Source of the DNA: Acidimicrobiales bacterium
Lineage (GTDB): Bacteria > Actinomycetota > Acidimicrobiia > Acidimicrobiales > RAAP-2
Direction of reading: 5' to 3'
DNA: 56,602 bases
NCBI GenBank assembly: GCA_030043315.1
Contig: JASHYA010000322.1
Location: 1-56,602 of the forward strand
In this document: positions 1-56,602 of the stretch, in pieces
Layout of the letters: each line of letters opens with the position of its first letter
How positions within the stretch are numbered: position 1 is the stretch's first letter
Made by a program: the position numbers and the translations under genes
The notes under the pieces: model-generated
What the model was told of the DNA's origin: nothing
Databases searched by the model: none
What the model saw: only the letters and a program-made list of their open reading frames with translations

Positions 1-552
1 GAGCCCCTTCTTCCCGCTCGTCTTCGGCCGCACGGTCGACAACCCCCGGGAGGCGAGGACGTCGACGAGGACGCCTGCGACGACGCAGCACTCGACGATC
101 GTCGCCGGCGGGCCGGGATCGAGGTCGAACACCATCTCGTCGAACCGTCCGTACTCGCCCGGCCGCCGGCTCCGCCAGAGCGGCACGTGCAGCTCCAACG
201 CCGCGAGGTTGGCGGCCCACACGAGCGACGGGAGGTCGGCGATCGCCGGGGCGTGGATCGGCGGTTGGTCCGAGTGGCTCGAGTGCGGGACGTCGATTGC
301 CCGGACCCATCCGGGCGCGCCCCGCGGGACGCGCTTTTCGAAGAACGACCCGCCGTCCACTCCGTCGGGGTAGCGGACGAAGGTGACCGGCCGGCCGTCG
401 AGGTGCGGCAGGAGCACCGGCGCGACGCGCACGTAGTAGTCGATGACGTCGGCCTTCGTGAAGCCGGTGTCGGGGTACAGGACCTTGTCGAGGTTGGTGA
501 GGGTCAGGCGGCGGCCCTCCACCTCGGTCACCGTCTGGGTCTCAGGGCTCAC
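1..552 (-). CDS. NHEJ polymerase/primase domain protein (LigD PolDom type); 3' end lies beyond the window edge
   Basis: Absent from the ORF track because it runs off the edge. My reverse-strand translation from GTG at 552 reads VSPETQTVTEVEGRRLTLTNLDKVLYPDTGFTKADVIDYYVRVA ... VLASRGLSTVRPKTSGKKGL, which is typical of the LigD polymerase domain. It starts 21 nt downstream of the ligase gene. Confidence 0.8.
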   Translation of the reverse strand, partial: MSPETQTVTEVEGRRLTLTNLDKVLYPDTGFTKADVIDYYVRVAPVLLPHLDGRPVTFVRYPDGVDGGSFFEKRVPRGAPGWVRAIDVPHSSHSDQPPIHAPAIADLPSLVWAANLAALELHVPLWRSRRPGEYGRFDEMVFDLDPGPPATIVECCVVAGVLVDVLASRGLSTVRPKTSGKKGL

Positions 553-573
553 GGACGCCTCCGTCTTCGGGCT

Positions 574-1950
574 TCAGGTCTCACGGACCACGTCGGAGGG
601 TGCCACGTCGCGGAGTCCGAGCCAGGCGGCTTGGCGCAGCCGGCCCGCACGCGTCCACTCGCTGAAGCGCACCTCGCCCACGAGCTCGGGCTCCACCCAC
701 GTCGCGTCCGCGGCGTCGGTGGACGGCACCGACCCCGCGAAGGGCGGGACCGCACGGCGGAGGGGTTGCAGGCGGGAGAGGAGCTCGGTGATGGCCTGCT
801 CGCTGAAGCCGGTCCCCACCTTGCCCGCGTACACGAGCCCCTCGGGACCGGGGATCCCCACGAGCAACGCGCCGAAGCCGGACCGCGAACCCTTCGGCTG
901 CGTGTAGCCACCGATCACGACGCTCTGGGTGCGCTGCAGCTTCACTTTCACCCAGTCGCCGCTCCGCTGGCCGGGGCGGTACGGGCTGTCGGCGCGCTTG
1001 GCGACGACGCCTTCGAGGCCAGCACCCTTGGCGGCCTCCAGGAGGTCGGCGCCCGGACCCTCGTGCGAGGCCGGGACCGTCCAGTGATCGCCTCCGAGCC
1101 CGAGGCCGTCGAGGAGCCGGCGCCGCTCGACGTAGGGAAGGGCGAGCGTCGACGCGCCGTCGAGATGGAGCAGGTCGAACACCATGTAGGTGACCGGAAC
1201 CGTTGCGGCCAGCCGGCGGGCGCGCGCCGCGTCGTCCACGAGCATGCGCGGCTGGAGCGCCTCGAAGCTCGGCCGGCCCGCCGCGTCGAGGGCGATGATC
1301 TCGCCATCGAGCACCAGCTGACGCGAGCCGAGGGCGTCGCCGAGCGCGCGGATCTCCGGGTAGGCGGCGGTCCGGTCGTGCTCGGCCCGTGAGACGAGGC
1401 GGACGCGCCCCCCCTCGACGTAGGTGATCGTCCGGACGCCGTCCCACTTGAACTCGTAGCGCCACTGCCTCCCCCGCTCCGCGGGCAGCTCGCCTGCGAC
1501 GGCGAGCATGGGCAGCACGAGCTCGGGGACGGGTTGCCATCCCTCGGGCGCGGGGTCCTCCCGGTGGATCATCCAGTTGTCGCCCTTGGTCTTGAACAGG
1601 ACGTAGCGCGCGTCGACCCGCTCGCCGTGGAGGTGGAACTTCACCTCCCGGTCCGTCCACTTCGTCGACTCGTAGGTCCCCTTGTCCCAGATCGCGACCT
1701 CTCCCGCGCCGTACTCGCCCTTCGGGATGGTCCCCTGGAAGGAGCCGTACTCGAGCGGGTGATCCTCCACGTGCACCGCGAGGTGGTTCGTGGCCTTGTC
1801 CGTCGGGAGGCCCTTCGGCACGGCCCACGACACGTAGACCCCGTCTCGCTCGAGCCGCAGGTCCCAGTGGAGCCGCCGGGCGTGGTGCTCCTGGATCACG
1901 AACGTCGGCGCCCCACGCCGACCCCGGAGGCGCGCGCCGGCGGCCGGCAC
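574..1950 (-). CDS. ligD: ATP-dependent DNA ligase LigD (3'-phosphoesterase plus ligase domains)
   Basis: 458-aa ORF. The N-terminal PE domain reads FVIQEHHARRLHWDLRLE...HPLEYGSF. Adenylation motif I is EFKWDGVR, followed by an OB-fold tail. GTG start; ku lies nearby. Confidence 0.9.
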   Translation of the reverse strand: MPAAGARLRGRRGAPTFVIQEHHARRLHWDLRLERDGVYVSWAVPKGLPTDKATNHLAVHVEDHPLEYGSFQGTIPKGEYGAGEVAIWDKGTYESTKWTDREVKFHLHGERVDARYVLFKTKGDNWMIHREDPAPEGWQPVPELVLPMLAVAGELPAERGRQWRYEFKWDGVRTITYVEGGRVRLVSRAEHDRTAAYPEIRALGDALGSRQLVLDGEIIALDAAGRPSFEALQPRMLVDDAARARRLAATVPVTYMVFDLLHLDGASTLALPYVERRRLLDGLGLGGDHWTVPASHEGPGADLLEAAKGAGLEGVVAKRADSPYRPGQRSGDWVKVKLQRTQSVVIGGYTQPKGSRSGFGALLVGIPGPEGLVYAGKVGTGFSEQAITELLSRLQPLRRAVPPFAGSVPSTDAADATWVEPELVGEVRFSEWTRAGRLRQAAWLGLRDVAPSDVVRET

Positions 1951-2013
1951 GGGCTCAGGGGTGCGCGCCGGGTCACGCTTCGAACGGTACGAATCGAGCG
2001 GCGTCTGCCCAGG

Positions 2014-2451
2014 CTATGCGAGCCGGGCAGCCGCGGCCTGCGCCACGTCGTCCGGCGCGGCGGCACACGCGCGCGCCGCCCGGGAGAGGAGGTCCCGCAG
2101 GTACTCGGCCAGACCGAGCGCGGCCGTCCGCGGGTCGCCCGCCACGAGCGGGACCGGCTCGCTCAGCGGGTCGAGGCCGGAGACCGCGAGGACGGCACCC
2201 CGGAGCGACTGCATGGCGGCCACCAGGCCGGCGATCCCGGCGTCGTGGCGCTCCATGCAGACCGAGAGCGCGAGGGGGAGCACGAGGGGAGCTGCGTCGA
2301 GCACCTCGTCGGTCGCTTCCGCGAGCACCGCCGCGACCTCGGCAGCGACCAGTCCTTCGGAGACCCCATCCTCCGCGGCCTCCGCGGTGGCGTCCGCGGC
2401 CTCGTCCACCCCGCCGGGGCGACTCCGTCCCTCGTCGGGGCGTGTGCCCAT
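2014..2451 (-). CDS. hypothetical acidic, Ala-rich protein
   Basis: ORF 2014..2568 trimmed to the internal ATG (MGTRPDEG...). The predicted sequence is helical and acidic with no recognisable family. It sits between ligD and ku. Confidence 0.3.
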   Translation of the reverse strand: MGTRPDEGRSRPGGVDEAADATAEAAEDGVSEGLVAAEVAAVLAEATDEVLDAAPLVLPLALSVCMERHDAGIAGLVAAMQSLRGAVLAVSGLDPLSEPVPLVAGDPRTAALGLAEYLRDLLSRAARACAAAPDDVAQAAAARLA

Positions 2452-2654
2452 CACGAGGGTCAGGTGACGTGGCCTGGTCCGTCCCACGCCCCAAGCATCG
2501 CAAGCGGGTGTGACACGGTGGTGGATGGGGGCACGCCGCCGGGCCTGGACGGCCGCCGTGGCGGCCACCCAAGAGAGCGCAGGTGACCCCCGTCCTGGTC
2601 AGGGGTATCGGATTGCTGCTTCAATTGCGAGGTCGGACGAGGAAAGGGGCGGTG

Positions 2655-3611
2655 ATGGCCAGAGCCGTCTGGACCGGGTCGCTCAGCTTCGGCCTGGTGA
2701 ACGTGCCCGTGGCGCTCTTCACCGCCACCGAGGAGAAGTCGATCCACTTCAACCAGTTCCAGGCGGGCACCTCCGACCGGGTCCGGAACAAGCGCGTGAA
2801 CGAACGCACCGGTGAGGAGGTCCCCTACCAGGACATCGCCAAGGGGTACGACCTGGGCGGCGGCGAGTTCGTGCTCCTCAGCCCCGACGAGATCGCCTCG
2901 GTCGCCCCCGGCCGATCGAAGACCATCGACGTCTCCGCCTTCGTGGACCTGGCCGAGATCGACCCGGTCTACTTCGACCGGACCTACTACCTCGCACCGC
3001 CCGCAAAGGGGGCCGGCTCGGGCGGGGAACGTGCCTACGCGCTGCTGCGGGAGGCGATGTTGCGCGCGAACAAGGTGGCGCTCGCCACCTTCGTCCTCCG
3101 CGAGAAGCAGTACCTGGTCGCCGTCCGCCCGCGTGCCGACGTCCTCGTCGTCGAGACCCTCCTCTACGCCGACGAGGTGCGGAACCCGGTCACGGAGATC
3201 GACTCGCTGCCGGTGGGGACGGACGGGTCGCCTCGCGAGCTCGAGATGGCGACGATGCTCATCGACTCGATGACGACCGAGTGGGACCCCGAGCAGTTCC
3301 ACGACACCTACCGTGAGAGGCTCGAGGAGCTCATCGAGCAGAAGCGGTCGGGCGCGACGCTGGCCGTCGAGCCCCAGGAGCCCGAAGGTGCACCCGTCGT
3401 CGACCTCCTCCAGGCGCTCGAGGCGAGCCTGCGGGCCACGCGCGGCCAGGCGCCGTCTTCGTCGGGTGCGTCCCGTTCGTCCAGTTCGTCCGGCCGCCCC
3501 GCGGCCGCGAAGAAGGCGGCGAAGCTGCCGGGTGACGGAAAGAAGGCGGCTCCGGCCAAGAAGCGCGCGCCGCAGAAGCGGGCCGCAACGGCTCGGCGAA
3601 AGGCTTCCTGA
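2655..3611 (+). CDS. ku: Ku DNA end-binding protein with a Lys/Ala-rich basic tail
   Basis: MARAVWTGSLSFGLVNVPVALFTAT... is the canonical bacterial Ku N-terminus. The ATG at 2655 is preceded by GAGGAAAGGGG. The C-terminal tail is PAAAKKAAK...KKRAPQKR. Confidence 0.92.
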   Translation: MARAVWTGSLSFGLVNVPVALFTATEEKSIHFNQFQAGTSDRVRNKRVNERTGEEVPYQDIAKGYDLGGGEFVLLSPDEIASVAPGRSKTIDVSAFVDLAEIDPVYFDRTYYLAPPAKGAGSGGERAYALLREAMLRANKVALATFVLREKQYLVAVRPRADVLVVETLLYADEVRNPVTEIDSLPVGTDGSPRELEMATMLIDSMTTEWDPEQFHDTYRERLEELIEQKRSGATLAVEPQEPEGAPVVDLLQALEASLRATRGQAPSSSGASRSSSSSGRPAAAKKAAKLPGDGKKAAPAKKRAPQKRAATARRKAS

Positions 3612-3691
3612 GCCCTCCCGTTCATCTCGCCGATCGCCACCCACCGGTTCGGCGACAGAGGTACTCCCGATCTGTTGCCCCGGGGAGCCGG

Positions 3692-5809
3692 TCACGTGGC
3701 GGCGCTCGTCCTCTGCGCCTCCTCCTGGCCGCTCGGCTCCTTTCCCTGGAGCCGGCGCAGCTCGGTGATGGGGATGTGGCAGCGCATCATGTGGTCGGGT
3801 TCCACCTCGACAAGGGGAGGCTCGCTCGACTCGCAGACGCCGCTCGAGAGGCGACGGGGGCAGCGAGTATGGAACACGCAGCCGGCGGGAGGGTGTGCCG
3901 CGCTCGGGAGCTCACCCTCGAGCTTCACCCGCTCGCCTTGTACGCCATCGAGGTTCGGCAGTGCCGACAAGAGCCCCTCGGTGTACGGGTGGTGCGGCCC
4001 TGCGAAGACCGTTTCGGCCGGACCGTACTCCATCACTTTGCCGAGATAGAGCACGGCGATGCGGTCCGACAGGTAGCGCACGACGCCGAGGTCGTGGGAG
4101 ATGAACACGTACGTCACCCGCTCACGACTCTGCAGGTCGGCGAGCAAGTTCAAGATGGCCGCCTGCACGGACACGTCGAGCGCGGAGGTCGGCTCGTCGC
4201 AGACGAGCACTCGCGGGGATCCCGCGAAGGCGCGCGCGATGGCGACGCGCTGCTTGAGCCCACCCGACAGGTGGCGCGGCCGTAGCGCCAGGTGGCTCTC
4301 CTCCAGGCGCACCGAGCGGACGACCTCGACAAGGCGGGTCTCGCATGCGTCGCCCGACAGCCCGGCAAGCTTGCGAAGCGCCCTCGTCACGATGTGGCGC
4401 ACACTGTGGCGCCGGTTGAGCGCGGAGTCCGGGTTCTGGAAGATGATCTGGATCGCCTGCAGCTGCTCACGGTCGCGCTCGGAGCACCTCCCCGCGAGCG
4501 GCAGACCGTCGAGCTCGATCACCGACCCTTCGTCTGGCGGCGTGAGGCCGAGCAGGACGCGTGCAAGCGTGCTCTTGCCGCAGCCGGACTCTCCAACGAG
4601 TCCAAGCGTCTCTCCGAGCCGGAGGTCGAGGTCGATGTCGCTCACGGCCCGCACGCTCTCGCCGCGCACCTTGAAGGTCTTCGACACGCCCCTCAACCGG
4701 ATGACGGGCGCCTCGGCGCGATCCAGCTCGCCCGATTCGGGCAGCTGCACGTCCGCAGGGGTGGACCGAGGGACCCGAGGCGCGTCCTCGTGGTAGTGGC
4801 AGCGTGAGGAGCGAAGCGGAGTGACCTCGTACATGGGAGGGGCCTCACTCACGCAGCGTTCGTCGGCGAGCGAGCAACGCTGCGCGAAGACGCAGCCGCG
4901 GGGCACTTGTCCCGGACCCGGCAGGAAGCCGGGGATGGTGTCGAGGCGGCCATGGTCCTTGCGTTGGCCACGCTGCGGCACGCAGCGCAGAAGGCCCACC
5001 GTGTAGGGGTGCCTCGGGTCCTCGAAGACCTGCTCGGCCGGACCCTCCTCCACGAGCTCCCCTGCGTACATGACCCCCACCCGGTCGCACATCTTGGCGA
5101 TGACCGCCAGGTTGTGGCTGATGAAGAGCACCGCGGTCTGGAACTCCTGGCGCAGCAAGGCCACGAGATCGAGCACCTCCGCCTCGACGGTGGCATCGAG
5201 GGCGGTCGTCGGCTCGTCGAGGATGAGGAGTGACGGTTCGGAGGCGAGCGCCATGGCGATGATGACGCGTTGCTGCATGCCGCCAGAGAGCTGGTGAGGG
5301 TAGCGGCGCATCACCAGGCCGGGATCGGATATCTGCACGTTGCGCAGCATCGCCTCGGCCCGCTCGAGCGCCTCTGCCCTCTTCAATCCGATGATCTCGT
5401 AGACCTCGGAGAGCTGGCGCCCGATCCGGATCGACGGGTTCAGCGCCTTCATCGGCTCCTGGTAGACCATCGACACTGTGCGGGCACGAAGCCGGCGGAG
5501 CGACGCCTTGTCCATAGAGGTGAGGTCGTGGCCGTTCACCTTGACCCCTCCCGAGCTGATACGGCCGTTACTCGGGAGGTAGCGAGTGACGGCGAGCGCG
5601 GTCGTCGACTTCCCGCACCCGGACTCGCCGACGAGTCCAAAGGACTCCTGGCGACCGATCTCGAACGAGACGTCGCGCACCGCGAGGCGCTCGCGGTCAC
5701 GCACCCGGTAGCTGACGTCGAGGTGGTTCACCTCGAGCACCTTCGCCCGCTCGTCGGGCGGATGCTCGTGGGGCAGGCGGGCGCTTGTGCTCACGAGGCT
5801 GCGGTTCAT
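3692..5809 (-). CDS. ABC transporter ATP-binding protein, fused double NBD (DppD/DppF oligopeptide type)
   Basis: Two Walker A motifs (GESGCGKST twice) and two signature motifs (LSGGMQQR, LSGGLKQR). Oligopeptide-type C-terminal Cys motifs are present. The ATG at 5809 overlaps the permease stop (ATGA). ORF 3692..6559 is an artefactual upstream extension. Confidence 0.9.
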   Translation of the reverse strand: MNRSLVSTSARLPHEHPPDERAKVLEVNHLDVSYRVRDRERLAVRDVSFEIGRQESFGLVGESGCGKSTTALAVTRYLPSNGRISSGGVKVNGHDLTSMDKASLRRLRARTVSMVYQEPMKALNPSIRIGRQLSEVYEIIGLKRAEALERAEAMLRNVQISDPGLVMRRYPHQLSGGMQQRVIIAMALASEPSLLILDEPTTALDATVEAEVLDLVALLRQEFQTAVLFISHNLAVIAKMCDRVGVMYAGELVEEGPAEQVFEDPRHPYTVGLLRCVPQRGQRKDHGRLDTIPGFLPGPGQVPRGCVFAQRCSLADERCVSEAPPMYEVTPLRSSRCHYHEDAPRVPRSTPADVQLPESGELDRAEAPVIRLRGVSKTFKVRGESVRAVSDIDLDLRLGETLGLVGESGCGKSTLARVLLGLTPPDEGSVIELDGLPLAGRCSERDREQLQAIQIIFQNPDSALNRRHSVRHIVTRALRKLAGLSGDACETRLVEVVRSVRLEESHLALRPRHLSGGLKQRVAIARAFAGSPRVLVCDEPTSALDVSVQAAILNLLADLQSRERVTYVFISHDLGVVRYLSDRIAVLYLGKVMEYGPAETVFAGPHHPYTEGLLSALPNLDGVQGERVKLEGELPSAAHPPAGCVFHTRCPRRLSSGVCESSEPPLVEVEPDHMMRCHIPITELRRLQGKEPSGQEEAQRTSAAT

Positions 5810-6780
5810 TGGAGAAGTGCCGCCTCCATCGAGTCCCCGACGAGGTTGATCGCCACCACGAGCGAGGCGATGGCGAGCGCGGGGAAGAGCGTCTGCCACC
5901 AGTACCCCGCGGCGAGGTACTGGTAATTGCTGGCAACTGTCGCCCCCCAGTCGGGGGTCGGGGGCTGAACCCCGAAGCCCAGGAACGAAAGCGTCGCGAT
6001 GGTGAAGATGGCGTAACCGAGGCGGACGGTGAACTCGACGATGATCGGCCCGAGCACGTTCGGCAGGACCTCGACGAACATGATGTGGAAAGCATTCTCG
6101 TTGCGCAGCCGTGCGGCCGCGATGTAGTCGAGCTCGCGCTCCTGCAGCACGGCGGTGCGGACGGTCCTCGCGATGATGAAAGCGAACGTGAAGCCGATGA
6201 CAATGACAAGCGTGAGGGTGTTCGCGCCAACCGCAACGATGAAGAGGAACGCGACGATCACCGTTGGGAGCGCAAGCAGGGCGTCCACCAACCTGCCGAC
6301 GAGCATGTCGAAGGCGCCTCGGAAGTAGCCCTGGGCGAGGCCGATCGCCGTGCCGACCGCGGTGCCGACGAGCGTGGCGAGGGGAGCGATCTCGAGGATG
6401 TCGCGGGCTCCGACGATCACCCGCGAGAAGACGTCGCGCCCGAGCGAGTCGGTGCCGAACCAGTGCGCCGCGGACGGTGCAGCGTTGACGTTCAGCAGGC
6501 TCTGCGAGAGGGGGTTGTAGGGGACGAACAACGTCCCGAAGATGGCGCAAACGATCCACCAGAGAAGGATGAGCGCGCCGACGATGAAGGCCTTCGAGTG
6601 AACGAGCTGCCGGAGCTGCTCAGCACGGATACGCCTCGGCGACAGGTCTTGGGCTCCGGAGGAGCTCACCACCACGAATGGGGCCCGATCGAGGACGTCG
6701 GTCATGGCGCCGGCTTCGACGGACGCGCTCTCCGCCTTGGCGCCGACCAGCGCAGCCGTGAGATCGCTGTCCGCTGTCAT
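5806..6780 (-). CDS. ABC transporter permease (DppC/OppC type)
   Basis: Multi-TM protein of the BPD-transport family. It carries a GTDSLGRDVFSRV motif. The ATG at 6780 overlaps the upstream permease stop (ATGA). Confidence 0.85.
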   Translation of the reverse strand: MTADSDLTAALVGAKAESASVEAGAMTDVLDRAPFVVVSSSGAQDLSPRRIRAEQLRQLVHSKAFIVGALILLWWIVCAIFGTLFVPYNPLSQSLLNVNAAPSAAHWFGTDSLGRDVFSRVIVGARDILEIAPLATLVGTAVGTAIGLAQGYFRGAFDMLVGRLVDALLALPTVIVAFLFIVAVGANTLTLVIVIGFTFAFIIARTVRTAVLQERELDYIAAARLRNENAFHIMFVEVLPNVLGPIIVEFTVRLGYAIFTIATLSFLGFGVQPPTPDWGATVASNYQYLAAGYWWQTLFPALAIASLVVAINLVGDSMEAALLQ

Positions 6781-7730
6781 TCCTCGCTGCCAAGACGAAT
6801 GCGTGGGTTGAGCACGGTGTACAGAATGTCGGCGAGCAGGGTGGCGAGCAGGTACACGATGCCGATGAAGAGGACTCCTGCCTCGAGCATGGGGAAGTCC
6901 TTGAAATCCGCTGCGGTGAGGATCAGCCTCCCGATGCCCGGATAGTTGAAGAGGTTCTCGATCACGACAAGTCCGCCTATGAGATAGCCGGTCTGCGTGG
7001 CGATCACGGTGATGGTCGGAAGCAGGGAGTTGCGTAGCACGTGGCGGGAGATCACGCGCCAACGGGGGAGCCCGTTCAAGGTTGCCGTGCGGACGTAGTC
7101 AGAGTCGAGGACTTCGATCGTGCCCGCCCGTGCCATGCGCGCGATGTACCCGAAGAGAATCAGGACGAGTGGCACGGCCGGCAGGATGAGGTAGCGCAAC
7201 TGCGTGAAGAACGGCGAGCCTGGCGGAGCCTGGGCCGTGACGGGTAGCACCTTGAGGGCGATGCCGAAGATGACGATGAGAACGATGCCAGAGACGAATG
7301 TCGGCACCGTCGTAAACGACAGGCCGCCCACGCTGATGATCTTGTCGATGGCACGGCCTCTGTTCAGCGCAGCGACAACGCCGCCGAGAATGCTGAGCGG
7401 GACGACGATGACGAAGGCGAAGAGCGCGAGCTTGGCCGAGCGTCCGAGCGCCGGGAAGAGAAACGAGCTCACCGGCGCGTGGTACTCCCAGGACGTCCCG
7501 AGGTTGCCGTGGATGATGCCCGACACCCAGCTCCAGTACTGGACGAGGAGCGGTCGGGTCACCCCGAGCTTGCGGTTGAGCGCCAGCACGGCCGACTCCG
7601 GGGCGTAGTGCCCGAGGATGGCGCGACCAGGGTTGCCCGGGAGCACCTGCCCAGCCAGGAAGATGATCATGCTGAGCAGCACGAGCGTCAAAACCGTGAG
7701 CCCAAGACGCTTCAGGAGGTGTGGCCACAT
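6777..7730 (-). CDS. ABC transporter permease (DppB/OppB type)
   Basis: MWPHLLKRLGLTVLTLVLLSMIIFL... is the canonical DppB N-terminus. The ATG at 7730 is preceded by GGGAGCAGGAG. Confidence 0.88.
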   Translation of the reverse strand: MWPHLLKRLGLTVLTLVLLSMIIFLAGQVLPGNPGRAILGHYAPESAVLALNRKLGVTRPLLVQYWSWVSGIIHGNLGTSWEYHAPVSSFLFPALGRSAKLALFAFVIVVPLSILGGVVAALNRGRAIDKIISVGGLSFTTVPTFVSGIVLIVIFGIALKVLPVTAQAPPGSPFFTQLRYLILPAVPLVLILFGYIARMARAGTIEVLDSDYVRTATLNGLPRWRVISRHVLRNSLLPTITVIATQTGYLIGGLVVIENLFNYPGIGRLILTAADFKDFPMLEAGVLFIGIVYLLATLLADILYTVLNPRIRLGSEE

Positions 7731-7944
7731 CTCCTGCTCCCTTGCTTTGGGACAGGTAATGAACCTGGCTTGTTGCGGGCCGCACCATAGCAAACGTGCG
7801 CGCTTTGCGGCTGGGCGGTCTGTCCTGCGGTCGTCCCGGCGATGCCGACGAGAGTGACGTCCGGGTCGAGGGCGAGCCCGAAGATCGCATGGACGGCGGC
7901 CACGCCGAGAGCGTAGGTAGGAGACGGGCGGACCGTGCCGACCG

Positions 7945-9183
7945 TCAACGTCCGATCGGCACGGTCCGCGAGATCTCCTCGCCCTCGCCCAACTCGAGGT
8001 GCAGCCGGTCACCGGCGTAGGGATGACTCGCGACCACCTCGTCGTCGAGCTCCACACCGAGACCGGGTGACTCGGGCGTGAGCAGGAAGCCGTCTTCGAC
8101 CACCAGTGGCTTCTTCAGGATCTCGGCGTGGAACCCGCCCATCCGCTCGATGCTCTCCTGGATGAGGAAGTTCGGCGTGCTCAGCCCAAGGTGGATGTTC
8201 GCTGCCGCCTCCACCGGCCCGGCGTAGAAGTGCGGGGCGATGTCGACGTAGTAGGCCTCGGCGGCGTGCGCCACCTTCTTCGCCTCGAGCAGCCCGCCGA
8301 CCCTACCGACCGCCATCTGGAGGATGGCCGCCGCCCGCCACTCGAGCACCCGGGCGAACTCGTACTTCGTGGCGAGCCGCTCGCCCGTCGCGATCGGGAT
8401 CGAGGTGGCGCGAGCGACGAGCGCCATCTGCTCGGGCATTTCGGGCGGCGTCGGCTCCTCGAGCCAGAGCGGGTCGTACTGCTCGATCGTCCTGGCGAAC
8501 CGGATGGCGCTCGACGGCGTCATCTGGCCGTGAGTGCCGACGAGCAGGTCCACCGAGGTCCCGACGGCCTCACGGATGCTCGCCACGTAGTCCGAGGCGG
8601 CCTTCAACGTCGAAGCCGTGAGCTGGCGGGGGTCGAGGGACGAGTAGGTGACAACCGGATCGAACTTGATGGCCGTGAAGCCCTCGCGGACGTAGTCGGC
8701 CGCCCGCTCGGCTCCGAGGACGGGGTCGGTGTAGACCGAATTGTCGGCGCCGGGCGCCGGGTGGATGTTGTCGGCGCCGGGCGCCGGGTAGATGTAGGTG
8801 TACGCCCGGAGCGCCTCTCGCACCCTGCCGCCGAGGAGCCGGTAGACCGGTTGGTCGAGCTCCTTTCCGATGACGTCCCAACAGGCGGTCTCGAGACCTG
8901 ACAGGATCGCCACGACCGAGGTATCCGGCCGCTGCGTGTAGCCGCGGGAGTAGACCGATCGCCACAGCCGTTCGACGTCGAAGGGATCGGCTCCGACGAG
9001 CGAACGGTCAGCGACATCGGCCACCAAGCGACCCACGGCCTGCGGGAGAAACGGAGGGGCGTAGACCTCCCCGATGCCGGTGACGCCGTGGTCCGTCGTG
9101 ACTCGCACGAAGATCCAGAAGTTGCCGCCATAGTGTGGCGGCGGCGTCCCCACGACGATGGTTTCGACGTCTGCGATGCGCAC
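7945..9183 (-). CDS. enolase-superfamily enzyme (mandelate racemase/muconate lactonizing family, acid-sugar dehydratase-like)
   Basis: MRIADVETIVVGTP...GIGEVY capping domain. Barrel motifs are IKFDP, LWLEEP and ATGERL. GTG start with an AGGAG SD. Contains a 27-bp in-frame tandem duplication. Confidence 0.85.
   Translation of the reverse strand: MRIADVETIVVGTPPPHYGGNFWIFVRVTTDHGVTGIGEVYAPPFLPQAVGRLVADVADRSLVGADPFDVERLWRSVYSRGYTQRPDTSVVAILSGLETACWDVIGKELDQPVYRLLGGRVREALRAYTYIYPAPGADNIHPAPGADNSVYTDPVLGAERAADYVREGFTAIKFDPVVTYSSLDPRQLTASTLKAASDYVASIREAVGTSVDLLVGTHGQMTPSSAIRFARTIEQYDPLWLEEPTPPEMPEQMALVARATSIPIATGERLATKYEFARVLEWRAAAILQMAVGRVGGLLEAKKVAHAAEAYYVDIAPHFYAGPVEAAANIHLGLSTPNFLIQESIERMGGFHAEILKKPLVVEDGFLLTPESPGLGVELDDEVVASHPYAGDRLHLELGEGEEISRTVPIGR
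8741..8794. repeat. 27-bp tandem duplication, 2 copies with 1 mismatch, inside the enolase-family CDS
   Basis: ttgtcggcgccgggcgccgggtGgatg followed by ttgtcggcgccgggcgccgggtAgatg. It encodes IYPAPGADN followed by IHPAPGADN. Confidence 0.95.
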
Positions 9184-9386
9184 CGGTGTGGGCTCCTAGT
9201 CTCGGCGGAACGCTCGACCCGGCGCGGCGACCTCGACCGTCACCGCGATGTCGTGCCCGGACGACCTCCCGAACTCCAAAGACGCCTCTTGAACCTGCCC
9301 GGTGAGCCTATTGAATCGTCGGTCCGAGGAGGCGGAGGAGGGCGGGCGGGGCTCTGGGTACGTCGGTCGGCAGCACAGGACGTCGG

Positions 9387-10511
9387 TCATCGCCCGCCTG
9401 GAACGCCGCCGAACACGACGACGGGACGGAGCTGCTCGCCCCGCTCGGCCGAGTCGATTGCCTCGTTGATGCGCTCCAGCTCGACACGCTCTGAGATCAA
9501 CTCGTCCAGCTTGAGCCTCCCTTGGCGGTACCACTCGACGAAGCGCGGGATGTCGCGGCGCGGGTCCGAGTCGCCCATCTTGCTGCCGAGGATGCGCAGA
9601 CTGCCGTCCGCCACAGCAACCGGGTCGAGCCTGACCTGCGTGCCCTCGGGCGGGATACCCACGACCACGAGCGTCCCACCACGACCGAGCATGGCCGCAC
9701 CCTGCTCGACGAGGCGGGGGATCCCTGCTGCGACGAACACGTGGTCCGGCCCCCGTCCGGCGGTGAGCCGTTCGACTGCGCGCGGGGCGTCCTCGACCGA
9801 GGTGTCGACCGTCGAGGTGGCGCCGAAGTTCTTCGCGACCTCGAGCTTGCGGGCGACGAGATCGATGGCGACGACCGGCTCGGCTCCGGCGATGGCCGCT
9901 CCCTGCACGCAGCTGAGCCCGACGCCACCTGCGCCGAGCACGACGACGCTTTCCCCCTCCTTGACCCTCGCCGTGTTCAGGACCGCGCCAACGCCCGTCA
10001 TCACCCCACATGCAAGAAGGCTCGCCACCTCGAGGTCGAGGTCGGGCGGGATGCGCACCACTTGCGACGCGTGCACCGTGACGAGCTCCGAGAAGGATCC
10101 GGTGCGCATCGCCTGGTGGACGGGCTCCCCGTCCGCGCTCCGCAACACCGGCTCACGGTCGTCCGGTGAGCCCTCGCAGAGCGCCGGCCGCCCCTCACGG
10201 CAGCGACGGCAGGCCCCGCAGGATCGTATGAGCGTGGCGACGACATGGTCGCCGGGTTCGAGCCCCCTCACGCCTGATCCGAGCTCCTCCACGACCCCAG
10301 CGGCCTCGTGACCAAAGACGGCGGGGAGCACGCCGCCCCAGGCGCCCGCCGAGTAGGCGATGTCGCTGTGGCAGATGGCGCAAGCCTTCACACGGATGAG
10401 GAGCTCGTCGCCGAGCGGAGCCCGGACGGAGAGCTCCTCGATCACGAGCGGCTCGCCGAAGCTCCGGCAGACGGCCGCCCGTGCTTGTCGTGCCGGGGCA
10501 TTCGTGCTCAT
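9387..10511 (-). CDS. Zn-dependent alcohol dehydrogenase, class III / mycothiol-dependent formaldehyde dehydrogenase-like
   Basis: Catalytic Zn motif ACAICHSDIAY...GHEAAG, structural Zn cysteines C..C..C, and Rossmann motif GAGGVGL. The C-terminus YRQGRLKLDELISERV resembles class III ADHs. ORF 9387..10997 was trimmed to the ATG at 10511. Confidence 0.85.
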   Translation of the reverse strand: MSTNAPARQARAAVCRSFGEPLVIEELSVRAPLGDELLIRVKACAICHSDIAYSAGAWGGVLPAVFGHEAAGVVEELGSGVRGLEPGDHVVATLIRSCGACRRCREGRPALCEGSPDDREPVLRSADGEPVHQAMRTGSFSELVTVHASQVVRIPPDLDLEVASLLACGVMTGVGAVLNTARVKEGESVVVLGAGGVGLSCVQGAAIAGAEPVVAIDLVARKLEVAKNFGATSTVDTSVEDAPRAVERLTAGRGPDHVFVAAGIPRLVEQGAAMLGRGGTLVVVGIPPEGTQVRLDPVAVADGSLRILGSKMGDSDPRRDIPRFVEWYRQGRLKLDELISERVELERINEAIDSAERGEQLRPVVVFGGVPGGR

Positions 10512-10722
10512 GGACGTCGGTGCCTCGGTTCCTCCGCGTCCGGATACGGCGCTCGACTCGCGGCGGCGCGTTTGGGGCTGCCAGACAGTAGCTTCCCGAG
10601 CTTCCCGCTCGGGGGCCGGCCACGTCCGCCCCCGTGAGGTGGAGAGCCGCGTACGCAGGGGGTTCGCGGCGAGCGGCGGTCGAGCTGCAGGAGCCGTCAC
10701 CCAGACGGCGTTCACGAGACCC

Positions 10723-10787
10723 ATGCAGCACCTATGCAGCATCCGGCAACTCACGACGAGCCCCAGCTGTAGAGGAACCAGCAAGCG
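10723..10787. repeat. two pairs of 8-bp direct repeats with 11-bp spacing in the divergent promoter region
   Basis: ATGCAGCA at 10723 and 10734. CAGCAAGC at 10769 and 10780. They lie in locally AT-richer intergenic DNA. Confidence 0.6.
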
Positions 10788-10833
10788 GGCAGCAAGCAGG
10801 GAGAGCCCAGGTTCAACTACTGTTAGCAGACGC

Positions 10834-10848
10834 GATTCATGGTGAATC
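10834..10848. promoter_or_regulatory. perfect inverted repeat GATTCA-tgg-TGAATC, candidate operator
   Basis: 6-bp arms with a 3-bp spacer. It lies immediately upstream of the SD (GGAGGAGGGAAG) and the ATG at 10872 of the binding-protein gene. Confidence 0.3.
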
Positions 10849-10871
10849 TGGCCATGGAGGAGGGAAGTGGC

Positions 10872-12602
10872 ATGGTACGTAGCGCAGACCAGCCCGGGCT
10901 CGACCACGAGCGACTCGATCCGCTTCGCCGCAACAGGGGACCCATTGCCGAGCATTACATCGACGAGCTCGTCGCGGGGCGCCTCTCGCGCCGTCAATTC
11001 CTCCGATACGGGTCAGCGGTCGGACTTTCGATCCCCCTTATGCACAAGATGCTCGGGGCGTGGCCCGGCTCGTCGTCGAGATCGGCCGAGACCTTGACCA
11101 GTCCCTTGCGCAGCGCCGCGGGCAAGGCGGGCGCGACCATTCGTGCGGGCATACAGGTGCCATCAGGCGCGATCGACCCGATCACGATCGATGACGAGGG
11201 CGCTCTCGAGGTCCTCGGAAACATCGGAGAGTTCCTCGTCTTCACCGATCAGCAGAACAACTACCACCCTTGGCTCGCCACGAGCTGGAGCGCGAACGCG
11301 GACGCCAGCGTCTGGACGTTCAAGATTCGCAAGGGCGTGAAGTTCAACGACGGCACCCCCATGACCGTCGACGATGTCATCTACAGCTTCAAGAGCCAGT
11401 GCACATCGAAGAGCTCCGCCAACGCCCTGTCGGTGTTCGGCGGAACGCTCCTGCCCGACGGCGTCGTAAAGGTGGACACAACAACGGTCGCCTTCCACCT
11501 TGTGCAGCCCGACGGCGGCTTCATCGACGCTGTCAGCGAAGACAACTACAACATGGTCATCGTCCCGAACAACTTCGACTTCTCGAAGTACCAGACAACG
11601 ATGCCGGGCACGGGACGGTTCAAGATGAAGAGCTACACGACGAGCGTGGGCGCCGTTCTCGTGCGCAACCCGTACTACTGGGGGACGCCGGCGTTGCCGT
11701 CGGAGGTCCACATGACCTTCTACCCGACCACAACGCCCATGGTCGCCGCCCTCGAGTCGGACAGCATCGACTGCCTGGACCAGTTCGCGGTGACGACAGC
11801 TCCGCAGCTGCTGGACGGCAGCTACACCGTGATCAGCATCAAGGCTGCCACCCACCGCGAGCTCTCCATGCGCACCGACATCTCGCACTTCAAGAGCAAG
11901 TACGTCCGCCAAGCCATCGCCTACACCCTTGACCGCCCCGCGATCGTGAGCTCGCTGTTCAAGGGTAAGGCCGAGGTCGGCAACGACAATCCTTTCGCTC
12001 CAGTGTTCAAGTCGACGGTGGGCCCGCCCGGCGTCCCGCAGCGCAAGCAGAACCTGAAGCTCGCCAAGGAGCTCCTCGCCAAGGCGGGCGTGAGCCGCGG
12101 TTTCAAGGCGACGCTCTACACCGAGACGGTCCAGGAGATGCCCCACTTCGCAGAGATCGTGAAGGCGTCGGCGGCGCAGATCGGCATCGACATCACCCTC
12201 GTCATCACGACATCGTCGAAGTACTTCGGGACAGGTGTCATCGGGAAGTCGAACTGGCTGGACGGTGAGATGAGCCTCGTGACATACGGCGCGCGAGCGG
12301 TCCCGAACGTCTACCTCGAGGCACCGCTGCAGACGTACAACCCGAGGACGGGTACGGGCGAATGGAACGCGGCGCGGTTCAACACATCGAAATACGACAT
12401 CCTCTCGAAGGAGTTCATCGCAGCCGTCGACCTGTCGAAACAGCGGAGCATCGCCAAGCAGATCGAGACCCTGCTGCTCGACGAGACGCCCATAATCTAC
12501 GCCTACTTCTACGACTACCTCTCCGCCACGCAGAAGGACGTGAAGGGCGTCTACCCGACTGCAGAGGGCCAGTTCTTCCTCTGGAACGCCTCGAAGACCT
12601 GA
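10872..12602 (+). CDS. ABC transporter substrate-binding protein, family 5 (peptide/opine/nickel type), TAT signal
   Basis: Twin-arginine signal SRRQFLRYGSAVGL and a family-5 SBP body. The third ATG of ORF 10839..12602 was chosen because GGAGGAGGGAAG lies 6-9 nt upstream. Confidence 0.85.
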   Translation: MVRSADQPGLDHERLDPLRRNRGPIAEHYIDELVAGRLSRRQFLRYGSAVGLSIPLMHKMLGAWPGSSSRSAETLTSPLRSAAGKAGATIRAGIQVPSGAIDPITIDDEGALEVLGNIGEFLVFTDQQNNYHPWLATSWSANADASVWTFKIRKGVKFNDGTPMTVDDVIYSFKSQCTSKSSANALSVFGGTLLPDGVVKVDTTTVAFHLVQPDGGFIDAVSEDNYNMVIVPNNFDFSKYQTTMPGTGRFKMKSYTTSVGAVLVRNPYYWGTPALPSEVHMTFYPTTTPMVAALESDSIDCLDQFAVTTAPQLLDGSYTVISIKAATHRELSMRTDISHFKSKYVRQAIAYTLDRPAIVSSLFKGKAEVGNDNPFAPVFKSTVGPPGVPQRKQNLKLAKELLAKAGVSRGFKATLYTETVQEMPHFAEIVKASAAQIGIDITLVITTSSKYFGTGVIGKSNWLDGEMSLVTYGARAVPNVYLEAPLQTYNPRTGTGEWNAARFNTSKYDILSKEFIAAVDLSKQRSIAKQIETLLLDETPIIYAYFYDYLSATQKDVKGVYPTAEGQFFLWNASKT

Positions 12603-12620
12603 GCGCCCCAGCAGTTGACC

Positions 12621-12647
12621 CCGGTGCGTTCGAGGCGAACGTGCCGG
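12621..12647. terminator. GC-rich hairpin between convergent genes (possible bidirectional terminator)
   Basis: ccggtgcgttcg-agg-cgaacgtgccgg forms a 12-bp stem (including two G-U pairs) with a 3-nt loop. There is no U-tract. Confidence 0.4.
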
Positions 12648-12660
12648 GCGCGCTGCGGCC

Positions 12661-14142
12661 TCAGGGTCGCTCCGTCGCCACCTGCCACGCCGGACCCGTC
12701 CCAGGGCCTTGCTCCACCGCGGCGGCGAAGGCCGCCGCCAGGCGCCCACACTCCTCCCCGAGAGGTCGCCGGGACTCGATGGGCTGGATGTGGGCGCGCA
12801 CGAAGGCGAGCACGTCACGCAGCTTGGGGCTCACATCTCGCCCGGTGACGTGGAGGGCCTGCGAGCAGGTTGCAGCGAGCACCGCAAGCACCTCGTCCAG
12901 GCGGGCGGCCACTTCCCGCTCGGACAAGAACGCGATCGGTGCGGTGATGGCGACGTCGTCCTGCTCCGAGGCGGCGACCTCGGCCGGGGAGAGCAACGTG
13001 GGCTGGGCGAGGCGGCGCATCTCCTCTACGGCTTGGTTCGGGACGTATTCGAGGTAGGTGGTCGAGTGGCCGGTCGTGTAGTCGGTCCCAGGGGGCAGCA
13101 AGCGATCGGGAAGCCCTGAGACCGCACCACGGTGCAGCTTGACGATGTGACGTTGGGCGACGGCGGCGAGGTCGACCCACGCCGCCGACACGGCATCGAC
13201 GGCAGGTGCGGCAGCCGCGTCGTGAAAACCACCGGTCGAGAGGACGTCGGCTTCAGCTTGGCCCGTGGGCAGCAGGAACGTCGGATTGCTGACGACCGAA
13301 CGAAGCCCGCACGTCGCCACCTCCTCCAGACCCCACACGGCTCGCCGTGCCTGACCCAGGAGCCGGGGCAGGATTCGGTAGGCGGCCGGGGCGGACCGCT
13401 GCCGCCGTTCGCCGCCGGTGTCCTCGAGCCAGGAGGCCAGGGCTTCCAAGGCGGCCGAGGCGAAGGGGTCCCGCCACAGCTCCCCGAGCCGGGCGTCGCA
13501 CGCGTCAAGCGGGGCCCGAAAGGCCTCTATGGAGAGGGCCAGGCAGCCCTCCACCAGATCCACACGCCGGCGGGCGAAGATGGCGGTCAACCCCGCCATC
13601 GCGTGGGATGCGGGCGACCCGTTGCCCAGACCGGCCGAGAAGCCCTCGCCGGGGAAGATCCCCTCAGGGCCGCCGGTACGAAGGATGAAACGGGGCATGA
13701 GCTCGCCGGCGGCCACCAGCCCGCGAGCCGGCAGGCGGGCGAGCGGGCCGTCGAGGGAACTGGCGATGGACAGAGCCCGAGCCGGATGGGCGGCGGTCGC
13801 GCCCGAGACCAGCATGGGAAGAGAGGCGAGGACGGTGGCCCGGGACACGTACTCGGGGAGCGTTCCGCCCCCGAAGGACAGCCCCAGGAACGGCCGGGGA
13901 CGGCGGCGCCGGGCCTGAGCTTCCTCCAGTCCGTACCGCCGGCCGGCGTCGGGTCCGGCTCCCGTGGTGACCATGTAGATCGCGGAGTGCTCGTGGCGCG
14001 CCACGTGTTCCTGAAAGGCCGCGTGCGCCGCGGCCATGACCTCGAGCGCGCGGGCCGAGAGCCGGACGCCCTCGCCGCCGAGGGCTACGCGCCGGAGACT
14101 GTCCAGGTTGACGTCGGCAGGCCGGTCGATGAGGACGGTCAC
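12661..14142 (-). CDS. aromatic amino acid lyase-family (HAL/PAL fold) protein lacking the Ala-Ser-Gly MIO triad
   Basis: Family blocks: IYMVTTGAG (Tyr loop), AYRILPRLLGQA, VVSNPTF...STGGFH, EQDDVAITAP. The MIO loop reads RGLVAAGELMPRF where HAL has GSVGASGDLAPL. The GTG at 14142 overlaps the upstream stop (GTGA). Confidence 0.8.
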   Translation of the reverse strand: MTVLIDRPADVNLDSLRRVALGGEGVRLSARALEVMAAAHAAFQEHVARHEHSAIYMVTTGAGPDAGRRYGLEEAQARRRRPRPFLGLSFGGGTLPEYVSRATVLASLPMLVSGATAAHPARALSIASSLDGPLARLPARGLVAAGELMPRFILRTGGPEGIFPGEGFSAGLGNGSPASHAMAGLTAIFARRRVDLVEGCLALSIEAFRAPLDACDARLGELWRDPFASAALEALASWLEDTGGERRQRSAPAAYRILPRLLGQARRAVWGLEEVATCGLRSVVSNPTFLLPTGQAEADVLSTGGFHDAAAAPAVDAVSAAWVDLAAVAQRHIVKLHRGAVSGLPDRLLPPGTDYTTGHSTTYLEYVPNQAVEEMRRLAQPTLLSPAEVAASEQDDVAITAPIAFLSEREVAARLDEVLAVLAATCSQALHVTGRDVSPKLRDVLAFVRAHIQPIESRRPLGEECGRLAAAFAAAVEQGPGTGPAWQVATERP

Positions 14143-15608
14143 GGAACGGTTCCCGCGGTGGGCCCGGTGAGGCCGGCACGTCCTGTCGACGCCGCGGGTG
14201 GGAGGGGGAGGGAGCCGGTGACCGCGATGTCCGAGAGAGCCGCCGCCAGCCGCCCCACCTGAGCGCCCCGGTTCGCGGCTCGTGCGGGAGGGACGTAGGT
14301 ACGAACGAACGCGAGCAGGGGTCCCAGCCCGACCGGCGTGGGACGGTCGGTGAGGTCCAGGGCGTGGCTGGCGACCGCAGCCAGGACGGCCAGAGCCCCG
14401 TCGAGCTGAGCCGCGGCCGTCCACAGCCGCTCGGCGGCGACGAACGTCGGCAGGGCGACGTCTTCTTCACCTCCGTAGACCCCTCCCTCGGACGGGGGAA
14501 GGAACGTGCGGGCGGCGGCGTGGCGGGCCCGCTCGCCCAGGCCGACGGGAACGAACCCGAGGAGTCCCGTCGAAGTTCGACCGCCGGGTCCGGCCAGGCG
14601 GTCGGGCAACAGCGACACCGCCCCCCGATGGAGCTTGGTCGTGTGCCGGTCGGCCAGGGTGCAGAGGTCGGCCCACGTGGCCGCCAATGCGGCCATCGCA
14701 GGGTAGGCGGTCGCCGCGAACGAGCCGCCCGTGCTCAGGAGCGTCCCGTGCCCGCGGCCGTCGGTGGGCGGGAGGAAGACCTGATCCAGGGTCACGGCGC
14801 CGAGTGCGGACCGGGCAACGTCGTCGATCTGCGCCGCCGCCCGTCGGGCCTGTCCCAGGACCGGCGGAAGGACCCGATAGCTCACGGGGGCCTGGTAGGG
14901 ACGCCGGTCGGGGCCGGCGCCGGTCAGCCAGCGGTTGAGCCCGCCGAGGGCCTCGGCGACGAAGGGGTCGCCCCAGAGCCTCCCCAAAGCTGGGTCGTAG
15001 GCGGCGAGAGGGGCGGCCATCGCCTCGACGGAGAGCGCGAAGATGCCTTCGGCCAGAGCCAGGCGTCGGTGGGCCTGGAGGGCGGCGTCGGCGGCCAGTG
15101 CCGCCGAGCCGGGCGAACCGTCCAGCAGGGCCACGGCCTCGGCCTCCTGCAGATCGACCTCCGGCAAGCCTCGCAGCAGGTGGGCCAGGACCAACACCTC
15201 GCCCGCTGACGTCGTCCCCGCAACCGGGACCTCCGGCATGGGGCCGGCCAGCATCGAGGCAAGAGCCACGGCCACTTCGGGCCGACATGCGGCGTGCCCT
15301 TCGAGGAGGTCGGCGAGGCGGGCGAACACGATGCCGCGTACGACCCGCTCGGGAAGCCGAGTCTCCCCGAAGCCGTCGTCGGGCGGCCAAGCGGCCCGCC
15401 ACCCGGCGTCCTCGGCCGCCGGCGGAAGGGTGGCCAGCGGGAGATGAGCAACGGCGCTGTGTTCCAGAAGAAATGTGGCGAAGGAGCGGTGGGCGGCGGC
15501 CATGGCCCGACGTGCGCCGTGCGCCACGACCACCGTCTCCTTGTCGAAAGCCACTCGGCGGTAGTGCTCGAGGGTGATGTCGCCGCGATGGCGGACGGTG
15601 ACGGTCAG
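14139..15608 (-). CDS. degenerate aromatic amino acid lyase-family paralogue (no MIO triad, no Tyr loop)
   Basis: Family blocks: SYRVLPPVLGQA, STGGSF, EEDVALPTF. The MIO loop reads AGTTSAGEVLVLAH. The Tyr-loop region reads VAHLPLATL. The only start compatible with the N-terminal homology is CTG at 15608, overlapping the upstream TGA; the next in-frame GTG is about 17 codons downstream. Confidence 0.7.
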   Translation of the reverse strand: MTVTVRHRGDITLEHYRRVAFDKETVVVAHGARRAMAAAHRSFATFLLEHSAVAHLPLATLPPAAEDAGWRAAWPPDDGFGETRLPERVVRGIVFARLADLLEGHAACRPEVAVALASMLAGPMPEVPVAGTTSAGEVLVLAHLLRGLPEVDLQEAEAVALLDGSPGSAALAADAALQAHRRLALAEGIFALSVEAMAAPLAAYDPALGRLWGDPFVAEALGGLNRWLTGAGPDRRPYQAPVSYRVLPPVLGQARRAAAQIDDVARSALGAVTLDQVFLPPTDGRGHGTLLSTGGSFAATAYPAMAALAATWADLCTLADRHTTKLHRGAVSLLPDRLAGPGGRTSTGLLGFVPVGLGERARHAAARTFLPPSEGGVYGGEEDVALPTFVAAERLWTAAAQLDGALAVLAAVASHALDLTDRPTPVGLGPLLAFVRTYVPPARAANRGAQVGRLAAALSDIAVTGSLPLPPAASTGRAGLTGPTAGTVP

Positions 15609-16576
15609 GTTTGGCCCTGGTAGTCGACGACCGGCAGGCCGGCTTCCCGCCAAGCCACGAAACCGCCGTCGAGGTCGGTGGCGCGGGATAGCCCCAGGAA
15701 TTGGAGCTGCCGGGCCACCAGGCTCGAGGCGTAGCCCTCCATGCAGAACACGATGACGTGACGGTCGTAGGCGGCGATCTCGGAGATGCGGGAGGCGCTC
15801 CGGGGATCGAGGCGCCACTCGATCACGTTGCGAGGGATCGCCACCGCGCCAGGGATCTCGCCGGCCGCCTGGCGCTGCTCGACGGGGCGGATATCGACGA
15901 GCACCGCCCCCCCAGCCAAGGCGGTGGCGGCTTCGTGCGGCGAGAGCCGGACCAGGTGGCTCCGAGCCCTGGCCAGCAGCTCGTCGATGCTGTACGAGGC
16001 GGGTTGGCCGGGGGGGGTCGGCTCGGGGGAGTCGGTGGCGGCCGTCTCGACGGCCCCGAGGTCTCCGTCGCTCCACTGCTGATAGAAGGTCATGCTGGCC
16101 AGGGGTGGGGAGTAGGCGTGCAGGCTGACGGCGGGGCCTGGCCCCTCGTTGCCGACCACGTGGACGTAGGCGGCCCCGAAGCTGGCCCCTTCACCCGTGC
16201 CGAGCACCCTGCGGGAGAGCCGCAGCGGGCGGCGGGCGCTGTACCGCTCGACCAGCGATCCCTCCACGACCGTGAACGATCCGGAGGAGCCGCCGTGATC
16301 GTGGAGCCTCGTCTCTTGGGAGACGGCCCAGCCCTGCAGCCAAACGTCGACGTTCGACGCCAGGTGGAGCCGCTTGTACCAGCGGTGCGCAGCGTCGATC
16401 TGCACCACCGGTCGCCAGAGCTGCTCCGCGTGGGCGACGGCGGCCGTGAGGAGGGCCAGAGAGCGTGGAGGGATCCGGGACGAACCGAGTCGCAGGGAGT
16501 CGACGAGCGCGTCGATAGAACGATCGATTCCGCCCGAGCGAGGGTCGGCAACGGTCACCGACATCGAAACGAGCAC
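15605..16576 (-). CDS. cysteine dioxygenase type I (cupin) fused to a rhodanese domain
   Basis: CDO motifs: RLHDHGGSSGSFTVVEGSL and SLHAYSPPL. The C-terminal rhodanese domain reads LVDIRP...VIVFCMEGYAS, with the active-site Cys in CMEGY. The start is GTG at 16576 or ATG at 16564; AAGGAGGGAGG lies upstream. Confidence 0.8.
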   Translation of the reverse strand: MLVSMSVTVADPRSGGIDRSIDALVDSLRLGSSRIPPRSLALLTAAVAHAEQLWRPVVQIDAAHRWYKRLHLASNVDVWLQGWAVSQETRLHDHGGSSGSFTVVEGSLVERYSARRPLRLSRRVLGTGEGASFGAAYVHVVGNEGPGPAVSLHAYSPPLASMTFYQQWSDGDLGAVETAATDSPEPTPPGQPASYSIDELLARARSHLVRLSPHEAATALAGGAVLVDIRPVEQRQAAGEIPGAVAIPRNVIEWRLDPRSASRISEIAAYDRHVIVFCMEGYASSLVARQLQFLGLSRATDLDGGFVAWREAGLPVVDYQGQT

Positions 16577-16651
16577 CTCCCTCCTTGGGACACGAGGATA
16601 CCTCTCGGATCGGCGGAGCTCGACACGCCCGAGCCAGCCGACACAGCCGTC

Positions 16652-17191
16652 TTACTGGCGTCGCAGGCGCCCGTAGTAGGGGTGGGTGACCTCGTCTCTG
16701 TCGTCGATGTGGCGCTGTACGGCTTCGGGCGGCCGTCCCTCGACGGCCTCGGCGATCGCCTGCCCGGCAGCATGTCGGGCTGCTTCCAAGACGGCAGGCT
16801 CGCTCTCGGCCGCGGGGTCCAGGTACACGGAGACCAGGACGGTCGTCTCCTGGTCGGCTTCGAGGTGTCCGACAGCCACCGCGTCGAGCACGGCCCGGGC
16901 TACCCCGACCTGAACTGCGCCGGCGAGCAAGGTCTCCTGCCGTTCGTCCGTGGCGGCGACCTTGTTGACCAGGATCGTGGGTGGGTAGAGGGTCTCGTAC
17001 GAGGGCTGGTCCCGGCCCAGGCAGGCAAGGATGGGCGTGTAGCCGGGCGACGGGGCCGTGAAGGCGGTGATCATGGCGGCGGCCGTGGGGGTCCCCCGGC
17101 GGGCCAGGATCACGTTCAAGTGGACGCCGTTCGGCGCGGTGCCACCCCATCCTTGGGCGATGCGTCCGTCGAGGTCCCGGCCTGCTGCCAT
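16652..17191 (-). CDS. formaldehyde-activating enzyme (Fae) family protein
   Basis: 179 aa. Matches from my memory of Fae: GVHLNVILARRGTP ~ VAHIDLIIGPRGSP, NKVAATDERQ ~ NKVTINDARQ, VARAVLDAVAVG ~ VAMAVQDAVAEG, and a C-terminal THPYY ~ THPF. ATG with a GGAGG SD. Confidence 0.55.
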   Translation of the reverse strand: MAAGRDLDGRIAQGWGGTAPNGVHLNVILARRGTPTAAAMITAFTAPSPGYTPILACLGRDQPSYETLYPPTILVNKVAATDERQETLLAGAVQVGVARAVLDAVAVGHLEADQETTVLVSVYLDPAAESEPAVLEAARHAAGQAIAEAVEGRPPEAVQRHIDDRDEVTHPYYGRLRRQ

Positions 17192-17370
17192 CTTGTGCCT
17201 CCAGTCGCCGCGGTGGTCCTGATCAGCACAGGATGCCAGAGCGGCGGCACAGCAGGCTGGGCCGGTGAACGGCGTGAGCAGGTCGAGGAAGCGGCGGCGC
17301 CTTCAGATCGACTTGACGCTGAAACTCCCCGTCGATCACGCTTCACAACGGTGTCGCCCGAGGCCGTGAC

Positions 17371-18516
17371 ATGCCGCCGACGGTGAGGTCCCAGGCGGCG
17401 GTGCTGGAGAAGGTGGGTGCCAGCCTCCAGCTGGCCGAGCTGGATCTCGCCGCGCCCGGACCGCAGGAAGTCCTGGTCCGGATCCACGCCAGTGGCGTCT
17501 GCCACAGCGACCTCAGCGTCATGACCGGAGTGATCGGCACGCCTCTCCCTGCCGTCCTCGGCCACGAGGCGGCCGGCGTGGTGGAGGCGGTCGGGCCCGG
17601 CGTCACTCGCGTGGTGCCCGGTGATCACGTGGTCCTCTCATGGAGTCCGTCATGCGGTGCCTGCGACGAGTGCCTCCGTGACCTCCCCCAGCTGTGCACG
17701 GCCGCGTGGCCGGCGATGTTCGCCGGCGGCCTCCTCGACGGGACGTCCCGACTCTCCCGTGCCGGAGAGCCCGTCTACCACTATTCGCTGATCTCCTCGT
17801 TCGCCGAGCGGGCCGTGGTTTCCGAGCGCTCCTGCGTCGTCATCCCCCGAGAGGCCCCGTTCGAGGTGGCTTCCATCGTGGGGTGCGCGGTGACGACGGG
17901 CGTCGGCGCAGTCTGGAACACCGCCAGGGTCCGTCCGGGCGATCGGGTGGCCGTCCTCGGTATCGGAGGGGTGGGGCTGAGCGCAGTGATGGGCGCTGCC
18001 GCCGTCGGGGCATGGCCGATAGTCGCCGTCGACCGGGTGCCCGACAAGCTGGAGCTGGCCCGCAGCTGCGGTGCCACCCACGCCGTGCAATGGGCAGGAT
18101 CGGCGGAGGACACCGCCGAGGCGATCCGGTCGGCGTCGGGCGGAGGAGTGGACTACGCGGTCGAGGCGATCGGCCGCCCGGAGGTGGGGTTGGCGGCGTT
18201 TCTCTCGACCCGGGCCCGGGGAGCGGCCGTCCTGATCGGAATCTCCAAGGAAGGCGAGACCTTGGACCTTCCGCTCCTCTCGATCCCCCGGCTCGAGCGG
18301 CGCGTGCTTGGCAGCATCTACGGCTCGGCACGGCCCGAGCGGGACTTCCGGCTGATCCTGGATCTCTACCTCGCCGGCCGTCTACCGCTCGATCGACTGG
18401 TCTCGGGTCGGCTGCCCCTGGATGGCGTCAACGAAGCCCTCGAGCTCGTCCGGGCCGGCTTGGCCACCCGCACGGTGCTCCTTCCGACCACGGAGGCCAC
18501 CGGCTCTCACCGATAG
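17371..18516 (+). CDS. Zn-dependent alcohol dehydrogenase, class III / S-(hydroxymethyl)mycothiol dehydrogenase-like
   Basis: GVCHSDLSV...GHEAAGVV, structural Zn CGACDEC, and GIGGVGL. The C-terminus DLYLAGRLPLDRLVSGRLPLDGVNEA closely resembles mycothiol-dependent formaldehyde dehydrogenases. Confidence 0.85.
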   Translation: MPPTVRSQAAVLEKVGASLQLAELDLAAPGPQEVLVRIHASGVCHSDLSVMTGVIGTPLPAVLGHEAAGVVEAVGPGVTRVVPGDHVVLSWSPSCGACDECLRDLPQLCTAAWPAMFAGGLLDGTSRLSRAGEPVYHYSLISSFAERAVVSERSCVVIPREAPFEVASIVGCAVTTGVGAVWNTARVRPGDRVAVLGIGGVGLSAVMGAAAVGAWPIVAVDRVPDKLELARSCGATHAVQWAGSAEDTAEAIRSASGGGVDYAVEAIGRPEVGLAAFLSTRARGAAVLIGISKEGETLDLPLLSIPRLERRVLGSIYGSARPERDFRLILDLYLAGRLPLDRLVSGRLPLDGVNEALELVRAGLATRTVLLPTTEATGSHR

Positions 18517-18526
18517 CGTCGGTCGA

Positions 18527-19657
18527 ATGCTGACCCGCGCCGAGCTCGAAGGCCCGAACGCGAAAGCCGCCCTCGCCCGCCTGCGCGCCGTCGGACCGGT
18601 CGCGTGGGTCTCCGATCTCGAGGCCTGGGTGGTGACCGGCTACGACGTCGCGGTCGAGGTGTTGCGCGACGCCCGGACCTTCACCGTGGACGACCCCCGC
18701 TTCTCGACCGCACAGGTGGTCGGCGCCAGCATGCTGTCACTCGACGGCGGCAGCCACCGCCGGCATCGGGATCCGTTCGTGCCGCCGTTCCGGCCCGGCC
18801 AGGTCGAGTCCAGCTTCGGGCCCGCCGTCCGCCGGCTCGCGGCCGACCTCGTCGAGCTCATCCGGCCCGCTGGTCACGGCGACCTGCGCGCCGGCCTGGC
18901 GAGGCCCCTCGCTGCAGGCACCATCGCCGCCGCGCTCGACCTGCCCGTGGACGCCGCGACCGTGCTCGAGTGGTACACCGCCATCGCCGGGGCCGTGTCG
19001 GCCATCACGGCAGGCGAGCCCCCGGGTTCCGCGGCTCCGGCCGCCGTCGGCCACCTCGCCGCCAGCGCTCAGGCGGCAGCCGGCTCTCCGGGGTCGGTGC
19101 TCGGCGCGGCGGCGGCCAGCCTCAGCCGCGCGGAGGTCGCGTCCAACGCCGCGGTGGTGCTGTTCGGCGGCGTCGAGACCACCGAGGCCATGATCGCCAA
19201 CGCCTTCGTGCACCTTTTGAGCTCCGACCTCACGGGTGCCGGCCGAGATGACGCCTCGTGGCTCGCCGCGGCGGTCGAGGAGTCGCTGCGCATGGAGCCG
19301 GCCGCCGCCTTCGTCGACCGTTACGCCACCGCCGACGCGACCGTTGGCGGCGCCCGGATCCGAGCCGGGGACCTGGTGCGGGTGTCGCTCAGCGGCGCCA
19401 ACCGCGACCCCGCGGTCTTCCCCGACCCCGACACCTTCGACCCGGAGCGCTCCAACGTGCGCGCCCAACTCTCGTTCGCCCGCGGGCCGCACACCTGCGT
19501 GGCCATGGACCTGGCCCGGCTCGAGACGCGCACTGCCCTGGAGGCCGCCTGGCGCATGTTGCCCGGGCTGCGCCTGGTCGGCCCGACGCCGATCCGGGGC
19601 CTCGTGTTCCGCAAACCGGACACGGTGTCCGTCGTCTGGGATGAAGGATCGAGGTGA
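18527..19657 (+). CDS. cytochrome P450 (short, 376 aa)
   Basis: I-helix FGGVETT, EESLR (ExxR) and heme loop FARGPHTCVAMDLAR. The ATG at 18527 lies 11 nt after the ADH stop. No ferredoxin or reductase gene is present in the window. Confidence 0.85.
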   Translation: MLTRAELEGPNAKAALARLRAVGPVAWVSDLEAWVVTGYDVAVEVLRDARTFTVDDPRFSTAQVVGASMLSLDGGSHRRHRDPFVPPFRPGQVESSFGPAVRRLAADLVELIRPAGHGDLRAGLARPLAAGTIAAALDLPVDAATVLEWYTAIAGAVSAITAGEPPGSAAPAAVGHLAASAQAAAGSPGSVLGAAAASLSRAEVASNAAVVLFGGVETTEAMIANAFVHLLSSDLTGAGRDDASWLAAAVEESLRMEPAAAFVDRYATADATVGGARIRAGDLVRVSLSGANRDPAVFPDPDTFDPERSNVRAQLSFARGPHTCVAMDLARLETRTALEAAWRMLPGLRLVGPTPIRGLVFRKPDTVSVVWDEGSR

Positions 19658-19740
19658 ACCCTTGGAGTCGGTGCGGTGATCGGGCCGCGCCCACTCCGGC
19701 TTCCTTCCGCGCCACCGGCCGTTCGACGCGGCCCTACCTC

Positions 19741-21255
19741 TTAACCGGCGGGGTCCACGCCACTGGGGCCGGCGTCTGCAACGTCCCCCCGGCGAACCAC
19801 ATCCACGAGCGGCTCCAGGTCGGACGGAAGCGCCTCCCCCCGCCCGGCGAAAGGCACGATCCCCCGGACCAGCTCATAGGCGCGACCGGTGCCGGCACCG
19901 AGGCGGGAGGGCCGGCGGAGATCGACCGCCTGGGCCGCCACGGTCAACTCCACGGCCACCGTGCGCGCCGCCAGGTCCACCATGTCTGCGAGGCGGCGGG
20001 CCGACAGGGGTGCCATCGTCGTTCGATCCTCGATCCCGTCCGCCTTGCTGGTGCTCACCACCTCGAAAGACACGGGGTAGGCGAGGCTTCGGGCTTCGGC
20101 TGCGAGCGCCTGGGCGGTGAGGGCCAGCTCGGCCAGCGCATCCTCGCCGGTGTCCGCTTCCGCCGCGAGACCGGCGGGCAGGCCCGAGAACGGGGTCTGC
20201 AGCAGCTTCACCGTGCGCTCGGCGGCGGAGGTCACGACGGGCGCCAGGGCGATGCGGGCGAAGTCGAGGGCGGCGGCGACGGGAGCTGCGTCGAAATTGC
20301 CGACCGAGACGATCTGCCGGTCGGCGAGGACGACCGCGGGGTTGCCCTGAGCCGAGTTGAGCTCGGTCTCGACCGTCGCCCGCACGTAGGTGAGCGCGTC
20401 CCTGGCCGCGCCATGGATCTGCGGCACGCAGCGGAACGTGAGAGGATCCTGGAGGTTGCGCGCCGTGCCCGGATCGAAGATGTAGCTCCCTTGGAGCATC
20501 GCCCGGAGGCGGCCGACGGTGGTCCTTATCCCCGGGTACGGCCGTAGCTCTCCCACCGCCGGGTGCAATGGTGAGGGGTTGGCGGCGAACGCCTCGAGGT
20601 CCAGGGCCGCGGCGACATCGCTCGCGTCCAACAGGCGCTCGGCCGCGGCGACTGCGAGTGCGGCCCAGCCCGTGGAGAAGGCGTTGGCGTTGATGAGCCC
20701 CGGACCCTCCCCCTCCCGGAGGGAGAACCCGGACTGGCGAAGGAGCCCCTCGGCCAGGTCCGCCATGGGCCCGAGATCGGAGATCCCTACGGAGCTCAGG
20801 GTCCGCACCCGGGGCACGGTGCCTTGGTTGAGGGCGGCGAGGACCATGTCGGCGAGCTCGGGACGCACACCCGTCGCTCCCCGGGCATAGCCGTTCACGA
20901 GGCAGGTCATGGTCGCACGGACGACCTCGGGTGGTGCCGGGGGGCCCTGCGAGATCAGGTGACCGGACACGAGGAAGCGGGTGAACCGAAGACGTGTGGC
21001 GGGGTCGAGGTCGACCCTCTTGCGCTCGGCCACGGCGGTCGTGAGACCGTAGACGCGTTCGTTCGCACGCAGCGCCTCCTCGACCACCTGACGCGCCGCC
21101 GCGATCCGGTCCCGGGCCGCCGGCGCCAGCCCGACCAGCACGCCCCGCTCGGCGACGGCGACGAGCGAATCGAGGTTCAGCGAAGAGCCGTCGAGCAGCA
21201 CCGTTGGAGTCACAACGGGCGGAGCTTCGCCCGGGCGAGCGGCAGACGGTGTCAA
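19741..21255 (-). CDS. aromatic amino acid lyase-family (HAL-like) protein lacking the Ala-Ser-Gly MIO triad
   Basis: Strong HAL blocks: RVYGLTTA, LQDPLTFRCVPQIHGAA, SAQGNPAV...SVGNFDAAPVA, GIEDRTTMAP. The MIO loop reads SSVGISDLGPMADLA, one residue short with no ASG. The start is uncertain: TTG at 21255 or GTG at 21213 (the latter gives MTPTVLLDG, like its paralogues). Confidence 0.8.
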   Translation of the reverse strand: MTPSAARPGEAPPVVTPTVLLDGSSLNLDSLVAVAERGVLVGLAPAARDRIAAARQVVEEALRANERVYGLTTAVAERKRVDLDPATRLRFTRFLVSGHLISQGPPAPPEVVRATMTCLVNGYARGATGVRPELADMVLAALNQGTVPRVRTLSSVGISDLGPMADLAEGLLRQSGFSLREGEGPGLINANAFSTGWAALAVAAAERLLDASDVAAALDLEAFAANPSPLHPAVGELRPYPGIRTTVGRLRAMLQGSYIFDPGTARNLQDPLTFRCVPQIHGAARDALTYVRATVETELNSAQGNPAVVLADRQIVSVGNFDAAPVAAALDFARIALAPVVTSAAERTVKLLQTPFSGLPAGLAAEADTGEDALAELALTAQALAAEARSLAYPVSFEVVSTSKADGIEDRTTMAPLSARRLADMVDLAARTVAVELTVAAQAVDLRRPSRLGAGTGRAYELVRGIVPFAGRGEALPSDLEPLVDVVRRGDVADAGPSGVDPAG

Positions 21256-21295
21256 CGGCGCATCATGCTATGCAGGTCGGCGGTCCTCAGTGCCG

Positions 21296-21329
21296 GCTCC
21301 TCCCGCCTGCAGAGGACCCAGGGAGGAGC
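21296..21329 (-). other. intercistronic stem-loop between soxG and the HAL-like gene
   Basis: GCTCCTCCC-(16 nt)-GGGAGGAGC, a 9-bp perfect stem. It could act as an attenuator, terminator or mRNA stability element. Confidence 0.3.
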
Positions 21330-21400
21330 ACCACCCCGTCTCCGGAGGCCGCGGTGTCCCGGTGCCGTGAACGATCTCGAGATCGGAGTGAGGCGTCCCA

Positions 21401-22018
21401 TCAGATCTCCTGTTCGGGGTAGCCGGTCAGGCCGATTCCGAACTCTTGGCCCGCGTCGGCGAGTGCGTCGAACAGGAACTGCCCAGAAGAACGGTCGGAC
21501 ACGATGAGGTAGGACGGGTCTCCATCGACGTCATCGCGCACGACGGTCGAGACGACGGCTGCGACACGGCTCCGGAAGCTGGAGCCGTTCGGCGTGGCGC
21601 GGTCGGACAGGTCGATGGCGCACACCTTCTCGAGGGCCCTTCTGGCGCTCTCTCCGCTGAGACGGAGCACCACGCTCCCATGCGTCACGTCGATGACCGT
21701 CACGAGCGACGTGCAGCCGCGGAGCCGGGAGGCGATCATCTCCGAGACGGCGTCGGACCTCCCGGTGGGCGCGAGGACGAGCCAGCTGTCCGGCCCGGTC
21801 CCGACGATCAGGCTGCCGTCCTCGCGACGGGCACGGAGGTGCTCGCACAACAACGGGGCGACCTCGCCCGGCGCCCCCCGCACGAGCACCTTCGAGAGGG
21901 CGGTCATGTCGGCGAGGCGGAGCGCCGCCTTCGAGTGCGCGCTGCTCACCTCCCATGCGCCCCGCGTTCCCGTCGGTCCGGCGGGTGCGATCGGCGAGCG
22001 TGCGACGGGCTCAGCCAC
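21401..22018 (-). CDS. soxG: sarcosine oxidase-family gamma subunit (SoxG / N-methylglutamate dehydrogenase MgdD type)
   Basis: SoxG-like sequence: ARSPIAP..., LRLADMTALSKVLVRG, VIDVTHGSVVLRLSG. The GTG at 22018 overlaps the soxA end by 8 nt; the alternative start at 22051 would overlap by 41 nt. Confidence 0.75.
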   Translation of the reverse strand: MAEPVARSPIAPAGPTGTRGAWEVSSAHSKAALRLADMTALSKVLVRGAPGEVAPLLCEHLRARREDGSLIVGTGPDSWLVLAPTGRSDAVSEMIASRLRGCTSLVTVIDVTHGSVVLRLSGESARRALEKVCAIDLSDRATPNGSSFRSRVAAVVSTVVRDDVDGDPSYLIVSDRSSGQFLFDALADAGQEFGIGLTGYPEQEI

Positions 22019-24845
22019 GGAGCCGTTCCCCCGCCGGGTCGAAGTGGGCATGCTCCTCCATGACGCGCGCCGTCACCCTCGTCCCGTCCGGCTGCTTGAC
22101 CGTCACCACGGTGCCCGCGTGGGCGAGGTCGGCGGACACGATGCCGAGGCAGATCGAGCGCCCCAGCGTCGGCGAGAAGCGGCTCGAGGTGACCCTCCCC
22201 TCGATCTCGTTGGCGCCGCTCACGATCTGGCTCGCTTCGGGCGGCACGACGGTCGGGTCTGTCGGCTGCAGGCCGACGAGACGGAGCTCGTCTGACCGCT
22301 CCGACTGCCAGACGAGCTCGGGCCTGCCGGCGAAGTCCTCCTTGTCGAGCTTCACGAGCCAGTCGAGGCCAGCCGTGAACGCCTGCGTCAGCCCGTCGGT
22401 GTCCTGGCCGACGATGAAGTGGCCCTTCTCGAGACGCATGATCCGCTGCGCCTCGAGGCCGAAGGGCCCGACCCCGAGGTCTGCTCCGGCCGCCATGAGG
22501 GCCTCCCACACGTACAGGCCAAAGGCGGCCGGCACGTGGACCTCGTAACTCAGCTCCCCCGTGAAGCCGATCCGCCACATGAGGCAGTTGGCGACGCCGG
22601 CGATCGTCCCCTGCCGCACCTGCATGTACTTGAAGGCATCCGGGCCGAGGTCGACGTCGTCGACAAGCCGTCGGAGCAGCTCACGGGAGTTCGGCCCGGC
22701 GACGTTGATCGAGGCGAACGCGCTCGTCATCTCGGTGACATGGACCGACCAATCCGTAAACGTCGTCTGTAGCCAGTTCTCGATCCACTCGTAGATCGCG
22801 CTCGCGCCGGAGCTCGTCGTCGACATGAAGTAGTGGTCGGGACCGAGGTGGCCCGTCACACCATCGTCGGCGACGACCCCGTCCTCGCCGCACATCACTC
22901 CGTAACGGACCGAACCGATGTCGAGCTTCGACCACTTGTTCACATAGAGGAAGTTGAGGAGCCTCGGGACGTCCGGCCCGCGCAGATCCAACTTGCCGAG
23001 CGGCGTGACGTCGATGAGCCCGACGTTCTCGCGGACGTTGCGCACCTCGGAGGCCGGGTCCCCGTAGTGCTCGGGCCGAATCCACTGCCCGGCGACGATG
23101 GGCCGGGCTCGGACCGCCTCGTGCCAGGGCTGCATCGGCGAATAGCGGACTGGCTCGAGGTTGCGGCCGGCGAGCGCCCCCAGGCTGATGGGAACGTGCG
23201 GCGGGCGCCACACGGTGGTGCCCGTCTCGGCGACCGTTCGCCCGGTCGACTCGGCGAGCACCGCGACGGTGTTGATCGTCTCGAGCTTTCCCTGGGACGG
23301 CCCCATCGTCGCCGTCGTGTAACGCTTCACGAGCTCGACCGAGTCGTACCCCTCCTGAGCCGCCGAGACGAGGTCCTTCGACGAGACATCCTCGGACAGG
23401 TCGACGAACCCGTGGGTGCGCGACCTGAAGAGGGCGGGGTGGTCGGCGGGCTCGAGGCGTGGGAGCGCGGTGAGCGGGCCGTGCCCGTCGAGGGTCTCGA
23501 GTGCCCGGCGCGCCGCACGCAGCCCCGTTGCCCTGCCGTGCTCGACGAGGAGATCGACGTCGCCGTCGCCGACGAGACCACCCGTTGCGAAGACGTCCGA
23601 AGGCAGGTCGTCACCCGGCACGAAGCGGGCGGCACGGTCGCAGTAGCGCGGCTTCACGCCGGTCATGTTCACGAGAAGCGTCGGCGCCGTCCACCCGGCC
23701 GCCGTCACGAGGAGGTCGCACTCGACCCGGGCGCCGTCTCCCGTCTCGACTTCCGTCACCCCGCCGCGCCCGCGCGCCCTCAGAAGGGCGCCACCGCGCC
23801 GCGCGTCGACGACGGCCGCCACCTCGGCGCCGGCACGCTCGAGGGCTGCGGCGGCTGCCTCGCCGCTCTGGTTCCCCGTGAAGACGACCGCCCGTTCGCC
23901 TGGGCGGACCGCGTAGAGGTTGACGAGCCGGCTCACCGCGCTCGAGAGCATCACGCCGGGAAGGTCGTTGCCCTCGAAGACGTACGGCCGCTCGATGAGC
24001 CCGACCGCCACGACGACACTTTTCGCACGCGCCTTCACGAGCCGCTCGGTCACGTGCGGCATGCTTCGCTGCAGGACGGCGACCCAGTTGTCGTCGTAGC
24101 GTCCGGTCACCGCCGAGTTCGTCAGCACTTCGATCTGCTCGTGCGCCGCCACCGCCGCGCGCAGCTCCTGCAGTCGTGAGAGCGCGACCTCGTCGCCATA
24201 TCGGAGGTGGCCACCGAGCTCGTGCTCCTCCTCGACCAGCATGACCTCTGCCCCCGCCTCTGCCGCGGCGATTGCTGCGGCCATCCCTGCCGGGCCTCCC
24301 CCGGCGACGAGGACGTCGGGATGGGCGAAACGCTTGTCGTAGTCGCCGTGCGGGGACGATGCCGAGACGCGTCCGCCGGCTGCGAACCGTTGCAGGACGC
24401 GCTCGTACGCCGGCCACAACCGCTGCGGCTTGATGAAGGTCTTGTAGTAGAAGCCGGCACTGAGGAAGGGCCCGACGGCCTGGTTCGCCGCGCCGACGTC
24501 GAAGCGCAGCGAGGGCCAGGAGTGCAGGGCGCGCACGTCCATGCCGGCAGCAACCTGGCGGTGCGACGCGCGGACGTTCGGCTCATCGTCCACCTGCACG
24601 AGGCAACCGGGGTCGTGGAAGGTGGCCGTGAGGATGCCGCGCGGGCGGTGGTACTTGAAGCTGCGGGAGAGGACGCGGTCGCCGGCCGCCGCCAGGGCGC
24701 TCGAGATGGTGTCGCCGTCGTAGGCGGCACGCGAGGCGCCGTTCCAGTAGAAGGTGAGACTCCGAGAGCGGTCGATGACCTCGCCCGGCTGCGGCCCGAT
24801 GCGCCGAGTCGGACCGGCAACCACCCTCCCCCCGATCCGGATCAC
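22011..24845 (-). CDS. soxA: sarcosine oxidase-family alpha subunit (SoxA / MgdC type) with a C-terminal folate-binding GcvT-like domain
   Basis: N-terminus F.WNG....YDGDTISSALAAAG, SFKYHRPRG, NAD/FAD fold DVLVAGGGPAGMAAA, and a C-terminal aminomethyltransferase-like domain. The GTG at 24845 overlaps the soxD stop (GTGA). Confidence 0.9.
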   Translation of the reverse strand: MIRIGGRVVAGPTRRIGPQPGEVIDRSRSLTFYWNGASRAAYDGDTISSALAAAGDRVLSRSFKYHRPRGILTATFHDPGCLVQVDDEPNVRASHRQVAAGMDVRALHSWPSLRFDVGAANQAVGPFLSAGFYYKTFIKPQRLWPAYERVLQRFAAGGRVSASSPHGDYDKRFAHPDVLVAGGGPAGMAAAIAAAEAGAEVMLVEEEHELGGHLRYGDEVALSRLQELRAAVAAHEQIEVLTNSAVTGRYDDNWVAVLQRSMPHVTERLVKARAKSVVVAVGLIERPYVFEGNDLPGVMLSSAVSRLVNLYAVRPGERAVVFTGNQSGEAAAAALERAGAEVAAVVDARRGGALLRARGRGGVTEVETGDGARVECDLLVTAAGWTAPTLLVNMTGVKPRYCDRAARFVPGDDLPSDVFATGGLVGDGDVDLLVEHGRATGLRAARRALETLDGHGPLTALPRLEPADHPALFRSRTHGFVDLSEDVSSKDLVSAAQEGYDSVELVKRYTTATMGPSQGKLETINTVAVLAESTGRTVAETGTTVWRPPHVPISLGALAGRNLEPVRYSPMQPWHEAVRARPIVAGQWIRPEHYGDPASEVRNVRENVGLIDVTPLGKLDLRGPDVPRLLNFLYVNKWSKLDIGSVRYGVMCGEDGVVADDGVTGHLGPDHYFMSTTSSGASAIYEWIENWLQTTFTDWSVHVTEMTSAFASINVAGPNSRELLRRLVDDVDLGPDAFKYMQVRQGTIAGVANCLMWRIGFTGELSYEVHVPAAFGLYVWEALMAAGADLGVGPFGLEAQRIMRLEKGHFIVGQDTDGLTQAFTAGLDWLVKLDKEDFAGRPELVWQSERSDELRLVGLQPTDPTVVPPEASQIVSGANEIEGRVTSSRFSPTLGRSICLGIVSADLAHAGTVVTVKQPDGTRVTARVMEEHAHFDPAGERLRG

Positions 24846-25138
24846 GAGCTCCCGCCCCCCGCCTCCGCACCTGCATTGCTCCTCTCGAAGCGGGGCTTCG
24901 GGCGGGTGGCACGGACCTCGTTCGTGACGGTGTGACGTTCCGCCACGATGAACTTGCCGCAGCCGGCAGCGTGGAACCACTGCTCGGTCGTCCAACCGGC
25001 CGGGTTGGACTTCGAATACAGGTAGGTCCGCCACTCAGTTGGGGACGTGTCCGGGCCCGGCCGCCGCTTCTCCTCGCCGATGTAGCTGAACTCGTCGGAG
25101 TTGCGGGGCCCGCAGTGCGGACACGGGATGCGGATCAT
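24842..25138 (-). CDS. soxD: sarcosine oxidase-family delta subunit (SoxD / MgdB type)
   Basis: MIRIPCPHCGPRNSDEFSYIGE... is the canonical SoxD Zn-ribbon N-terminus. 98 aa. Confidence 0.9.
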   Translation of the reverse strand: MIRIPCPHCGPRNSDEFSYIGEEKRRPGPDTSPTEWRTYLYSKSNPAGWTTEQWFHAAGCGKFIVAERHTVTNEVRATRPKPRFERSNAGAEAGGGSS

Positions 25139-25166
25139 CGCCCCTTCTCCCTCGCCTCGCCCGGCA

Positions 25167-26507
25167 TCAGTGGCCCACCGCGGCCGCGCCGCGCTCACCG
25201 ACGAGAAGCCCGTCACCAAAGCGGGAGAGCCCGAACGAGGAGATGAGCTCCGGGGTCTTGCCCGTCGCGACGAGCTCGGCCATCGCCTCGCCTGCGGCCG
25301 GTCCCGCCTTGAAGCCGTAGGTGCCCCACCCGACGTCGACGAGGAAGCCCTCGACCGGCGTCGTACCCATGATCGGCGAGAAGTCAGGCGTGAGGTCGCA
25401 CAACCCTGCCCACTGCCTGAGGACCCGCATCTTGGCGATCGACGGCATCAGCTCGAGAACATGCGAGGCGAGCTCCTCGGTGAAGGCGAGGGAGCCACGC
25501 ATCGAGTAGGAGGGGTAGGGGTCGGTGCTCGCCCCGAAGACAAGCTCGCCCCGATCGGTCTGGCTGACGTAGACGTGCAGGCTGCCCGACACCACCACGG
25601 CGCCGAGGAACATCCTCACCGGCTCGGTCACGGCTGCCTGCAACGGGTGCGTGATGATCGGAAGCGAGACGCCGGCGAGAGACGAGACGAGCGACGCCCA
25701 TCCGGCGGTGCAGTTGACGACGATCGGAGACGAGATCTCGCCCCGGTTCGTGGTGACGCCGGTCACCTTGCCGTCGACGACGCCGATCGAGAGAACCTCG
25801 GTCCCTTGATGGATGTGGACGCCGAGGGCGTCCGCCGCCCGTGCGTACCCCCAGTTGACGGCGTCGTGCCGGATGATCCCACCGGGTGGGTGGTAGAGCG
25901 CGCCGAGTATCGGGTAGCGGGTGTGGCTCGAGATGTCCATGAACGGGACCAGCCGCTTGACCTCCTCGGGTGCGATCACCTCCGATTCCACCCCTTGCAG
26001 CTTGTTGACCTCGGCACGCCAGCGCATCGTCCGGAGCGACCCGTCGTTGTGGGCGAGCGTGAGGTGACCCCTCTTGGCGAACATCACATTGAAGTTGAGA
26101 TCGGCGGCGAGCGTGCTGTAGAGCGTCATCGACCGGTCGTAGAAGCGGACGCCCTCTGGCGTGAGGTAGTTGGACCGAAGGATCGCCGTGTTGCGTCCCG
26201 ACCCACCTCCACCCACGTAGCCCTTGTCCACGACGGCGACGCGTCGCATGTTGTGGTTGGCTGCCAGGTAGTAGGCGGTGGCGAGGCCGTGGACGCCGGC
26301 CCCGACGATGACCGCGTCGTAGGCGGACGCGACTTCGTGCTCCCTCCACGCCCGCTGCCACTTCTCGTGGGTCAGGCCGTGGCGCAGCAGGCTGAAGGCC
26401 GAGTAGGTCGTCGTCTTGCGCTGACCATCGGAGGCGGCGCCGCGGAGATGAATGAACCGGCGCGCCGCGGGTCGAAGGTCCGATCCCGCTCGTGCGACGC
26501 CCATCAC
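25167..26507 (-). CDS. soxB: sarcosine oxidase-family beta subunit (SoxB / MgdA type), FAD-dependent
   Basis: YSAFSLLRHGL, dinucleotide fold DAVIVGAGVHGLATAYYLA, and GGGGSGRNTAILRSNY (covalent-FMN His region). Confidence 0.9.
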   Translation of the reverse strand: MMGVARAGSDLRPAARRFIHLRGAASDGQRKTTTYSAFSLLRHGLTHEKWQRAWREHEVASAYDAVIVGAGVHGLATAYYLAANHNMRRVAVVDKGYVGGGGSGRNTAILRSNYLTPEGVRFYDRSMTLYSTLAADLNFNVMFAKRGHLTLAHNDGSLRTMRWRAEVNKLQGVESEVIAPEEVKRLVPFMDISSHTRYPILGALYHPPGGIIRHDAVNWGYARAADALGVHIHQGTEVLSIGVVDGKVTGVTTNRGEISSPIVVNCTAGWASLVSSLAGVSLPIITHPLQAAVTEPVRMFLGAVVVSGSLHVYVSQTDRGELVFGASTDPYPSYSMRGSLAFTEELASHVLELMPSIAKMRVLRQWAGLCDLTPDFSPIMGTTPVEGFLVDVGWGTYGFKAGPAAGEAMAELVATGKTPELISSFGLSRFGDGLLVGERGAAAVGH

Positions 26508-26615
26508 CCACCCTCTCTCGTCCTAGGCCGAACCTGGGGGACGAAACGGCAGGCTAACACGGCGAGGAAACAGCATCCACTCCCGGTGGACAGCCGAACG
26601 TCCGCAGCGGACCGG

Positions 26616-27212
26616 TCAGCGCCGCGGGCTGCCGTATGCGATGACGGAGAGGAAGCGGATCGGGAGCTCGATGAGGGACGTCGGGCCGTGCACGACCTCG
26701 CCGGCGAACTGGATGGCGTCCCCGGGCGACAACACGTAGCGGTCGGCACCGTAGCCGTACTCGACGACACCGTGAAGCACGTAGATGAACTCGATGCCCG
26801 GGTGCTGGAACAGCGGGAAAACCTCGCTGTGCTCGTTCAGTTCCACGAGCATCGGCTCCATCACCTTGTTCGGGCCGCGCATCTCGCCCAGCAGCTGGTA
26901 GTGGTGGCCGACGCGGGTGCCCTTGCGGACGATCTCGATGCCCTGGCCGGCGCGGATCACAAGCGCGTCGTGCTCCTCGTCGAGGCCCCGGAACAGTGAG
27001 GTGAGCGGTACCGAGATCGCGGCCGCGAGCTTGACGAGGGTGCCGAGGCTTGGCGAGGCCTGCGCGTTCTCGATCTTCGAGAGCATCCCCTTGGAGATGC
27101 CCGACCGCTCCGCGAGCTGCTCAACGGTGAGGCCGAGCTGGTTCCGATACTCACGCACCCGCTGTGCAATCACCCAGCCGACGCCGGAATCGAGCGCGTC
27201 AGCGCTCGTCAC
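26616..27212 (-). CDS. XRE-family HTH transcriptional regulator with a C-terminal cupin domain
   Basis: HTH reads IAQRVREYRNQLGLTVEQLAERSGISKGMLSKIENAQ. Cupin reads HPGIEFIYVLHGVVEY...PGDAIQF. The GTG at 27212 was chosen; ORF 26616..27878 is over-extended and the start is uncertain. Confidence 0.75.
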   Translation of the reverse strand: MTSADALDSGVGWVIAQRVREYRNQLGLTVEQLAERSGISKGMLSKIENAQASPSLGTLVKLAAAISVPLTSLFRGLDEEHDALVIRAGQGIEIVRKGTRVGHHYQLLGEMRGPNKVMEPMLVELNEHSEVFPLFQHPGIEFIYVLHGVVEYGYGADRYVLSPGDAIQFAGEVVHGPTSLIELPIRFLSVIAYGSPRR

Positions 27213-27282
27213 AGCCGGGCCGGGTGGTCTGGCGCGGCTGGCTCGGTTCCCGCGGTCGGGAAGAGCCAGCGGCGGACGGTCG

Positions 27283-27296
27283 GCGTTGGCCAACGC
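27283..27296. promoter_or_regulatory. perfect 14-bp palindrome GCGTTGGCCAACGC, candidate operator
   Basis: Located in the divergent region between the XRE-cupin regulator and the GcvT-like gene. Confidence 0.3.
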
Positions 27297-27455
27297 GTTA
27301 CGCCGCGAGGGACGCGCAGACCCCGAGCTGGTGGTGGCGCCCCGCGACGTCGACTTCGTGGTCCTCGCCACGGGCAAAAGTGTACTGGCAGGGAAGACGA
27401 TCTCGGACGCCTTGACTATTGTGGCCTGACCGCATCCACCTCGCAGGAGGCAGAC

Positions 27456-28580
27456 GTGAGCATCGACACCGCGTTTCGTCCTCGCTTCGACGAGCTCACC
27501 GATCGGTGGATCGACCTGTTCGGGTACTCGGCGCCGGCCGTGGTGACCGATACGCTCGAGGAGTACCGAGCAGTTCGTCAACGGGCCGGGCTGATGGACT
27601 TCTCGATGTTGCGCAAGGTCGACGTGACCGGCACGGGGGCGGTCGCGTTGCTGAACCGCATTCTCACTCGCGACCTGAGGAAGGTACGGGTGGGTCGCAT
27701 CGCGTACGGGGCGATCTGTGACGAGGACGGCAAGATGGTCGACGACTGCACGGCGTCCATCTACTCTCCCGACCACGTCCGCTTCTGCGGAGCAAACGAC
27801 CGCGACGCGGAGATCTTCTCGACGAGGATCGGCTCTGAGTCGGTGAGGATCCAAGTATTCACCGACGCCATGCCGCACCTCTGCGTGCAGGGACCGCGCA
27901 GCCGCGACATCTTGCAGGCGCTGACCGACTCCGACCTCAGCGGGGAGACCTTCCCCTACTACACCTTCCGAGACGGTGTCGAGATCTCCGGCATCCCCGT
28001 CTTCATGACGCGACTCGGGTACACCGCAGAGCTCGGCTACGAGGTGTGGGTCGAGCGCGGTCGGGCTCTCGAGTTATGGGACGTTCTCTTCAAGGCCGGG
28101 AAGGACTTCGGCATGGCCGTCATCGGCATGGACGCCCTCGACCTGCTCAGGATCGAAGGCGGCTTCGTCATTGGTGGCGTCGAATACGACCCCTCCGTCT
28201 CGCCGTTCGAGTGCGGGCTCGGATGGGCGATCGACTTTGACAAAGGTGACTTTCTTGGCCGGAGCCGCCTACTCGAGGACCGTGACACCACCGAGCTCCG
28301 CCTCACGAGCGTCGTGCTCGACGACGCCGGACCTGCCGCCAGCGGCGCCGTCCTCACCGTCGTCGGCGAGGACGAGCCCGCCGGGGTCGTGACCCAGGCG
28401 GTGAGCTCTCCTTACCTCGGAGGGCGGACGCTCGGTCTCGCCAAGCTCCGCAAGCCCCACCATGTGGCCGGGACGCCGATCACCGCAGCCGTCGAGGGAC
28501 GTGAAGTGCGGGGTGAAGTCGTCTCCCACCCGGTCTACGACCCCAAGCGCACGCGGGCGAAGGAGACTGCTCGAGCCTGA
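27456..28580 (+). CDS. aminomethyltransferase-family (GcvT-like) folate-binding protein
   Basis: EEYRAVRQRAGLMDFSMLRKVDVTG, LCVQGPRSRDIL, TRLGYTAELGYEVWV. GTG start preceded by GCAGGAGGCAGAC. Confidence 0.85.
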   Translation: MSIDTAFRPRFDELTDRWIDLFGYSAPAVVTDTLEEYRAVRQRAGLMDFSMLRKVDVTGTGAVALLNRILTRDLRKVRVGRIAYGAICDEDGKMVDDCTASIYSPDHVRFCGANDRDAEIFSTRIGSESVRIQVFTDAMPHLCVQGPRSRDILQALTDSDLSGETFPYYTFRDGVEISGIPVFMTRLGYTAELGYEVWVERGRALELWDVLFKAGKDFGMAVIGMDALDLLRIEGGFVIGGVEYDPSVSPFECGLGWAIDFDKGDFLGRSRLLEDRDTTELRLTSVVLDDAGPAASGAVLTVVGEDEPAGVVTQAVSSPYLGGRTLGLAKLRKPHHVAGTPITAAVEGREVRGEVVSHPVYDPKRTRAKETARA

Positions 28581-28603
28581 AGGACGCGCGCCGGGCTTCG
28601 GAG

Positions 28604-28894
28604 CTAGGCGGGTGTCGCGCTCTTCAGGTGGTTCTTCCCACGGCCCGCGCCGAGGCGTCGCAGCGGCGAGAGGTACCAGGTGACCCCGACCGCCGTGGCG
28701 CCGACAGCGCCCCACAGGTTCGGGTACGGGTGACCGTAGAGCAGGCCGGCGACGATTCCGTAGGTAGCGGCCACGGCAATCATGCCCGGCGAGCGCAGGA
28801 AGATGGCGCTGACACCACGGAGCCCTCGCCCAGCGCTGATCGTGAGCACGGCGGACGCGCCTTGCGGATGGTCCGCGTCGATCCGCTCGCTCAC
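28604..28894 (-). CDS. small hypothetical membrane protein (about 2 TM)
   Basis: 96 aa with the hydrophobic stretches MIAVAATYGIVAGLLYG and LWGAVGATAVGVTWYL. The GTG start overlaps the stop of the upstream GcvT-like gene (GTGA). Confidence 0.4.
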   Translation of the reverse strand: MSERIDADHPQGASAVLTISAGRGLRGVSAIFLRSPGMIAVAATYGIVAGLLYGHPYPNLWGAVGATAVGVTWYLSPLRRLGAGRGKNHLKSATPA

Positions 28895-30027
28895 GACTTC
28901 GGCCGAGTCTTCTCGGGGTCGTAGAAGGGCACGCGCGCGACGCTCGCGCGGATCGGCTCCCCGCCTTCAGACCGAGAGACGGTCAACTGCGGTCCCTGGG
29001 TGTGTGCCACCTCGACGCGGGCGAAGCCGATGGGGCAGCCGCAGTAGGGCGAGGAGATCGCGCTCGTGATGACGCCCACCGGCTCCGACCCGGCCAGAAC
29101 GGCGTCCCCGTTCGCGGGTACGTCGTCTCCCTCGAGCACGAGTCCGATGAAGGCCTGCTTCGGTTCGGTGCGGCGCCGGTTAAGCGCCTCCTTGCCGACG
29201 TACGGGTCGGCCTTCGAGCGCGTCACCGTGAAGCCGATCCCTGCCTCGAAAGGGTCTTCTGACCCTTCGTACTCGTAGCCCTTGAAGATGAGACCCGCCT
29301 CCACGCGGACGACGTCGAGTGCGTCGAGACCGAGTGGCGCGAGGCCGTACGGCTCCCCCGCGGCCCAGATCCGGTCGAAGACGTCTCCCCCGTCCTCGGG
29401 GCGGCACCACACCTCGTACCCGAGCTCTCCCGAGTAGCCGGTCCGAGAGACGAGCACGTCGGGACCGCCGGAGGACCCGAGGCGGCCTTCGGTGAACGTG
29501 AACCACGTGAGCTCGGACACGCGCCGGGCACCTTCGTTCGGCACCACCATCGACGACAGGATGTCCCTGCTGGCGGGACCCTGCACCGCCAGGTTGTGGA
29601 GCCGGTCCGTCGAGTTCTCGAGCGAGACGTCGAGCCCGTTTCGCCTTGCGATCCCCGCGAGCCACGCCTCGTCCTCGTCGGTGTAGCCGATCCAGCGGAA
29701 GCGCTCCGGCCCGAAGCGGAAGATCGTGCCGTCGTCGACGACCTGGCCCTCCTCGTCACAGAGGGCGGTGTAGACGACGTCGCCGTCCTTGAGGCGCTTC
29801 ACGTCCCGAGTGGCGGCCGCCTGCAGGACGGCTTCGGAGCCGGGACCCGACACCTCGACCTTGCGGAGGGGCGTGAGGTCGATGACGATCGCCCGCTCCC
29901 TGCACGCCCGGTACTCCTCGAGGATGTCGGCCGCGTACTGGGAGGGGAAGTCGTAGTCGGCGTATTCCACGAACGTCGCGCCGAGGGCGGCGGTGCGGTC
30001 GTAGAAGCCGCTTCTCTTCAGTGCCAC
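28891..30027 (-). CDS. aminomethyltransferase-family (GcvT-like) folate-binding protein, second paralogue
   Basis: EEYRACRERAIVIDLTPLRKVEVSG, LAVQGPASRDIL, SRTGYSGELGYEVWC. GTG start with a GAAAGGA SD. Confidence 0.85.
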   Translation of the reverse strand: MALKRSGFYDRTAALGATFVEYADYDFPSQYAADILEEYRACRERAIVIDLTPLRKVEVSGPGSEAVLQAAATRDVKRLKDGDVVYTALCDEEGQVVDDGTIFRFGPERFRWIGYTDEDEAWLAGIARRNGLDVSLENSTDRLHNLAVQGPASRDILSSMVVPNEGARRVSELTWFTFTEGRLGSSGGPDVLVSRTGYSGELGYEVWCRPEDGGDVFDRIWAAGEPYGLAPLGLDALDVVRVEAGLIFKGYEYEGSEDPFEAGIGFTVTRSKADPYVGKEALNRRRTEPKQAFIGLVLEGDDVPANGDAVLAGSEPVGVITSAISSPYCGCPIGFARVEVAHTQGPQLTVSRSEGGEPIRASVARVPFYDPEKTRPKS

Positions 30028-30075
30028 AGGATCGTCCTTTCCGGGCGTGACGTGTCGTCCACCGAGCGGCGGACG

Positions 30076-31413
30076 TCAGCTCCAGGGGTATGGCGAGTGG
30101 CTGACCGGGTGGAGCCGGCCCTCGGCGTAGCGGGAGAACCGGAACGGCTCGAGCAACGGCTGACTCTCTCCGAGGAGCTCGCGGGCGACCAGCGCTCCGA
30201 CGCCGATCATCTTGTAGCCGTGGTTCGAGTCGGCGATCACGTACGCGTTCTCCGAGAACGTGTCGAAGACGGGGAAGCTGTCCGGCGTGAAGCAGCCGAG
30301 CCCGCCGGACGACTCCTTCTTGAAGTTGGGCCGCTTTCCCTCGAAGCGCTTGTGGCAGTGAGCGAGCGCCGAGGTCCACAGCCGGATGAAGTCCTCCCCG
30401 AGGGCGTAGTCCTCGCTCGCGGGCCCGTACGGGTCGACGTTCACCTGTTCGGCCGGTTTGTCGACGACATACGGCACGCCGCCACCCTGCACGCCACCGA
30501 AGTAGAGGTCGGGCTTGTAGTAGATGCCCCACAGCTGGTCCGTGACGAGCGAGCCGTCCATGTCGTCGATGAGCGGCGCGTCCGTGTCGACGTGGAGGAC
30601 GGGGGGCATCTCACCCGAGTCGGTGAGGAAGTAGTCCGGCGGGACCTCGACGGTCCCTTCTTGCAGGCACCAGTAGGTCCACATCGGCCGGCGGTAGAGC
30701 TGCCCGTCGCGACCTTTCACGTCGACGTCCTCGGACAGCCCGAGCATCTCCCAGAAGTCGCGCACCCACGGCCCGACGGCGACCACGACCTGGTCGCACG
30801 AGATCGGCCCGGTCTTCGTCTCTACCGCGGTGACCGCTCCCCCGCTCGTCGTGAACCCGGTCACCCGGACGCCCTCGAAGATCTCGACACCCGCGTTGCG
30901 CGCCTTGCGCTCGAGCCCGCGGAGAGATCCGACGTTGTTGGCGTAGCCGCCACGCTTTTCGTGAAGGACGACCGAGATGTTGCCGGCTTGCCAGTCCGAG
31001 AACATCGACCGCATGTAGCTCGTGCAGTCGTCTGGGCCTTCGATCAGGACGGACTCGTAGCCGATCGCACGCTGTTCCTCGTGGATCTTGGCCACGTCGG
31101 CGGCCATGACGTCGGGCGCGATCTGCATATAACCGACAGGGTTGTACGAGAAGGCGACCGGGTCCGACTCCCACACCGACACGGAATGCGCCATCAGCTC
31201 GCGCATCGCCGGTTGGAAGTAGTTGTTGCGGACGACTCCGCAGGCGATGCCCGTCGCGCCCGCCCCGACCCCGTTCTTGTCGACGACGATGACGTCGCCC
31301 CGCTTGAACGGTCCGGTTCGTCCGAGCCGTTCCGCGAGATGCCACGCCGTCGACAGTCCGTGGATTCCGCCTCCTATGACGACGTAGCGGGCTGACCTCG
31401 GTACCTCAGACAT
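30076..31413 (-). CDS. FAD-dependent oxidoreductase (DAO / SoxB-like amine oxidase-dehydrogenase family)
   Basis: Dinucleotide fold YVVIGGGIHGLSTAWHLA, and GATGIACGVVRNNY like SoxB. 445 aa. ATG with a GGGAGG SD. Confidence 0.8.
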   Translation of the reverse strand: MSEVPRSARYVVIGGGIHGLSTAWHLAERLGRTGPFKRGDVIVVDKNGVGAGATGIACGVVRNNYFQPAMRELMAHSVSVWESDPVAFSYNPVGYMQIAPDVMAADVAKIHEEQRAIGYESVLIEGPDDCTSYMRSMFSDWQAGNISVVLHEKRGGYANNVGSLRGLERKARNAGVEIFEGVRVTGFTTSGGAVTAVETKTGPISCDQVVVAVGPWVRDFWEMLGLSEDVDVKGRDGQLYRRPMWTYWCLQEGTVEVPPDYFLTDSGEMPPVLHVDTDAPLIDDMDGSLVTDQLWGIYYKPDLYFGGVQGGGVPYVVDKPAEQVNVDPYGPASEDYALGEDFIRLWTSALAHCHKRFEGKRPNFKKESSGGLGCFTPDSFPVFDTFSENAYVIADSNHGYKMIGVGALVARELLGESQPLLEPFRFSRYAEGRLHPVSHSPYPWS

Positions 31414-31452
31414 CTGTTGCGACCTCCCGTGAGGGACTCCCCCTCGTCTCGA

Positions 31453-31878
31453 TCAGTGTCCGCCAGCGGGCTCCCAGCCCGAAAGCGCCGGCGGCTCCCA
31501 GTGGCTCCCGACGACCTCGCTGTCCGCCGTCCACGGGCCGAGCGCCCGTTGCGGAAACTTGGCGTGCTTGCGCTTCAGCTGGATCCCGTACGAGTTGCCG
31601 GCCTGCAGGTGTGCGATGAGCACCTTGCGTGCGACCTCGTCCTCGCGCCCTTCGGGAATCGGAAAATGGATCTTGAGAAAGGAGTTCGAGTACCGGTCGA
31701 AGACGGCTGGCACGCCGTCCTCCGTGAGGAGGTGGACGTCCTCCAGCCAGTTGAGATCAGGTCCGGGCGTGGCAGCGACGAGGTCGATGTCCTCGACGAG
31801 GGAGATGTCGTGCTGGTAGGGATACGAGCGCCCGGCGAGCTCCTCTGCGTCGATGGTGACGTGGCGGGACTTGGCCAT
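31453..31878 (-). CDS. hypothetical protein (141 aa), translationally coupled to mgsC
   Basis: MAKSRHVTIDAEELAGRSYPYQHD...; I recognise no family. The ATG shares one base with the mgsC TGA (TGATG). ORF 31453..32334 is an out-of-context extension. Confidence 0.5.
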   Translation of the reverse strand: MAKSRHVTIDAEELAGRSYPYQHDISLVEDIDLVAATPGPDLNWLEDVHLLTEDGVPAVFDRYSNSFLKIHFPIPEGREDEVARKVLIAHLQAGNSYGIQLKRKHAKFPQRALGPWTADSEVVGSHWEPPALSGWEPAGGH

Positions 31879-33272
31879 CAGAGCTCCCCTTCGGTCGGAT
31901 TCTTCGAGAGGAGCCTGCGCATCTCGGCGAGCAGGTTCGCCTCGGTGACGCCGGGGATGTAGTCGGTGCCGGCCAGGGGCACCTTCGCCATCGCCGCCGC
32001 CTCGACCGTGAGCGCGCAGAGGTCCTCCGGCTCGAGGCTGTGGACGTTCGTCTTGCCGCACGCTCGGGCGAGCATCTGCACCTCGAGGGTCAGGGTGTGC
32101 AAGAAGTTGTAGACACGCTCGGCGGCTTCGTCGACGACGAGCCGCTTGCGCAGCTCGGGATCCTGCGTCGTGATCCCGACGGGACAGCGACCAGTGTGAC
32201 AGTGGTAGCAGTAGCCGGCCGGGACGCCGATCGTCCCCTCGTAGTCGGTCACGCCGGGGATCTCTTTGTTGCAATTGAGCGCCATCAGCGCCGAGTGGCC
32301 GATGGCGATAGCCGTCGCGCCCAGTGCGAGGCACTTGGCGACGTCGCCGCCGTTGCGGATGCCGCCGGCCACGACGAGGTCGATCTCATCGGCGAGGCCG
32401 ACGTCCTCGAGGGCCCTGCGCGCCTCGGGGATGGCGGCCATGAGCGGGATGCCCGTCTCCTCGGCCGCGATGTGCGGCCCCGCTCCCGTGCCGCCTTCGG
32501 CGCCGTCGAGATAGATGATGTCCGGGCCGCACTTGGCCGCCATGCGGACGTCGTCGTAGACGCGAGCCGCACCGAGCTTCAGCTGGATCGGGATCTGGTA
32601 GTCGGTCGCCTCCCGCACCTCCTGGATCTTCAAGGAGAGGTCGTCCGGGCCGAGCCAGTCGGGATGACGGGCGGGGCTGCGCTGGTCGATCCCGACCGGG
32701 AGCGAGCGCATCTCGGCCACCTGCTCGGTCACCTTCTGGCCCATGAGGTGGCCGCCGAGGCCGACCTTGCACCCCTGGCCGATGAAGAACTCGCACGCAT
32801 CGGCCAGCATGAGGTGGTGCGGGTTGAAGCCGTACCGGCTCTGGATGCACTGGTAGTACCACTTCGTCGAGAAGTCGCGCTCGGGTGGGATCATCCCTCC
32901 CTCGCCCGAGCACGTCGCCGTCCCTGCCATCGACGCTCCCTTGGCGAGTGCCATCTTCGCTTCGAGCGAGAGGGCGCCGAAGCTCATCCCGGTGATGTAG
33001 ATGGGGATGTCGAGCCGGATCGGGTTCTTGGCGAAGCGAGCGCCGAGCACGGTCTTCGTGAGGCATTTCTCGCGGTACCCCTCGATCACGAACCGGGTGA
33101 GGGTTCCCGGCAGGAACATGAGCTCGTCCCAGCTGGGCATCTTCTTGAAGAGCGAGAAGCCGCGCATGCGGTATCGGCCGAGCTCGGATTTGATGTGTAT
33201 GTCGTTGATCACCTCGGGGGTGAAGATCCTCGAGTGCCCGAGGATGCTGCGCTCCGATGTCTGTTCCTCCAC
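31878..33272 (-). CDS. mgsC: N-methylglutamate synthase subunit C (glutamate synthase FMN-domain protein)
   Basis: GltB domain-2 motifs: ITGMSFGALS, GEGGM, QGCKVGLGGHL, DGAEGGTGAGP, VVAGGIRNGGDV. GTG start with an AGGAGG SD. Confidence 0.85.
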   Translation of the reverse strand: MEEQTSERSILGHSRIFTPEVINDIHIKSELGRYRMRGFSLFKKMPSWDELMFLPGTLTRFVIEGYREKCLTKTVLGARFAKNPIRLDIPIYITGMSFGALSLEAKMALAKGASMAGTATCSGEGGMIPPERDFSTKWYYQCIQSRYGFNPHHLMLADACEFFIGQGCKVGLGGHLMGQKVTEQVAEMRSLPVGIDQRSPARHPDWLGPDDLSLKIQEVREATDYQIPIQLKLGAARVYDDVRMAAKCGPDIIYLDGAEGGTGAGPHIAAEETGIPLMAAIPEARRALEDVGLADEIDLVVAGGIRNGGDVAKCLALGATAIAIGHSALMALNCNKEIPGVTDYEGTIGVPAGYCYHCHTGRCPVGITTQDPELRKRLVVDEAAERVYNFLHTLTLEVQMLARACGKTNVHSLEPEDLCALTVEAAAMAKVPLAGTDYIPGVTEANLLAEMRRLLSKNPTEGEL

Positions 33273-33281
33273 ACCTGCCTC

Positions 33282-34073
33282 CTAGAGGACGAGCTTGCGC
33301 TCGTTCGGCTCGAGCGAGTCGTAGTTCCACAGCTTCCGCCCACACTCGAACTTGCGGAAGCTTCCGGGGTGCTCGATCCCGTAGGCCGTGAGCTTCCCTT
33401 TCAGCATCTCCTCGTCGGTGTCGGTCAACTCGGCTTCCACGCAGTCGACGCCGAGCGACTCGACCTTGCCGGCGACGTAGATGGCGCCGTCGTACATCGA
33501 GTCGCCGAGCCCCGGACCGACGTTCCCGCAGATGATCTGGCGCCCCCGCTGCATCATGAAGCCGGTCATCAGCCCGGCGTTCCCCCCGACGATGATGGTG
33601 CCGCCCTTCTGGTCGATGCCGGTTCGGGCCCCGACGTCGCCGCGCACGACAAGATCGCCGCCTCGAAGTGCTGCACCGGCGAGCGATCCTGCGTTCTTGT
33701 CGATGACGACGACACCCGCCATCATGTTCTCGGCGACGGACCAGCCGACACGACCGGCCACCTCGGCTTCCGGCCCGTCGATCAGCCCGAGCCCGAAGTA
33801 GCCGAGGCTGCCCTCGAAGCGCAGCCTGCACCGTTCGAGGATGGCCACCCCGATCGAGTGCTTGGCGCCGGGGTTGAGGACCGTGATGTCCCTCACGCCC
33901 TGGTCCACGAGCAGCCAGCGGATCTCGAGATTGACGCGTCTCGTCGAGTAGCCGGTCGCGTCGAAGACGGCGCGACCGTCCTCGATCTTCGACGTCTTGG
34001 GAGCCTCGGCGTCGGGCTCGACGAGCCCGCGGGCGTCGTAGCGGATCCTGCGCTCTCCTACTACCTGTGCCAC
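33282..34073 (-). CDS. mgsB: N-methylglutamate synthase subunit B (GXGXG-motif glutamate synthase domain)
   Basis: Beta-helix repeats: GSLGYFGLG, AGRVGWSV, VRGDVGARTG, VGGNAGLMTG, CGNVGPGLG. Confidence 0.85.
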   Translation of the reverse strand: MAQVVGERRIRYDARGLVEPDAEAPKTSKIEDGRAVFDATGYSTRRVNLEIRWLLVDQGVRDITVLNPGAKHSIGVAILERCRLRFEGSLGYFGLGLIDGPEAEVAGRVGWSVAENMMAGVVVIDKNAGSLAGAALRGGDLVVRGDVGARTGIDQKGGTIIVGGNAGLMTGFMMQRGRQIICGNVGPGLGDSMYDGAIYVAGKVESLGVDCVEAELTDTDEEMLKGKLTAYGIEHPGSFRKFECGRKLWNYDSLEPNERKLVL

Positions 34074-34993
34074 ACGAGCACCTCCCCCTCGTACGGGTCG
34101 TGCGTATCGATCTCGTGGTCGATGACGGCCCTGATGGCGACTTCTTCGGAGGCGAGCGCCACGAGGTCCTCGCCTTCGTAGAGGACGAGCGGCTTCGCGG
34201 CCATCACGTCCTTTGCGACGCCGAGCTCGTCGCGGGTCACGACGACGTAGGTGAAGACGCCGTCGAAGTCATCGAGGCTCTCTTTGATGGCCGTCTCTAG
34301 CGGTACGGCGTGGTTCAACTTCTCGGCGAGGTAGACGGCGATGATCTCGGAGTCGCACTCGGACTGGAAGCGGTGGCCGAGTCGCTCGAGCCGACGGCGC
34401 CACTGGTGGTAGTTGGTCAACTGGCCGTTGTGGACGACAGCGACGTCGCCGAAGGGGTAGGCCCAGTACGGGTGGGCGCCGGCGATGTCGACATCGGACT
34501 CGGTTGCCATGCGGACGTGCCCGATGGCATGGGTTCCCGTGAAGTGGTCGAGCCCGTACTGCGCCGCGACGGAGACGGCGTCGCCGAGGTCCTTGACGAT
34601 CTCGAGCGAGTGCCCGACCGAGAGCACCTCTGCCCCCGAGATCGCCTCGACGTAGTCGACGAGCGACTTCAGGTCGCCCTCGTAGTCGATGACGGCACGG
34701 TAGGCGTAGTCCGTGACGCCTTCGAAGCGATCGATGCGGGCGCCCACCTTCCCGAGCCGAGCCTCCAGCTCGGCACGGCGCTGCTCGATCAGCTCGCTGA
34801 ACTCGATCGTGCGGGCGGCGTTCGGGTCCGCGAGCTTGATGCGCAACACCAGCTCCTCCGACGGCGCGCTGTACAGGGCGAAGCCGGTCGAGTCTGGACC
34901 CCGGTGCTTCATGGACTGAAGCATCCGCGTCATCTCCGACCCGACGTCAGCGACCGCGCCCCCCTTGTGGATGATGCCGGCGATGCCGCACAC
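34061..34993 (-). CDS. mgsA: N-methylglutamate synthase subunit A (class II glutamine amidotransferase domain)
   Basis: GTG-Cys start (V)CGIAGII, the Ntn nucleophile, with MKHRGPDSTG. An AAAGGAGAG SD lies directly after the gmaS stop. Confidence 0.85.
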   Translation of the reverse strand: MCGIAGIIHKGGAVADVGSEMTRMLQSMKHRGPDSTGFALYSAPSEELVLRIKLADPNAARTIEFSELIEQRRAELEARLGKVGARIDRFEGVTDYAYRAVIDYEGDLKSLVDYVEAISGAEVLSVGHSLEIVKDLGDAVSVAAQYGLDHFTGTHAIGHVRMATESDVDIAGAHPYWAYPFGDVAVVHNGQLTNYHQWRRRLERLGHRFQSECDSEIIAVYLAEKLNHAVPLETAIKESLDDFDGVFTYVVVTRDELGVAKDVMAAKPLVLYEGEDLVALASEEVAIRAVIDHEIDTHDPYEGEVLVWHR

Positions 34994-35007
34994 CGTGCTC
35001 TCCTTTC

Positions 35008-36402
35008 TCAGGGAAGGATGTCGAGGTATTCCTTGATATCCCAGTCGCTCACCGTGCCGATGAAGCGCTCCCACTCGTCGGTCTTGTAGTGCATGAAGAC
35101 CCGGTACATGTCCCCGGTGAGTGCGGACCTGACGACCTCGTCCTTTTCGAGCTCGACGAGCGCCTCTCCCAGGGTGCTCGGGATCCTCCGCACCTTCTTG
35201 CCAGCTGCCATCGCCTCGTAGATGTTCCCCTCCTCCGGCTCACCGGGGTCGATGCTGCGGTCGAGGCCGTCCTTCATCACCGCCAAGAGGGCAGCGAAGG
35301 AGAGATACGGGTTCACCGCCGAGTCGACCGAGCGGTACTCGAAGCGCCCGGGCGCCGAGATCCGCAGCGCCGTCGTGCGGTTCTGAAAGCCCCAATCGGC
35401 GAAGATCGGAGCCCAGAAACCCGCATCGGCGAAGCGTCGGTACGAGTTCACGGTTGGCGAGGTGATCGCACAGAGTGCCCGCAGGTGCTCCATCACCCCG
35501 CCGATCGCGTGCAGGCCGATCTTGCCGGGAAGGCGCGGGTTGTCGGTGTCGGGAAGGAACATGTTCTCGTCGCCCTGCCAGAGCGAGATGTTGTGATGAC
35601 AGCCGTTCGCCGAGACGCCCATGAAGGGCTTCGGCATGAAGCAGGCGAAGGCGTCCATCTCGCGGCCGACCTGCCGGCAGATCTGGCGGTAGGTCGTGAG
35701 CCGGTCGGCGGTGAGCTCGGCCTTGTCGAACTGGAAGTTCAGCTCGAGCTGGCCGGGGGCGTCCTCGTGGTCGCCCTGGATCATGTCGAGGCCCATCTTC
35801 TGGCCGTACTCGATCACCTTGTGGATGATCGGCTGCAGCTCGGAGAACTGGTCGATGTGGTAGCAGTAGGGCTTCGTCTTGCCCTCGACCGAGGGCTTGC
35901 CGTCGGCGTCGGTCTTCAGCCACATCATCTCCGGCTCACATCCCACGCGGAGGTGGAGTCCCGTGGCGGCGGTGAACGCGTCGTGCGCACGCTTCAGGTT
36001 GCCTCGGCAGTCGGAGGTGAGGAAGGCGCCTCCGTCGACCTCTTCCTCACGTCCGCGAAAGAGCGTACAGAAGACGCGGGCCACCTTGCGGTCCCACGGG
36101 AGCACACAGAAGGTCTCCGGCTCGGGCATGCCGATGAGCTCGCGAGCCTCCGGGCCGTACCCGATGTAGTCGCCGTTCCGGTCGATGAAGAGGTTCGCCG
36201 TCGAGCCGTAGACCAGCTGGAAGCCGCGTCGGGCGATGTTCTCCCAGTGGGGCGAGGGAATCCCCTTGCCCATGATGCGGCCCGTCACCGAGACGAACTG
36301 GTAGTAGATGTACGTGACCCCCTCCGCCTTGATCTGGCGGCTGACCTCGGAGATCAGATCGTCCCTTCCTTCTTGGGCTACGAAGGTCTCCAAATCGGAC
36401 AT
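35008..36402 (-). CDS. gmaS: gamma-glutamylmethylamide synthetase (glutamine synthetase-like)
   Basis: GS catalytic-domain motifs: CEPEMMW, HEDAPGQLELNF, MPKPF...NGCHHNISLW, NSYRR. Adjacent to mgsABC. The ATG at 36402 has a GGGAGGG SD. Confidence 0.8.
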   Translation of the reverse strand: MSDLETFVAQEGRDDLISEVSRQIKAEGVTYIYYQFVSVTGRIMGKGIPSPHWENIARRGFQLVYGSTANLFIDRNGDYIGYGPEARELIGMPEPETFCVLPWDRKVARVFCTLFRGREEEVDGGAFLTSDCRGNLKRAHDAFTAATGLHLRVGCEPEMMWLKTDADGKPSVEGKTKPYCYHIDQFSELQPIIHKVIEYGQKMGLDMIQGDHEDAPGQLELNFQFDKAELTADRLTTYRQICRQVGREMDAFACFMPKPFMGVSANGCHHNISLWQGDENMFLPDTDNPRLPGKIGLHAIGGVMEHLRALCAITSPTVNSYRRFADAGFWAPIFADWGFQNRTTALRISAPGRFEYRSVDSAVNPYLSFAALLAVMKDGLDRSIDPGEPEEGNIYEAMAAGKKVRRIPSTLGEALVELEKDEVVRSALTGDMYRVFMHYKTDEWERFIGTVSDWDIKEYLDILP

Positions 36403-36487
36403 AGGCCCTCCCGTCAGACGGAAGCCGGGGTTTCCCCTCAGGAAACTCCGACTGCTCTCATGATACGGGTCACCCAGCTCAGGCGCA

Positions 36488-36874
36488 ATGAGCACACTGA
36501 GCGAGCGTAGACTCGCCGTGATGAAAGGGGCTCGTATCACGGTCAAATGTGACTGCGGCGAGATCAACTACGTCGACTACGGCGAGATCTGGCAATGCCC
36601 CAAGTGCAGGCGGCGGTGGAACACCTCGCAGATCCCGGCCGAGGAGTACTGGGGCCTCATGCACGACATGCGCAGGGAGCGCTACACGATCATGGGAGCG
36701 GCGCTCGGGGTCGGCGTCGCCTTCCTCGTCCTCGCCTTCGCCGTCTCGGAGGCGTTCATCTTCCTCCTCCCGGTCACCTTCGGCGGCTGGTACCTCATGT
36801 ACATGCCGCGCTGGCGCAAGCGCTTACGCATGAAGGCCCGCGCCGCACCCACCTGGGAGCTCCGACCGGAATGA
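36488..36874 (+). CDS. hypothetical zinc-ribbon membrane protein
   Basis: CDCG...CPKC Cys4 ribbon followed by two hydrophobic helices. The start is uncertain: 36488, or the Met 11 codons downstream. Confidence 0.5.
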   Translation: MSTLSERRLAVMKGARITVKCDCGEINYVDYGEIWQCPKCRRRWNTSQIPAEEYWGLMHDMRRERYTIMGAALGVGVAFLVLAFAVSEAFIFLLPVTFGGWYLMYMPRWRKRLRMKARAAPTWELRPE

Positions 36875-37347
36875 GCCTCCAGGTCGAGGTGCGCACGGAA
36901 GCGCCCGGACTCGCGTCCAGCGCTGGTTCCGGCGACGTCCTTCTCGCCACCTTCGGCGTCCCCTTCGACGCCGAAGCAGCGGCGTTCGCCGTCGACTCGG
37001 CCGTCGAGGCCGGTCGCAACCTCATCGTCGCCAACGTCGTCGAGCTCGAGCCCCTCCCCCTCAGCCTCCGGATGGGTTACGACAGCCTCGAGTACACACC
37101 GGAGCTGGCGGCCTCCCTCCTCGCGCCGGTGCAGCTGGCCCAATCCCTCGGGGTGCACGTCGAGCGGCTTCGCGTGAAGACGCCCCGGCGCGTGCGCTCC
37201 CTCATCGAGCTCGTGAAGGAGCGCCAGGTGAGCCTGCTCGTGCTCGGGCCCGACCGCAACGTGGTGAAGCCCCGCCTCTACCGAAAGGCCGCGGCCGCGG
37301 TCCGGGGCCGCCTCTCCTGCCTCGTCTGGCTCAGCTGGGACCTATAG
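36871..37347 (+). CDS. hypothetical protein, possibly USP-like fold
   Basis: The ATG overlaps the upstream stop (ATGA). LIVANVVELEP...LIELVKERQVSLLVLGP is reminiscent of universal stress / adenine-nucleotide alpha-hydrolase folds. Confidence 0.45.
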   Translation: MSLQVEVRTEAPGLASSAGSGDVLLATFGVPFDAEAAAFAVDSAVEAGRNLIVANVVELEPLPLSLRMGYDSLEYTPELAASLLAPVQLAQSLGVHVERLRVKTPRRVRSLIELVKERQVSLLVLGPDRNVVKPRLYRKAAAAVRGRLSCLVWLSWDL

Positions 37348-38262
37348 GCCGCCTGAGGTCCCTGTCGGCTCCGCCCGGCCCAGGTAGTCATCGAGGAAGC
37401 GGGTGCGGCTCCCTTCGTGTCGCCAGACGACCGGGAAGAAGGCCTCGTCGAGCTCGATCTCGCCCGGCCGGCGGTAACGGGAGTAGACGGGGTGCGGGTG
37501 CGCGGGATCCCAGCGGGTGCCGACGTCGATGAAGTGGCTGATGATCGAGCGGCGCTCGGTGTCGTCACGAGAGTTGGCGGGGCTCCCGTGGAAGACCCAG
37601 GCGTCGTGGAAGGCAGCTCCCCCGGCAGGGACCTCGACGGGAACGAGGTCGAGCTCGGCCGCGACAGGCCGGGAACGCTCCAGCCAGCCCAGCCAGTCTT
37701 CCGGCGCGTGGAACTGACCACCGACCGCCGCGTGCGGCCAGCCGTGCGAGCCGCGGGCGTAGTAGATCGTGCCGGCGTCGCGGGAGGTGTCGTCGAGCGC
37801 GATCCAGCAAGTGACCATGTTCTGAGGATCGAGGTAGTCGAGGTACGAGCCGTCCTGGTGGGCGAGGAGCGGCCGACCGGAGGAGGGCTTCCAGATGAGG
37901 TTGTCCTGGTTGATGCGGAGTCCGGTCGCGCCGGTCAGGCCGGCTGCGAAGGCGGCGCTGCGAGGGGAGAGCGTCACCGACGCGATCGTCCTATCGGACT
38001 TCCACGCATTGCACATCTGGCGCGTGCGGTCCGGCGGGGTGACGCCAGGCGTGTAGTTCACCTCATCGGGAGCGATGCCGGTCTCCCACTCGTGAGCGAA
38101 GACGCGGGCGAAGTGCTCGAGAACGCCTTCCAGCTCTTCGGTTGCCAGAAACTCCGGCACGATCACAAAGCCGTCGCGCTCGTACGCGGCCACCTGCTCG
38201 GGCGTCGGCCCGAGGACGGGGCCGCCACAGACCCGCTCCGGCCCCGGTGCGGCGGCCTCCAC
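37342..38262 (-). CDS. phytanoyl-CoA dioxygenase (PhyH) family Fe(II)/2-oxoglutarate oxygenase
   Basis: YERDGFVIVPEFL, facial triad LAHQDGSY...FHGSPAN. The GTG at 38262 is preceded by AGGAAG. Confidence 0.75.
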   Translation of the reverse strand: MEAAAPGPERVCGGPVLGPTPEQVAAYERDGFVIVPEFLATEELEGVLEHFARVFAHEWETGIAPDEVNYTPGVTPPDRTRQMCNAWKSDRTIASVTLSPRSAAFAAGLTGATGLRINQDNLIWKPSSGRPLLAHQDGSYLDYLDPQNMVTCWIALDDTSRDAGTIYYARGSHGWPHAAVGGQFHAPEDWLGWLERSRPVAAELDLVPVEVPAGGAAFHDAWVFHGSPANSRDDTERRSIISHFIDVGTRWDPAHPHPVYSRYRRPGEIELDEAFFPVVWRHEGSRTRFLDDYLGRAEPTGTSGGL

Positions 38263-38281
38263 CTCGCTTCCTGGACGCCGC

Positions 38282-39781
38282 TTACGAAGACGCGGACACG
38301 CCCGCCGGCGCGAGCTTTTCTTCCTGCTGCAAGAGTGCCATCTGCGCCGCAGAGGGCACGACGTCCGTCGGCTCGCGGAAGGTGATGGGCTTCTTGTCCT
38401 GCACGACTCGCCTGAAGACGAAGAGGACGAGCGAACCGACGAGCACACCGACGCCGATGCCGAGATCGGTCCAGGTGCCGTACCCGGTAAGCGTGGGGTT
38501 CGCGATCCCGTATATCAGGAACACCAGGTTCACCACGAGGAAGAGCCCGGCGAGCACTACCCAGGGACTGCCCACCTTGATCGGTCTCGGCCAGTTGGGG
38601 CGGTCGCGTCGAAGTAGCAGGAACCCCGACAAGGCGAAGACATGGGCGATCACGTAGCCGATGTTGCTCATGTACAGGATCGCCAGGTTGCTCGAGATGA
38701 AGAGGATGAGGAGCGTGTTGACCACCATGTCGACGGTCATCGCGCGGCCGGGCACGTGGTACCTGTTCAGGTGGTAGAGCTGCTTGACCGTCATGTCGTC
38801 CCGGGCGATGCCGTACAACGCACGCGAGGCGTCCGCCGTCGACGAGATCATGGAGAGGAAGAGGCTGGCGATCAAACAGGCGACGACGAATCCGGCGGCG
38901 CCGCTCCCGACGATGTGGCTGAAGAAGGTGGTGTACCACTCGCCCTCGGCGGTCGCCGCGCTCGGTGCTCCGTAGCCTCCGGCGGCTCCGAGCGGGAACA
39001 GGATGGCAGCGAGGAGCGCGAAGGTCGCCCCGGAACGCAGTGCGACGGCGGTATCACGCTTCGTGTTGTGGTACTCGGGGGCGAACGTGGCGCATATCTC
39101 CACCCCGTAGGTGTTCCAGGCCATGAGGAACAGGTAGACCATGGCGAGCTTAAAGCCGCCGTAGCCGCTCAGGACCCACGTCATCCTCGAGGACGACCAC
39201 CCGCCAGAGATGTAAGAGCCGAAACTGACGATGACGAGGGGCACGAGCAACCCGACGCCGGTCACGTAGGAGACCCAGACGGCTGGGCGGAGTCCGAAGA
39301 TATTGAGCAACCAGACGACGATGATGCAGCCGATCCCTATGAGGTCGTTCGGGGTGACGTTCAGCACCCCGTCGCTGAACACCTTGATCCCGTCCTCGGC
39401 GGGGAACCACTGCGCGGTGACGAGATCGCCGATCGTCTTGCCGAAGATCGAGAGGACGACCGACCAGCCGATCCAATAGCCGAAGGCTCCGAGCGGTCCG
39501 ACAAGGGAGAACCGCGAGCGCCAGCCCTCGAAGGCGTACAGGGAGATTCCTCCCGGCTTGTCCGGGAACATCGCGGCGGTCTCCGAGTAGATCCACGCCT
39601 GTAAGAGGCCTATCGCCGCCGAGATGGCCCAAAGGACAACGGCCGCCGTCGTGCCCAGGGCGTCGAGGGTGTACCCCAGGAACGCGATCATGAAGCCGGG
39701 GTTACACATTGCGATGACGAACCCGTCCCACCAGCGGAGCGACTTCAGAAGCTGGCGCTCCTCCACGACCGCTACGGCCAT
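38282..39781 (-). CDS. APC-superfamily amino acid/amine permease
   Basis: About 12 TM. LRWWDGFVIAMCNPGF, YSETAAMFPDKPGG. The ATG at 39781 is preceded by GGGGAGGG. Confidence 0.8.
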   Translation of the reverse strand: MAVAVVEERQLLKSLRWWDGFVIAMCNPGFMIAFLGYTLDALGTTAAVVLWAISAAIGLLQAWIYSETAAMFPDKPGGISLYAFEGWRSRFSLVGPLGAFGYWIGWSVVLSIFGKTIGDLVTAQWFPAEDGIKVFSDGVLNVTPNDLIGIGCIIVVWLLNIFGLRPAVWVSYVTGVGLLVPLVIVSFGSYISGGWSSSRMTWVLSGYGGFKLAMVYLFLMAWNTYGVEICATFAPEYHNTKRDTAVALRSGATFALLAAILFPLGAAGGYGAPSAATAEGEWYTTFFSHIVGSGAAGFVVACLIASLFLSMISSTADASRALYGIARDDMTVKQLYHLNRYHVPGRAMTVDMVVNTLLILFISSNLAILYMSNIGYVIAHVFALSGFLLLRRDRPNWPRPIKVGSPWVVLAGLFLVVNLVFLIYGIANPTLTGYGTWTDLGIGVGVLVGSLVLFVFRRVVQDKKPITFREPTDVVPSAAQMALLQQEEKLAPAGVSASS

Positions 39782-40028
39782 GTCACCCTCCCCTTGCTGG
39801 AACCGCGCTGGCACTCCGTGCGGGCGACAGACTCCCCATCCCGGCCCCCTGCAGCCAGCCGCTCGTGTTCACTGTTGCGAAACTGTGTCCACTGCGGATA
39901 ACTTCGTCGGCATAGTAGTCCACGCCGGGGGAAATGTGAAGGGACTCTTTGGGCCCCGTTTCCTCCCCGGGGTTGTGGCCTATCTTGCACGCCATGGCGA
40001 CGGTACAAGCCCGGAGGGGACACCAGAG

Positions 40029-40805
40029 GTGAAGGCAGTGGTCTGCGTCAAGCAGGTCGTAGCCATCGGCGACGAGATCGCCTTCACCGACGACGGCAAG
40101 TCGGTCGACGGCGACTACCTCGATCATGCGGTGAACGAGTGGGACGTCGTCGCCGTCGAGGAGGCCCTCCGCATGACCGAGGCGGCGTCCGCAGCGGGCG
40201 AGGAGTCGGAGGTCGTCGTCGTGACGGTCGGCGGCGAGGAGAACGAGGAAGCGCTCAGGCGATGCCTCGCGATGGGGGCGCAACGCGCCATCCGCGTCGA
40301 GGGCCAGTCCGGTGCGCTCCTTGATCCGCTCACGGTCGCCCGCCGGCTGGCTCCCGTCGTCGCCCGCGAGGCGGCCGACGTCGTCCTGTGCGGCGTGCAG
40401 TCGAGCGACTCGGTGCAAGCCGCCGTCGGCACGATGCTCGCCGAGCTCCTCGAGCTGCCGCGCGTGGCCGTCGTGAAGGAGATCTCCCTCGACAGGGCCG
40501 ACGGCACGGCCACGGTGATGCGGGAGCTCGAGGGCGGTCTCGTCGACGTCGTCGAGGTCGACCTCCCGGCCCTCCTCACCGTCCAGACCGGCATCAACGA
40601 ACCTCGGTACGCGACGCTGCGGGCGATAAAGCAGGCAAACCTGAAGGAGATCGAGGTCGTCGAGCCGAGCCAAGATGCGCCCGGCTGCTATGAGATCCTC
40701 CGGATCTATGCGCCGCCACGGGGCGAAGGAGCCGAGATGCTCGAGGGCAGCCCTGCCGAGGTGGCGGCACGCATCGTCGAGCTCGTAAAGGCCCGGCTGT
40801 CATGA
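40029..40805 (+). CDS. etfB: electron transfer flavoprotein beta subunit
   Basis: (V)KAVVCVKQV, NEWDVVAVEEALR, VLCGVQSSD, PRYATLRAIKQA. GTG with a GGAGGGG SD. Confidence 0.9.
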   Translation: MKAVVCVKQVVAIGDEIAFTDDGKSVDGDYLDHAVNEWDVVAVEEALRMTEAASAAGEESEVVVVTVGGEENEEALRRCLAMGAQRAIRVEGQSGALLDPLTVARRLAPVVAREAADVVLCGVQSSDSVQAAVGTMLAELLELPRVAVVKEISLDRADGTATVMRELEGGLVDVVEVDLPALLTVQTGINEPRYATLRAIKQANLKEIEVVEPSQDAPGCYEILRIYAPPRGEGAEMLEGSPAEVAARIVELVKARLS

Positions 40806-41743
40806 GCGGGACGATCATCGTTGCCGAGCACCTGCAGGGTCGCCTCCGAGACGTGACCCGCGAGCTCGTCACGGCAGCGGCAACGCTGCCTGGACCGGTC
40901 ACCGTCGCAATCGTCGCGAGAGAGCCGGAGCGGATCGCCGCACAGGCCGAGCTCGAGGGCGTTAACGAGGTCGTTTTGGTTCGCGCTGGCGGGGACGAGT
41001 TCGAGAATGACGTCTACCAGGCGGCGCTCCAGGCACTCATCGCACAGCGCGCGCCGGAGGTGGTCCTCGTCGGCTTCACCGTGGGCGGGATGGGGTACGC
41101 CCCGGCTGTCGCGGCTCGGCTCTCGTGCGGATTCGCGAGCGACGTCTTCGGGCTGGAGCGGCGCGACGGGCGCCTCGTGTGTCGTCGCGCCTTCTACGGC
41201 GCAAAGGTGCATGGCGAAGTGGCGCTCCCCGCCGGCCGCACCTCCGTCGTAATGGTGCGTCCGACGGTCTTCGCGCCGGCGGCCGACGGAGCGAGCACCA
41301 GCCGCTCCGACATGTCGATCGACCCGGTAACGCCACGGGCACGCCACCTCCGGTTCGTCGAGGCGCCGCAGTCCGACGTCGACATCACGACGGCCGACTT
41401 CCTCCTCTCGATCGGACGGGGGATCGGTGACCGGGAGAACGTCGAGCGGTTCGTCAAGCTCGCCGAGCAGATGGGGGCGACGCTCTCGGTCTCTCGGCCG
41501 ATCGTGGACGCCGGTTGGATGCCCGCCGCACGCCAGGTCGGACAGTCGGGCAAGACCGTCAAGCCGAAGGTCTACCTGGCCCTCGGGATCTCGGGTGCGG
41601 TCCAGCACCTCGCCGGGATGAAGACGAGTGGCGCGATCATCGCCGTCAACACCGATCCGGAGGCGGCGATCTTCGACGTCGCCCACTACGGGGCGGTCGC
41701 CGATCTCTTCGACGTGGCCGACGAGCTCGAGAGGCTCTTCTGA
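40802..41743 (+). CDS. etfA: electron transfer flavoprotein alpha subunit
   Basis: ATGA overlap with etfB. FAD-binding C-terminus VGQSGKTVKPKVYLALGISGAVQHLAGM...IIAVNTDPEA. Confidence 0.9.
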   Translation: MSGTIIVAEHLQGRLRDVTRELVTAAATLPGPVTVAIVAREPERIAAQAELEGVNEVVLVRAGGDEFENDVYQAALQALIAQRAPEVVLVGFTVGGMGYAPAVAARLSCGFASDVFGLERRDGRLVCRRAFYGAKVHGEVALPAGRTSVVMVRPTVFAPAADGASTSRSDMSIDPVTPRARHLRFVEAPQSDVDITTADFLLSIGRGIGDRENVERFVKLAEQMGATLSVSRPIVDAGWMPAARQVGQSGKTVKPKVYLALGISGAVQHLAGMKTSGAIIAVNTDPEAAIFDVAHYGAVADLFDVADELERLF

Positions 41744-41746
41744 GGG

Positions 41747-43873
41747 GTGGGCGAGACCCGCCCCGTCTACGCAGGTCTGAGCCACATCGAGGTCGTCCTC
41801 TTCTACGGCCTCGCCGTCGTCTCGACGGGGATCTTCTGCTGGGGCGTCGCTCGCCTTGTCCTGAAATACCGTGCTGGGCGGCGCGAACCTCTCGGCCGTC
41901 TCGTGCGACGGGCCTCGTCCATGGTGGACGTGGTCTTCTCCCACCGCTGGATCCGCCGCCGAGACCCGATCGCCGGGCTCGGACACCTGCTGCTGTTCTA
42001 CGGCTTCACGGCGCTCTTCATCGGAACGACGATCCTCGGCATCCAGACGGACATCGCCCGGCCAATCTTCCATGCCGACTTCTGGAGCGGCCGCTTCTAC
42101 CTCGGCTACAAGCTCGCCCTCGACATCGCGGGCGTCCTGCTCCTCGCGGGACTCACCCTCATGGCCTTCAACCGTGCGGTGCGCAGGCCGCGGCGCCTCG
42201 GCTACGCGCGCCCGGACCGCCGCGCGGGTGAGTACGACCGCAGCCTCTACCGGGTCGGGGACTGGGTCTTCCTCTCGACGCTGTTCTCCCTGGGCGTCAC
42301 GGGGTTTCTTCTCGAGGGCTTCTTCCTCGCTTCGACGCCCCAGCACTTCGCGGCGTGGTCACCGGTCGGGTGGGTGCTCATGAAGTGGTTCAGGGCGATG
42401 GGCCTAACCGGCAGCTCTGCTGCGCTCGCCCACCACGTGACGTGGTGGGTGCACGCGGTGCTCGCCCTCACCTTCGTGGCGTCAATCCCCTTCACGAAGG
42501 CGGTCCACATGATCGCAAGCCCCGCCAACGTCGCGGTGCGTGACCCGGCCGCCGGCAAACGGCTCTCCACCATTGCAGCCGACGCCGCCCCGGAGGACGT
42601 CGGCTACCGCAATCTCGACGACCTTTCTTGGCGCCACCTATTATCGCTCGACGCCTGCACGAAGTGCGGCAAGTGCACCGAGGCCTGCCCGGCTGCTGCC
42701 GCCGGCCTTCCGCTCTCGCCCAGGGATCTCATCTTGGACCTGCGCGAAGCGGCCGAGACCACGCTGGGTGCACACGCCGCGCTCGGCATCCGCCCCGACG
42801 GGTGGCCGGAGGGGCTCGACGTCCTCGGCGACCCGATCAGGACTGCGTCGGTATGGTCCTGCACGCAGTGCATGGCCTGTGTCGAGATCTGCCCGGTCGG
42901 TATCGAGCACGTCCCGATCATCAACCAGTTCCGCCGCCAGCTCGTCGAGCGCGGCGAGATGGACCCGATGCTGCAAAGAACGTTCGAGACCATCTCCTCG
43001 ACGGGGAACTCGTTCGGCGAGCCAAAACGAAGGCGTCCCAAGTGGACGGAAGGGCTCCAGTTCGCAGTGAAGGATGCTCGGAAGGAGGCGGCCGAGCTGC
43101 TCTGGTTCGTCGGCGACTACGCCAGCTTCGACCCGCGCAACCAGCGCAATTCGCGTGCCCTCGCCGAGGTGCTCCGCAGAGCCGGCGCCGACTTCGCCAT
43201 GTTGTACGAAGCCGAGAGGACCGCCGGCTGTGACGTTCGCCGCGCCGGTGAAGAGGGCCTCTACTCCTCCCTCGCCGAGGCGAACATCGAGGCGATCTCG
43301 GGCTGCGAGTTCGAGAGGATCTTCTCGACCGACCCGCACACCTTTCATACGTTGAAGAACGAGTACCCGGGCTTCGGCGGCAGCTGGACCGTGCTCCACC
43401 ACAGCGAGCTGCTCCTCGAGCTCATCGAAGCGGGCCGGCTCGAGCTACGCCCTCTCGGCTACCGGGTGACCTACCACGACCCGTGCATGCTCGGGCGTTA
43501 CAACGAGGTCTACGACGCGCCGAGGCGCGTGCTCGAAGCGATCGGCGTCGAGCTCGTCGAGATGCCGCGCAACCGCGACAATTCCCTGTGCTGCGGGGCA
43601 GGCGGCGGCCGCATCTGGATGAAGGAGCAGCGGCCGGAGGGTTCACGCCGCGCGAGCGAGCAGCGGATCGACGAAGCGACGTCGCTCGGTCGCCTCGACT
43701 ATTTCGTGGTGGCCTGTCCGAAAGACGTCACGATGTACTCGGACGCCATCAAGACCTCGGGCCACGACGGCGAGATCGAGCTGCGTGAGCTGAGCGAGCT
43801 CGTCCTCGAGTCGATCGGCGCGCCGACAGACTCGGCAACTGCCCTCGCCGGGACGAAGGTCGCGCCGGACTGA
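41747..43873 (+). CDS. membrane-bound Fe-S oxidoreductase (EtfD / HdrD-GlpC-like), probable ETF:quinone oxidoreductase
   Basis: N-terminal multi-TM domain. Two 4Fe-4S motifs (CTKCGKCTEACP, CTQCMACVEICP). C-terminal CCG domains (HDPCMLGR, SLCCGAGGG). Starts 4 nt after etfA. Confidence 0.8.
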   Translation: MGETRPVYAGLSHIEVVLFYGLAVVSTGIFCWGVARLVLKYRAGRREPLGRLVRRASSMVDVVFSHRWIRRRDPIAGLGHLLLFYGFTALFIGTTILGIQTDIARPIFHADFWSGRFYLGYKLALDIAGVLLLAGLTLMAFNRAVRRPRRLGYARPDRRAGEYDRSLYRVGDWVFLSTLFSLGVTGFLLEGFFLASTPQHFAAWSPVGWVLMKWFRAMGLTGSSAALAHHVTWWVHAVLALTFVASIPFTKAVHMIASPANVAVRDPAAGKRLSTIAADAAPEDVGYRNLDDLSWRHLLSLDACTKCGKCTEACPAAAAGLPLSPRDLILDLREAAETTLGAHAALGIRPDGWPEGLDVLGDPIRTASVWSCTQCMACVEICPVGIEHVPIINQFRRQLVERGEMDPMLQRTFETISSTGNSFGEPKRRRPKWTEGLQFAVKDARKEAAELLWFVGDYASFDPRNQRNSRALAEVLRRAGADFAMLYEAERTAGCDVRRAGEEGLYSSLAEANIEAISGCEFERIFSTDPHTFHTLKNEYPGFGGSWTVLHHSELLLELIEAGRLELRPLGYRVTYHDPCMLGRYNEVYDAPRRVLEAIGVELVEMPRNRDNSLCCGAGGGRIWMKEQRPEGSRRASEQRIDEATSLGRLDYFVVACPKDVTMYSDAIKTSGHDGEIELRELSELVLESIGAPTDSATALAGTKVAPD

Positions 43874-43890
43874 GGCCGCTCGCGCAGGCG

Positions 43891-44313
43891 TCAAGTGACG
43901 ACGAACACCGGGATGTCGGTGGAGTGAATGACTCTGTTGGCGGTGCTCCCGATGAGCCCGCCGTCGTGCCCGGACGCACCGCGAAAGCCCATCACGACAA
44001 CGGTGCAGCCGGACTCCTGCGCCTCGGCCGCGATCTCGCCTGCGATCCGGTGCGTGAGTGCGGAGCGCAGGACGCCCGTCGCGCTGATCCCGTCCTGCTC
44101 GAGCGCCGTCAAGGCGTCGTGGACGATCTGCTTCGCTTCGTCGTGCTCCTCGAGCGGGACTTCTCCGATCCGCGCGCCCCAACCGAGCTCCTGCACGTGC
44201 AGCACGCGAATCTCGCTTCCCGCCTTCTCTGCGAGTTCCCGCGCCGCCGACAAGGTCTTCTCGGAGTGGTCGGAGCGATCCACCGCCACCAGCACCTTCT
44301 CGAGCATCTCCAC
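43891..44313 (-). CDS. universal stress protein
   Basis: KVLVAVDRSDHSEKTL..., VVVMGFRG...GSTANRVIHSTDIPVFVV. Confidence 0.85.
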   Translation of the reverse strand: MEMLEKVLVAVDRSDHSEKTLSAARELAEKAGSEIRVLHVQELGWGARIGEVPLEEHDEAKQIVHDALTALEQDGISATGVLRSALTHRIAGEIAAEAQESGCTVVVMGFRGASGHDGGLIGSTANRVIHSTDIPVFVVT

Positions 44314-44402
44314 CTCGCTCTCGACGGTTCGTTCATCCCTCGAGCGTCACCGGAACGACCGTGCCCTGCCCACCCCTAGGGCCGAAACATGCTGGACGCT
44401 CG

Positions 44403-46607
44403 CTACGCTCCCATCGGCTGCAGGTCCGAGCTGGCGAGCACGGCATCGTAGACCTTGTTGTCGACCAGTCCCCACAAGCGGCGCTCGCGGATGAACGGCA
44501 GCGGGAGCGCCGGGTTCGGGCTGTCGATTTCGCGGGCGAGGCGGTGGCCGTCGAAGATGCAGTCGACCATCATCCGAGGGGCGCTCGCGTCCCCGATGAT
44601 GTAAACGGCCTCTACCTCGTTCGCTTCGAGGGCAGCCGGGTCGTCCTTCAGTTCCCGGAAGAGGGCATCGTCCGAAACGCGCGCCGTGCACAAGACGAGG
44701 GTATCGACCTCGAAGCGCTCCTTGGCCGTCGGGTCCCAGACGTTGTAGGCGTGCACGACTCCGGGTTCGACTCGCTCGATCATCGTCTCGGGGTGGAGGT
44801 GGACATGCAGGCGATGGAGCTCGCGGTGCATCATCGGGGCCTCGAGCGTGTACTCCATGTACTTGGCGATGTCGCCGCGGTGGGTGAGGAGGTAGACCTC
44901 GTGCCCCTCGCCAGCGAGCTTCTGGGCGAGGGTTACGCCCATGAAGTAGGCCTCGTTATCGAGGACGAGCACGCGTCGGCCGATCGGCTTTCGATCGAGG
45001 GCCACATCCTCGGGAGTGAGCTGCCACTCCTGGCCCACGGCGTCGACGCCAGGGATCGTGTCGTGCGTCGCGGAGTTGAGACCGTCCGTCGCCCAGTAGC
45101 AGCCGGTGGCGACGACGATGATCTCGGCTCCGTACTCGCGCGCCTGGGCGGCATCGAGCCGGCTGTTCGTGTGCACCTCAACGTTGCGCAGCTTGTCGAG
45201 CTGGATCTGCCGGTAGTTGACGACCCGCTTCCAGTCTCCTAGACCACGCGCAGTTCCGCGGAAGATGTTCGGGTGCCCATCGGAAAACCCAAGGGTGGAG
45301 ACCCAGTTGACGTTGCCGCCGATGTCGGGTAGCGCCTCGATCAGGTGGACTGCCGACATCTCACGCTTTCCGAGGATCTGTGCGCACTCCATCCCTGCGG
45401 GACCCGCACCAACGACGAGGACGCTCTTGTCGGCATTCTTCGCCCGATGGAAACGCTCGGGGTGCCATCCGCGGCGGTACTCCTCGCCAGCGGTGGCGTT
45501 CTGCGTGCACACCATCGGCGGACCACCTATCTCCCATCGCGAGATGCACTGGTTGCAGCCGATGCATTCGCGGATGTCGTCGAGACGACCCTCCTCGATC
45601 TTCTTCGGGAGGAAGGGATCAGAAATGGAAGGACGAGCGGCTCCGATCAGGTCGAATTGACCGGAGTTGATGATCGCAATCATCGTGTCGGGGCTCGTGA
45701 CCCGGCCGACACCGACCACGGGCTTATTCGTGTGGTTACCCGGCTTTATGACGCCGGAGTACGGCTTCTCATGGTTCTCCTCGAAGAAACGGCTCGGGCC
45801 GGCGTTCTGTCCCCACTCTGCGATGTCGCCAACGGTGAAGTCCCACAGATCGACAAGGTCGTCGCAGTACTCGACGAATCGGATGCCATCCTTCTCGAGC
45901 TCGACTCCCGCAGGGCCATAGAGCGAGTCGACGGCGAACCGGGAGGCGATGGCGCAGTCGTCGCCGACAGCCTCGCGCACCTTCTCGAGGCTCTCCCGCC
46001 AGAACCGCGCCCGGTTCTCGAACGAACCGCCGTACTCGTCGGTCCTCTTGTTCGACCACGGGGAGAGGAACTGCAGAGGTAGGTAGCTGTGCGCCCCGTA
46101 TACGTAGATGATGTCGAAGCCGGCTTCGCGGGCGCGGATGGCGGCGTCGACGTAGTACTGCTGCAGGAGCTTGATGTCGTCCTTGTCGGCGTACCGGGGA
46201 TAGATGTTCGCCTCGAACTCCGAGGCGATCTGAGATGGGCCGCGCGGCGTGTCACGCGACTCGTGGCAAGGGGCATGGGGCCCGCCGTACCAGAGCTCGA
46301 TCCCAGCGAGGGCACCGAACTGATGGAGACGTTGACACATCACCGAGAGGTTCTGGATGTCTCCGTCGTCCCAGATGCGGGCGGAGACGCGCATCGTGTC
46401 GTCGGACTCGGGGCTGATCGAGCAGTACTCGGTGCAGCAGGCAGCCCAGCCGCCCTCTGCCTTTATGCCGCGGTGGTACGCCTGCATCCCGGGCTTCTCC
46501 GAACCCGCTCCGATGCAGTGAGGAACCTGGTAGAAGCGGTTCCTCAGCGTCTTCGGTCCGATCTTGACCGGTTCGAACAGCACGTCGTACTTCGCGTCCC
46601 TGGCCAT
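44403..46607 (-). CDS. tmd: trimethylamine dehydrogenase (FMN / 4Fe-4S / ADP-binding, TMADH family)
   Basis: Nearly colinear with my recollection of Methylophilus TMADH: ARDAKYDVLFEPVKIGPKTLRNRFYQVPHCIGAG (Cys30 for 6-S-cysteinyl FMN) and CIGCNQCISRWEIGGPPMVCTQNATAGEEYRRGWHPE. Y60/S74/W105 equivalents are present. The ATG at 46607 has a GGGGGGAG SD. Confidence 0.9.
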   Translation of the reverse strand: MARDAKYDVLFEPVKIGPKTLRNRFYQVPHCIGAGSEKPGMQAYHRGIKAEGGWAACCTEYCSISPESDDTMRVSARIWDDGDIQNLSVMCQRLHQFGALAGIELWYGGPHAPCHESRDTPRGPSQIASEFEANIYPRYADKDDIKLLQQYYVDAAIRAREAGFDIIYVYGAHSYLPLQFLSPWSNKRTDEYGGSFENRARFWRESLEKVREAVGDDCAIASRFAVDSLYGPAGVELEKDGIRFVEYCDDLVDLWDFTVGDIAEWGQNAGPSRFFEENHEKPYSGVIKPGNHTNKPVVGVGRVTSPDTMIAIINSGQFDLIGAARPSISDPFLPKKIEEGRLDDIRECIGCNQCISRWEIGGPPMVCTQNATAGEEYRRGWHPERFHRAKNADKSVLVVGAGPAGMECAQILGKREMSAVHLIEALPDIGGNVNWVSTLGFSDGHPNIFRGTARGLGDWKRVVNYRQIQLDKLRNVEVHTNSRLDAAQAREYGAEIIVVATGCYWATDGLNSATHDTIPGVDAVGQEWQLTPEDVALDRKPIGRRVLVLDNEAYFMGVTLAQKLAGEGHEVYLLTHRGDIAKYMEYTLEAPMMHRELHRLHVHLHPETMIERVEPGVVHAYNVWDPTAKERFEVDTLVLCTARVSDDALFRELKDDPAALEANEVEAVYIIGDASAPRMMVDCIFDGHRLAREIDSPNPALPLPFIRERRLWGLVDNKVYDAVLASSDLQPMGA

Positions 46608-46623
46608 GAGGCTCCCCCCCGAC

Positions 46624-46768
46624 CTTCTCGTGAGCTGACCGTGTTCGCTCGCAGTGAACGATGTTGACTGTAGGTGACCGCCACCACCGTCGCAACAGGT
46701 CGAACGGACAAGGCCCGGGCGCGATCGGGCGCTCACCCCCCGGGCGGTCGAGCTTCTCGTGAGCTCGA
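46624..46768. repeat. 13-bp direct repeat CTTCTCGTGAGCT (46624, 46753); the second copy lies within a 21-bp inverted repeat
   Basis: Both copies lie in the 303-bp region upstream of tmd. TCGAGCT-tctcgtg-AGCTCGA spans 46748..46768. Confidence 0.5.
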
Positions 46769-46910
46769 GCAGGATCACAGAAGTCGTTCGTCGACGGCCG
46801 GTCCGATCTCGCCCTTGCGACTCCGACACCCGCCACTCTCCTTGGCCGAGGCTCCAACTCGCAGGCGCCTGGAAAAGACCTGCGCGCTGGATGCCGTCGG
46901 TCGCGCGGAC

Positions 46911-47270
46911 TCAGGCTGGCCCGAGACGCAGAGTGGTTGCCGCCACTGCGTCGGTCAGCATGTCGGGCGTCTCGGGCTCTCCTGCGTACTTCTTCGAGTA
47001 GGCATCGCTCACCTCGCGAATCAGGCCTGGCTCGCTCACTCGCTCCGCCTCGACGAGAACGTCGCTTCCAGCGATTTCGAGCACGAAGCGGCCAGCGCTG
47101 AGCACGCTCTGGTACCAGCGACCCCTTGCAGCCTTGTACGAGCGGACATATGCGTCGCCGGAAACGTTCACGATCCAAATGGGCGTACGCACACCGAGAA
47201 CGCTTCCGGGCACGACGACCCGTACTTCCTTCTCGCTGCGCGCGGCAGCTGCGAATTCGGACGCGTCCAC
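46911..47270 (-). CDS. DUF2255-family protein
   Basis: IWIVNVSGDAYVRSY...GRWY, DAYSKKYAG, ATTLRLGPA. The GTG at 47270 follows a duplicated SD. ORF 46911..47336 is over-extended. Confidence 0.6.
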   Translation of the reverse strand: MDASEFAAAARSEKEVRVVVPGSVLGVRTPIWIVNVSGDAYVRSYKAARGRWYQSVLSAGRFVLEIAGSDVLVEAERVSEPGLIREVSDAYSKKYAGEPETPDMLTDAVAATTLRLGPA

Positions 47271-47290
47271 TTGATCCTCCTTGATCCTCC
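47271..47290. repeat. 10-bp tandem duplication carrying the Shine-Dalgarno sequence
   Basis: ttgatcctcc occurs twice in tandem. On the coding strand this reads GGAGGATCAA-GGAGGATCAA-GTG. Confidence 0.9.
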
Positions 47291-47476
47291 TTGTCCGTCG
47301 AGCACCCTTCTGGGTGAGCAAGTCGCCGTGAGGCACTGACAGACGCCGAATGAGTGAGGCTGCTTGTTCAGCGGTCCGTCATGGTAGGCCCCACGAACCC
47401 GGGACGCTTCGAAGAGGGGCGATGCCGCCCGGCCATTGGACGGGGAACGATGGTTTCGGCAACACCAGGAACTGGC

Positions 47477-47917
47477 TCACGACGATGAAGGTGAACTGGC
47501 CCCTGACCACCATCGCCAGCGCCGAACCTGGACGCGCACGACCGGCCCCTCGGGGGGCTGCAGTCGGTAGGGCTCGTAGCGCTCGGCCAGCAGGAGAACG
47601 GCTCGCTCGGCCTCGGGTCCCTCGGCGGTCGCCGATGCGACGCCGTCGGCTCTGACCCACCACAGAGCCTCCCAGTCGTCGTCGTAGTGATCGACGAGGA
47701 GGCTCACGCGCGGCTCCGCGGAGATGTTGTCGAGACGCGCCAAGGCACGGGTGCGCTTGGGCTTGTCGTCGACCGCCCACCACACCGTGTCCCCGTCGAG
47801 GACGAACGTCACCGGCACGAGGTGGGGCGCGCCCTGCGGCGTGACCGTCGCAAGCCTCGCGACCCTCGCCGCGGCGAACCTCCGGCGCGCCTCGGATTCA
47901 CCGTCCGGCCAGCCCAC
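47477..47917 (-). CDS. PPOX-class (pyridoxamine 5'-phosphate oxidase fold) probable F420-dependent enzyme
   Basis: ARVARLATVTPQGAPHLVPVTF, WWAVDDKPK, LLVDHYDDDW..LWWVRADG. Confidence 0.7.
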   Translation of the reverse strand: MGWPDGESEARRRFAAARVARLATVTPQGAPHLVPVTFVLDGDTVWWAVDDKPKRTRALARLDNISAEPRVSLLVDHYDDDWEALWWVRADGVASATAEGPEAERAVLLLAERYEPYRLQPPEGPVVRVQVRRWRWWSGASSPSSS

Positions 47918-47924
47918 GGCCGGC

Positions 47925-48770
47925 TCAGGAGGCGAAGCGCTCGAGGAGCCCGACGTCGCGGTCGAGAGTCGGCAGCAGCTCGTCTCGCGACACGGGTCGC
48001 AGCGGCAGCACGGCCCGCGTCACGCCGCACTCGACGAGCGCCTCGAGCGTGGCGGGATCCCTCGACGCGGCGAACAACGTCACCGGCACCGGCCCTCGAC
48101 CCGCGTCGCGCGCTCGCGCCTGGAGCTGCGCGACCTGACGGGCAACCTCCTTCGGGTCGGGCATCCGGATCGGCATCCACTCGTCGCCGACGGCGAGGAC
48201 GCGGTCGAACACGTTCGGCCCGCTCCCGCCGACGAGGACGGGCGGATGCGGCCGCTGCACCGGCTTCGGCCAGCTCCACATGGGACCGAAGTCGACGAAC
48301 TTGCCGTGGTACGAGGCCTCGTCCTGCGTCCAGATCGCCTTCATGGCCTCGACGCGCTCGGAGAGGAGCGCCATGCGCGTCCGCGGATCGGTGCCGTGGT
48401 CCGCCATCTCCTCGCGGTTCCAGCCGGCGCCGATCCCGAAGAGGAACCGGCCGCCGCTCAGGCGGTCGAGGCTTGCGACCTCCTTCGCCGTCGTGATCGG
48501 GTCGCGCTGGACGACGAGGCAGACCCCGGTGCCGATGCGCAACCGCTCGGTCACCGCGGCGACCTGGCTCAGCGCCACGAACGGGTCGTGGGTGTGCTTG
48601 TACTCCTCGGGGAGGTCGGCGCCGCCGGGCCATGGGCTGAGCCGGCTGACGGGGATGTGCGAGTGCTCGGGGAAGAAGAGTGACTCGTAGCCACGCGCCT
48701 CCGCCTCCCGGCCGAGGTCGGCCGGCGCGATCGCGTCGTCCGTCGGGAACATCGTGACCCCGAATTTCAC
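47925..48770 (-). CDS. LLM-class F420-dependent oxidoreductase
   Basis: MKFGVTMFPTD..., ESLFFPEHSHIP, GRFLFGIGAGWNREE. Typical luciferase-like monooxygenase, F420 subgroup. Confidence 0.8.
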   Translation of the reverse strand: MKFGVTMFPTDDAIAPADLGREAEARGYESLFFPEHSHIPVSRLSPWPGGADLPEEYKHTHDPFVALSQVAAVTERLRIGTGVCLVVQRDPITTAKEVASLDRLSGGRFLFGIGAGWNREEMADHGTDPRTRMALLSERVEAMKAIWTQDEASYHGKFVDFGPMWSWPKPVQRPHPPVLVGGSGPNVFDRVLAVGDEWMPIRMPDPKEVARQVAQLQARARDAGRGPVPVTLFAASRDPATLEALVECGVTRAVLPLRPVSRDELLPTLDRDVGLLERFAS

Positions 48771-48901
48771 AATCGTGCGCCCCCCGGTCGACTGCTCCGA
48801 GCAGGAAGGGGACCGATGGCCACGGCGGCAATCTACGCCCGAATCCGCACGGTGGTCGGTGAACGCGGCCTCAAGCCGTCGCGTGGCTGCGAAGCAGGGT
48901 C

Positions 48902-49651
48902 CTATCGGGACGGTCGAGGGTTCGGGTCGCCACGCGGTGCTCGCGGCGCAGGAGACGTGAGCCTGCGTTCGATTTCGCCTCGGCAGATGTCCAGGAGCTC
49001 CTCCCGGCTCAACCCATCTCCCCCGCCCATCTGCCGAATGGACAGGCCGTCGATGAGGGCAGAAAGGGAGAGGACGAACCGCTCGGCGTCGACGTCCGTG
49101 AACTCACCGGACGCCTGGCCCTCCCTCACCACGGCAGCCAGAAGCGAGAGCCAGCGATCCTCGATCCGGCGCTGGAACTCCGCGACGGCGGGATCGTGGG
49201 GAGCCCGCGCCCACGTCTCCAACCAGAGGATCCATGCGGGATCGACCCCCGGCGACGGGACCGAGAGTTCGACCAGACGCCACAACCGCTCCCGGGGGGA
49301 GGACACCTTCTCGAGCGAGTGCGCGGCCTCCACCATGAAGCGATCCTCACTCCATTTCAACGCTTGCATCAAGAGGTCCGCTTTCGTCGGGAAGTAGTAC
49401 ATGACGTGACCTGCACTCATGCCCGCCCGCTCACCGATGTCCACCATGCGGGTCTCGTCGAGGCCTCTTTCCGCGATGACTGCGAGGGCGGCCTCGAGCA
49501 CGCTCACACGGCGCCGCGAGCGGTTCCTCTCCCGTTCAGGGCTCGTCGGCGTGCGCGAAGCGGTCGCTCCGGCAGTCGTCAGTTCCGCTCTATGGCGCGA
49601 GCGGTCAGATCGTGCGGTGGACAACGCGACCTCCGACGACGGTGATGTCAA
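48902..49651 (-). CDS. TetR-family transcriptional regulator
   Basis: HTH reads LEAALAVIAERGLDETRMVDIGERAGMSAGHVMYYFPTKADLL. The start is uncertain: the TTG at 49651 overlaps the amidohydrolase end by 47 nt, and a later TTG is possible. Confidence 0.75.
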   Translation of the reverse strand: MTSPSSEVALSTARSDRSRHRAELTTAGATASRTPTSPERERNRSRRRVSVLEAALAVIAERGLDETRMVDIGERAGMSAGHVMYYFPTKADLLMQALKWSEDRFMVEAAHSLEKVSSPRERLWRLVELSVPSPGVDPAWILWLETWARAPHDPAVAEFQRRIEDRWLSLLAAVVREGQASGEFTDVDAERFVLSLSALIDGLSIRQMGGGDGLSREELLDICRGEIERRLTSPAPRAPRGDPNPRPSR

Positions 49652-51233
49652 CCGGTAGGTCCCTGATCTCGTCGGCCGGACAATCGAAGAGGGGGCCCCC
49701 GACGACGACGAGATCCGCGAGCTTGCCGACTTCGATCGAACCGAGCCGATGTTCGGCGTTCAGGGCGACAGCAGCCTCGATGGTGTGGAAACGAACGGCC
49801 TCGGAAACCGTCAGCGCCTCGGCAGGTCCGATCGGAGCGCCAGACAGCGTCTCCCGCTGAACGGCTTCGGCGATCGTATCCAGCGGGCGGTAGGACGCCA
49901 CGTCCGAATCACTGCTCAGCACGACCCGGACACCGTGGTCGAGCGCAGCACGAAGGGGCTGCAACCGGTGCGCGCGTTCGGATAGGCGCTGGAGGAAGTC
50001 GTCACCGCTGTCGCGCAGGTAGCTGGGCTGGACGACCATGATCACTCCTAGCCCACTCATCTGGCGGAGCTGTCCGTCGGTCGGGAACCCGGCGTGCTCG
50101 ATACGGAACCGCGGATCGTCGACCGGACGCAGCTTCCGCGCGCGCTCGAAGGCATCGAGAACGATCCCGATCGCCCGATCGCCCTGCGCGTGCACCCCGA
50201 TCTGCCACCCGTCGTTGTGCGCCCGTTCGATCGCGGCGGAGAGCTCATCAGGCTCCCAGAAGAGGAGTCCCGAGAACTCGCCGTGTGAGCCGTAGGGAGT
50301 GCTGAAGGCTGCGGTGCCGCCGATCAGGCTTCCGTCGCAGTAGAACTTCATCGGGCCGATCGACAGCCACTCGTCCCCGAATGGCCCCGCCAACCCGAGT
50401 GCCTCGTACTCGGGGAGCTGGCTGGACAGAGGCATGCACACGGTTCGTACGGGGAGGCGGTCGTCGCGTCTGGCGTCGCGGTAGGCGTGCAGCTCACGGC
50501 TCGTCACCTGCGCGTCGCAGACAGTGGTCAAGCCGGCCCGGAGGAACGCAGTCCCCGCGATCTCAATCGCCGCAGCCAGCTCTGCGGGATCTGCCACGAC
50601 GTGGAAGTTCGGGCCGTGGTGACCGATCTCGACCGCCGTGGGCTGCACCAGACCCATGGCAGCATCACGGAACACCCCGGTGAGCCGTCCATCTGGGCTC
50701 CGGTCGAGCGCGCCGCCAGGTGGGTCTCGAGTCTCCTCCCCCACCCCGGCTCTCTCCATCGCAACACTGCTCGCGAGGACGCTATGACCCGACACGTGCC
50801 CGACGAGAACGGGACTGCGCGGAGCCACGGCGTCGAGATCCCAGCGGGTGGGTGGCCGCTCGTACTTCGCATCGTCGTATCCGTGGGCCCGGACTTGGTT
50901 GCCCGGCCCCTTGGCGGCCGCCTCCCCCGCGACCGCACCGGCGAGCTCGGCTACGGTGCGCACCTTCGGAAAACGGACGTCCAGGCTCGTCATGGACTCA
51001 CCGGTCGCGAGAAAGTGGTTGTGCGCGTCGATGAACCCTGGGACCACAGGCCGTCCGCCGACGTCGATCACCTCGGCCTCGGATCGCGTCCCCGACACCT
51101 CGTCGTTCGTTCCGATCGCCGAGATCACGTTGCCACTCACGGCAACGGCTTGCGCCCACGGCTCCCTCGGGTTCGCGGTGAAGACGGCTGCGTTGACGAT
51201 CACGAGCGTGCGCGGGGACGGGTCCACCGTCAC
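49605..51233 (-). CDS. metal-dependent amidohydrolase (amidohydrolase 3 / YtcJ-like family)
   Basis: GGRPVVPGFIDAHNHF (HxH), HAQGDRA, RIEHAG, SSDSDV. 542 aa. Confidence 0.8.
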   Translation of the reverse strand: MTVDPSPRTLVIVNAAVFTANPREPWAQAVAVSGNVISAIGTNDEVSGTRSEAEVIDVGGRPVVPGFIDAHNHFLATGESMTSLDVRFPKVRTVAELAGAVAGEAAAKGPGNQVRAHGYDDAKYERPPTRWDLDAVAPRSPVLVGHVSGHSVLASSVAMERAGVGEETRDPPGGALDRSPDGRLTGVFRDAAMGLVQPTAVEIGHHGPNFHVVADPAELAAAIEIAGTAFLRAGLTTVCDAQVTSRELHAYRDARRDDRLPVRTVCMPLSSQLPEYEALGLAGPFGDEWLSIGPMKFYCDGSLIGGTAAFSTPYGSHGEFSGLLFWEPDELSAAIERAHNDGWQIGVHAQGDRAIGIVLDAFERARKLRPVDDPRFRIEHAGFPTDGQLRQMSGLGVIMVVQPSYLRDSGDDFLQRLSERAHRLQPLRAALDHGVRVVLSSDSDVASYRPLDTIAEAVQRETLSGAPIGPAEALTVSEAVRFHTIEAAVALNAEHRLGSIEVGKLADLVVVGGPLFDCPADEIRDLPVDITVVGGRVVHRTI

Positions 51234-51360
51234 CCGACCCGGGATCGATGCGTGAGGGGCGCGAACGGGATCGCCATCGGCGTCACCCGAGACGCGGAGA
51301 CTCGACGGTTTGCTCGTTGGGCTCCTCCGCGAGCAGGGTCGTTCTCCGGCGCACTAGTTT

Positions 51361-51366
51361 TAGAAT
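51361..51366 (+). promoter_or_regulatory. candidate -10 hexamer TAGAAT for a short-leader or leaderless aguA transcript
   Basis: An AT-rich patch (tagttttagaatag) stands out in otherwise GC-rich DNA. The hexamer ends 12 nt before the ATG at 51379, and there is no SD in between. Confidence 0.3.
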
Positions 51367-51378
51367 AGCGTTCGAGAC

Positions 51379-52413
51379 ATGGCGCCCGGCGACACGCCAC
51401 GTCACGACGGCTTTCGGATGCCGCCCGAGTGGCACCCCCACCAGTGCTGCTTCATGGCCTGGCCGACCCGACGGCGTCTGTGGGGCGAGCTCTTCGAGCA
51501 GGCGAAGGCGGACTATGCGAGCGTCGCACGGACGATCGCTACGTTCGAGCCGGTCGTGATGATCTGCCGTCCCGGCGACGCTCGGGACGTCAGCAACCGC
51601 TGCGGACGCGACGTCTCCTGCGTCGAGATCCAGATCGACGACTCCTGGACCCGGGACTGCGGACCGATCTTCGTGATGAACGCCGGAGGCGAGGTGGCGG
51701 TCGTTGACTTCGGCTTCAACGCCTGGGGCGGCAAGTACCACCCCTACGAACGCGACGCCGGCCTCACCCGGGCCCTCTCGGACCTGCTCGCCGTCAGGAG
51801 GTACGAAGCTCCGTTCGTGCTCGAAGGAGGAGCCTTCTTCGTGGATGGGGAAGGGACGCTCGTGACGACCGAAGGGCCAATTCTCGATCCTCAGCGGAAC
51901 CCCGGCGCGACGAGGGAGCAGTTCGAGGGGGTCGCCCGCGACTATCTGGGGGTCGATCGCGTCGTCTGGCTCGTTGCGGCGCCGGACCGAGACACCGATG
52001 GGCACGTCGATGGCGTCGCCCAGTACATCCGGCCGGGGGCGATCCTCCTCCTCACCCCAAAAGATCCCGGTCACCCCAACTTCGAATCCGCTCAGGAGAA
52101 CCGGGCGAGGTTGGCAGCGGCTCGCGACGCGCGAGCCCGGGCATTCGAGGTGTGCTCCTTCCAGGTGGTGGGCCGCGGATCGGTCGGCGCTCATGACGTC
52201 GAGGTCCCCTACCTGAACTGCTACCTGGCCAACGGCGCGGTCGTCGCACCGGTGGCTGGCGGCCCATCGGATGGACCGGCACTCGAGCGTTTGAAAGAGG
52301 CGTTCCCCGATCGCGAGGTCGTTGGCGTCCCTGGTACGACGCTCTCCTACGGTGGCGGCGGTCCCCACTGCATCACCCAGCAGATGCCCGTCGGCATGCT
52401 CGCGAGGCCATAG
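51379..52413 (+). CDS. aguA: agmatine deiminase (porphyromonas-type peptidyl-arginine deiminase family)
   Basis: FRMPPEWHPH, DDSWTRDCGP, FNAWGGKY, DTDGHVD, GGGGPHCITQQ (catalytic Cys). Confidence 0.85.
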   Translation: MAPGDTPRHDGFRMPPEWHPHQCCFMAWPTRRRLWGELFEQAKADYASVARTIATFEPVVMICRPGDARDVSNRCGRDVSCVEIQIDDSWTRDCGPIFVMNAGGEVAVVDFGFNAWGGKYHPYERDAGLTRALSDLLAVRRYEAPFVLEGGAFFVDGEGTLVTTEGPILDPQRNPGATREQFEGVARDYLGVDRVVWLVAAPDRDTDGHVDGVAQYIRPGAILLLTPKDPGHPNFESAQENRARLAAARDARARAFEVCSFQVVGRGSVGAHDVEVPYLNCYLANGAVVAPVAGGPSDGPALERLKEAFPDREVVGVPGTTLSYGGGGPHCITQQMPVGMLARP

Positions 52414-52436
52414 CAAGATCGGCCTGCCTCGCGCCC

Positions 52437-52464
52437 GCTCACAAGAAGTCGCTCACAAGAAGTA
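52437..52464. repeat. 14-bp tandem duplication spanning the ureC stop codon
   Basis: gctcacaagaagtc followed by gctcacaagaagta. The second copy encodes the terminal ..YFL-stop. Confidence 0.85.
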
Positions 52465-54129
52465 GAGCCTCGAGAGACACACCTGGTCGACGGGCGCCGA
52501 GGACAGGAGCTCACCATCGAGCCTGACCTCGTTCGAGACCGCGTCGACCTCGACCGTGCCCATTGCCCCGTTCCGACACATGGACGCGGGACCGATGCCG
52601 CGACAACCTGCCACCGGCACTCGGCGCCGCCTCGTCGGCACCCTCCCGAGCGGGCCGTCGGTCCCCGTTTTGGCGACGAACGCCACAGATAGTTCGGCGG
52701 CGGTGGCACCCATCCCACCGAATTGGGGTCCCACCACGAGCGGCTGGGAGGATTCGATGCTCGCGTTGGGATCCCCGGTCACGCCCCATGCCGGGAATCC
52801 GGCCTTCAAGACGAGTGACGGCTTTGCGGCGAAGTACCGCGGATCCCAGAGAACCACGTCCGCGAGCTTCCCCACCTCGAGCGATCCGACCTCGTGGCTC
52901 AGACCGTGCGCGATCGCCGGATTGATGGTCAGCTTGGCAAGGTAACGGAGGATGCGCTCGTTGTCGTCGGTTTCGGTATTGGAAATCGGTCCCCTCTCAC
53001 CACGCATCTTCGCCGCGACCGCAAAGGTGCGCCGGAACGTCTCCCCGGCCCGTCCCATCCCTTGTGCGTCGGATGACGTGATCGCGATCACCCCTAGGTC
53101 GTGGAGCACGTCCTCTGCGCCCATCGTCGATGCACGGATTCGGTCTCTGGCGATGCGGACGTCCGAGTCGACATCCTTGTGGAGGCCGTGGGCCGCGCAA
53201 ATCATGTCGAACGCCTCCGCGAGCGCGTCCCTTGCGAAGGGGAGCGTCGGGTTCGTGGATGACGCGATCACGTTGGGGAGCCCGGCCATCCGCAGGACGT
53301 CCGGCGCATGGCCCCCGCCACATCCTTCGACGTGAAAGACATGGACGGTCCGGCTCTCCAGCGTCGCGATCGTGTCGCTCACGCTCATTCCCTCGTTCAT
53401 CCCGTCCGAATGCAGGGCGACCTGGACGTCGTGCTCCTCTGCGACCCGGAGCGCGGTGTCGATTGATCGCCGGCTCGCGCCGAGGTCTTCGTGGACCTTG
53501 AACCCGCAGGCGCCGCCCTCTTCGAGCGCCTCCACCAACGGACCAGGGTGCGACGATGACCCACGCGCGAGGAAGCCGATGTTCACTGGCCAGGCGTCGA
53601 AGGCGGAGAAGGCGTGCGAGAGCGCCCATGGTGAGTTCACGCCCACTCCCCACACCGGTCCGAATTCCTGACCGATGATCGTGGTGACGCCCGAGGCCAG
53701 CGAGGCTTCCATCACCCTCGGTGACAAGAGATGGACGTGGGTGTCGATTCCGCCTGGAGTGGCGACCAGTCCGGTTCCTGACACGATCGTCGTACCCGTC
53801 CCCACCACGACGTCGACGTCGTCCACCGTGTCCGGGTTGCCGGCGCGCCCCAGTCCTGCGATCCGGCCGTTGCGCACGCCGATGCTCACCTTGTGACATC
53901 CGAGTACCGGGTCGAGCAGCACGACGCCCGAGATGACGAGGTCGCAGGTGTCCGCCACCGAGGCGGCCTTGAGATGGATGCCATCTCGGGCGGTCTTGGC
54001 GAACCCGACGATGAACTCGTCCCCACGGGTCTCTGCGTCCGACTCCACCCTCAGCATGAGTCCGGTGTCACCCAGGTGGACCAGGTCGCCGGCCGTTGGG
54101 CCGTAGACGGCGTAGCGGGGAGGGCTCAC
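52453..54129 (-). CDS. ureC: urease alpha subunit-like amidohydrolase (divergent 'second urease' type)
   Basis: GGIDTHVHLL, GFKVHEDLG (carbamyl-Lys), HSDGMNE, FHVEGCGGGHAPD, SSDAQGMGR. All Ni-ligand positions are conserved. GTGA overlap with ureAB. Confidence 0.85.
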   Translation of the reverse strand: MSPPRYAVYGPTAGDLVHLGDTGLMLRVESDAETRGDEFIVGFAKTARDGIHLKAASVADTCDLVISGVVLLDPVLGCHKVSIGVRNGRIAGLGRAGNPDTVDDVDVVVGTGTTIVSGTGLVATPGGIDTHVHLLSPRVMEASLASGVTTIIGQEFGPVWGVGVNSPWALSHAFSAFDAWPVNIGFLARGSSSHPGPLVEALEEGGACGFKVHEDLGASRRSIDTALRVAEEHDVQVALHSDGMNEGMSVSDTIATLESRTVHVFHVEGCGGGHAPDVLRMAGLPNVIASSTNPTLPFARDALAEAFDMICAAHGLHKDVDSDVRIARDRIRASTMGAEDVLHDLGVIAITSSDAQGMGRAGETFRRTFAVAAKMRGERGPISNTETDDNERILRYLAKLTINPAIAHGLSHEVGSLEVGKLADVVLWDPRYFAAKPSLVLKAGFPAWGVTGDPNASIESSQPLVVGPQFGGMGATAAELSVAFVAKTGTDGPLGRVPTRRRRVPVAGCRGIGPASMCRNGAMGTVEVDAVSNEVRLDGELLSSAPVDQVCLSRLYFL

Positions 54130-54827
54130 CCGTCGCTGTCCAGATAGCCGCAGCGGCGGGCCGTCTCGAGCGCCGCCTCTTTCGTCCCCGGGGCGTCGAG
54201 CGGACCGTCGACGAGGCCGGCGAACCCCACGACCACTCTCGCCCCCCGGATATCGGCGAGCTCGACGGTGACCGTGGTGCCTGGATCGAAGCGGACGGCG
54301 GTTCCCGCGTCCACGGCCAGATGACGACCGTAGGCTGCCGCCCGCGAGAAGCGGAGTCGCGGGTTGGACTCGAAGAAGTGGAAGTGGCTGGAGACACTGA
54401 TGGGGACGCTGCTCTCGTTGGTGACCTCGACGATCGCGTCGACGCGGCGCGCAAATTGCGCAGGTGCCTCGACGATCTTCCCCGGCGCCAAGCGGGTTGA
54501 TCCGGACGGACGGCCGTCGTCTCCGAGCGCGAACGGGTCGCTCACCACGGCCAGACGCGTCCCGTCGTCGAAGGTTGCCTCGATGCAGACCTCGTCGACG
54601 AGGTCGACCACACCGTCGAGCACGTCGTCAGGTCCGAGCACCGTTCGTCCTCGCTCGATCGCATCGGCGAGGCGAAGGCCGTCCCTTGCCGCTTCGGCCA
54701 CCGTGTCAGCGATCAGTGCGGTCGCCTCGGGGGCGTTCAGTCGAAGGCCCCGCGACCGCCTCGCCCTCGCCAGCTCGGCAGCGGTGAACACGAGCAGCCG
54801 GTCTCTTTCGGCGGGCGTCAGCCGCAT
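54126..54827 (-). CDS. fused urease gamma/beta subunit
   Basis: The N-terminus MRLTPAERDRLLVFTAAELARARRSRGLRLN is UreA-like. The C-terminal part SSHFHFFESNPRLRF is UreB-like. Confidence 0.85.
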   Translation of the reverse strand: MRLTPAERDRLLVFTAAELARARRSRGLRLNAPEATALIADTVAEAARDGLRLADAIERGRTVLGPDDVLDGVVDLVDEVCIEATFDDGTRLAVVSDPFALGDDGRPSGSTRLAPGKIVEAPAQFARRVDAIVEVTNESSVPISVSSHFHFFESNPRLRFSRAAAYGRHLAVDAGTAVRFDPGTTVTVELADIRGARVVVGFAGLVDGPLDAPGTKEAALETARRCGYLDSDG

Positions 54828-54843
54828 AGAAGATTGATCGCCA

Positions 54844-56602
54844 CTAGCTGGAGAAGTACCAGGTCGATGGGAAGATTGTGCCGTACGGGCTGAGGTGCTG
54901 CCAGCCTTTCAAGGTGTCCTTGACCACGGCCACCTCGTCCTCGAGCGGCCACCACAGAGAGGCCACCTGCGTCGAGAGGTACTTCTCGTCGGCGTAGAGC
55001 GCCTTGAGCCCCCCGTGTTCGTCGGCGGCGTCGATCAGCGCCTGTGCTTTCGCGCTGGAGTAGCCGCCCGCCCAGAAGTTGCCCTCCCCGAACTCGTTCT
55101 TGCCGGTCGGCAGGACTGTGTTCTCACTGTACGGCCAGAGATAACCCGCGTAGCCAGCGAGCCCGTAGTTGCACGGCGGGGCCGACGGACAGACTCCGGC
55201 GATCGTGTACATCGTCGTCAGCGGCTGCCCATCCAGCGTGATTCCGACCCCCACGGTCTTGGCGATCGTCTTGAAGGCCAAGACCTGGGCGAAGAAGCTT
55301 GTTGTGCCTGTCTCGTACAGGAACTGCAGGCTCAGCTTCTTCCCCTTGGAGATCCCAGGACCGCATTCGCCGGGCCCGTCTCCGGGATGCTTGCAGACGT
55401 CGATGCCGTCGGGCCCCTTCGTCCATCCGTGCCCGGAGAGGAGTCTCGAGGCCGCCGTGGGGTCGTAGGGATACGGGTCCTTCTGTATCGCGGGGGCGAC
55501 GTACGGCGACCCCGGGTAGTCGGACACCGGACCGTAGTCGGGGAGGCCATAGCCGTGAAGCGTGCGTGTGATGTACAGCTTCTCGTTCACGAGGTGCTGG
55601 AGCGCTTGGCGGATGTACAGCTGCTTCACGAGAGGCCCGAATGTCTTGCTCGTGTAGCCCAGCTCCATGGCCTCGTTGTAGAAGGTGTGCCAGTCCTTGA
55701 TAGTGAACCCATGACTCTTGAAGTACGAGGCTTGGCCGAGCTGGCTCTGAGGGATGTAGCCGAACGAGAGGATCCCCGAGCGCAAGGCATCGATCTCTGC
55801 CGTGGCTGTTGTGTACGAGTAGATCTTGTAGCCGGCCAATCGGGGCTTCACTGGACCCGTGTACTTGCTGTTCACCACGAAGGAGGCGTCGTGGGTGACC
55901 GCGTTGTAAGAGCTGATCATCCACGGGCCATCGACGGTCTTCCACAACGGGTTGGTGGCGTAGGTCTGGAGATTCTTTGACTGGTCGAAGAGGAAGTCGA
56001 ACACCGCCTTCGCGCCCGTGGGAGTTGTGGCCGCGCCGCCGACAGAACACGCGCTGCACGTCTTGTTCCATGACTGTGCCGGAAGGGGAATGATCCACGT
56101 CAGCTGGTTATCGGTGAACCATGTCGGGCTGTAAGCATGGTTGAGATGGAGGGTGAACTCATGGGGGCTCGGGTAGTCGACGCTCGTGATGTCGTCCGGC
56201 AACTCTCCAGGGATGTACTCACCCAATGTGTGTTTTCCAGCCGACACGAGGTTGAAGAAGAATTTGACGTCAGTCGAGGTCACCGGCGCGCCTGTGGACC
56301 ACGTGAAGCCCTTTTTCATCGTCACGGTCACGGTCTTGTCCCCGTTCGAATAGACGGGCTTCTCCCCGACGGAGCGGCTGAAGTCGATCCCGGTGCTAGA
56401 GCCGTTCCCGGCTGCGTAGAGGGGTAGCCACATGCCGTCTTCCACCATGCCGTCGTACACCTGGTAGTTCACCTGGTTCTCCAGCGGCAGCATCCATGAG
56501 AACTCCTCGCCGACTTCGAGGGCGTAGCTCGCGACGCCACCGGTCGCGGCTCTGGGCGCGGCCGAAACCGTGCCGCTCCCCAGAACTACGCCACTCGCCG
56601 CG
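54844..56602 (-). CDS. ABC transporter substrate-binding protein, family 5; 5' end lies beyond the window
   Basis: Family-5 SBP body. The frame stays open upstream of the listed Met to the window edge (..AASGVVLGSGTVSAAPRAATGGVASYALEVGEEFSW-MLPLEN). It ends 17 nt before ureAB. Confidence 0.8.
   Translation of the reverse strand, partial: AASGVVLGSGTVSAAPRAATGGVASYALEVGEEFSWMLPLENQVNYQVYDGMVEDGMWLPLYAAGNGSSTGIDFSRSVGEKPVYSNGDKTVTVTMKKGFTWSTGAPVTSTDVKFFFNLVSAGKHTLGEYIPGELPDDITSVDYPSPHEFTLHLNHAYSPTWFTDNQLTWIIPLPAQSWNKTCSACSVGGAATTPTGAKAVFDFLFDQSKNLQTYATNPLWKTVDGPWMISSYNAVTHDASFVVNSKYTGPVKPRLAGYKIYSYTTATAEIDALRSGILSFGYIPQSQLGQASYFKSHGFTIKDWHTFYNEAMELGYTSKTFGPLVKQLYIRQALQHLVNEKLYITRTLHGYGLPDYGPVSDYPGSPYVAPAIQKDPYPYDPTAASRLLSGHGWTKGPDGIDVCKHPGDGPGECGPGISKGKKLSLQFLYETGTTSFFAQVLAFKTIAKTVGVGITLDGQPLTTMYTIAGVCPSAPPCNYGLAGYAGYLWPYSENTVLPTGKNEFGEGNFWAGGYSSAKAQALIDAADEHGGLKALYADEKYLSTQVASLWWPLEDEVAVVKDTLKGWQHLSPYGTIFPSTWYFSS

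Follow-up and report, generated by a model that had tools for sequence, protein, structure and literature searches.

Described relatives with the HAL/PAL fold

The MIO-dependent enzymes of the HAL/PAL fold, i.e. P. putida HutH, PAL, TAL, and the aminomutases, feature composite active sites to which three chains contribute. Every site of AvPAL draws on three different monomers: Tyr314 comes from an adjacent chain, on a helix that it shares with Gln311 and Arg317 (together HAL positions 277, 280, and 283), and Gln452, at the HAL Glu414 position, comes from yet another chain (bioRxiv 10.1101/2021.06.06.447205).

Members of this fold without MIO have also been characterised, and all of them remove trimethylamine. 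An earlier reading of the present DNA from its letters alone (the sequence-only reading) named ergothionase (ergothioneine trimethylamine-lyase; Treponema denticola, PDB 6S7J; Burkholderia ErtA) as the only characterised branch of this kind, which proved too narrow. Two more activities are reported, histidine betaine lyase and N-pi-methyl histidine betaine lyase, represented by Shewanella woodyi Swoo_3913 (a histidine betaine trimethylammonia-lyase) and S. oneidensis SO_3299, respectively. The Shewanella enzymes need a trimethylammonium leaving group and are periplasmic and coupled to flavocytochrome reductases for anaerobic respiration. Ergothionase is described in the literature as a homomer.

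Plant PAL isoforms, such as tobacco PAL1-4, reportedly co-assemble as heterotetramers. These isoforms are near-identical, catalytically complete, and active alone, and their assembly is optional and involves no complementary loss. The deoxyhypusine synthase of Trypanosoma brucei is said to be a heterotetramer of paralogues with complementary live and dead sites, and argininosuccinate lyase, with its active site at the subunit interface, is known for intragenic complementation. To our knowledge, heteromers of paralogues with complementary halves are unknown for the HAL/PAL family. No description of any heteromeric member was found in the literature searched, in agreement with the sequence-only reading.

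A coupled gene pair without MIO

The window is the whole stretch of DNA analysed, 56,602 nucleotides from an Acidimicrobiales bacterium. It carries two neighbouring lyase genes, A and B, in an apparent operon whose first gene is Fae-like (formaldehyde-activating-enzyme-like), followed by CDO/rhodanese, B, and A:

16652..17191, minus strand: formaldehyde-activating-enzyme-like gene (PF08714, 94.5 bits; PDB 1y5y, E 2.4e-15)
15605..16576, minus strand: cysteine-dioxygenase-like and rhodanese fusion gene, CDO/rhodanese (PF05995 and PF00581; best PDB matches 8qfl-8qfr, E 1e-15)
14139..15608, minus strand: gene B, about 489 aa, start uncertain, proposed degenerate partner subunit (PF00221, identity to A, AlphaFold, orthologue starts)
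14139..14142, minus strand: GTGA overlap, the GTG start of A lying over the TGA stop of B (14139..14141; direct sequence reading)
12661..14142, minus strand: gene A, 493 aa, GTG start, proposed catalytic-type subunit of a MIO-less HAL-fold lyase (PF00221, AlphaFold, Foldseek, motif table)

The claimed 4-nt overlap of the two genes is real and is an arrangement for translational coupling of B and A. At 15605-15607, the stop codon of CDO/rhodanese lies directly against the start of B or overlaps it, which places that gene in the same operon. The end coordinate 15608, given earlier for B, does not hold as a canonical start, as the codon there is CTG; the nearest canonical in-frame start upstream in the start-codon list is TTG 15653. 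Starts at GTG 15554 or at GTG 15527, the latter used in the database gene call (P0119), were rejected as too short, since they would cut N-terminal residues shared with homologues. B homologues begin with MTVTV, aligned at the position of 15608, and residues 1-50 of B are modelled by AlphaFold at pLDDT 97. Because the shorter starts would drop these residues, the true start therefore lies at 15608 or further upstream.

Both proteins belong to the aromatic amino acid ammonia-lyase family, as had been proposed: A reaches 137.8 bits and B 104 bits in a profile search against PF00221, well in excess of its gathering score of 27.3. Over 475 aa, their mutual identity is 41% (E 9e-67). AlphaFold models are confident (pLDDT 91.8 for A and 89.7 for B) and superpose in Foldseek on HAL, TAL, and ergothionase at TM 0.77-0.84. 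The motif correspondences to HAL listed by the sequence-only reading were reproduced by HMMER alignments to P. putida HAL and PAL, in which AAYRILPRLLGQA pairs with YSLRCQPQVMGA, STGGFHD with SGGNFHA, and SEQDDVAITAP with NQEDHVSM-AP. Against the NCBIfam HAL models, A and B score 72-95 bits where the cut-offs are 524-539. With ergothionase they have the PF00221 fold in common (TM 0.78-0.80) but only 14-17% identity in structural alignment. No phmmer match to ergothionase was found for A or B at E<=1e-3, and Foldseek indicated no special closeness to it.

The MIO triad was likewise claimed to be missing from both genes, and it is: [A/T/C/S]-S-G has zero occurrences over the full length of A, B, and a third paralogue, C. 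MIO is absent from A and B because neither has Ala-Ser-Gly:

13693..13722, minus strand: A residues 141-150, GLVAAGELMP, replacing the MIO loop with Ala-Gly-Glu and no Ser (alignments; no xSG in A)
15180..15221, minus strand: B residues 130-143, AGTTSAGEVLVLAH, MIO-loop equivalent with Ser-Ala-Gly-Glu and no Ala-Ser-Gly (HMMER alignment to PAL)
19741..21255, minus strand: gene C, third HAL-fold lyase, MIO-less, with loop SSVGISDLGP (PF00221, 358 bits)

In the HMMER alignment, TTSA-GE of B stands opposite TISASGD of PAL, so that B simply has the Ser of Ala-Ser-Gly deleted. The loop at the MIO position reads x-(A/P)-G-E in 237 of 238 family proteins. Ergothionase and the Shewanella enzymes are also MIO-less, and the ergothionase loop is, as in A and B, one residue shorter than that of HAL. 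Gene C is far closer to ergothionase than A and B are (6s7j, E 2.7e-52) and has Leu at the ergothionase Lys384 position; its orthologues (63-71% identity) adjoin pairs at three other loci (L062, L067, L069).

Complementary loss of active-site elements

Tyr53, Asn195, Gln277, Arg283, and Asn313 of HAL, PAL, TAL, and the aminomutases have equivalents in the A/B clade, whereas Tyr280 is replaced by Val or Ala and His83 is unconserved. Ergothionase resembles A in its catalytic Tyr loop, and resembles the pair in its Gln/Arg carboxylate-binding helix and in an aliphatic residue for HAL Tyr280. The elements concerned are located as follows:

13954..13980, minus strand: A residues 55-63, IYMVTTGAG, catalytic Tyr loop, HAL Tyr53 equivalent (HMMER alignment to HAL AYGINTGFG)
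15366..15464, minus strand: B residues 49-81, what is left of the Tyr-loop region after a 7-residue deletion, without Tyr (alignments)
13348..13398, minus strand: A residues 249-265, RSAPAAYRILPRLLGQA, helix donated to an adjacent chain (alignments, motif table)
14847..14897, minus strand: B residues 238-254, YQAPVSYRVLPPVLGQA, donated helix intact with Gln239 and Arg245 (conservation, motif table)

In HAL numbering, A retains the Tyr loop, whose Tyr is invariant in a 79-sequence alignment (A4), together with the A-G-E loop, Asn195, Asn313, and a Gln as the Glu414 equivalent. The upstream copy, B, does lack the Tyr loop, as had been noticed earlier: its 7-residue deletion leaves no Tyr opposite IYMVTTGAG of A, and the stretch is modelled with low confidence (pLDDT 54-69). 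Asn195, Asn313, and the Glu414 equivalent are missing from B as well (motif table). The window's A has also degenerated in part: in its donated helix (family consensus YQAPVSYR) the HAL Gln277 equivalent is Ser, and the HAL Arg283 equivalent (Arg256) is kept.

Tyr, Gln, and Arg are all retained by 203 of the 238 family proteins. Another 17 lack Tyr but have Gln and Arg (some of these sequences being N-terminally truncated), 18 have Tyr but lack Gln or Arg, and none of the 238 lacks both kinds. In 9/9 pairs with a degenerate member, the Tyr-bearing partner keeps Y53, N195, N313, and the E414 equivalent and has lost Q277 and/or R283, whereas the degenerate partner has lost N195 and mostly also Y53, N313, and the E414 equivalent and keeps Q277 and R283; in the remaining pairs (12/12) both partners are fully intact. 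By these motifs the degeneration is complementary, B-types losing own-chain residues and A-types the donated Gln and/or Arg. The assignment of residues to own or donor chain is an inference carried over from PAL and HAL, not an observation in the A/B family. Most pairs elsewhere have two intact partners; the heteromer would be older, and the dead subunit a state derived from it.

The pairing is conserved across genomes. A-type genes, defined here by at least 47% identity to A, nearly always have a B-type neighbour, in Actinomycetota as well as in Proteobacteria (the window, L002/L003, L005, L009, L010, L004/L006, L007, L008, L012, and L014/L056); for eight more A/B pairs adjacency was only inferred, from contigs of identical length, and not directly observed. 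B precedes A in Actinomycetota, and in Proteobacteria A comes first. A 4-nt overlap is usual and recurs in L002, L004, L056, L067, L068, and L013. A point against strict pairing is that the complementary genes of L044 are about 12 kb apart. In the phylogeny, the subtree of B mirrors that of A. The L069/L044 pair arose separately, by a duplication within the B/S clade, and repeats the complementary pattern; tree and motifs together indicate that the complementary split evolved repeatedly.

It may be objected that A and B are independent and merely co-transcribed, with A a homotetrameric lyase and B a non-catalytic paralogue in another role, such as that of a chaperone, regulator, or binding protein. 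Every characterised family member has been described as a homotetramer, A in the window keeps its own Arg256, and most pairs have two complete sites, so that each partner could be self-sufficient; L057 even has two A-type genes with no B within 10 kb. This explanation is nonetheless rather improbable, since it cannot account for the loss of Gln277/Arg283 in A-types only beside a Tyr-loop-less neighbour (9/9 versus 0/12). It also leaves unexplained why the donated helix ranks with the best-conserved segments (0.91) of the nine degenerate B proteins, in which conservation is lowest in the Tyr-loop region (0.12-0.28). Moreover, the Tyr-bearing partner of L067, L069, and Planotetraspora is entirely without the carboxylate-binding Arg and should be crippled as a homotetramer, yet the Planotetraspora gene has a dN/dS of 0.125.

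Another view would take B for a decaying pseudogene left by a tandem duplication, its pattern being coincidental. Several catalytic motifs are missing from B, its annotated start is non-canonical, and the B fragment of Planotetraspora is truncated and relaxed in constraint, with a dN/dS of 0.55 that, at very low divergence, is indistinguishable from neutral drift. However, degenerate B is under purifying selection (dN/dS 0.20 over 484 codons, dS 0.37; 0.23 for A), which together with the following makes decay very improbable. B reads through about 489 codons without a stop, its base composition is of coding type over the full length (GC1/2/3 = 0.80/0.58/0.84), the AlphaFold model is confident, B orthologues (50-58% identity) in many metagenomes share the losses and the retained motifs, and the 4-nt coupling to A is conserved.

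As the losses in A and B concern different, complementary parts of the site, the two are most likely functional only as a mixed complex. That they act as an obligate heteromer is considered probable, the physical complex being inferred from sequence comparison. The earlier proposal, a guess based on a single locus, that a translationally coupled pair of one active and one degenerate copy makes up a heteromeric MIO-less lyase thus gains support from conserved pairing, complementary loss, purifying selection, and mirrored subtrees, without direct evidence of a complex. The two proteins would be subunits of an obligate hetero-oligomeric lyase of the HAL/PAL fold, most likely an A2B2 tetramer by inference, with no MIO electrophile and with each active site composed from three chains, as is usual for the fold. 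In the live site, A would supply the own-chain elements (Tyr56 loop, Ala-Gly-Glu loop, Asn174, and Asn286), B would donate the helix with Gln239 and Arg245 for binding of the substrate carboxylate, and a second A chain would provide the Gln394 loop at the HAL Glu414 position. The reciprocal, B-centred site would be dead, with the Tyr loop, Asn195, Asn313, and Glu414 equivalent lost from B and the donated-helix Gln lost from A, giving two live and two dead sites per tetramer. The three-way loss pattern fits one D2 arrangement, in which contacts across one axis are A-A' and B-B' and those across the others are A-B. An A homotetramer in the window might retain some activity, A having lost only the Gln.

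As in the plant PAL heterotetramers, different gene products of the HAL fold would occupy one tetramer. The likeness to T. brucei deoxyhypusine synthase and argininosuccinate lyase lies in an interface site of which each copy loses a different half, so that only the mixed oligomer is complete, although their folds, reactions, and organisms are unrelated or only distantly related. Ergothionase differs in being a described homomer, whereas A and B appear obligately paired.

Genomic context and candidate reaction

The window contains further genes that bear on the reaction:

3692..8057, minus strand: Opp-type ABC genes (ABC components)
10839..12602, plus strand: family-5 solute-binding protein, convergent with A (PF00496, 235 bits)
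21401..36567: N-methylglutamate-pathway-like genes and a sarcosine-oxidase-like complex (Pfam/NCBIfam matches)
39624..41743: ETF alpha/beta (Pfam/NCBIfam matches)
41747..43873: Fe-S/CCG oxidoreductase (Pfam/NCBIfam matches)
44403..46829, minus strand: trimethylamine dehydrogenase (TMADH) orthologue (889 bits, E 1.9e-266, full length to TMADH 1djn/2tmd)

TMAO-demethylase-like GCV_T proteins are also present. The binding protein and the Opp-type genes are likely an uptake system. Orthologues of the binding protein (52-77% identity) adjoin family lyases in L002, L005, L013, L016, L021, L044, L051, L055, and L068, and CDO/rhodanese orthologues (47-53% identity) adjoin solo family lyases in L016, L051, and L055. 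Solo relatives lie in uninformative housekeeping contexts. The L002 pair stands at the end of a series of co-directional genes with best NCBIfam matches to ErtD, thiourocanate hydratase, thiohydantoin desulfurase, and ErtE; on these matches, the series upstream of the pair looks like an ergothioneine-utilisation operon.

A trimethylamine-releasing betaine lyase fits this context but is not demonstrated. By analogy with the characterised MIO-less relatives and from the context, Tyr would abstract the beta-proton and a good leaving group would be eliminated. Most likely, trimethylamine would be released from an N-alpha-trimethylated histidine derivative, either ergothioneine or an oxidised, methylated, or desulfurised relative. 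The substrate would be imported through the adjacent family-5 ABC system, and the trimethylamine would then be consumed via the trimethylamine dehydrogenase, ETF, and N-methylglutamate route of the window. Trimethylamine elimination from an ergothioneine-family betaine is offered tentatively, the substrate and leaving group being inferred and the activity untested.

Alternatively, the heteromer with its split site may be true and the imported substrate, leaving group, or reaction type may be another. A peptide-like or opine-like molecule would suit the family-5 binding protein, and the transporter is of the peptide/opine/nickel type, not the betaine type. The imidazole/thiolate-recognising residues of HAL and ergothionase are not conserved: the alignment gives no evident His83 equivalent in the A/B family and a Gln at the Glu414 position (the Glu of the ergothionase I-E-D motif), and no basic residue stands at the position of Lys384, which binds the thiolate in ergothionase (rough alignment only). 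Because these equivalents are missing, an imidazole/thione substrate is not indicated by the pocket. Swoo_3913 and SO_3299 are without the ergothionase Lys, as are A, B, and C, but keep the His and Glu for imidazole binding that the A/B clade lacks; A and B also differ from them in having no signal peptide context and in being paired. Furthermore, genes for M24/creatinase-like and S15 peptidases are found close to the pairs of L004, L056, and L067, the A/B clade is equidistant from all characterised enzymes, and the 10 kb around the pairs of other genomes revealed no TMADH or methylamine genes, which in the window are located 7-30 kb from the pair. Such a different reaction is still regarded as unlikely. 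A free amino group leaves poorly in the absence of MIO, and every characterised MIO-less member needs trimethylammonium; additionally, the L002 operon ties the pair to ergothioneine-utilisation enzymes, and in the window a thiol-dioxygenase-like gene is coupled to the pair and a true TMADH orthologue is present.

Taken as a whole, the reading of an obligate A2B2 MIO-less lyase with two live composite sites, and more tentatively with trimethylamine elimination, is favoured with some reserve, complex and activity being biochemically untested. A mixed complex with a split site would represent an arrangement for which no description was found in the HAL-type enzyme family, and in it B would persist as a structural, carboxylate-binding partner.

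Gene layout, family membership and the MIO loop

Two overlapping paralogues, A and B, are encoded on the reverse strand of the window, which has a G+C content of about 69%.

12661..14142, (-) strand: gene A, GTG start, 493 aa
14139..14141, (-) strand: TGA stop codon of gene B; the GTGA is common to the A start and the B stop

The sequence-only reading had described an overlap of 4 nt (GTGA) between the two genes, and reading of the sequence confirmed it. The base composition of B is of the normal coding type, and a promoter and terminator scan of window positions 12400-17500 found none. The codon at 15608 is CTG, and the canonical in-frame start candidates for B are TTG at 15653 upstream and GTG at 15554 and 15527 downstream. 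Orthologues of B begin with MTVTV at the position of 15608, and the AlphaFold pLDDT is 97 over the first 50 residues of B. The public gene call (database protein P0119, window 14139..15527) uses the GTG at 15527 and yields 462 aa; the 27 residues left out by this call show conservation among homologues and have a modelled pLDDT of 97. Owing to the MTVTV starts of the orthologues and this pLDDT, P0119 is considered truncated, with the true start at or upstream of 15608. The real start of B seems to be either CTG 15608 or TTG 15653.

Both ORFs had been placed in the aromatic amino acid lyase family, and this is borne out by the PF00221 profile, which scores 137.8 bits for A and 104 bits for B at a gathering cut-off of 27.3. 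The two proteins share 41% identity (E 9e-67), and their motif correspondences to HAL were reproduced by HMMER alignments to HAL and PAL chains of known structure. AlphaFold models of A and B reached a pLDDT of 91.8 and 89.7 from alignments of 79 and 72 sequences, respectively, and the weak spot of the B model is exactly the former Tyr-loop region. In Foldseek, the models of A and B match solved TAL, HAL, ergothionase, and tyrosine aminomutase structures with TM 0.77-0.84 and 14-26% identity, the PDB entries including 2o6y, 1eb4, 1gk2, and 6s7j, with no special closeness to any one solved member, including ergothionase over HAL or TAL. The best NCBIfam HAL/PAL/TAM equivalogs give 95 bits for A and 75 bits for B at cut-offs of 501-800. 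Beyond such weak HAL, PAL, and TAM matches, no NCBIfam model names A, B or C, the last being a third MIO-less paralogue in the window. NCBIfam seems to be without an ergothionase model, since C matches none either.

Judged by their sequences, A and B fail the defining test of MIO enzymes. It had been claimed that neither protein contains the MIO-forming Ala-Ser-Gly, and indeed [A/T/C/S]-Ser-Gly is absent throughout both, the loop reading AAGE in A and SAGE in B. The comparison of the loop in B (TTSA-GE) with that in PAL (TISASGD) indicates that the Ser has been deleted in B. The loop takes the form x-(A/P)-G-E in all but one of 238 family members. The catalytic Tyr loop, likewise as proposed, is kept in A as IYMVTTGAG (Tyr56) and absent from B, which has a 7-residue deletion and no Tyr. 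The combination of a MIO-less loop with a catalytic Tyr loop is therefore true of A and not of B. In HAL numbering, the equivalents of residues 277, 283, and 313 are Ser, Arg, and Asn in A and Gln, Arg, and Asp in B, and the full Gln/Arg/Asn carboxylate-binding set is obtained only on combining the two chains. Residues 277 and 283 lie together with Tyr280 on a helix that is given to the neighbouring chain in the HAL/PAL fold (the donated helix); the Tyr280 equivalent is Ala in A and Val in B. The Glu414 position is occupied by Gln in A and by Glu in B.

The MIO-less members of PF00221 characterised so far are ergothionase, histidine betaine lyase, and N-pi-methyl histidine betaine lyase, all of which eliminate trimethylamine. 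According to the authors of the Shewanella lyase work, the trimethylammonium group is strictly needed. A and B have the MIO-less design in common with these trimethylammonia-lyases but fall into a separate deep clade and are without the substrate-recognition residues of those enzymes. In the neighbour-joining tree, this clade consists of A, B, and their solo relatives (S-type proteins), and no characterised member of it was found. Neither A nor B gave a phmmer match to ergothionase 6s7j at E<=1e-3, and the structural-alignment identity to it is 14-17%.

Conserved pairing and complementary degeneration

When 5.8 billion proteins were searched, A retrieved about 130 relatives (37-65% identity) from Acidimicrobiales, other Actinomycetota, and Alpha- and Gammaproteobacteria, carrying automatic names only, and B retrieved >730 relatives. 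The DNA around the relatives was retrieved and each locus (L numbers, from other genomes) was screened with the family HMM; a metagenome contig scan yielded 5 loci, mostly short. A-type genes (>=47% identity) directly adjoin B-type genes, in the order B then A in Actinomycetota (the window, L002/L003, L005, L009, L010) and A then B in Proteobacteria (L004/L006, L007, L008, L012, L014/L056). Together with L067 and L068, the pair is present in 12 retrieved loci from two phyla. For 8 further A/B pairs, the pairing is only inferred, on the grounds that both members come from contigs of identical length. The 4-nt overlap recurs in the called genes of pairs at L002, L004, L056, L067, L068, and the Planotetraspora locus L013. 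As an exception to pairing, the two A-type genes of L057 (10001..15896), separated by 3 kb, are without a B-type gene within 10 kb.

The more distant relatives (37-44% identity) are solo S-type genes with every motif intact, carried by Mesorhizobium, Inquilinus, Dongia, Kiloniellaceae, and others. Their neighbours in Inquilinus, an actinobacterial MAG, and Parvibaculaceae are secA, uvrA, and similar genes, which are uninformative. A different arrangement was noticed at L058 (10001..17527), where four family lyase genes stand in a row, one A-type and three B/S-type.

Among the 238 family proteins, Tyr, Gln, and Arg are all kept in 203. Tyr is absent with Gln and Arg kept in 17, some of which are N-terminally truncated sequences, and Tyr is kept with Gln or Arg absent in 18; none of the 238 is missing both Tyr and Gln/Arg. 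A degenerate member occurs in 9 pairs, which are listed in the table. In 9/9 of them, Tyr53, Asn195, Asn313, and the Glu414-equivalent Gln are all present in one partner, which has lost Gln277 and/or Arg283, and the other keeps Gln277 and Arg283 and has lost Asn195, mostly along with Tyr53, Asn313, and the Glu414-equivalent. In the remaining pairs, both partners are fully intact (12/12).

Table. Residues at positions 277 and 283 in the Tyr-bearing partner of the nine pairs with a degenerate member
Window: S, R
P0002 (database protein, paired with P0132): L, R
L002 and L010: A, R
L067: Q, Q
L068: E, R
L069: A, L
L044: D, R
Planotetraspora: whole motif replaced

Across the nine degenerate B proteins, conservation is lowest in the Tyr-loop region (0.12-0.28) and reaches 0.91, one of the highest values, in the donated helix VSYRVLPxVLGQ. 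In the most extreme case, that of two Planotetraspora species (L013, 9803..12231, and L011), B is a fragment of ~265 residues which still carries YQAPVSFRVVPRVL. The GTGA-coupled A-like gene downstream has its own copy of the motif replaced by SALELFASVFYL in both species.

Purifying selection on degenerate B is as strong as that on A. Between L002 and L010, dN/dS is 0.20 for degenerate B (484 codons, dS 0.37) and 0.23 for A; L002 and L005 are identical in the pair region. Between the two Planotetraspora species, the B fragment has a dN/dS of 0.55 at a dS of 0.05, which is inseparable from neutrality, and the A-like partner has a dN/dS of 0.125.

In a neighbour-joining tree without bootstrap, A-type proteins are monophyletic, the B partners lie inside a large B/S clade, and the branching of the A subtree is mirrored by that of the B subtree. 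The L069/L044 pair represents a separate duplication within the B/S clade with the same division, one gene with Tyr kept and Gln/Arg lost versus one with Tyr lost and Gln/Arg kept. The two genes are adjacent in L069 (8001..11002), with the Tyr-bearing gene first, and ~12 kb apart in L044 (6..1556 and 13294..14700).

Genomic context and the putative reaction

The surroundings of the pair in the window include the following features.

16652..17191, (-) strand: Fae-like gene (PF08714 94.5 bits, below the NCBIfam Fae cut-off), heading the apparent operon
15605..16576, (-) strand: cysteine-dioxygenase-like cupin/rhodanese fusion, whose stop touches the B start region
19741..21255, (-) strand: gene C, 504 aa, no Ala-Ser-Gly, loop SSVGISDLGP, 5 kb from the pair
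21401..46829: methylated-amine catabolic island with trimethylamine dehydrogenase, ETF alpha/beta, Fe-S/CCG oxidoreductase, and a sarcosine-oxidase-like set

The operon order appears to be Fae-like gene, dioxygenase/rhodanese, B, and A. The role of a Fae-like gene beside a thiol dioxygenase and lyases is unexplained. The best solved relatives of the dioxygenase domain are 8qfl-8qfr (E 1e-15), well ahead of the classical bacterial cysteine dioxygenases (4e-8). The depositor's name for these entries is 'cysteine dioxygenase'; we take them to be ergothioneine dioxygenase, an enzyme whose existence is confirmed, although its link to 8qfl-8qfr is not. The position of the dioxygenase/rhodanese gene next to B suggests a sulfur-containing substrate or product. 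On the other side, a family-5 binding protein gene is convergent with A, and Opp-type ABC genes lie beyond it.

C matches ergothionase 6s7j with E 2.7e-52. It has Leu at the thiolate-binding Lys384 position (ergothionase numbering), where hercynine lyase likewise has a residue other than Lys, namely Asn, and on this account C may be a hercynine-type lyase. The trimethylamine dehydrogenase gene encodes a full-length orthologue, with 889 bits to 1djn versus 512 for histamine dehydrogenase. Additionally, the island contains a glutamine-synthetase-like gene and glutamate-synthase-like GATase/GXGXG/Glu_synthase genes (N-methylglutamate-pathway-like), three GCV_T proteins with the best match to the C-terminal half of TMAO demethylase, and a BetI-type repressor. 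The sarcosine-oxidase-like set comprises four subunits in one count and alpha/beta/gamma in another. Taken together, these methylamine-type genes identify the region as a methylated-amine catabolic island.

Other genes of the window were also inspected. An MR/MLE gene (7945..9183) was considered as a betaine epimerase and rejected, its best NCBIfam matches being acid-sugar dehydratases. The left edge (574..3611) carries LigD and Ku of non-homologous end joining, and the right edge (51379..56493) carries an agmatine-deiminase-like gene, urease gamma/beta and alpha, and a second family-5 binding protein; both edges are unrelated.

Further context comes from other genomes. L002 (1375..11521) contains a co-directional run with best NCBIfam matches to ErtD, thiourocanate hydratase, thiohydantoin desulfurase, and ErtE, all scoring slightly below the strict cut-offs. 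Next comes a 565-aa ergothionase-like MIO-less lyase, whose residue at the Lys384 position is Arg (manual alignment), and then B and A. In nine loci, family lyases are accompanied by orthologues (52-77% identity) of the binding protein and ABC genes found in the window. Dioxygenase/rhodanese orthologues (47-53% identity) adjoin solo S-type lyases at L016, L051, and L055, and C orthologues (63-71% identity) adjoin A/B-type pairs at L062, L067, and L069. Methylamine genes near pairs in other genomes were not found.

Trimethylamine elimination is favoured by the characterised MIO-less members, the context in the window, and the Ert-like run in L002. Against this reaction on an ergothioneine-family betaine, the pocket residues for imidazole or thiolate recognition in HAL and ergothionase are not conserved: there is no conserved His at the aligned His83 position in the A/B family, Gln replaces Glu414, and the Lys384 position is Tyr or Phe in A/B (manual alignment, approximate) rather than a basic residue. 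Moreover, the transporter is of the peptide/opine type, and the lack of methylamine genes near pairs in other genomes also counts against it. Elimination of trimethylamine from an ergothioneine-family betaine is thus a tentative assignment, held with slightly less than even confidence, in which both substrate and leaving group are inferred from context. No enzymology of S-methyl-ergothioneine catabolism was found in the literature searched.

A putative split active site and its implications

In AvPAL, each active site is formed by three different monomers: Tyr314, on the helix of Gln311 and Arg317, comes from the adjacent chain, and Gln452, at the HAL Glu414 position, is treated as belonging to yet another chain (bioRxiv 10.1101/2021.06.06.447205). 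On such a plan, the live site would be centred on A, with B supplying the Gln/Arg helix and a second A the Gln394 loop. In the reciprocal site, centred on B, the helix and the loop would be supplied by A and by a second B, respectively. The elements that have decayed are the own-chain residues of B (from the set of the Tyr53 loop, Asn195, and Asn313, which in HAL and PAL sit on the MIO-bearing chain), the helix Gln/Arg of A, and the loop Gln of B. These three sets match, one for one, what the B-centred site would be built from and thus fit one D2 tetramer arrangement. This split-site arrangement is an inference from the sequences and the known fold architecture, without a structure. Degenerate B has most likely been retained because of its donation of the carboxylate-binding helix.

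The central proposal of the sequence-only reading, that the translationally coupled active/degenerate pair is a heteromeric MIO-less lyase, is supported by the conserved pairing, the complementary loss, and the purifying selection on B, the complex itself being inferred. We consider it rather likely that A and B are an obligate heteromer, with the physical complex and the joint activity still matters of inference. Given that both partners are intact in the majority of pairs, the heteromer is probably older than the degeneration, and the dead subunit seen in the window is derived. There are also weak points. A of the window has lost only the Gln, the Planotetraspora B fragment shows a dN/dS of 0.55, the L044 genes are ~12 kb apart, and L057 has no B. 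Most likely, the pair is a two-gene, split-active-site, MIO-less lyase from a widespread and mis-annotated clade, of which the complex, stoichiometry, substrate, and leaving group have not been shown experimentally.

Members of the HAL/PAL family are homotetrameric in the literature found. The literature searched contained no heteromeric member; on heteromeric or MIO-less members, it yielded only two Shewanella preprints and engineered PAL papers, and a paper in a subscription journal is not excluded. Plant PAL isoforms can form mixed tetramers, in which the subunits are near-identical and self-sufficient, unlike the diverged A and B. The closest analogies in logic are the trypanosome deoxyhypusine synthase heterotetramer and intragenic complementation in argininosuccinate lyase. 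A and B could be the first natural obligate heteromer of the HAL/PAL fold, from a clade which evolved two-gene enzymes at least twice, with one paralogue providing the catalytic loop and the other only the donated helix, on a B of ~265 residues in Planotetraspora. The clade would then catalyse an unidentified step in the breakdown of ergothioneine-family betaines, feeding trimethylamine to methylamine metabolism. This full reading is not quite an even bet.

The HAL/PAL enzymes are textbook homotetramers with a self-made MIO cofactor and are used in medicine (pegvaliase) and biocatalysis. The labels 'histidine ammonia-lyase' and 'aromatic amino acid lyase' carried by these proteins in hundreds of genomes and metagenomes are very probably wrong. 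Furthermore, expression of A alone, as is the usual practice, may yield an inactive or crippled enzyme. Divergent ergothionase homologues are so far unaccounted for, according to a review (PMC13405746). Release of trimethylamine from ergothioneine-type betaines by the pair, if true, would mean an unrecognised source of trimethylamine that is missed by ergothionase homology searches. A natural active site split over two genes, one catalytic and one pseudo-catalytic paralogue, would, if true, be a new quaternary design for the HAL/PAL fold and a clear example of composite active sites letting duplicated genes become mutually dependent.

Follow-up and report, generated by a model that had tools for sequence, protein, structure and literature searches.

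Gene content of the window

The window (the whole stretch of DNA analyzed, 56,602 nucleotides) contains all seven ORFs described in an earlier note, at the same positions and in families that agree with Pfam/NCBIfam matches, and GC3 is of the coding type in all seven genes (0.84-0.92). The minus-strand string opens with a gene for a Fae-like protein (16652..17191; PF08714, 94.5 bits). It is followed by a dioxygenase::rhodanese fusion gene (15605..16564, minus; Pfam CDO_I and Rhodanese) coding for 319 aa from the ATG at 16564, with a GGAGG upstream of this start. LyB (14139..15608, minus; 489 aa) and LyA (12661..14142, minus; 493 aa, GTG start) come next and both match Pfam PF00221 Lyase_aromatic (E 3e-29 and E 1e-39, respectively). 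Two overlaps were read straight off the sequence, as previously noted: the fusion stop codon and a CTG share CTGA, and the stop of LyB shares GTGA with the start of LyA. This CTG is the probable LyB start and aligns with the N-termini of LyB orthologs; a TTG at 15653 is the alternative. Across a divergent spacer of 179 bp (17192..17370 from the gene coordinates, the length given earlier), in which no Rfam match and no sigma-70 consensus match was found, lies a Zn-dependent medium-chain alcohol dehydrogenase (ADH) gene (17371..18516, plus; Pfam ADH_N and ADH_zinc_N). A cytochrome P450 gene (18527..19657, plus; 376 aa, PF00067) follows after 10 nt, not 11 nt as noted before. The third lyase gene, LyG, is located at 19741..21255 (minus; PF00221 Lyase_aromatic, E 8e-107).

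Directly upstream of LyG and on the same strand are genes resembling heterotetrameric sarcosine oxidase or N-methylglutamate dehydrogenase (21401..26522, minus; Pfam SoxG, GCV_T, SO_alpha_A3 and DAO); their NCBIfam soxA, soxB and soxG matches are all below cut-off. An N-methylglutamate synthase-like trio and a gamma-glutamylmethylamide-synthetase-like type III glutamine synthetase are encoded at 31878..36567 (minus; Pfam Glu_synthase, GXGXG, GATase and Gln-synt_C; NCBIfam TIGR03105). ETF beta, ETF alpha and an Fe-S/CCG oxidoreductase (39591..43873, plus; Pfam) are predicted to form the electron acceptor chain for an amine dehydrogenase, and a trimethylamine (or dimethylamine) dehydrogenase gene is found at 44403..46829 (minus; full-length match to PDB 1djn, E 2e-266). 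On the LyA side, Pfam matches identified an Opp/Dpp-type ABC transporter (3692..8114, minus; fused ATPase and two permeases), an enolase-superfamily (MR_MLE) protein (7945..9195, minus) whose best PDB matches are uncharacterized proteins, and a family-5 solute-binding protein (10839..12602, plus; SBP_bac_5) convergent on LyA.

The MIO-less lyases

The Ala-Ser-Gly triad is missing in LyA, LyB and LyG, in agreement with the C-N elimination without MIO proposed in the earlier note. MIO-less lyases of the HAL family are trimethylamine-lyases; characterized examples include ergothionase, histidine-betaine lyase and N(pi)-methyl-histidine-betaine lyase (bioRxiv 10.64898/2026.04.22.720169; 10.1101/2025.08.13.670108). 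Treponema denticola ETL (6s7j) and Shewanella Swoo_3913, SO_3057 and SO_3299 have the PF00221 fold in common with the window lyases and likewise lack Ala-Ser-Gly/MIO; they use a catalytic Tyr and their leaving group is trimethylamine. The Shewanella lyases are periplasmic and tied to flavocytochrome reductases, whereas the window lyases appear to be cytoplasmic, catabolic and tied to amine oxidation. For comparison we used 166 related loci (L001 and so on), of which 86 are lyase-centered and 80 fusion-centered.

LyA keeps Tyr53, Asn195, Arg283, Asn313, Phe329 and His330 (P. putida HAL numbering); its MIO site reads A-G-E where A-S-G-D is expected, and Gln277 is replaced by Ser. In LyB, Gln277 and Arg283 are kept, the Tyr53 motif is lost and Asn195Asp, Asn313Asp and Phe329Ser are found. 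The label "degenerate" given to this lyase before is appropriate, since the catalytic Tyr motif is gone. LyB shows 41% identity to LyA and 53-57% to its B orthologs. Unlike the ETL/Shewanella enzymes, LyA and LyB are paired and belong to a separate clade without equivalents of His83, Glu414 (and Lys384, see below), and so fit neither the canonical ergothionase nor the canonical hercynine lyase. The LyA clade is monophyletic across phyla and rare (130 clusters among 5.8e9 proteins); the lyase pair is a member of this rare, uncharacterized clade. Wherever an A-clade lyase occurs, another lyase from the same large clade is present too (B-type, or a second A-type in L002/L003), and the A/B pair with overlapping stop/start codons is kept in about 15 loci across phyla. 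In the window as in L001 and L004, the residues lost from the A copy and those lost from the B copy complement one another. These complementary active-site losses suggest an obligate LyA/LyB heterotetramer in this lineage, with LyA predicted to be the catalytic member; the proteobacterial pairs and L089, in which both copies are intact, count against an obligate heteromer. In reading the pair as a heteromer, we assume that HAL active-site residues are allotted to particular subunits. In PAL, the active site includes Asn260 and Asn384 (PMC11427684), which correspond to HAL Asn195 and Asn313. UbiD/UbiX decarboxylases lie beside some relatives of the LyA/LyB clade (11 of the 86 lyase-centered loci), a context compatible with aromatic betaines.

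The closest PDB match of LyG is ergothionase (6s7j, E 3e-52). Its MIO site reads G-I-S-D where G-A-S-G-D is expected, a one-residue deletion shared with the ETL/Shewanella lyases, as are all carboxylate- and imidazole-binding residues; Tyr53, His83, Asn195, Gln277, Arg283, Asn313 and Glu414 are retained. Lys384 of T. denticola ETL is needed for ergothioneine, and unlike ergothionase no window lyase carries it; the position is Leu in LyG versus Asn or Gln in the Shewanella hercynine-type enzymes. LyG is predicted to be a MIO-less lyase of the ergothionase/histidine-betaine-lyase group and a hercynine-type trimethylamine-lyase, as the Tyr/His/Gln/Arg/Asn/Glu set with Leu for Lys384 is a signature that points to histidine betaine, not ergothioneine, as the substrate.

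The dioxygenase::rhodanese fusion and its conserved partners

The best PDB sequence matches of the fusion are 8qfl-8qfr (E 1e-15), the ergothioneine dioxygenase (ETDO) of Thermocatellispora tengchongensis; for the dioxygenase domain, the E-value of ETDO is seven orders of magnitude better than that of B. subtilis CDO. ETDO is the nearest solved structure in fold as well: the structure model of the fusion (pLDDT 89.8) superimposes on it with a TM score of 0.85 at only 32% sequence identity. The two have in common a cupin thiol-dioxygenase fold, a three-His metal site and H-A-Y-S-P-P-L. The 3-His site, HAYSPPL and the rhodanese Cys are invariant in the fusion family, and the fusion also has the His/Tyr pair that the ETDO depositors mutated. 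ETDO, at about 180 residues, stands alone, whereas the fusion adds a C-terminal rhodanese with its active-site Cys, and the stop codon of the fusion gene overlaps a lyase start. From sequence and model, the fusion is predicted to be an ETDO-like thiol/thione dioxygenase with a single rhodanese domain. The earlier link to thiol or sulfur oxidation is reinforced by ETDO being the nearest solved structure to the CDO domain. The ETDO pathway of Nalivaiko and colleagues (2024) reportedly has a separate metal-dependent desulfinase. Persulfide-handling dioxygenase-rhodanese fusions are a known kind of protein (CstB, PRF proteins). They resemble the window fusion in combining a sulfur-oxygenating domain with a rhodanese that deals with the product (sulfite, thiosulfate or persulfide), but have a metallo-beta-lactamase (ETHE1) fold instead of the CDO-type cupin and no known lyase linkage.

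Only the fusion and the MIO-less HAL-family lyases, among the seven genes, recur together in the related loci, and they constitute the conserved core. Nearly all of the nearest fusion homologs are linked to a lyase, in two cases via overlapping stop/start codons: in L089 and L090, the two closest relatives, the fusion is followed by a LyG ortholog (55-56% identity) whose start overlaps the fusion stop by 4 nt. The fusion also adjoins a lyase in L032, and L025 encodes a rhodanese::LyG-like lyase fusion protein. The coupling of a sulfur enzyme to lyases, suggested earlier, is thus a repeated arrangement; LyG, which had been treated as a mere flanking lyase, is the conserved partner of the fusion elsewhere, and the pair is not. 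In metagenomic fusion loci a lyase was found in the sequenced flank in 10 of 80 cases and is the commonest real neighbor. About 85% of fusion-family loci have no lyase in the available flanks, and so the sulfur role of the family may be broader; one distant fusion homolog has an unrelated context.

The L089 contig carries a lyase pair, the fusion, LyG, trimethylamine dehydrogenase, ETF and a permease. The window trimethylamine dehydrogenase is 83% identical to the gene adjoining the LyG ortholog there, and such a gene adjoins related lyases in L075, L012 and L070 as well. The ETF genes are syntenic with L089 (59-70% identity) and L075. Orthologs of the Opp/Dpp permeases (58-76% identity) adjoin lyases in L007, L032, L052 and L090, the MR_MLE protein recurs with the gene set (76% identical neighbor in L025, 68% in L052), and solute-binding protein homologs were found in 18 of 86 lyase-centered and 8 of 80 fusion-centered loci. 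In Acidimicrobiales MAGs, orthologs of the lyase trio are found in one string with genes for urocanase-like, S-Me-THD-like, amidohydrolase and M20 peptidase proteins (L001, L005, L006 and L015); in L085 a singleton lyase accompanies the same genes. A urocanase-like gene occurs with the lyase clade in two distant lineages. Ordinary urocanases match the MAG urocanase-like protein with scores ~100 bits lower than 7ned does.

The earlier note missed that the window itself also encodes what becomes of the leaving group, through its trimethylamine dehydrogenase, ETF and N-methylglutamate pathway genes. As in the methylotroph system, there is a full-length dehydrogenase with ETF alpha/beta and gmaS/mgs/mgd-like genes. 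Unlike in methylotrophs, the amine-oxidation genes share a contig with predicted trimethylamine-releasing betaine enzymes, with direct synteny in L089.

A proposed betaine-catabolic island and competing readings

We lean, at slightly better than even chances, towards reading the region as the first part of an island of genes for the breakdown of alpha-N-trimethyl amino acids (betaines), with ergothioneine and hercynine, its sulfur-free form, as the most probable substrates, and with oxidative desulfurization and trimethylamine elimination and oxidation as the chemistry. The fusion-lyase linkage, the ETDO likeness and the Acidimicrobiales MAG gene string make an ergothioneine-type betaine a reasonable candidate, and from sequence we infer such a substrate for the lyases and the fusion. 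The same candidate had been named before; the ETDO-like fusion, the MIO-less lyases and the urocanase-like string in MAGs speak for it, while the unity of the seven genes did not hold up.

Less probably, though with some weight, the lyases are trimethylamine-lyases for other betaines (tryptophan, tyrosine, phenylalanine or an unknown thiol) and the fusion is a general thiol/persulfide oxidizer, loosely linked to them. The full histidine-binding set kept in LyG, the lyase linkage of the closest fusion homologs, the clear preference for ETDO over B. subtilis CDO and the recurrence of the urocanase-like gene all argue against it; its appeal comes from the LyA/LyB/singleton clade, which is without the imidazole-binding His83 and Glu414, from the neighboring UbiD/UbiX, which act on aryl-acrylic acids, and from the fusion family itself, with its mostly lyase-free loci, its distant homolog in unrelated context and its persulfide-handling counterparts.

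We consider it improbable that all seven genes form one pathway, as the earlier note proposed, in which the P450 demethylates the substrate and Fae and a mycothiol-type formaldehyde dehydrogenase clear the formaldehyde. Co-localization across relatives fails for three of the genes: none of the 86 lyase-centered and none of the 80 fusion-centered loci (0/166) has a homolog of the Fae-like protein or of the P450, 1 of the 166 has an ADH homolog, and L089, the closest syntenic relative, has the rest of the set yet lacks all three. The Fae-like protein (~35% identity to M. extorquens Fae 1y5y) scores 82 bits against the true-Fae equivalog TIGR03126 and so fails its cut-off of 118; its family is actinobacterial with varied contexts. 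The ADH is under every NCBIfam cut-off (best TIGR03989, 305 vs 440; mycothiol-FDH, 288 vs 513 bits) and its top PDB matches are class I ADHs, so it is not specifically a mycothiol-type/class III enzyme. The P450 translation has the heme-Cys motif FARGPHTCVA, ExxR and the I-helix GGxETT, and matches generic macrolide-type CYPs in PDB (~E 1e-32). The proposed oxidative (de)methylation by the P450 and the two formaldehyde-handling enzymes go back to family names, and the window has no tetrahydromethanopterin genes. Tight packing around a shared divergent promoter region, the Fae-like gene at the head of the lyase string and the formaldehyde generated by the island as a whole favor a single pathway, as does Saccharopolyspora erythraea, in which an ADH 46% identical to the window ADH is located 3.7 kb upstream of a Fae-like gene. 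A secondary-metabolite locus, with lyases supplying aryl-acrylate building blocks and the P450 as tailoring enzyme, is very improbable: HAL/PAL/TAL-family enzymes and P450s are frequent in actinobacterial biosynthetic clusters and the top NCBIfam matches of the P450 are natural-product CYPs, but synthase, ligase, NRPS and PKS genes are absent throughout the 56 kb, the neighbors are transporters and amine-oxidation genes, and MIO-less enzymes are unable to deaminate ordinary amino acids.

In the favored betaine-catabolic reading, the substrate would be taken up first, possibly via the adjacent Opp-type ABC system. By homology to ETDO and gene linkage, the fusion would then oxidize the thione/thiol sulfur to a sulfinate; sulfur would exit as sulfite or thiosulfate, and the rhodanese Cys may help in its removal or disposal. 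Given its conserved catalytic residues, LyG would release trimethylamine from the resulting histidine betaine to yield urocanate, with Tyr-mediated beta-proton abstraction in place of MIO chemistry. The putative LyA/LyB heterotetramer, with a site made of the LyA Tyr loop, Asn195 and Asn313 and of LyB Gln277 and Arg283, would free trimethylamine from a related betaine, bound otherwise than via the histidine-type His83/Glu414 pair. Strong homology and synteny indicate that trimethylamine would be oxidized by trimethylamine dehydrogenase with ETF and afterwards via the N-methylglutamate pathway, whose genes this contig also carries. In this reading, the Fae-like protein and the ADH are plausibly a lineage-specific local add-on for aldehyde/formaldehyde from amine demethylation. 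Genes for urocanase, HutI, thiohydantoin desulfurase and carbamoylase were not found within the window (the earlier note had remarked on the missing urocanase), and the fate of the carbon skeleton is therefore not encoded locally. The ergothioneine pathway of Beliaeva, Leisinger and Seebeck (2021) is said to have five steps, catalyzed by ergothionase, thiourocanate hydratase, thiohydantoin desulfurase, hydantoinase and carbamoylase. The MAG strings described above resemble it, whereas the four genes for its later steps are all missing from the window. The dioxygenase::rhodanese fusion found in their stead implies that sulfur removal in this organism would be oxidative, not hydrolytic.

Active-site residues of the three lyases

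The Ala-Ser-Gly triad of histidine ammonia-lyase (HAL) is absent from all three lyases in the window, and the MIO site reads G-I-S-D in LyG, A-A-G-E in LyA and S-A-G-E in LyB, with a one-residue deletion in each. MIO-less members of this family act as trimethylamine-lyases; their diagnostic residues are a Tyr base, a Gln/Arg/Asn carboxylate clamp and a His/Glu imidazole pair, and Lys384 of the Treponema denticola ergothionase (Td_ETL) binds the ergothioneine thiolate and is essential to ergothionase activity (bioRxiv 10.64898/2026.04.22.720169; 10.1101/2025.08.13.670108). Residue numbers are those of P. putida HAL, except Lys384 (Td_ETL); the HAL sequence serving as ruler is one residue over, and positions were therefore assigned by motif.

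LyG (19741..21255, minus strand; PF00221, E 8e-107), which flanks the locus, is closest to HAL and to the ergothionase 6s7j (E 3e-52). It has the catalytic Tyr (Td_ETL Tyr54 / HAL Tyr53), all three equivalents of Gln277/Arg283/Asn313, and His and Glu at the His83/Glu414 positions, and thus retains every diagnostic residue but Lys384, which is replaced by Leu. This pattern, the full set without Lys384, has been used to predict histidine betaine (hercynine) as the substrate (bioRxiv 10.64898/2026.04.22.720169; 10.1101/2025.08.13.670108). LyA (12661..14142, minus strand; PF00221, E 1e-39) has the catalytic Tyr, Ser/Arg/Asn at the clamp and Leu/Asp at the imidazole pair. LyB (14139..15608, minus strand; PF00221, E 3e-29) has Gln/Arg/Asp at the clamp and is the one lyase without the catalytic Tyr, since the xYGxxTGxG motif is missing. 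The full carboxylate clamp of the pair exists only when LyA and LyB are combined. The Lys384-aligned residue is Tyr in LyA and Phe in LyB, so that none of the three carries the mark of an ergothionase proper. Lys or Arg is found at this position in lyases beside fusion homologs elsewhere (the LyC6 and L001_G types).

LyA and LyB share 41% identity and belong to a clade different from that of LyG. The clade is rare: 5.8 billion proteins yielded 130 clusters, and 185,579 species genomes about 250 relatives. It conserves Tyr53, Asn195, Gln277, Arg283, Asn313 and His330, with A-G-E at the MIO site; His83 is replaced by Ala, Leu or Arg, and Glu414 by Asp or Asn. Most clade relatives are single-copy. 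Across Actinomycetota, Gamma- and Alphaproteobacteria and Dehalococcoidia the A lineage forms one monophyletic group (neighbor-joining, no bootstrap), and an A-type gene always has beside it another lyase of this large clade, either a B-type or, in two loci (L002 and L003), a second A-type. In the latter case (L002:10001-15896 and L003, an alphaproteobacterial MAG) the two A-type lyases lie 3 kb apart without a B-type partner, among RraA-like, enoyl-CoA hydratase, fatty-acid-desaturase and dihydroxy-acid-dehydratase genes.

The pair members of the window show complementary residue losses, as do those of four Acidimicrobiales-type loci and one soil contig. In these loci the B protein lacks the Tyr motif, Asn195, Asn313 and Phe329/His330 and keeps Gln277 and Arg283, while the A protein keeps the Tyr motif, Asn195, Asn313 and Phe329/His330 and has Ser, Thr or Leu at Gln277. 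Active sites in the HAL family are assembled from more than one subunit. The equivalents of PAL Asn260, Asn384, Tyr110, Tyr351 and Arg354 are active-site residues, and the Asn195 and Asn313 equivalents lie in the PAL active site (PMC11427684). B orthologs are 53 to 57% identical, which indicates that B is under selection. The complementary losses, the multi-subunit sites of HAL and the role of Asn195 and Asn313 in PAL fit an obligate A2B2 enzyme in which two sites are complete. In such an enzyme one paralog would supply the Tyr loop and the Asn residues and the other the Gln/Arg carboxylate clamp, giving two complete and two dead active sites. We propose tentatively, as a possible but rather doubtful reading, that LyA/LyB is the first obligate heteromer in the HAL/PAL/ergothionase superfamily and acts in an undescribed aerobic route together with the ETDO-like::rhodanese fusion; the route would lead from an S-oxidized or otherwise modified ergothioneine-type betaine to trimethylamine and so connect a major microbial thiol with methylotrophic amine oxidation in Actinobacteria of soil.

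The dioxygenase::rhodanese fusion

The fusion gene (15605..16564, minus strand) encodes 319 aa with a CDO-type cupin (CDO_I) and a rhodanese domain, and its structure model is confident (pLDDT 89.8). For the N-terminal domain the best match is the ergothioneine dioxygenase (ETDO) from Thermocatellispora tengchongensis, with the cysteine dioxygenases of B. subtilis and mammals ranking behind it: E 1e-15 against ETDO vs 4e-8 against B. subtilis CDO by sequence, and by fold a TM score of 0.85 with 32% identity vs 23-26% identity to B. subtilis CDO. H88, H90, H135, H149 and Y151 are invariant in the fusion-family alignment and align with ETDO; the 3-His site, the His/Tyr pair and the rhodanese Cys are all invariant. 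PDB titles for ETDO name H147A and Y149F variants, i.e., the His147/Tyr149 pair was mutated by the depositors. ETDO is a stand-alone protein of about 180 residues that works with a separate desulfinase, whereas the window protein carries its own rhodanese domain. The fusion family, mostly actinobacterial, numbers at least 524 clusters and bears no functional name. A literature search on ETDO gene neighborhoods and on the Pfam family S-Me-THD found nothing useful.

By homology and linkage, the fusion is predicted to oxidize the sulfur of an ergothioneine-type betaine. The rhodanese domain could help in desulfination or trap sulfite in the form of thiosulfate; it could also abstract the sulfur itself, which would amount to the EanB reaction run backwards. 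It is also conceivable, but fairly unlikely in our judgment, that the lyases act on other betaines and that the fusion has a general sulfur role; the residues at the imidazole positions of LyA leave room for this, and the better match to ETDO than to CDO and the hercynine-type pattern of LyG speak for the ergothioneine-type route.

Gene neighborhoods and the seven-gene cluster

Neighbors were counted in 86 loci centered on LyA/LyB relatives and in 80 metagenomic loci centered on the fusion. De novo neighbor clusters gave many antisense shadow ORFs in high-GC DNA, and neighbors were kept only if confirmed by Pfam or by homology to annotated genes. In the 86 lyase-centered loci we found a binding protein (18), an amidohydrolase (14), UbiD (11), an M20 peptidase (10), urocanase-like and S-Me-THD-like proteins (five each), and trimethylamine dehydrogenase in two, with two weaker matches. 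The full-length fusion occurs in one of them (L032), and in another (L025) its rhodanese domain is joined to a lyase. The two closest fusion relatives have a lyase directly 3' with a 4-nt overlap. An A/B-type lyase had been expected as the partner of the fusion elsewhere, and this was ruled out: the overlapping lyase in these two loci (L089 and L090) is a LyG ortholog (55-56% identity). Locus L089 has the gene set of the window in a different order and without Fae, ADH and P450, namely the lyase pair (B before A), the fusion with LyG behind it, trimethylamine dehydrogenase (83% identity), an Fe-S protein, ETF and a permease. A MIO-less lyase is the commonest genuine neighbor in the fusion-centered loci (10/80), and seven of these ten are of a third type, 157-1179 nt upstream of the fusion (six within 366 nt). 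This type, termed LyC6 (C-A-G-E at the MIO site; L098, L104, L105, L109, L114, L146 and L151, from peat and soil metagenomes), has Lys at the Lys384 position, Arg at the His83 position and a conserved Glu414.

The L025 gene (13264-15207, minus strand) is a single ORF of 647 aa that combines a rhodanese domain, with the active-site Cys and 62% identity to that of the window, and a LyG-like lyase without MIO. Through this "Rosetta stone" fusion the rhodanese domain is linked both to the dioxygenase and to the lyase step. The genes immediately 5' of it, on the same strand, encode UbiD and a UbiX-like flavoprotein. UbiD, often with UbiX, is found beside single-copy clade lyases in 11 of the 86 loci (L025, L038, L043, L045, L067, L070, L073, L075, L083, L084 and L085) and also on the JGI contig of P0012. 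UbiD proteins are prenyl-FMN decarboxylases, which hints that at these loci the acrylate product is decarboxylated in a different downstream route. Acidimicrobiales MAGs have a gene string that runs amidohydrolase, urocanase-like, S-Me-THD-like, M20 peptidase, LyG-like, LyB-like and LyA-like. The urocanase-like protein there scores about 100 bits higher against PDB 7ned, which we take to be thiourocanate hydratase, than against ordinary urocanases.

The earlier note had read the Fae-like gene, the fusion, LyA/LyB, ADH, P450 and LyG as one cluster, and its account is supported in part. All seven ORFs exist and match the families named (Pfam/NCBIfam), with third-position G+C of 0.84-0.92, a coding-type value, in a window of about 70% G+C. 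The GTGA and CTGA overlaps chaining the fusion and the LyB/LyA genes can both be read, and the CTG start of LyB aligns with the N-termini of LyB orthologs. The divergent spacer between the Fae-like gene (16652..17191, minus strand) and the Zn-ADH (17371..18516, plus strand) is 179 bp as reported; the gap between the ADH and the P450 (18527..19657, plus strand; PF00067) is 10 nt instead of the 11 given. Regulatory RNA, promoter and terminator signals were sought in the region and none was found.

The tblastn censuses rule out the seven genes as a conserved unit. Fae-like and P450 genes occur in 0/86 and ADH in 1/86 lyase-centered loci, and Fae, ADH, P450 and also trimethylamine dehydrogenase are found in 0/80 fusion-centered metagenomic loci. 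The Fae-like label holds at the level of the Pfam domain (94.5 bits, gathering score 27) but not of the equivalog (TIGR03126, 82 bits vs a cut-off of 118), and the protein is about 35% identical to true Fae. No tetrahydromethanopterin-linked C1 genes are present among the Pfam annotations of the 56-kb window. The family (297 clusters, actinobacterial) occurs in varied, unrelated gene contexts. In Saccharopolyspora erythraea the Fae-like gene is the last of a string that includes genes for an aldehyde dehydrogenase and a transporter, and an ADH 46% identical to that of the window is encoded upstream; the arrangement suggests a small aldehyde-handling module. The mycothiol-type (MscR) or class III formaldehyde dehydrogenase assignment of the ADH was too specific: the protein falls below every NCBIfam cut-off (TIGR03451, 288 vs 513; TIGR02818, 276 vs 544; TIGR03989, 305 vs 440), and its best PDB matches are class I ADHs. 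A second Zn-dependent ADH (ADH_N and ADH_zinc_N; 9387..10997, minus strand, its listed ORF too long at the N-terminus) lies between the enolase-superfamily and binding-protein genes. The P450 translation contains FARGPHTCVA (heme-thiolate Cys motif), EESLR (ExxR) and GGVETTE (I-helix motif); the protein is a bona fide but generic CYP. The sole tie of the Fae-like and P450 genes to the lyases is adjacency on this contig, and a single pathway of all seven genes is improbable.

Trimethylamine oxidation and the proposed route

The locus sits in a methylated-amine catabolism island. Immediately 5' of LyG, in the same orientation, lie heterotetrameric sarcosine-oxidase/N-methylglutamate-dehydrogenase-like genes, next GcvT-type proteins (one resembling the C-terminal half of trimethylamine-N-oxide demethylase), then a glutamate-synthase-like trio with a type III glutamine synthetase, a pattern of the N-methylglutamate pathway, and then ETF alpha, ETF beta, an Fe-S/CCG oxidoreductase and a homolog of trimethylamine dehydrogenase. 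The latter matches the solved enzyme 1djn over its full length, FMN domain and ADP-binding domains included, with E 2e-266 (residues 103-815 of the window protein vs chain 1-715), a match that does not distinguish trimethylamine from dimethylamine preference. Trimethylamine dehydrogenase homologs (41-83% identity to that of the window) adjoin clade lyases in L012, L070, L075 and L089 (Acidiferrobacteraceae, Udaeobacter, Rhodospirillales and actinobacterial contigs), and L075 and L089 also encode ETF and the Fe-S/CCG protein. This adjacency, in the window contig and in the four loci, is indirect support for trimethylamine release by the lyases. In a setting of this kind a biosynthetic locus is very improbable.

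The opposite flank encodes an Opp-type ABC transporter, a family-5 binding protein, an enolase-superfamily protein and the second Zn-ADH. The enolase-superfamily (MR_MLE) protein (7945..9195, minus strand) recurs at L025:17556-18764 and L052:13516-14682, close to these lyases and with 68-76% identity across the three actinobacterial contigs; a role as HpbD-like betaine epimerase is unsupported, its best PDB matches being uncharacterized enolase-superfamily proteins. A TetR regulator with a BetI-type C-terminal domain (48902..49759, minus strand) is a candidate betaine-responsive repressor of the island. A PhyH-family Fe/2-oxoglutarate dioxygenase lies beside an amino-acid permease (37342..39868, minus strand); the permease is 51% identical to that of L089, and no PhyH homolog was detected in any related locus. 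The minus-strand ORF at 36682..37341 has no Pfam match. The plus strand at 37096..37335 is 57% identical to a Usp fragment of L089, and the actual gene therefore probably encodes a universal stress protein on that strand. Two further gene types recur among the loci: homocysteine-S-methyltransferase-like genes (PF02574; L025 and L089) and DUF427 genes (L004, L025, L036 and L047). At 51364..54827 an agmatine-deiminase-like (PAD_porph) gene is followed by opposite-strand urease alpha and fused gamma-beta subunits; no accessory urease genes were seen in the window. A LigD (phosphoesterase and ligase) and Ku pair for non-homologous end joining at the contig end (574..3611) is unrelated to the finding.

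In the route that we favor, which is drawn from sequence comparison, LyG would cleave hercynine to urocanate and trimethylamine (homology and linkage), and LyA/LyB may form a heteromeric trimethylamine-lyase for a related substrate (residue patterns). Strong homology and synteny suggest that the trimethylamine would be consumed by trimethylamine dehydrogenase with ETF and the N-methylglutamate pathway. Genes for urocanate or thiourocanate degradation are absent from the window, as the earlier note had cautioned for urocanase. As a system it is not new in kind but a combination of known types, namely ETDO-like and ergothionase-like enzymes and trimethylamine oxidation. Three features are unreported: the fusion, the paired lyases with complementary degeneration, and the direct linkage of both to trimethylamine oxidation.

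Both ergothioneine and hercynine are betaines abundant in microbes and in the diet, and their breakdown yields trimethylamine; to our knowledge few enzymes degrading them have been described. If the proposal is true, a widespread dioxygenase::rhodanese fusion would be a likely oxidative desulfurizing step, a rare lyase clade would be added to these enzymes, and LyA/LyB would possibly be the first heteromeric enzyme in a textbook homotetrameric superfamily. It would also give a direct genomic link from betaine cleavage to complete trimethylamine oxidation in Actinobacteria.

Follow-up and report, generated by a model that had tools for sequence, protein, structure and literature searches.

Where does the trimethylamine (TMA) come from that a soil actinobacterium appears equipped to oxidize? 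The locus in question belongs to an uncultured soil Acidimicrobiales bacterium. The original prediction held that it encodes a complete TMA sink but no known TMA-forming enzyme, and that three MIO-less HAL-fold lyases nearby are the candidate source. We analyzed the whole stretch of 56,602 nucleotides (the window), which is the entire contig, and statements of presence and absence cover this contig only. Genes were called by GC3 frame analysis combined with Pfam and NCBIfam scans over the window. The earlier interpretation emerged partly supported.

A predicted methylated-amine oxidation island

All items of the earlier inventory (TMADH, etfBA, an EtfD-like protein, gmaS-mgsABC, soxBDAG, GcvT-like proteins and ADHs) were recovered by GC3 frames, Pfam and NCBIfam at the coordinates given here. 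The region from about 21.4 to 46.6 kb (module A) would constitute a methylated-amine oxidation island with these features:

44403..46607, minus strand: trimethylamine dehydrogenase (TMADH; 889 bits to 2TMD)
40020..43873, plus strand: etfB and etfA (about 40020-41743), then a membrane-bound EtfD-like Fe-S oxidoreductase (41747-43873) (Pfam ETF, ETF_alpha, Fer4, CCG; TM segments)
37342..39814, minus strand: PhyH-family Fe/2OG oxygenase (37342 to about 38300) and APC-family permease (38282-39814) (Pfam/NCBIfam, sequence matches)
31878..36567, minus strand: gmaS (35008 to about 36400), mgsA (34061-35074), mgsB (33282-34073) and mgsC (31878-33272) (Pfam Gln-synt_C, GATase_6, GXGXG, Glu_synthase)
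30076..31413, minus strand: DAO-family FAD oxidoreductase (Pfam DAO)
27456..30027, mixed strands: GcvT1 (27456-28580, plus), small conserved membrane ORF (28604-28894, minus) and GcvT2 (28891-30027, minus) (domain and similarity searches)
26616..27200, minus strand: HTH_3 and cupin regulator (Pfam)
21401..26507, minus strand: soxB-soxD-soxA-soxG, a heterotetrameric N-methylglutamate (NMG) dehydrogenase-type operon (mgdABCD) (NCBIfam, Pfam SoxD)

The TMADH matches the Methylophilus enzyme (2TMD/1DJN) with 889 bits, compared with 512 bits for histamine dehydrogenase. Compared with the Methylophilus enzyme, it keeps Cys30, Tyr169, His172, the four 4Fe-4S cysteines and the TMA "aromatic bowl" (Tyr60, Trp264 and Trp355), and carries the substitutions Asp267 to Asn, Val344 to Glu and Tyr442 to Arg. 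The TMA-type specificity residues claimed for this protein are present, and score and residues mark the enzyme as a true TMADH. TMA would be imported by the permease, which is related to the TMAO permease TmoP, and oxidized by TMADH to dimethylamine (DMA) and formaldehyde. Electrons would pass through EtfBA to the EtfD-like protein, in which about five N-terminal hydrophobic segments precede the Fer4 and CCG domains, and on to the quinone pool. Monomethylamine (MMA) would be converted to glutamate and methylene-THF by GmaS, MgsABC and MgdABCD. NCBIfam scores are 495 bits for soxB, 850 bits for soxA and 64 bits for soxG, Pfam SoxD confirms the soxD ORF at 24842-25219, and gmaS has a type III GS-like match in NCBIfam but itself stays under the NCBIfam cut-off.

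As originally proposed, the sink is complete except for an assigned enzyme for DMA to MMA. The best candidate for this step is the DAO flavoprotein, weakly similar to SoxB and DMGO, which may oxidize DMA (or NMG) together with GcvT2. The latter is a stand-alone homologue of the TMAO demethylase (Tdm) C-terminal domain and matches residues 409-787 of Tdm (PDB 9q5a), the THF-binding half, with 357 bits. The DAO protein could as well be an NMG or sarcosine-type oxidase. We rejected GcvT2 as a Tdm because it has no DUF1989 N-terminal domain, and the DMA monooxygenase DmmABCD because the window contains no haem-PAS DmmA-like or reductase subunit.

Domain scans found no CutC, CntA, TorA, full Tdm or GrdH among the window genes, and no glycyl-radical, Rieske, molybdopterin, DUF1989 or glycine/betaine-reductase domains were seen in the window. 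The largest unassigned gap is at most about 470 bp, which excludes a large overlooked gene within the window. The claim that no known TMA former is encoded stands for these enzymes. However, ergothionase-type lyases are already a known TMA-forming family, and "no known source" is therefore partly semantic.

Two predicted lyase systems

The lyases lie between about 3.7 and 21.3 kb (module B), a region that would serve the catabolism of betaine-type amino acids and comprises:

19741..21201, minus strand: LYA3, MIO-less HAL-fold lyase (PF00221, 358 bits)
17371..19657, plus strand: Zn-dependent ADH (17371-18516) and cytochrome P450 (18422-19657) (Pfam)
16652..17191, minus strand: Fae-like protein (Pfam Fae, 94 bits)
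15605..16576, minus strand: CDO-type thiol dioxygenase-rhodanese fusion (Pfam CDO_I and Rhodanese)
14139..15578, minus strand: LYA2, degenerate partner subunit (PF00221, 103 bits)
12661..14142, minus strand: LYA1, MIO-less HAL/TAL-fold lyase, predicted catalytic subunit (PF00221, 137 bits)
10839..12602, plus strand: family-5 solute-binding protein for the ABC importer (Pfam SBP_bac_5, 235 bits)
7945..9183, minus strand: enolase-superfamily (MR_MLE) enzyme (Pfam MR_MLE_N, MR_MLE_C)
3692..7750, minus strand: Opp/Dpp-type ABC importer with fused double ATPase (3692 to about 5800), OppC (5806 to about 6700) and OppB (6777 to about 7750) (Pfam ABC_tran twice with oligo_HPY, BPD_transp_1)

Importer orthologues with 60-77% identity flank lyase genes in loci L006, L090, L104 and L105, and the solute-binding protein is 68% identical to the one beside the lyases in L006. 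The top PDB matches of the MR_MLE enzyme, 4e4u and 4e5t, are unnamed structural-genomics targets, and the His motifs of the CDO-rhodanese fusion align to CDO 8qfl. The Fae-like gene heads a Fae-CDO/Rhod-LYA2-LYA1 run with intergenic gaps of 75, 77 and -4 bp; in L090 and L103, a Fae domain is fused to MR_MLE. The Zn-ADH at 17371-18516, one of two in the window, is 51-53% identical to an ADH downstream of soxG-FTHFS in relatives.

As had been claimed, all three lyases (Lyase_aromatic) are MIO-less: Ala-Ser-Gly is missing, and the site is one residue shorter. In LYA2, however, neither the catalytic Tyr loop nor the Asn-Pro motif remains, so that the "three lyases" are really two enzymes.

Comparison of LYA3 with ergothionase (6s7j) gives 181 bits and with HAL (6v6h) 198 bits, and its identity to ergothionase is only 28%. 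It has "VGISD" where "VGASGD" is expected and retains Tyr53, His83, Asn195, Gln277, Arg283, Asn313 and Glu414. Leu stands at the position of Tyr280, which ergothionase shares, and likewise at that of T. denticola Lys384. All histidine/ergothioneine-binding residues are thus kept except the thiolate-binding Lys of ergothionase, and the pattern is common to 120/120 homologues. The same signature predicted histidine-betaine lyase activity that was later verified (bioRxiv 10.1101/2025.08.13.670108), and characterized MIO-deficient lyases need a trimethylammonium substrate (bioRxiv 10.1101/2025.08.13.670108; 10.64898/2026.04.22.720169). We predict that LYA3 is a histidine-betaine-type trimethylammonia-lyase. 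The data favor histidine betaine or ergothioneine-type compounds as substrates, and the most likely reaction would be the cleavage of hercynine (histidine betaine) or a closely related imidazole betaine to urocanate and TMA. Because the LYA3 signature is that of the characterized trimethylammonia-lyases, all of which need trimethylammonium, TMA release beside a TMA-oxidizing island is plausible, and the lyases hold up as a potential source. Betaines are a reasonable substrate class, but glycine betaine is not implied. No urocanase or other route for the lyase products was found in the window.

LYA1 has "VAAGEL" in place of "VGASGDL". It keeps Tyr53, Asn195, Arg283, Asn313-Pro and His330, has lost Gln277, and carries Leu for His83 and Gln for Glu414. 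LYA2 is 40-44% identical to LYA1, and the two genes, a translationally coupled pair, overlap by 4 bp. It has lost the Tyr53 loop and has Asp at both Asn195 and Asn313, but retains "QAPVSYR" (Gln277/Arg283). Five independent loci (the window, L001, L005, L006 and L088) carry the two genes side by side, with the 4-bp overlap wherever gene coordinates exist. Gln277 loss is confined to paired LYA1-type proteins, whose partners keep QAPVSYR and lose Tyr53, Asn195 and Asn313. LYA2 is probably non-catalytic on its own, and the pair most likely forms an obligate, TAL-like heteromer in which LYA1 would give the catalytic Tyr loop and Asn residues and LYA2 the Gln/Arg carboxylate clamp. We know of no heteromeric HAL/PAL/TAL family member, and none surfaced in literature searches that were not aimed at heteromers. 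The AF2 model gives LYA1 a HAL fold with good confidence (pLDDT 89); its top structural match is RsTAL, and TAL/TAM neighbors show 26% identity and TM values of 0.77-0.80. The substrate of the pair may be a betaine without imidazole, possibly an aromatic one, from which a trialkylammonium group would be eliminated; LYA1 is closer to TAL than to ergothionase (14-16% identity), which makes its leaving group the weaker inference.

Conservation and synteny of the two modules

The TMADH-ETF-permease core recurs in 80 Actinomycetota species genomes. Among these 80 loci, TMADH has etfB as a neighbor in 72, etfA in 69, the EtfD-like gene in 63, the permease in 64, a GcvT-like gene in 43, DAO (adjoining mgsC or the permease) in 16 and PhyH in nine. 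Syntenic gmaS-mgsABC genes, 62-90% identical, occur in about 20. The soxBDAG operon is syntenic with loci L146-L151, and relatives keep the order GcvT2-small ORF-GcvT1-regulator-soxBDAG, with the regulator 82-88% identical and in the same position. No lyase was found within 10 kb of TMADH in any of the 80 loci, a flank too short to capture a 23-kb spacing like that of the window. Reciprocally, no true TMADH was seen at about 45 lyase loci. One candidate, a TMADH-family gene beside the LYA3 orthologue of L097, was rejected because it lacks Cys30 and Trp355.

LYA3 orthologues travel with CDO-like (eight loci), PF02574, Opp-transporter and urocanase genes (urocanase adjoining in L090, L121 and L137), and not with sox, mgs or tmd. 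Four related Acidimicrobiales arrangements have FTHFS, not a lyase, after soxG; the gap is 2 bp, and two of the four share a contig with TMADH orthologues of 87% identity. In the window, LYA3 stands in this place, immediately after mgdABCD and in the same orientation. The soxG-LYA3 gap is 199 bp, and co-transcription is therefore uncertain. In L001, L006 and L007, the lyase trio lies beside ergothioneine-catabolism-like genes and an FTHFS sharing 79-82% identity with the one after soxG in relatives, which hints at a second juxtaposition of lyases with a C1 island. Together, these comparisons make the modules look independently conserved and joined only in this genome. They count against deducing an internal source from the presence of the sink, and the expected co-occurrence of tmd/etf with lyases did not appear within 10-kb flanks.

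We consider it somewhat more probable than its converse that two separately conserved catabolic modules are juxtaposed here and that the lyases are an additional internal TMA source, not the reason for the sink. Module A could mineralize TMA freed by module B, and the lyases would thus be an extra supply in this genome for a sink that exists widely without adjoining lyases (10-kb flanks).

Alternatively, though we think this unlikely, the modules are functionally independent: module A would handle imported TMA and methylamines, and module B, its amine product not channeled, would salvage sulfur and histidine derivatives (ergothioneine/hercynine) or aromatic betaines, with the FTHFS after soxG replaced by rearrangement or insertion. 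The widened gap after soxG, the lack of lyases in TMADH flanks, the different company of LYA3 orthologues and the dedicated permease adjoining TMADH all agree with such independence. Nevertheless, TMA freed in a TMADH-expressing cell would be oxidized regardless, and the related FTHFS near three lyase trios hints at a connection.

We find it improbable that the MIO-less proteins, LYA1/LYA2 above all, release no TMA and instead expel another group (e.g. dimethylamine, sulfonium or other onium), act as mutases or isomerases, or are dead binding proteins. LYA1/LYA2 share 14-18% identity with ergothionase, lack imidazole ligands and are nearest to TAL and TAM; LYA2 has lost catalytic residues, and no characterized member of the clade is known. 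Yet Tyr53, Asn313-Pro, His330 and Arg283 (109/112) are invariant or nearly so across 112 LYA1-type homologues, which argues for conserved elimination chemistry. Moreover, MIO-free ammonia elimination is without precedent, and characterized MIO-less members all need trimethylammonium (10.64898/2026.04.22.720169).

Most doubtful of all is one dedicated route across 12.6-46.6 kb, from betaine through TMA, DMA, MMA and NMG to C1 units, in which the lyases explain the sink: every component lies inside 34 kb, LYA3 immediately follows mgdABCD and its L097 orthologue adjoins a TMADH-family gene, but that gene is not a true TMADH, the sink is conserved with its own importer and without lyases (10-kb flanks) in 80 species genomes, and the genes of the region fall into three or more transcription units spread over both strands, with a regulator conserved with module A only and any co-regulation presumptive.

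Comparison with known systems

Several characterized systems resemble parts of the two modules. Like TMADH-ETF of Methylophilus methylotrophus W3A1 (2TMD, 1O94), the window has the 6-S-cysteinyl-FMN Cys30, aromatic bowl, 4Fe-4S ligands and ETF genes adjoining TMADH; unlike it, the host is actinobacterial and a membrane EtfD-like acceptor and permease are clustered with them. The domain set and clustering of gmaS-mgsABC-mgdABCD match the NMG clusters of Methyloversatilis, Methylocella and Methylorubrum, whereas here the genes form part of a larger island that also holds TMADH, DAO, two GcvT-like proteins and PhyH. GcvT2 corresponds to the C-terminal, THF-binding half of Tdm, but the DUF1989 domain is absent and DAO and GcvT2 are separate genes; together, DAO and GcvT look like a dimethylglycine oxidase split in two.

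Tyrosine ammonia-lyase (Rhodobacter sphaeroides 2O6Y) and the aminomutase SgTAM are the best structural and sequence neighbors of the LYA1 model. In LYA1, the selectivity-switch region has Leu, and Gln replaces HAL Glu414, as on the TAL side of the family, whereas LYA1/LYA2 lack the MIO-forming triad and form a two-gene pair with complementary active-site losses.

Ergothionases (Treponema denticola 6S7J, Burkholderia sp. HME13 and Shewanella oneidensis SO_3057) share with LYA3 the HAL fold without Ala-Ser-Gly/MIO, the one-residue deletion, the catalytic Tyr, the Gln/Arg/Asn carboxylate binders, the His/Glu imidazole ligands and Leu for Tyr280 in "QDPL(S/T)FRC". In contrast, LYA3 has Leu (Gly or Val in its family) at Lys384, which binds the thiolate and is essential for ergothionase activity. 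Compared by description, LYA3 shares its diagnostic signature (MIO-less, all HAL/ergothionase substrate-binding residues, a neutral residue for Lys384) with the histidine betaine trimethylammonia-lyase Swoo_3913 of S. woodyi and the N(pi)-methyl-histidine-betaine lyase SO_3299. These Shewanella lyases are periplasmic and coupled to flavocytochrome enoate reductases in anaerobic respiration, whereas the actinobacterial LYA3 has no evident signal peptide on inspection of its N-terminus, and its orthologues have CDO-like, PF02574, Opp-transporter and urocanase genes as company, the window adding a TMA-oxidizing island.

Gene content of the window and the methylated-amine island

The window is the entire 56,602-bp contig, and its TMADH and EtfA have no record in the contig index. 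Gene calling relied on the GC bias of third codon positions (the window has ~68% G+C), and annotation on Pfam and NCBIfam. The resulting map is nearly gap-free, with a longest unassigned stretch of ~470 bp.

Genes and gene clusters of the window, in order of position
1-3611: Ku and LigD (NHEJ), left end
3692-7750: Opp/Dpp-type ABC importer
Between importer and LYA1: enolase-superfamily (MR_MLE) enzyme and Zn-ADH
10839-12602: SBP of the importer
12661-14142, minus strand: LYA1, Lyase_aromatic, adjacent to LYA2
14139 to ~15578, minus strand: LYA2, Lyase_aromatic, diverged from LYA1
Beyond LYA2: CDO-rhodanese fusion, then Fae-like gene (16652-17191)
Between Fae-like gene and LYA3: ADH and P450, divergently oriented
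19741-21201, minus strand: LYA3, third Lyase_aromatic gene
21401-26507: soxBDAG, then HTH-cupin regulator
Between regulator and mgsC: GcvT1, small membrane ORF, GcvT2, DAO flavoprotein
31878-36567: mgsCBA and gmaS
37342-38300: PhyH oxygenase
38282-39814: APC permease
~40020-43873: etfBA and EtfD-like membrane Fe-S protein, then Usp gene
44403-46607: trimethylamine dehydrogenase (TMADH) gene
46911-56493, right end: DUF2255, PNPOx-like, luciferase-like monooxygenase (LLM), BetI-type TetR, amidohydrolase, agmatine-deiminase-like, urease ureAB (fused)/ureC, second SBP_bac_5 gene

The LLM, TetR, amidohydrolase, agmatine-deiminase-like and urease genes at the right end are unrelated to the modules described below, and no urease accessory genes were found up to the contig end. 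A 465-bp gap (31413-31878) separates the DAO start from the mgsC stop, and the ORFs overlapping it (31417-31962, plus strand; 31453-32334, minus strand) had no Pfam match. The small hydrophobic ORF at 28604-28894 (96 aa) also lacks a Pfam hit and is kept between GcvT2 and GcvT1 in two related loci, L146 and L150, with 44-56% identity over part of its length. A promoter and terminator scan of 12.0-22.5 kb for operon limits gave no signal above shuffled controls.

The original prediction held that the window encodes TMADH, its electron-transfer flavoprotein (ETF), an EtfD-like protein, N-methylglutamate (NMG) pathway genes and MIO-less lyases, and this inventory was confirmed throughout. The 734-aa TMADH matches the Methylophilus methylotrophus enzyme at 889 bits and histamine dehydrogenase (HADH) at 512 bits, and its Oxidored_FMN, OYE-like_second_a-b and Pyr_redox_2 matches agree with the TMADH architecture of OYE-like FMN domain, 4Fe-4S Cys cluster and ADP-binding domain. 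Its CxxCxxC...C motif aligns with Cys345, Cys348, Cys351 and Cys364, so that all four 4Fe-4S ligands are present, and Cys30 (6-S-cysteinyl FMN) and the Tyr60/Trp264/Trp355 aromatic bowl are identical in alignment to 1DJN. This bowl selects trimethylamine (TMA); position 60 is Gln in DMADH, and the equivalent positions of HADH are occupied by Gln and Asp. Within the Tyr169-His172-Asp267 triad, the tyrosine and histidine are kept and Asp267 is replaced by Asn. The window enzyme further differs from the Methylophilus enzyme in having Glu for Val344 and Arg for Tyr442; positions 267, 344 and 442 have been implicated in that enzyme's catalytic triad and in its docking of ETF.

The etfBA genes adjoin the TMADH region, recur in 69-72 of 80 orthologous loci and are putative redox partner genes. 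In the EtfD-like protein encoded beside them, an N-terminal region with about five hydrophobic segments precedes Fer4 and CCG domains, the predicted features of an EtfD-type membrane ETF oxidoreductase (TM domain, 4Fe-4S dicluster, CCG). The only NCBIfam match of the APC permease is the TMAO permease TmoP. Nine TMADH loci of Acidimicrobiales have a PhyH-family Fe/2OG oxygenase gene (52-73% identity) next to the TmoP-like permease gene. PhyH is a possible oxidative N-demethylase, and its matches, all weak and uninformative, are to SnoN, SnoK and PHYHD1 only, which does not identify it as one.

For monomethylamine (MMA), the domain set of the NMG pathway is present and clustered: a GS-like GmaS, the GATase, GXGXG and FMN glutamate-synthase parts of NMG synthase, and a SoxBDAG-type dehydrogenase. 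The gmaS-mgsABC and soxB/D/A/G genes have the make-up of an NMG pathway, in which the putative substrate of the dehydrogenase is NMG or sarcosine. The step from dimethylamine (DMA) to MMA is less plainly encoded. GcvT2 stands alone as a gene and is homologous to the C-terminal, THF-binding half of Tdm; it was rejected as Tdm itself because only model positions 386-762 are matched (477 bits, where the cut-off is 1100), and Pfam and NCBIfam scans found DUF1989, the Tdm N-terminal metal domain, nowhere in the window. Together, DAO and GcvT2 resemble a split dimethylglycine oxidase, an enzyme whose mitochondrial relatives use ETF as electron acceptor. The two proteins are the best candidate for the DMA-to-MMA step, with PhyH, the P450 and TMADH itself as alternatives; NMG could be another substrate of DAO. 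A molybdopterin oxidoreductase gene that the window lacks lies between the HTH-cupin regulator and soxB in L146 (3292-5325) and L150 (3608-5431); the L146 protein, which includes an Fe4S4 domain, is possibly formate-dehydrogenase-like. In the literature library searched, nothing relevant turned up on actinobacterial TMADH combined with the NMG pathway.

It had also been predicted that none of the known TMA-forming enzymes (CutC, CntA/YeaW, TMAO reductase or demethylase) is encoded, and this is borne out for the window, which was the extent of the search within the genome. No GC3-supported window ORF carries a glycyl-radical, Rieske, molybdopterin or glycine/betaine-reductase domain (CutC, CntA/YeaW, TorA and GrdH), and the resemblance of GcvT2 to Tdm is confined to the C-terminal half.

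Conservation of the TMADH island and of the lyase loci

The original prediction reasoned that a complete TMA sink with no known source makes the MIO-less lyases the candidate source in a single route from betaine to C1 units, and it named co-occurrence of tmd/etf and lyase genes as a check. We recovered 80 TMADH orthologue loci, each with 10-kb flanks, with identities of 83-88% in Acidimicrobiales and 75-78% in Solirubrobacterales and Thermoleophilaceae. Within 10 kb of TMADH, these loci encode EtfB (72/80), EtfA (69/80), EtfD (63/80), the permease (64/80), GcvT-like proteins (43/80), gmaS/mgsABC (~20/80), DAO (16/80) and PhyH (9/80), and a lyase in none of the 80. Because the nearest lyase of the window itself lies 23 kb from TMADH, conservation was also examined from the soxG side. 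In four related Acidimicrobiales arrangements, two of which share a contig with a TMADH orthologue of 87% identity, the gene directly after soxG is FTHFS (with a gap of 2 bp in three) and in no case a lyase. In the window, from which FTHFS is absent, soxG is followed by a 199-bp gap and then LYA3.

The converse comparison gave the same picture, with no true TMADH in ~45 lyase loci (L001-L007, L088-L145). No contigs shared by TMADH loci and the top lyase homologues were seen in a crude check, which is weak evidence only. The lone TMADH-family neighbour among the lyase loci is a paralogue in L097 (1814-3982; 645 bits to TMADH), encoded divergently beside an LYA3 orthologue of 73% identity. Its Cys30 is replaced by Ala and its Trp355 by Glu, so we do not regard it as a sign of lyase-TMADH coupling; judged by these residues, it is an amine dehydrogenase with a predicted specificity differing from that of TMADH.

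Classical TMADH organisms grow on external TMA. The TMADH island comes with an importer and is conserved independently of lyases, so the lack of a known TMA source is not a valid argument that the lyases feed it. The window brings together two separately conserved modules: the methylated-amine oxidation island (~21.4-46.6 kb) and a putative betaine-type catabolic module with the lyases (~3.7-21.3 kb). TMA made in the cell would nevertheless be oxidised by the island, and a route from betaine through TMA to C1 units is therefore plausible as an add-on to the sink. The original interpretation is thus supported in part: LYA3 stands as a credible source of TMA, and the argument from the sink falls.

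The lyase module has recurrent neighbours of its own. The commonest neighbour of LYA3 orthologues is a PF02574 methyltransferase (homocysteine S-methyltransferase/BHMT-like), which the window lacks. It occurs in at least 12 loci, among L088-L099, L112, L125 and L126, and gives a hint that the lyase pathway may include betaine- or S-methyl-linked transfer of methyl groups. CDO-like genes adjoin LYA3 orthologues at 8 loci, and further neighbours are the window-type Opp importer, a Fae-MR_MLE fusion and urocanase. The Fae-like domain, a separate gene in the window (16652-17191), is N-terminal to MR_MLE in the fusion of L090 (2032-3645), which adjoins an LYA3 orthologue; L103 (2688-3782) has a partial match to this fusion. 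Given the fusion in relatives, the window Fae-like protein is probably not a classical H4MPT formaldehyde-activating enzyme. The window MR_MLE was considered as a proline-betaine or hydroxyproline-betaine epimerase and set aside, its top PDB and NCBIfam matches being unnamed EFI targets and galactonate-dehydratase-like models.

Elsewhere, the LYA2-LYA1 pair is accompanied by a third lyase, either LYA3-like or ergothionase-like. In L001, L006 and L007 the lyase trio occurs with urocanase, S-Me-THD, M20 and amidohydrolase genes, which are typical of ergothioneine catabolism, and with FTHFS. The third lyase of this trio (L006 6836-8533, 565 aa) has the motif QDPLSFRC, identical to that of ergothionase, and Arg at the Lys384 position, and its gene adjoins those for urocanase and S-Me-THD. 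The motif and these neighbours make it a likely true ergothionase variant.

Active sites of the three lyases

All three lyases have the PF00221 HAL fold and lack Ala-Ser-Gly, with a one-residue deletion at that point; the tripeptide is also absent from all 120 LYA3 homologues and all 112 LYA1-type homologues. LYA3 reads VGISD in place of the HAL sequence VGASGD. It retains the carboxylate binders, imidazole ligands and catalytic Tyr (Tyr53, His83, Asn195, Gln277, Arg283, Asn313 and Glu414), and it alone of the three has the complete ligand set (Gln277, Arg283 and Asn313 for the carboxylate, His83 and Glu414 for the imidazole). As in ergothionase, Tyr280 is replaced by Leu (QDPLTFRC). Position 384 in Treponema denticola numbering, the thiolate-binding Lys of ergothionase, is Leu in LYA3, Tyr in LYA1 and Phe in LYA2. 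The LYA3 residue pattern is common to its 120 closest homologues (120/120), with Gly, Val or Leu at position 384. LYA3 was rejected as an ergothionase because this lysine, which is essential for ergothioneine activity, is missing, and by these predicted active sites none of the three lyases should be classed as one.

The LYA3-type signature was the basis for predicting, and then showing, the histidine-betaine trimethylammonia-lyase activity of Swoo_3913 (bioRxiv 10.1101/2025.08.13.670108), and SO_3299 is a further member with a neutral residue at the Lys384 position. LYA3 is likened to these Shewanella lyases by their described residue signature rather than by direct alignment. Characterised MIO-deficient lyases need a trimethylammonium group (10.64898/2026.04.22.720169). 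Trimethylammonia-lyases are defined by the release of TMA and an alpha,beta-enoate from a trimethylammonio acid. Together, these features make LYA3 a credible enzyme for TMA release, and the hercynine type is the most likely one.

LYA1 and LYA2 are paralogues with 40-44% identity, and their genes overlap by 4 bp. The LYA1 type (112 homologues) keeps Tyr53, Asn195, Arg283, Asn313-Pro and His330, with His83 replaced by Leu, Thr or Pro (Leu in LYA1 itself) and Glu414 by Gln. A confident AlphaFold model of LYA1 (pLDDT 89) is closest to tyrosine ammonia-lyase (26% identity); identity to ergothionase is 14%. LYA1 itself keeps Arg283 and Asn313 and has lost Gln277. In the LYA2 type, the Tyr53 loop, Asn195 and Asn313 are gone and the QAPVSYR motif (Gln277/Arg283) is retained; the catalytic Tyr53/54 of LYA1 and LYA3, which abstracts the beta-proton, is matched in LYA2 by a deleted or diverged loop with His or a gap. 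Gln277 is otherwise near-invariant in the family; about ten LYA1-type proteins, a minority, have lost it. Among them are all the LYA1-type proteins found here beside an LYA2 partner (P0001, P0002, P0005, P0008 and L088_b490), and solo homologues of known context retain the residue. Complementary loss is thus seen in the pairs of the window (12661-15578), L001, L005, L006 and L088.

Each active site of a HAL-fold tetramer draws its Tyr/Asn residues from one chain and its Gln/Arg residues from another. Complementary degeneration of two such chains argues for an obligate heteromer, and the residue pattern, with roles assigned from homology and known HAL/PAL structures, suggests that LYA1 and LYA2 form one. 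Their clade is small, with 591 50%-identity clusters at E<=1e-3 in an exhaustive search of 1.84 billion representatives.

A possible combined pathway and its significance

The modules can be combined into a single scheme, which we think unlikely to be correct in full. In it, the HAL/PAL/TAL superfamily would gain its first obligate heteromer, LYA1/LYA2, and with it a second, TAL-derived MIO-less lineage, with the catalytic Tyr/Asn set in one subunit, the Gln/Arg carboxylate clamp in the other and a non-imidazole amino-acid betaine as substrate. The CDO-type thiol dioxygenase, rhodanese-fused here, and LYA3 form a conserved pair that would act in an oxidative desulfurising ergothioneine route, in which ergothioneine would be converted to its 2-sulfinate, then to hercynine and sulfite, and finally to urocanate and TMA. 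The neighbouring TMADH-ETF-NMG island would then mineralise this TMA completely. In the literature library searched, nothing relevant turned up on an ergothioneine thiol dioxygenase.

If true, this scheme would, in uncultured Actinomycetota, tie the turnover of microbial thio-histidine betaines to the cycling of methylamine and C1 units in soil. TMA sources beyond gut and marine systems are poorly mapped. Should soil Actinomycetota release TMA from histidine betaine or ergothioneine-type compounds and oxidise it within one cell, an abundant pool of fungal and actinobacterial metabolites would be linked to methylamine and C1 turnover. At least 80 species of uncultured Acidimicrobiales, Solirubrobacterales and Thermoleophilaceae share the TMADH-ETF-EtfD core, often with NMG genes, and its recurrence indicates widespread, little-studied TMA oxidation in soil Gram-positives. 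The most novel and best-founded finding is the LYA1/LYA2 pair with its complementary degeneration, along with the recurrent association of CDO and LYA3. To our knowledge, the HAL fold is known only as homotetramers, and the LYA1/LYA2 pair provides a clear test case of subunit specialisation in this classic homotetrameric enzyme fold.
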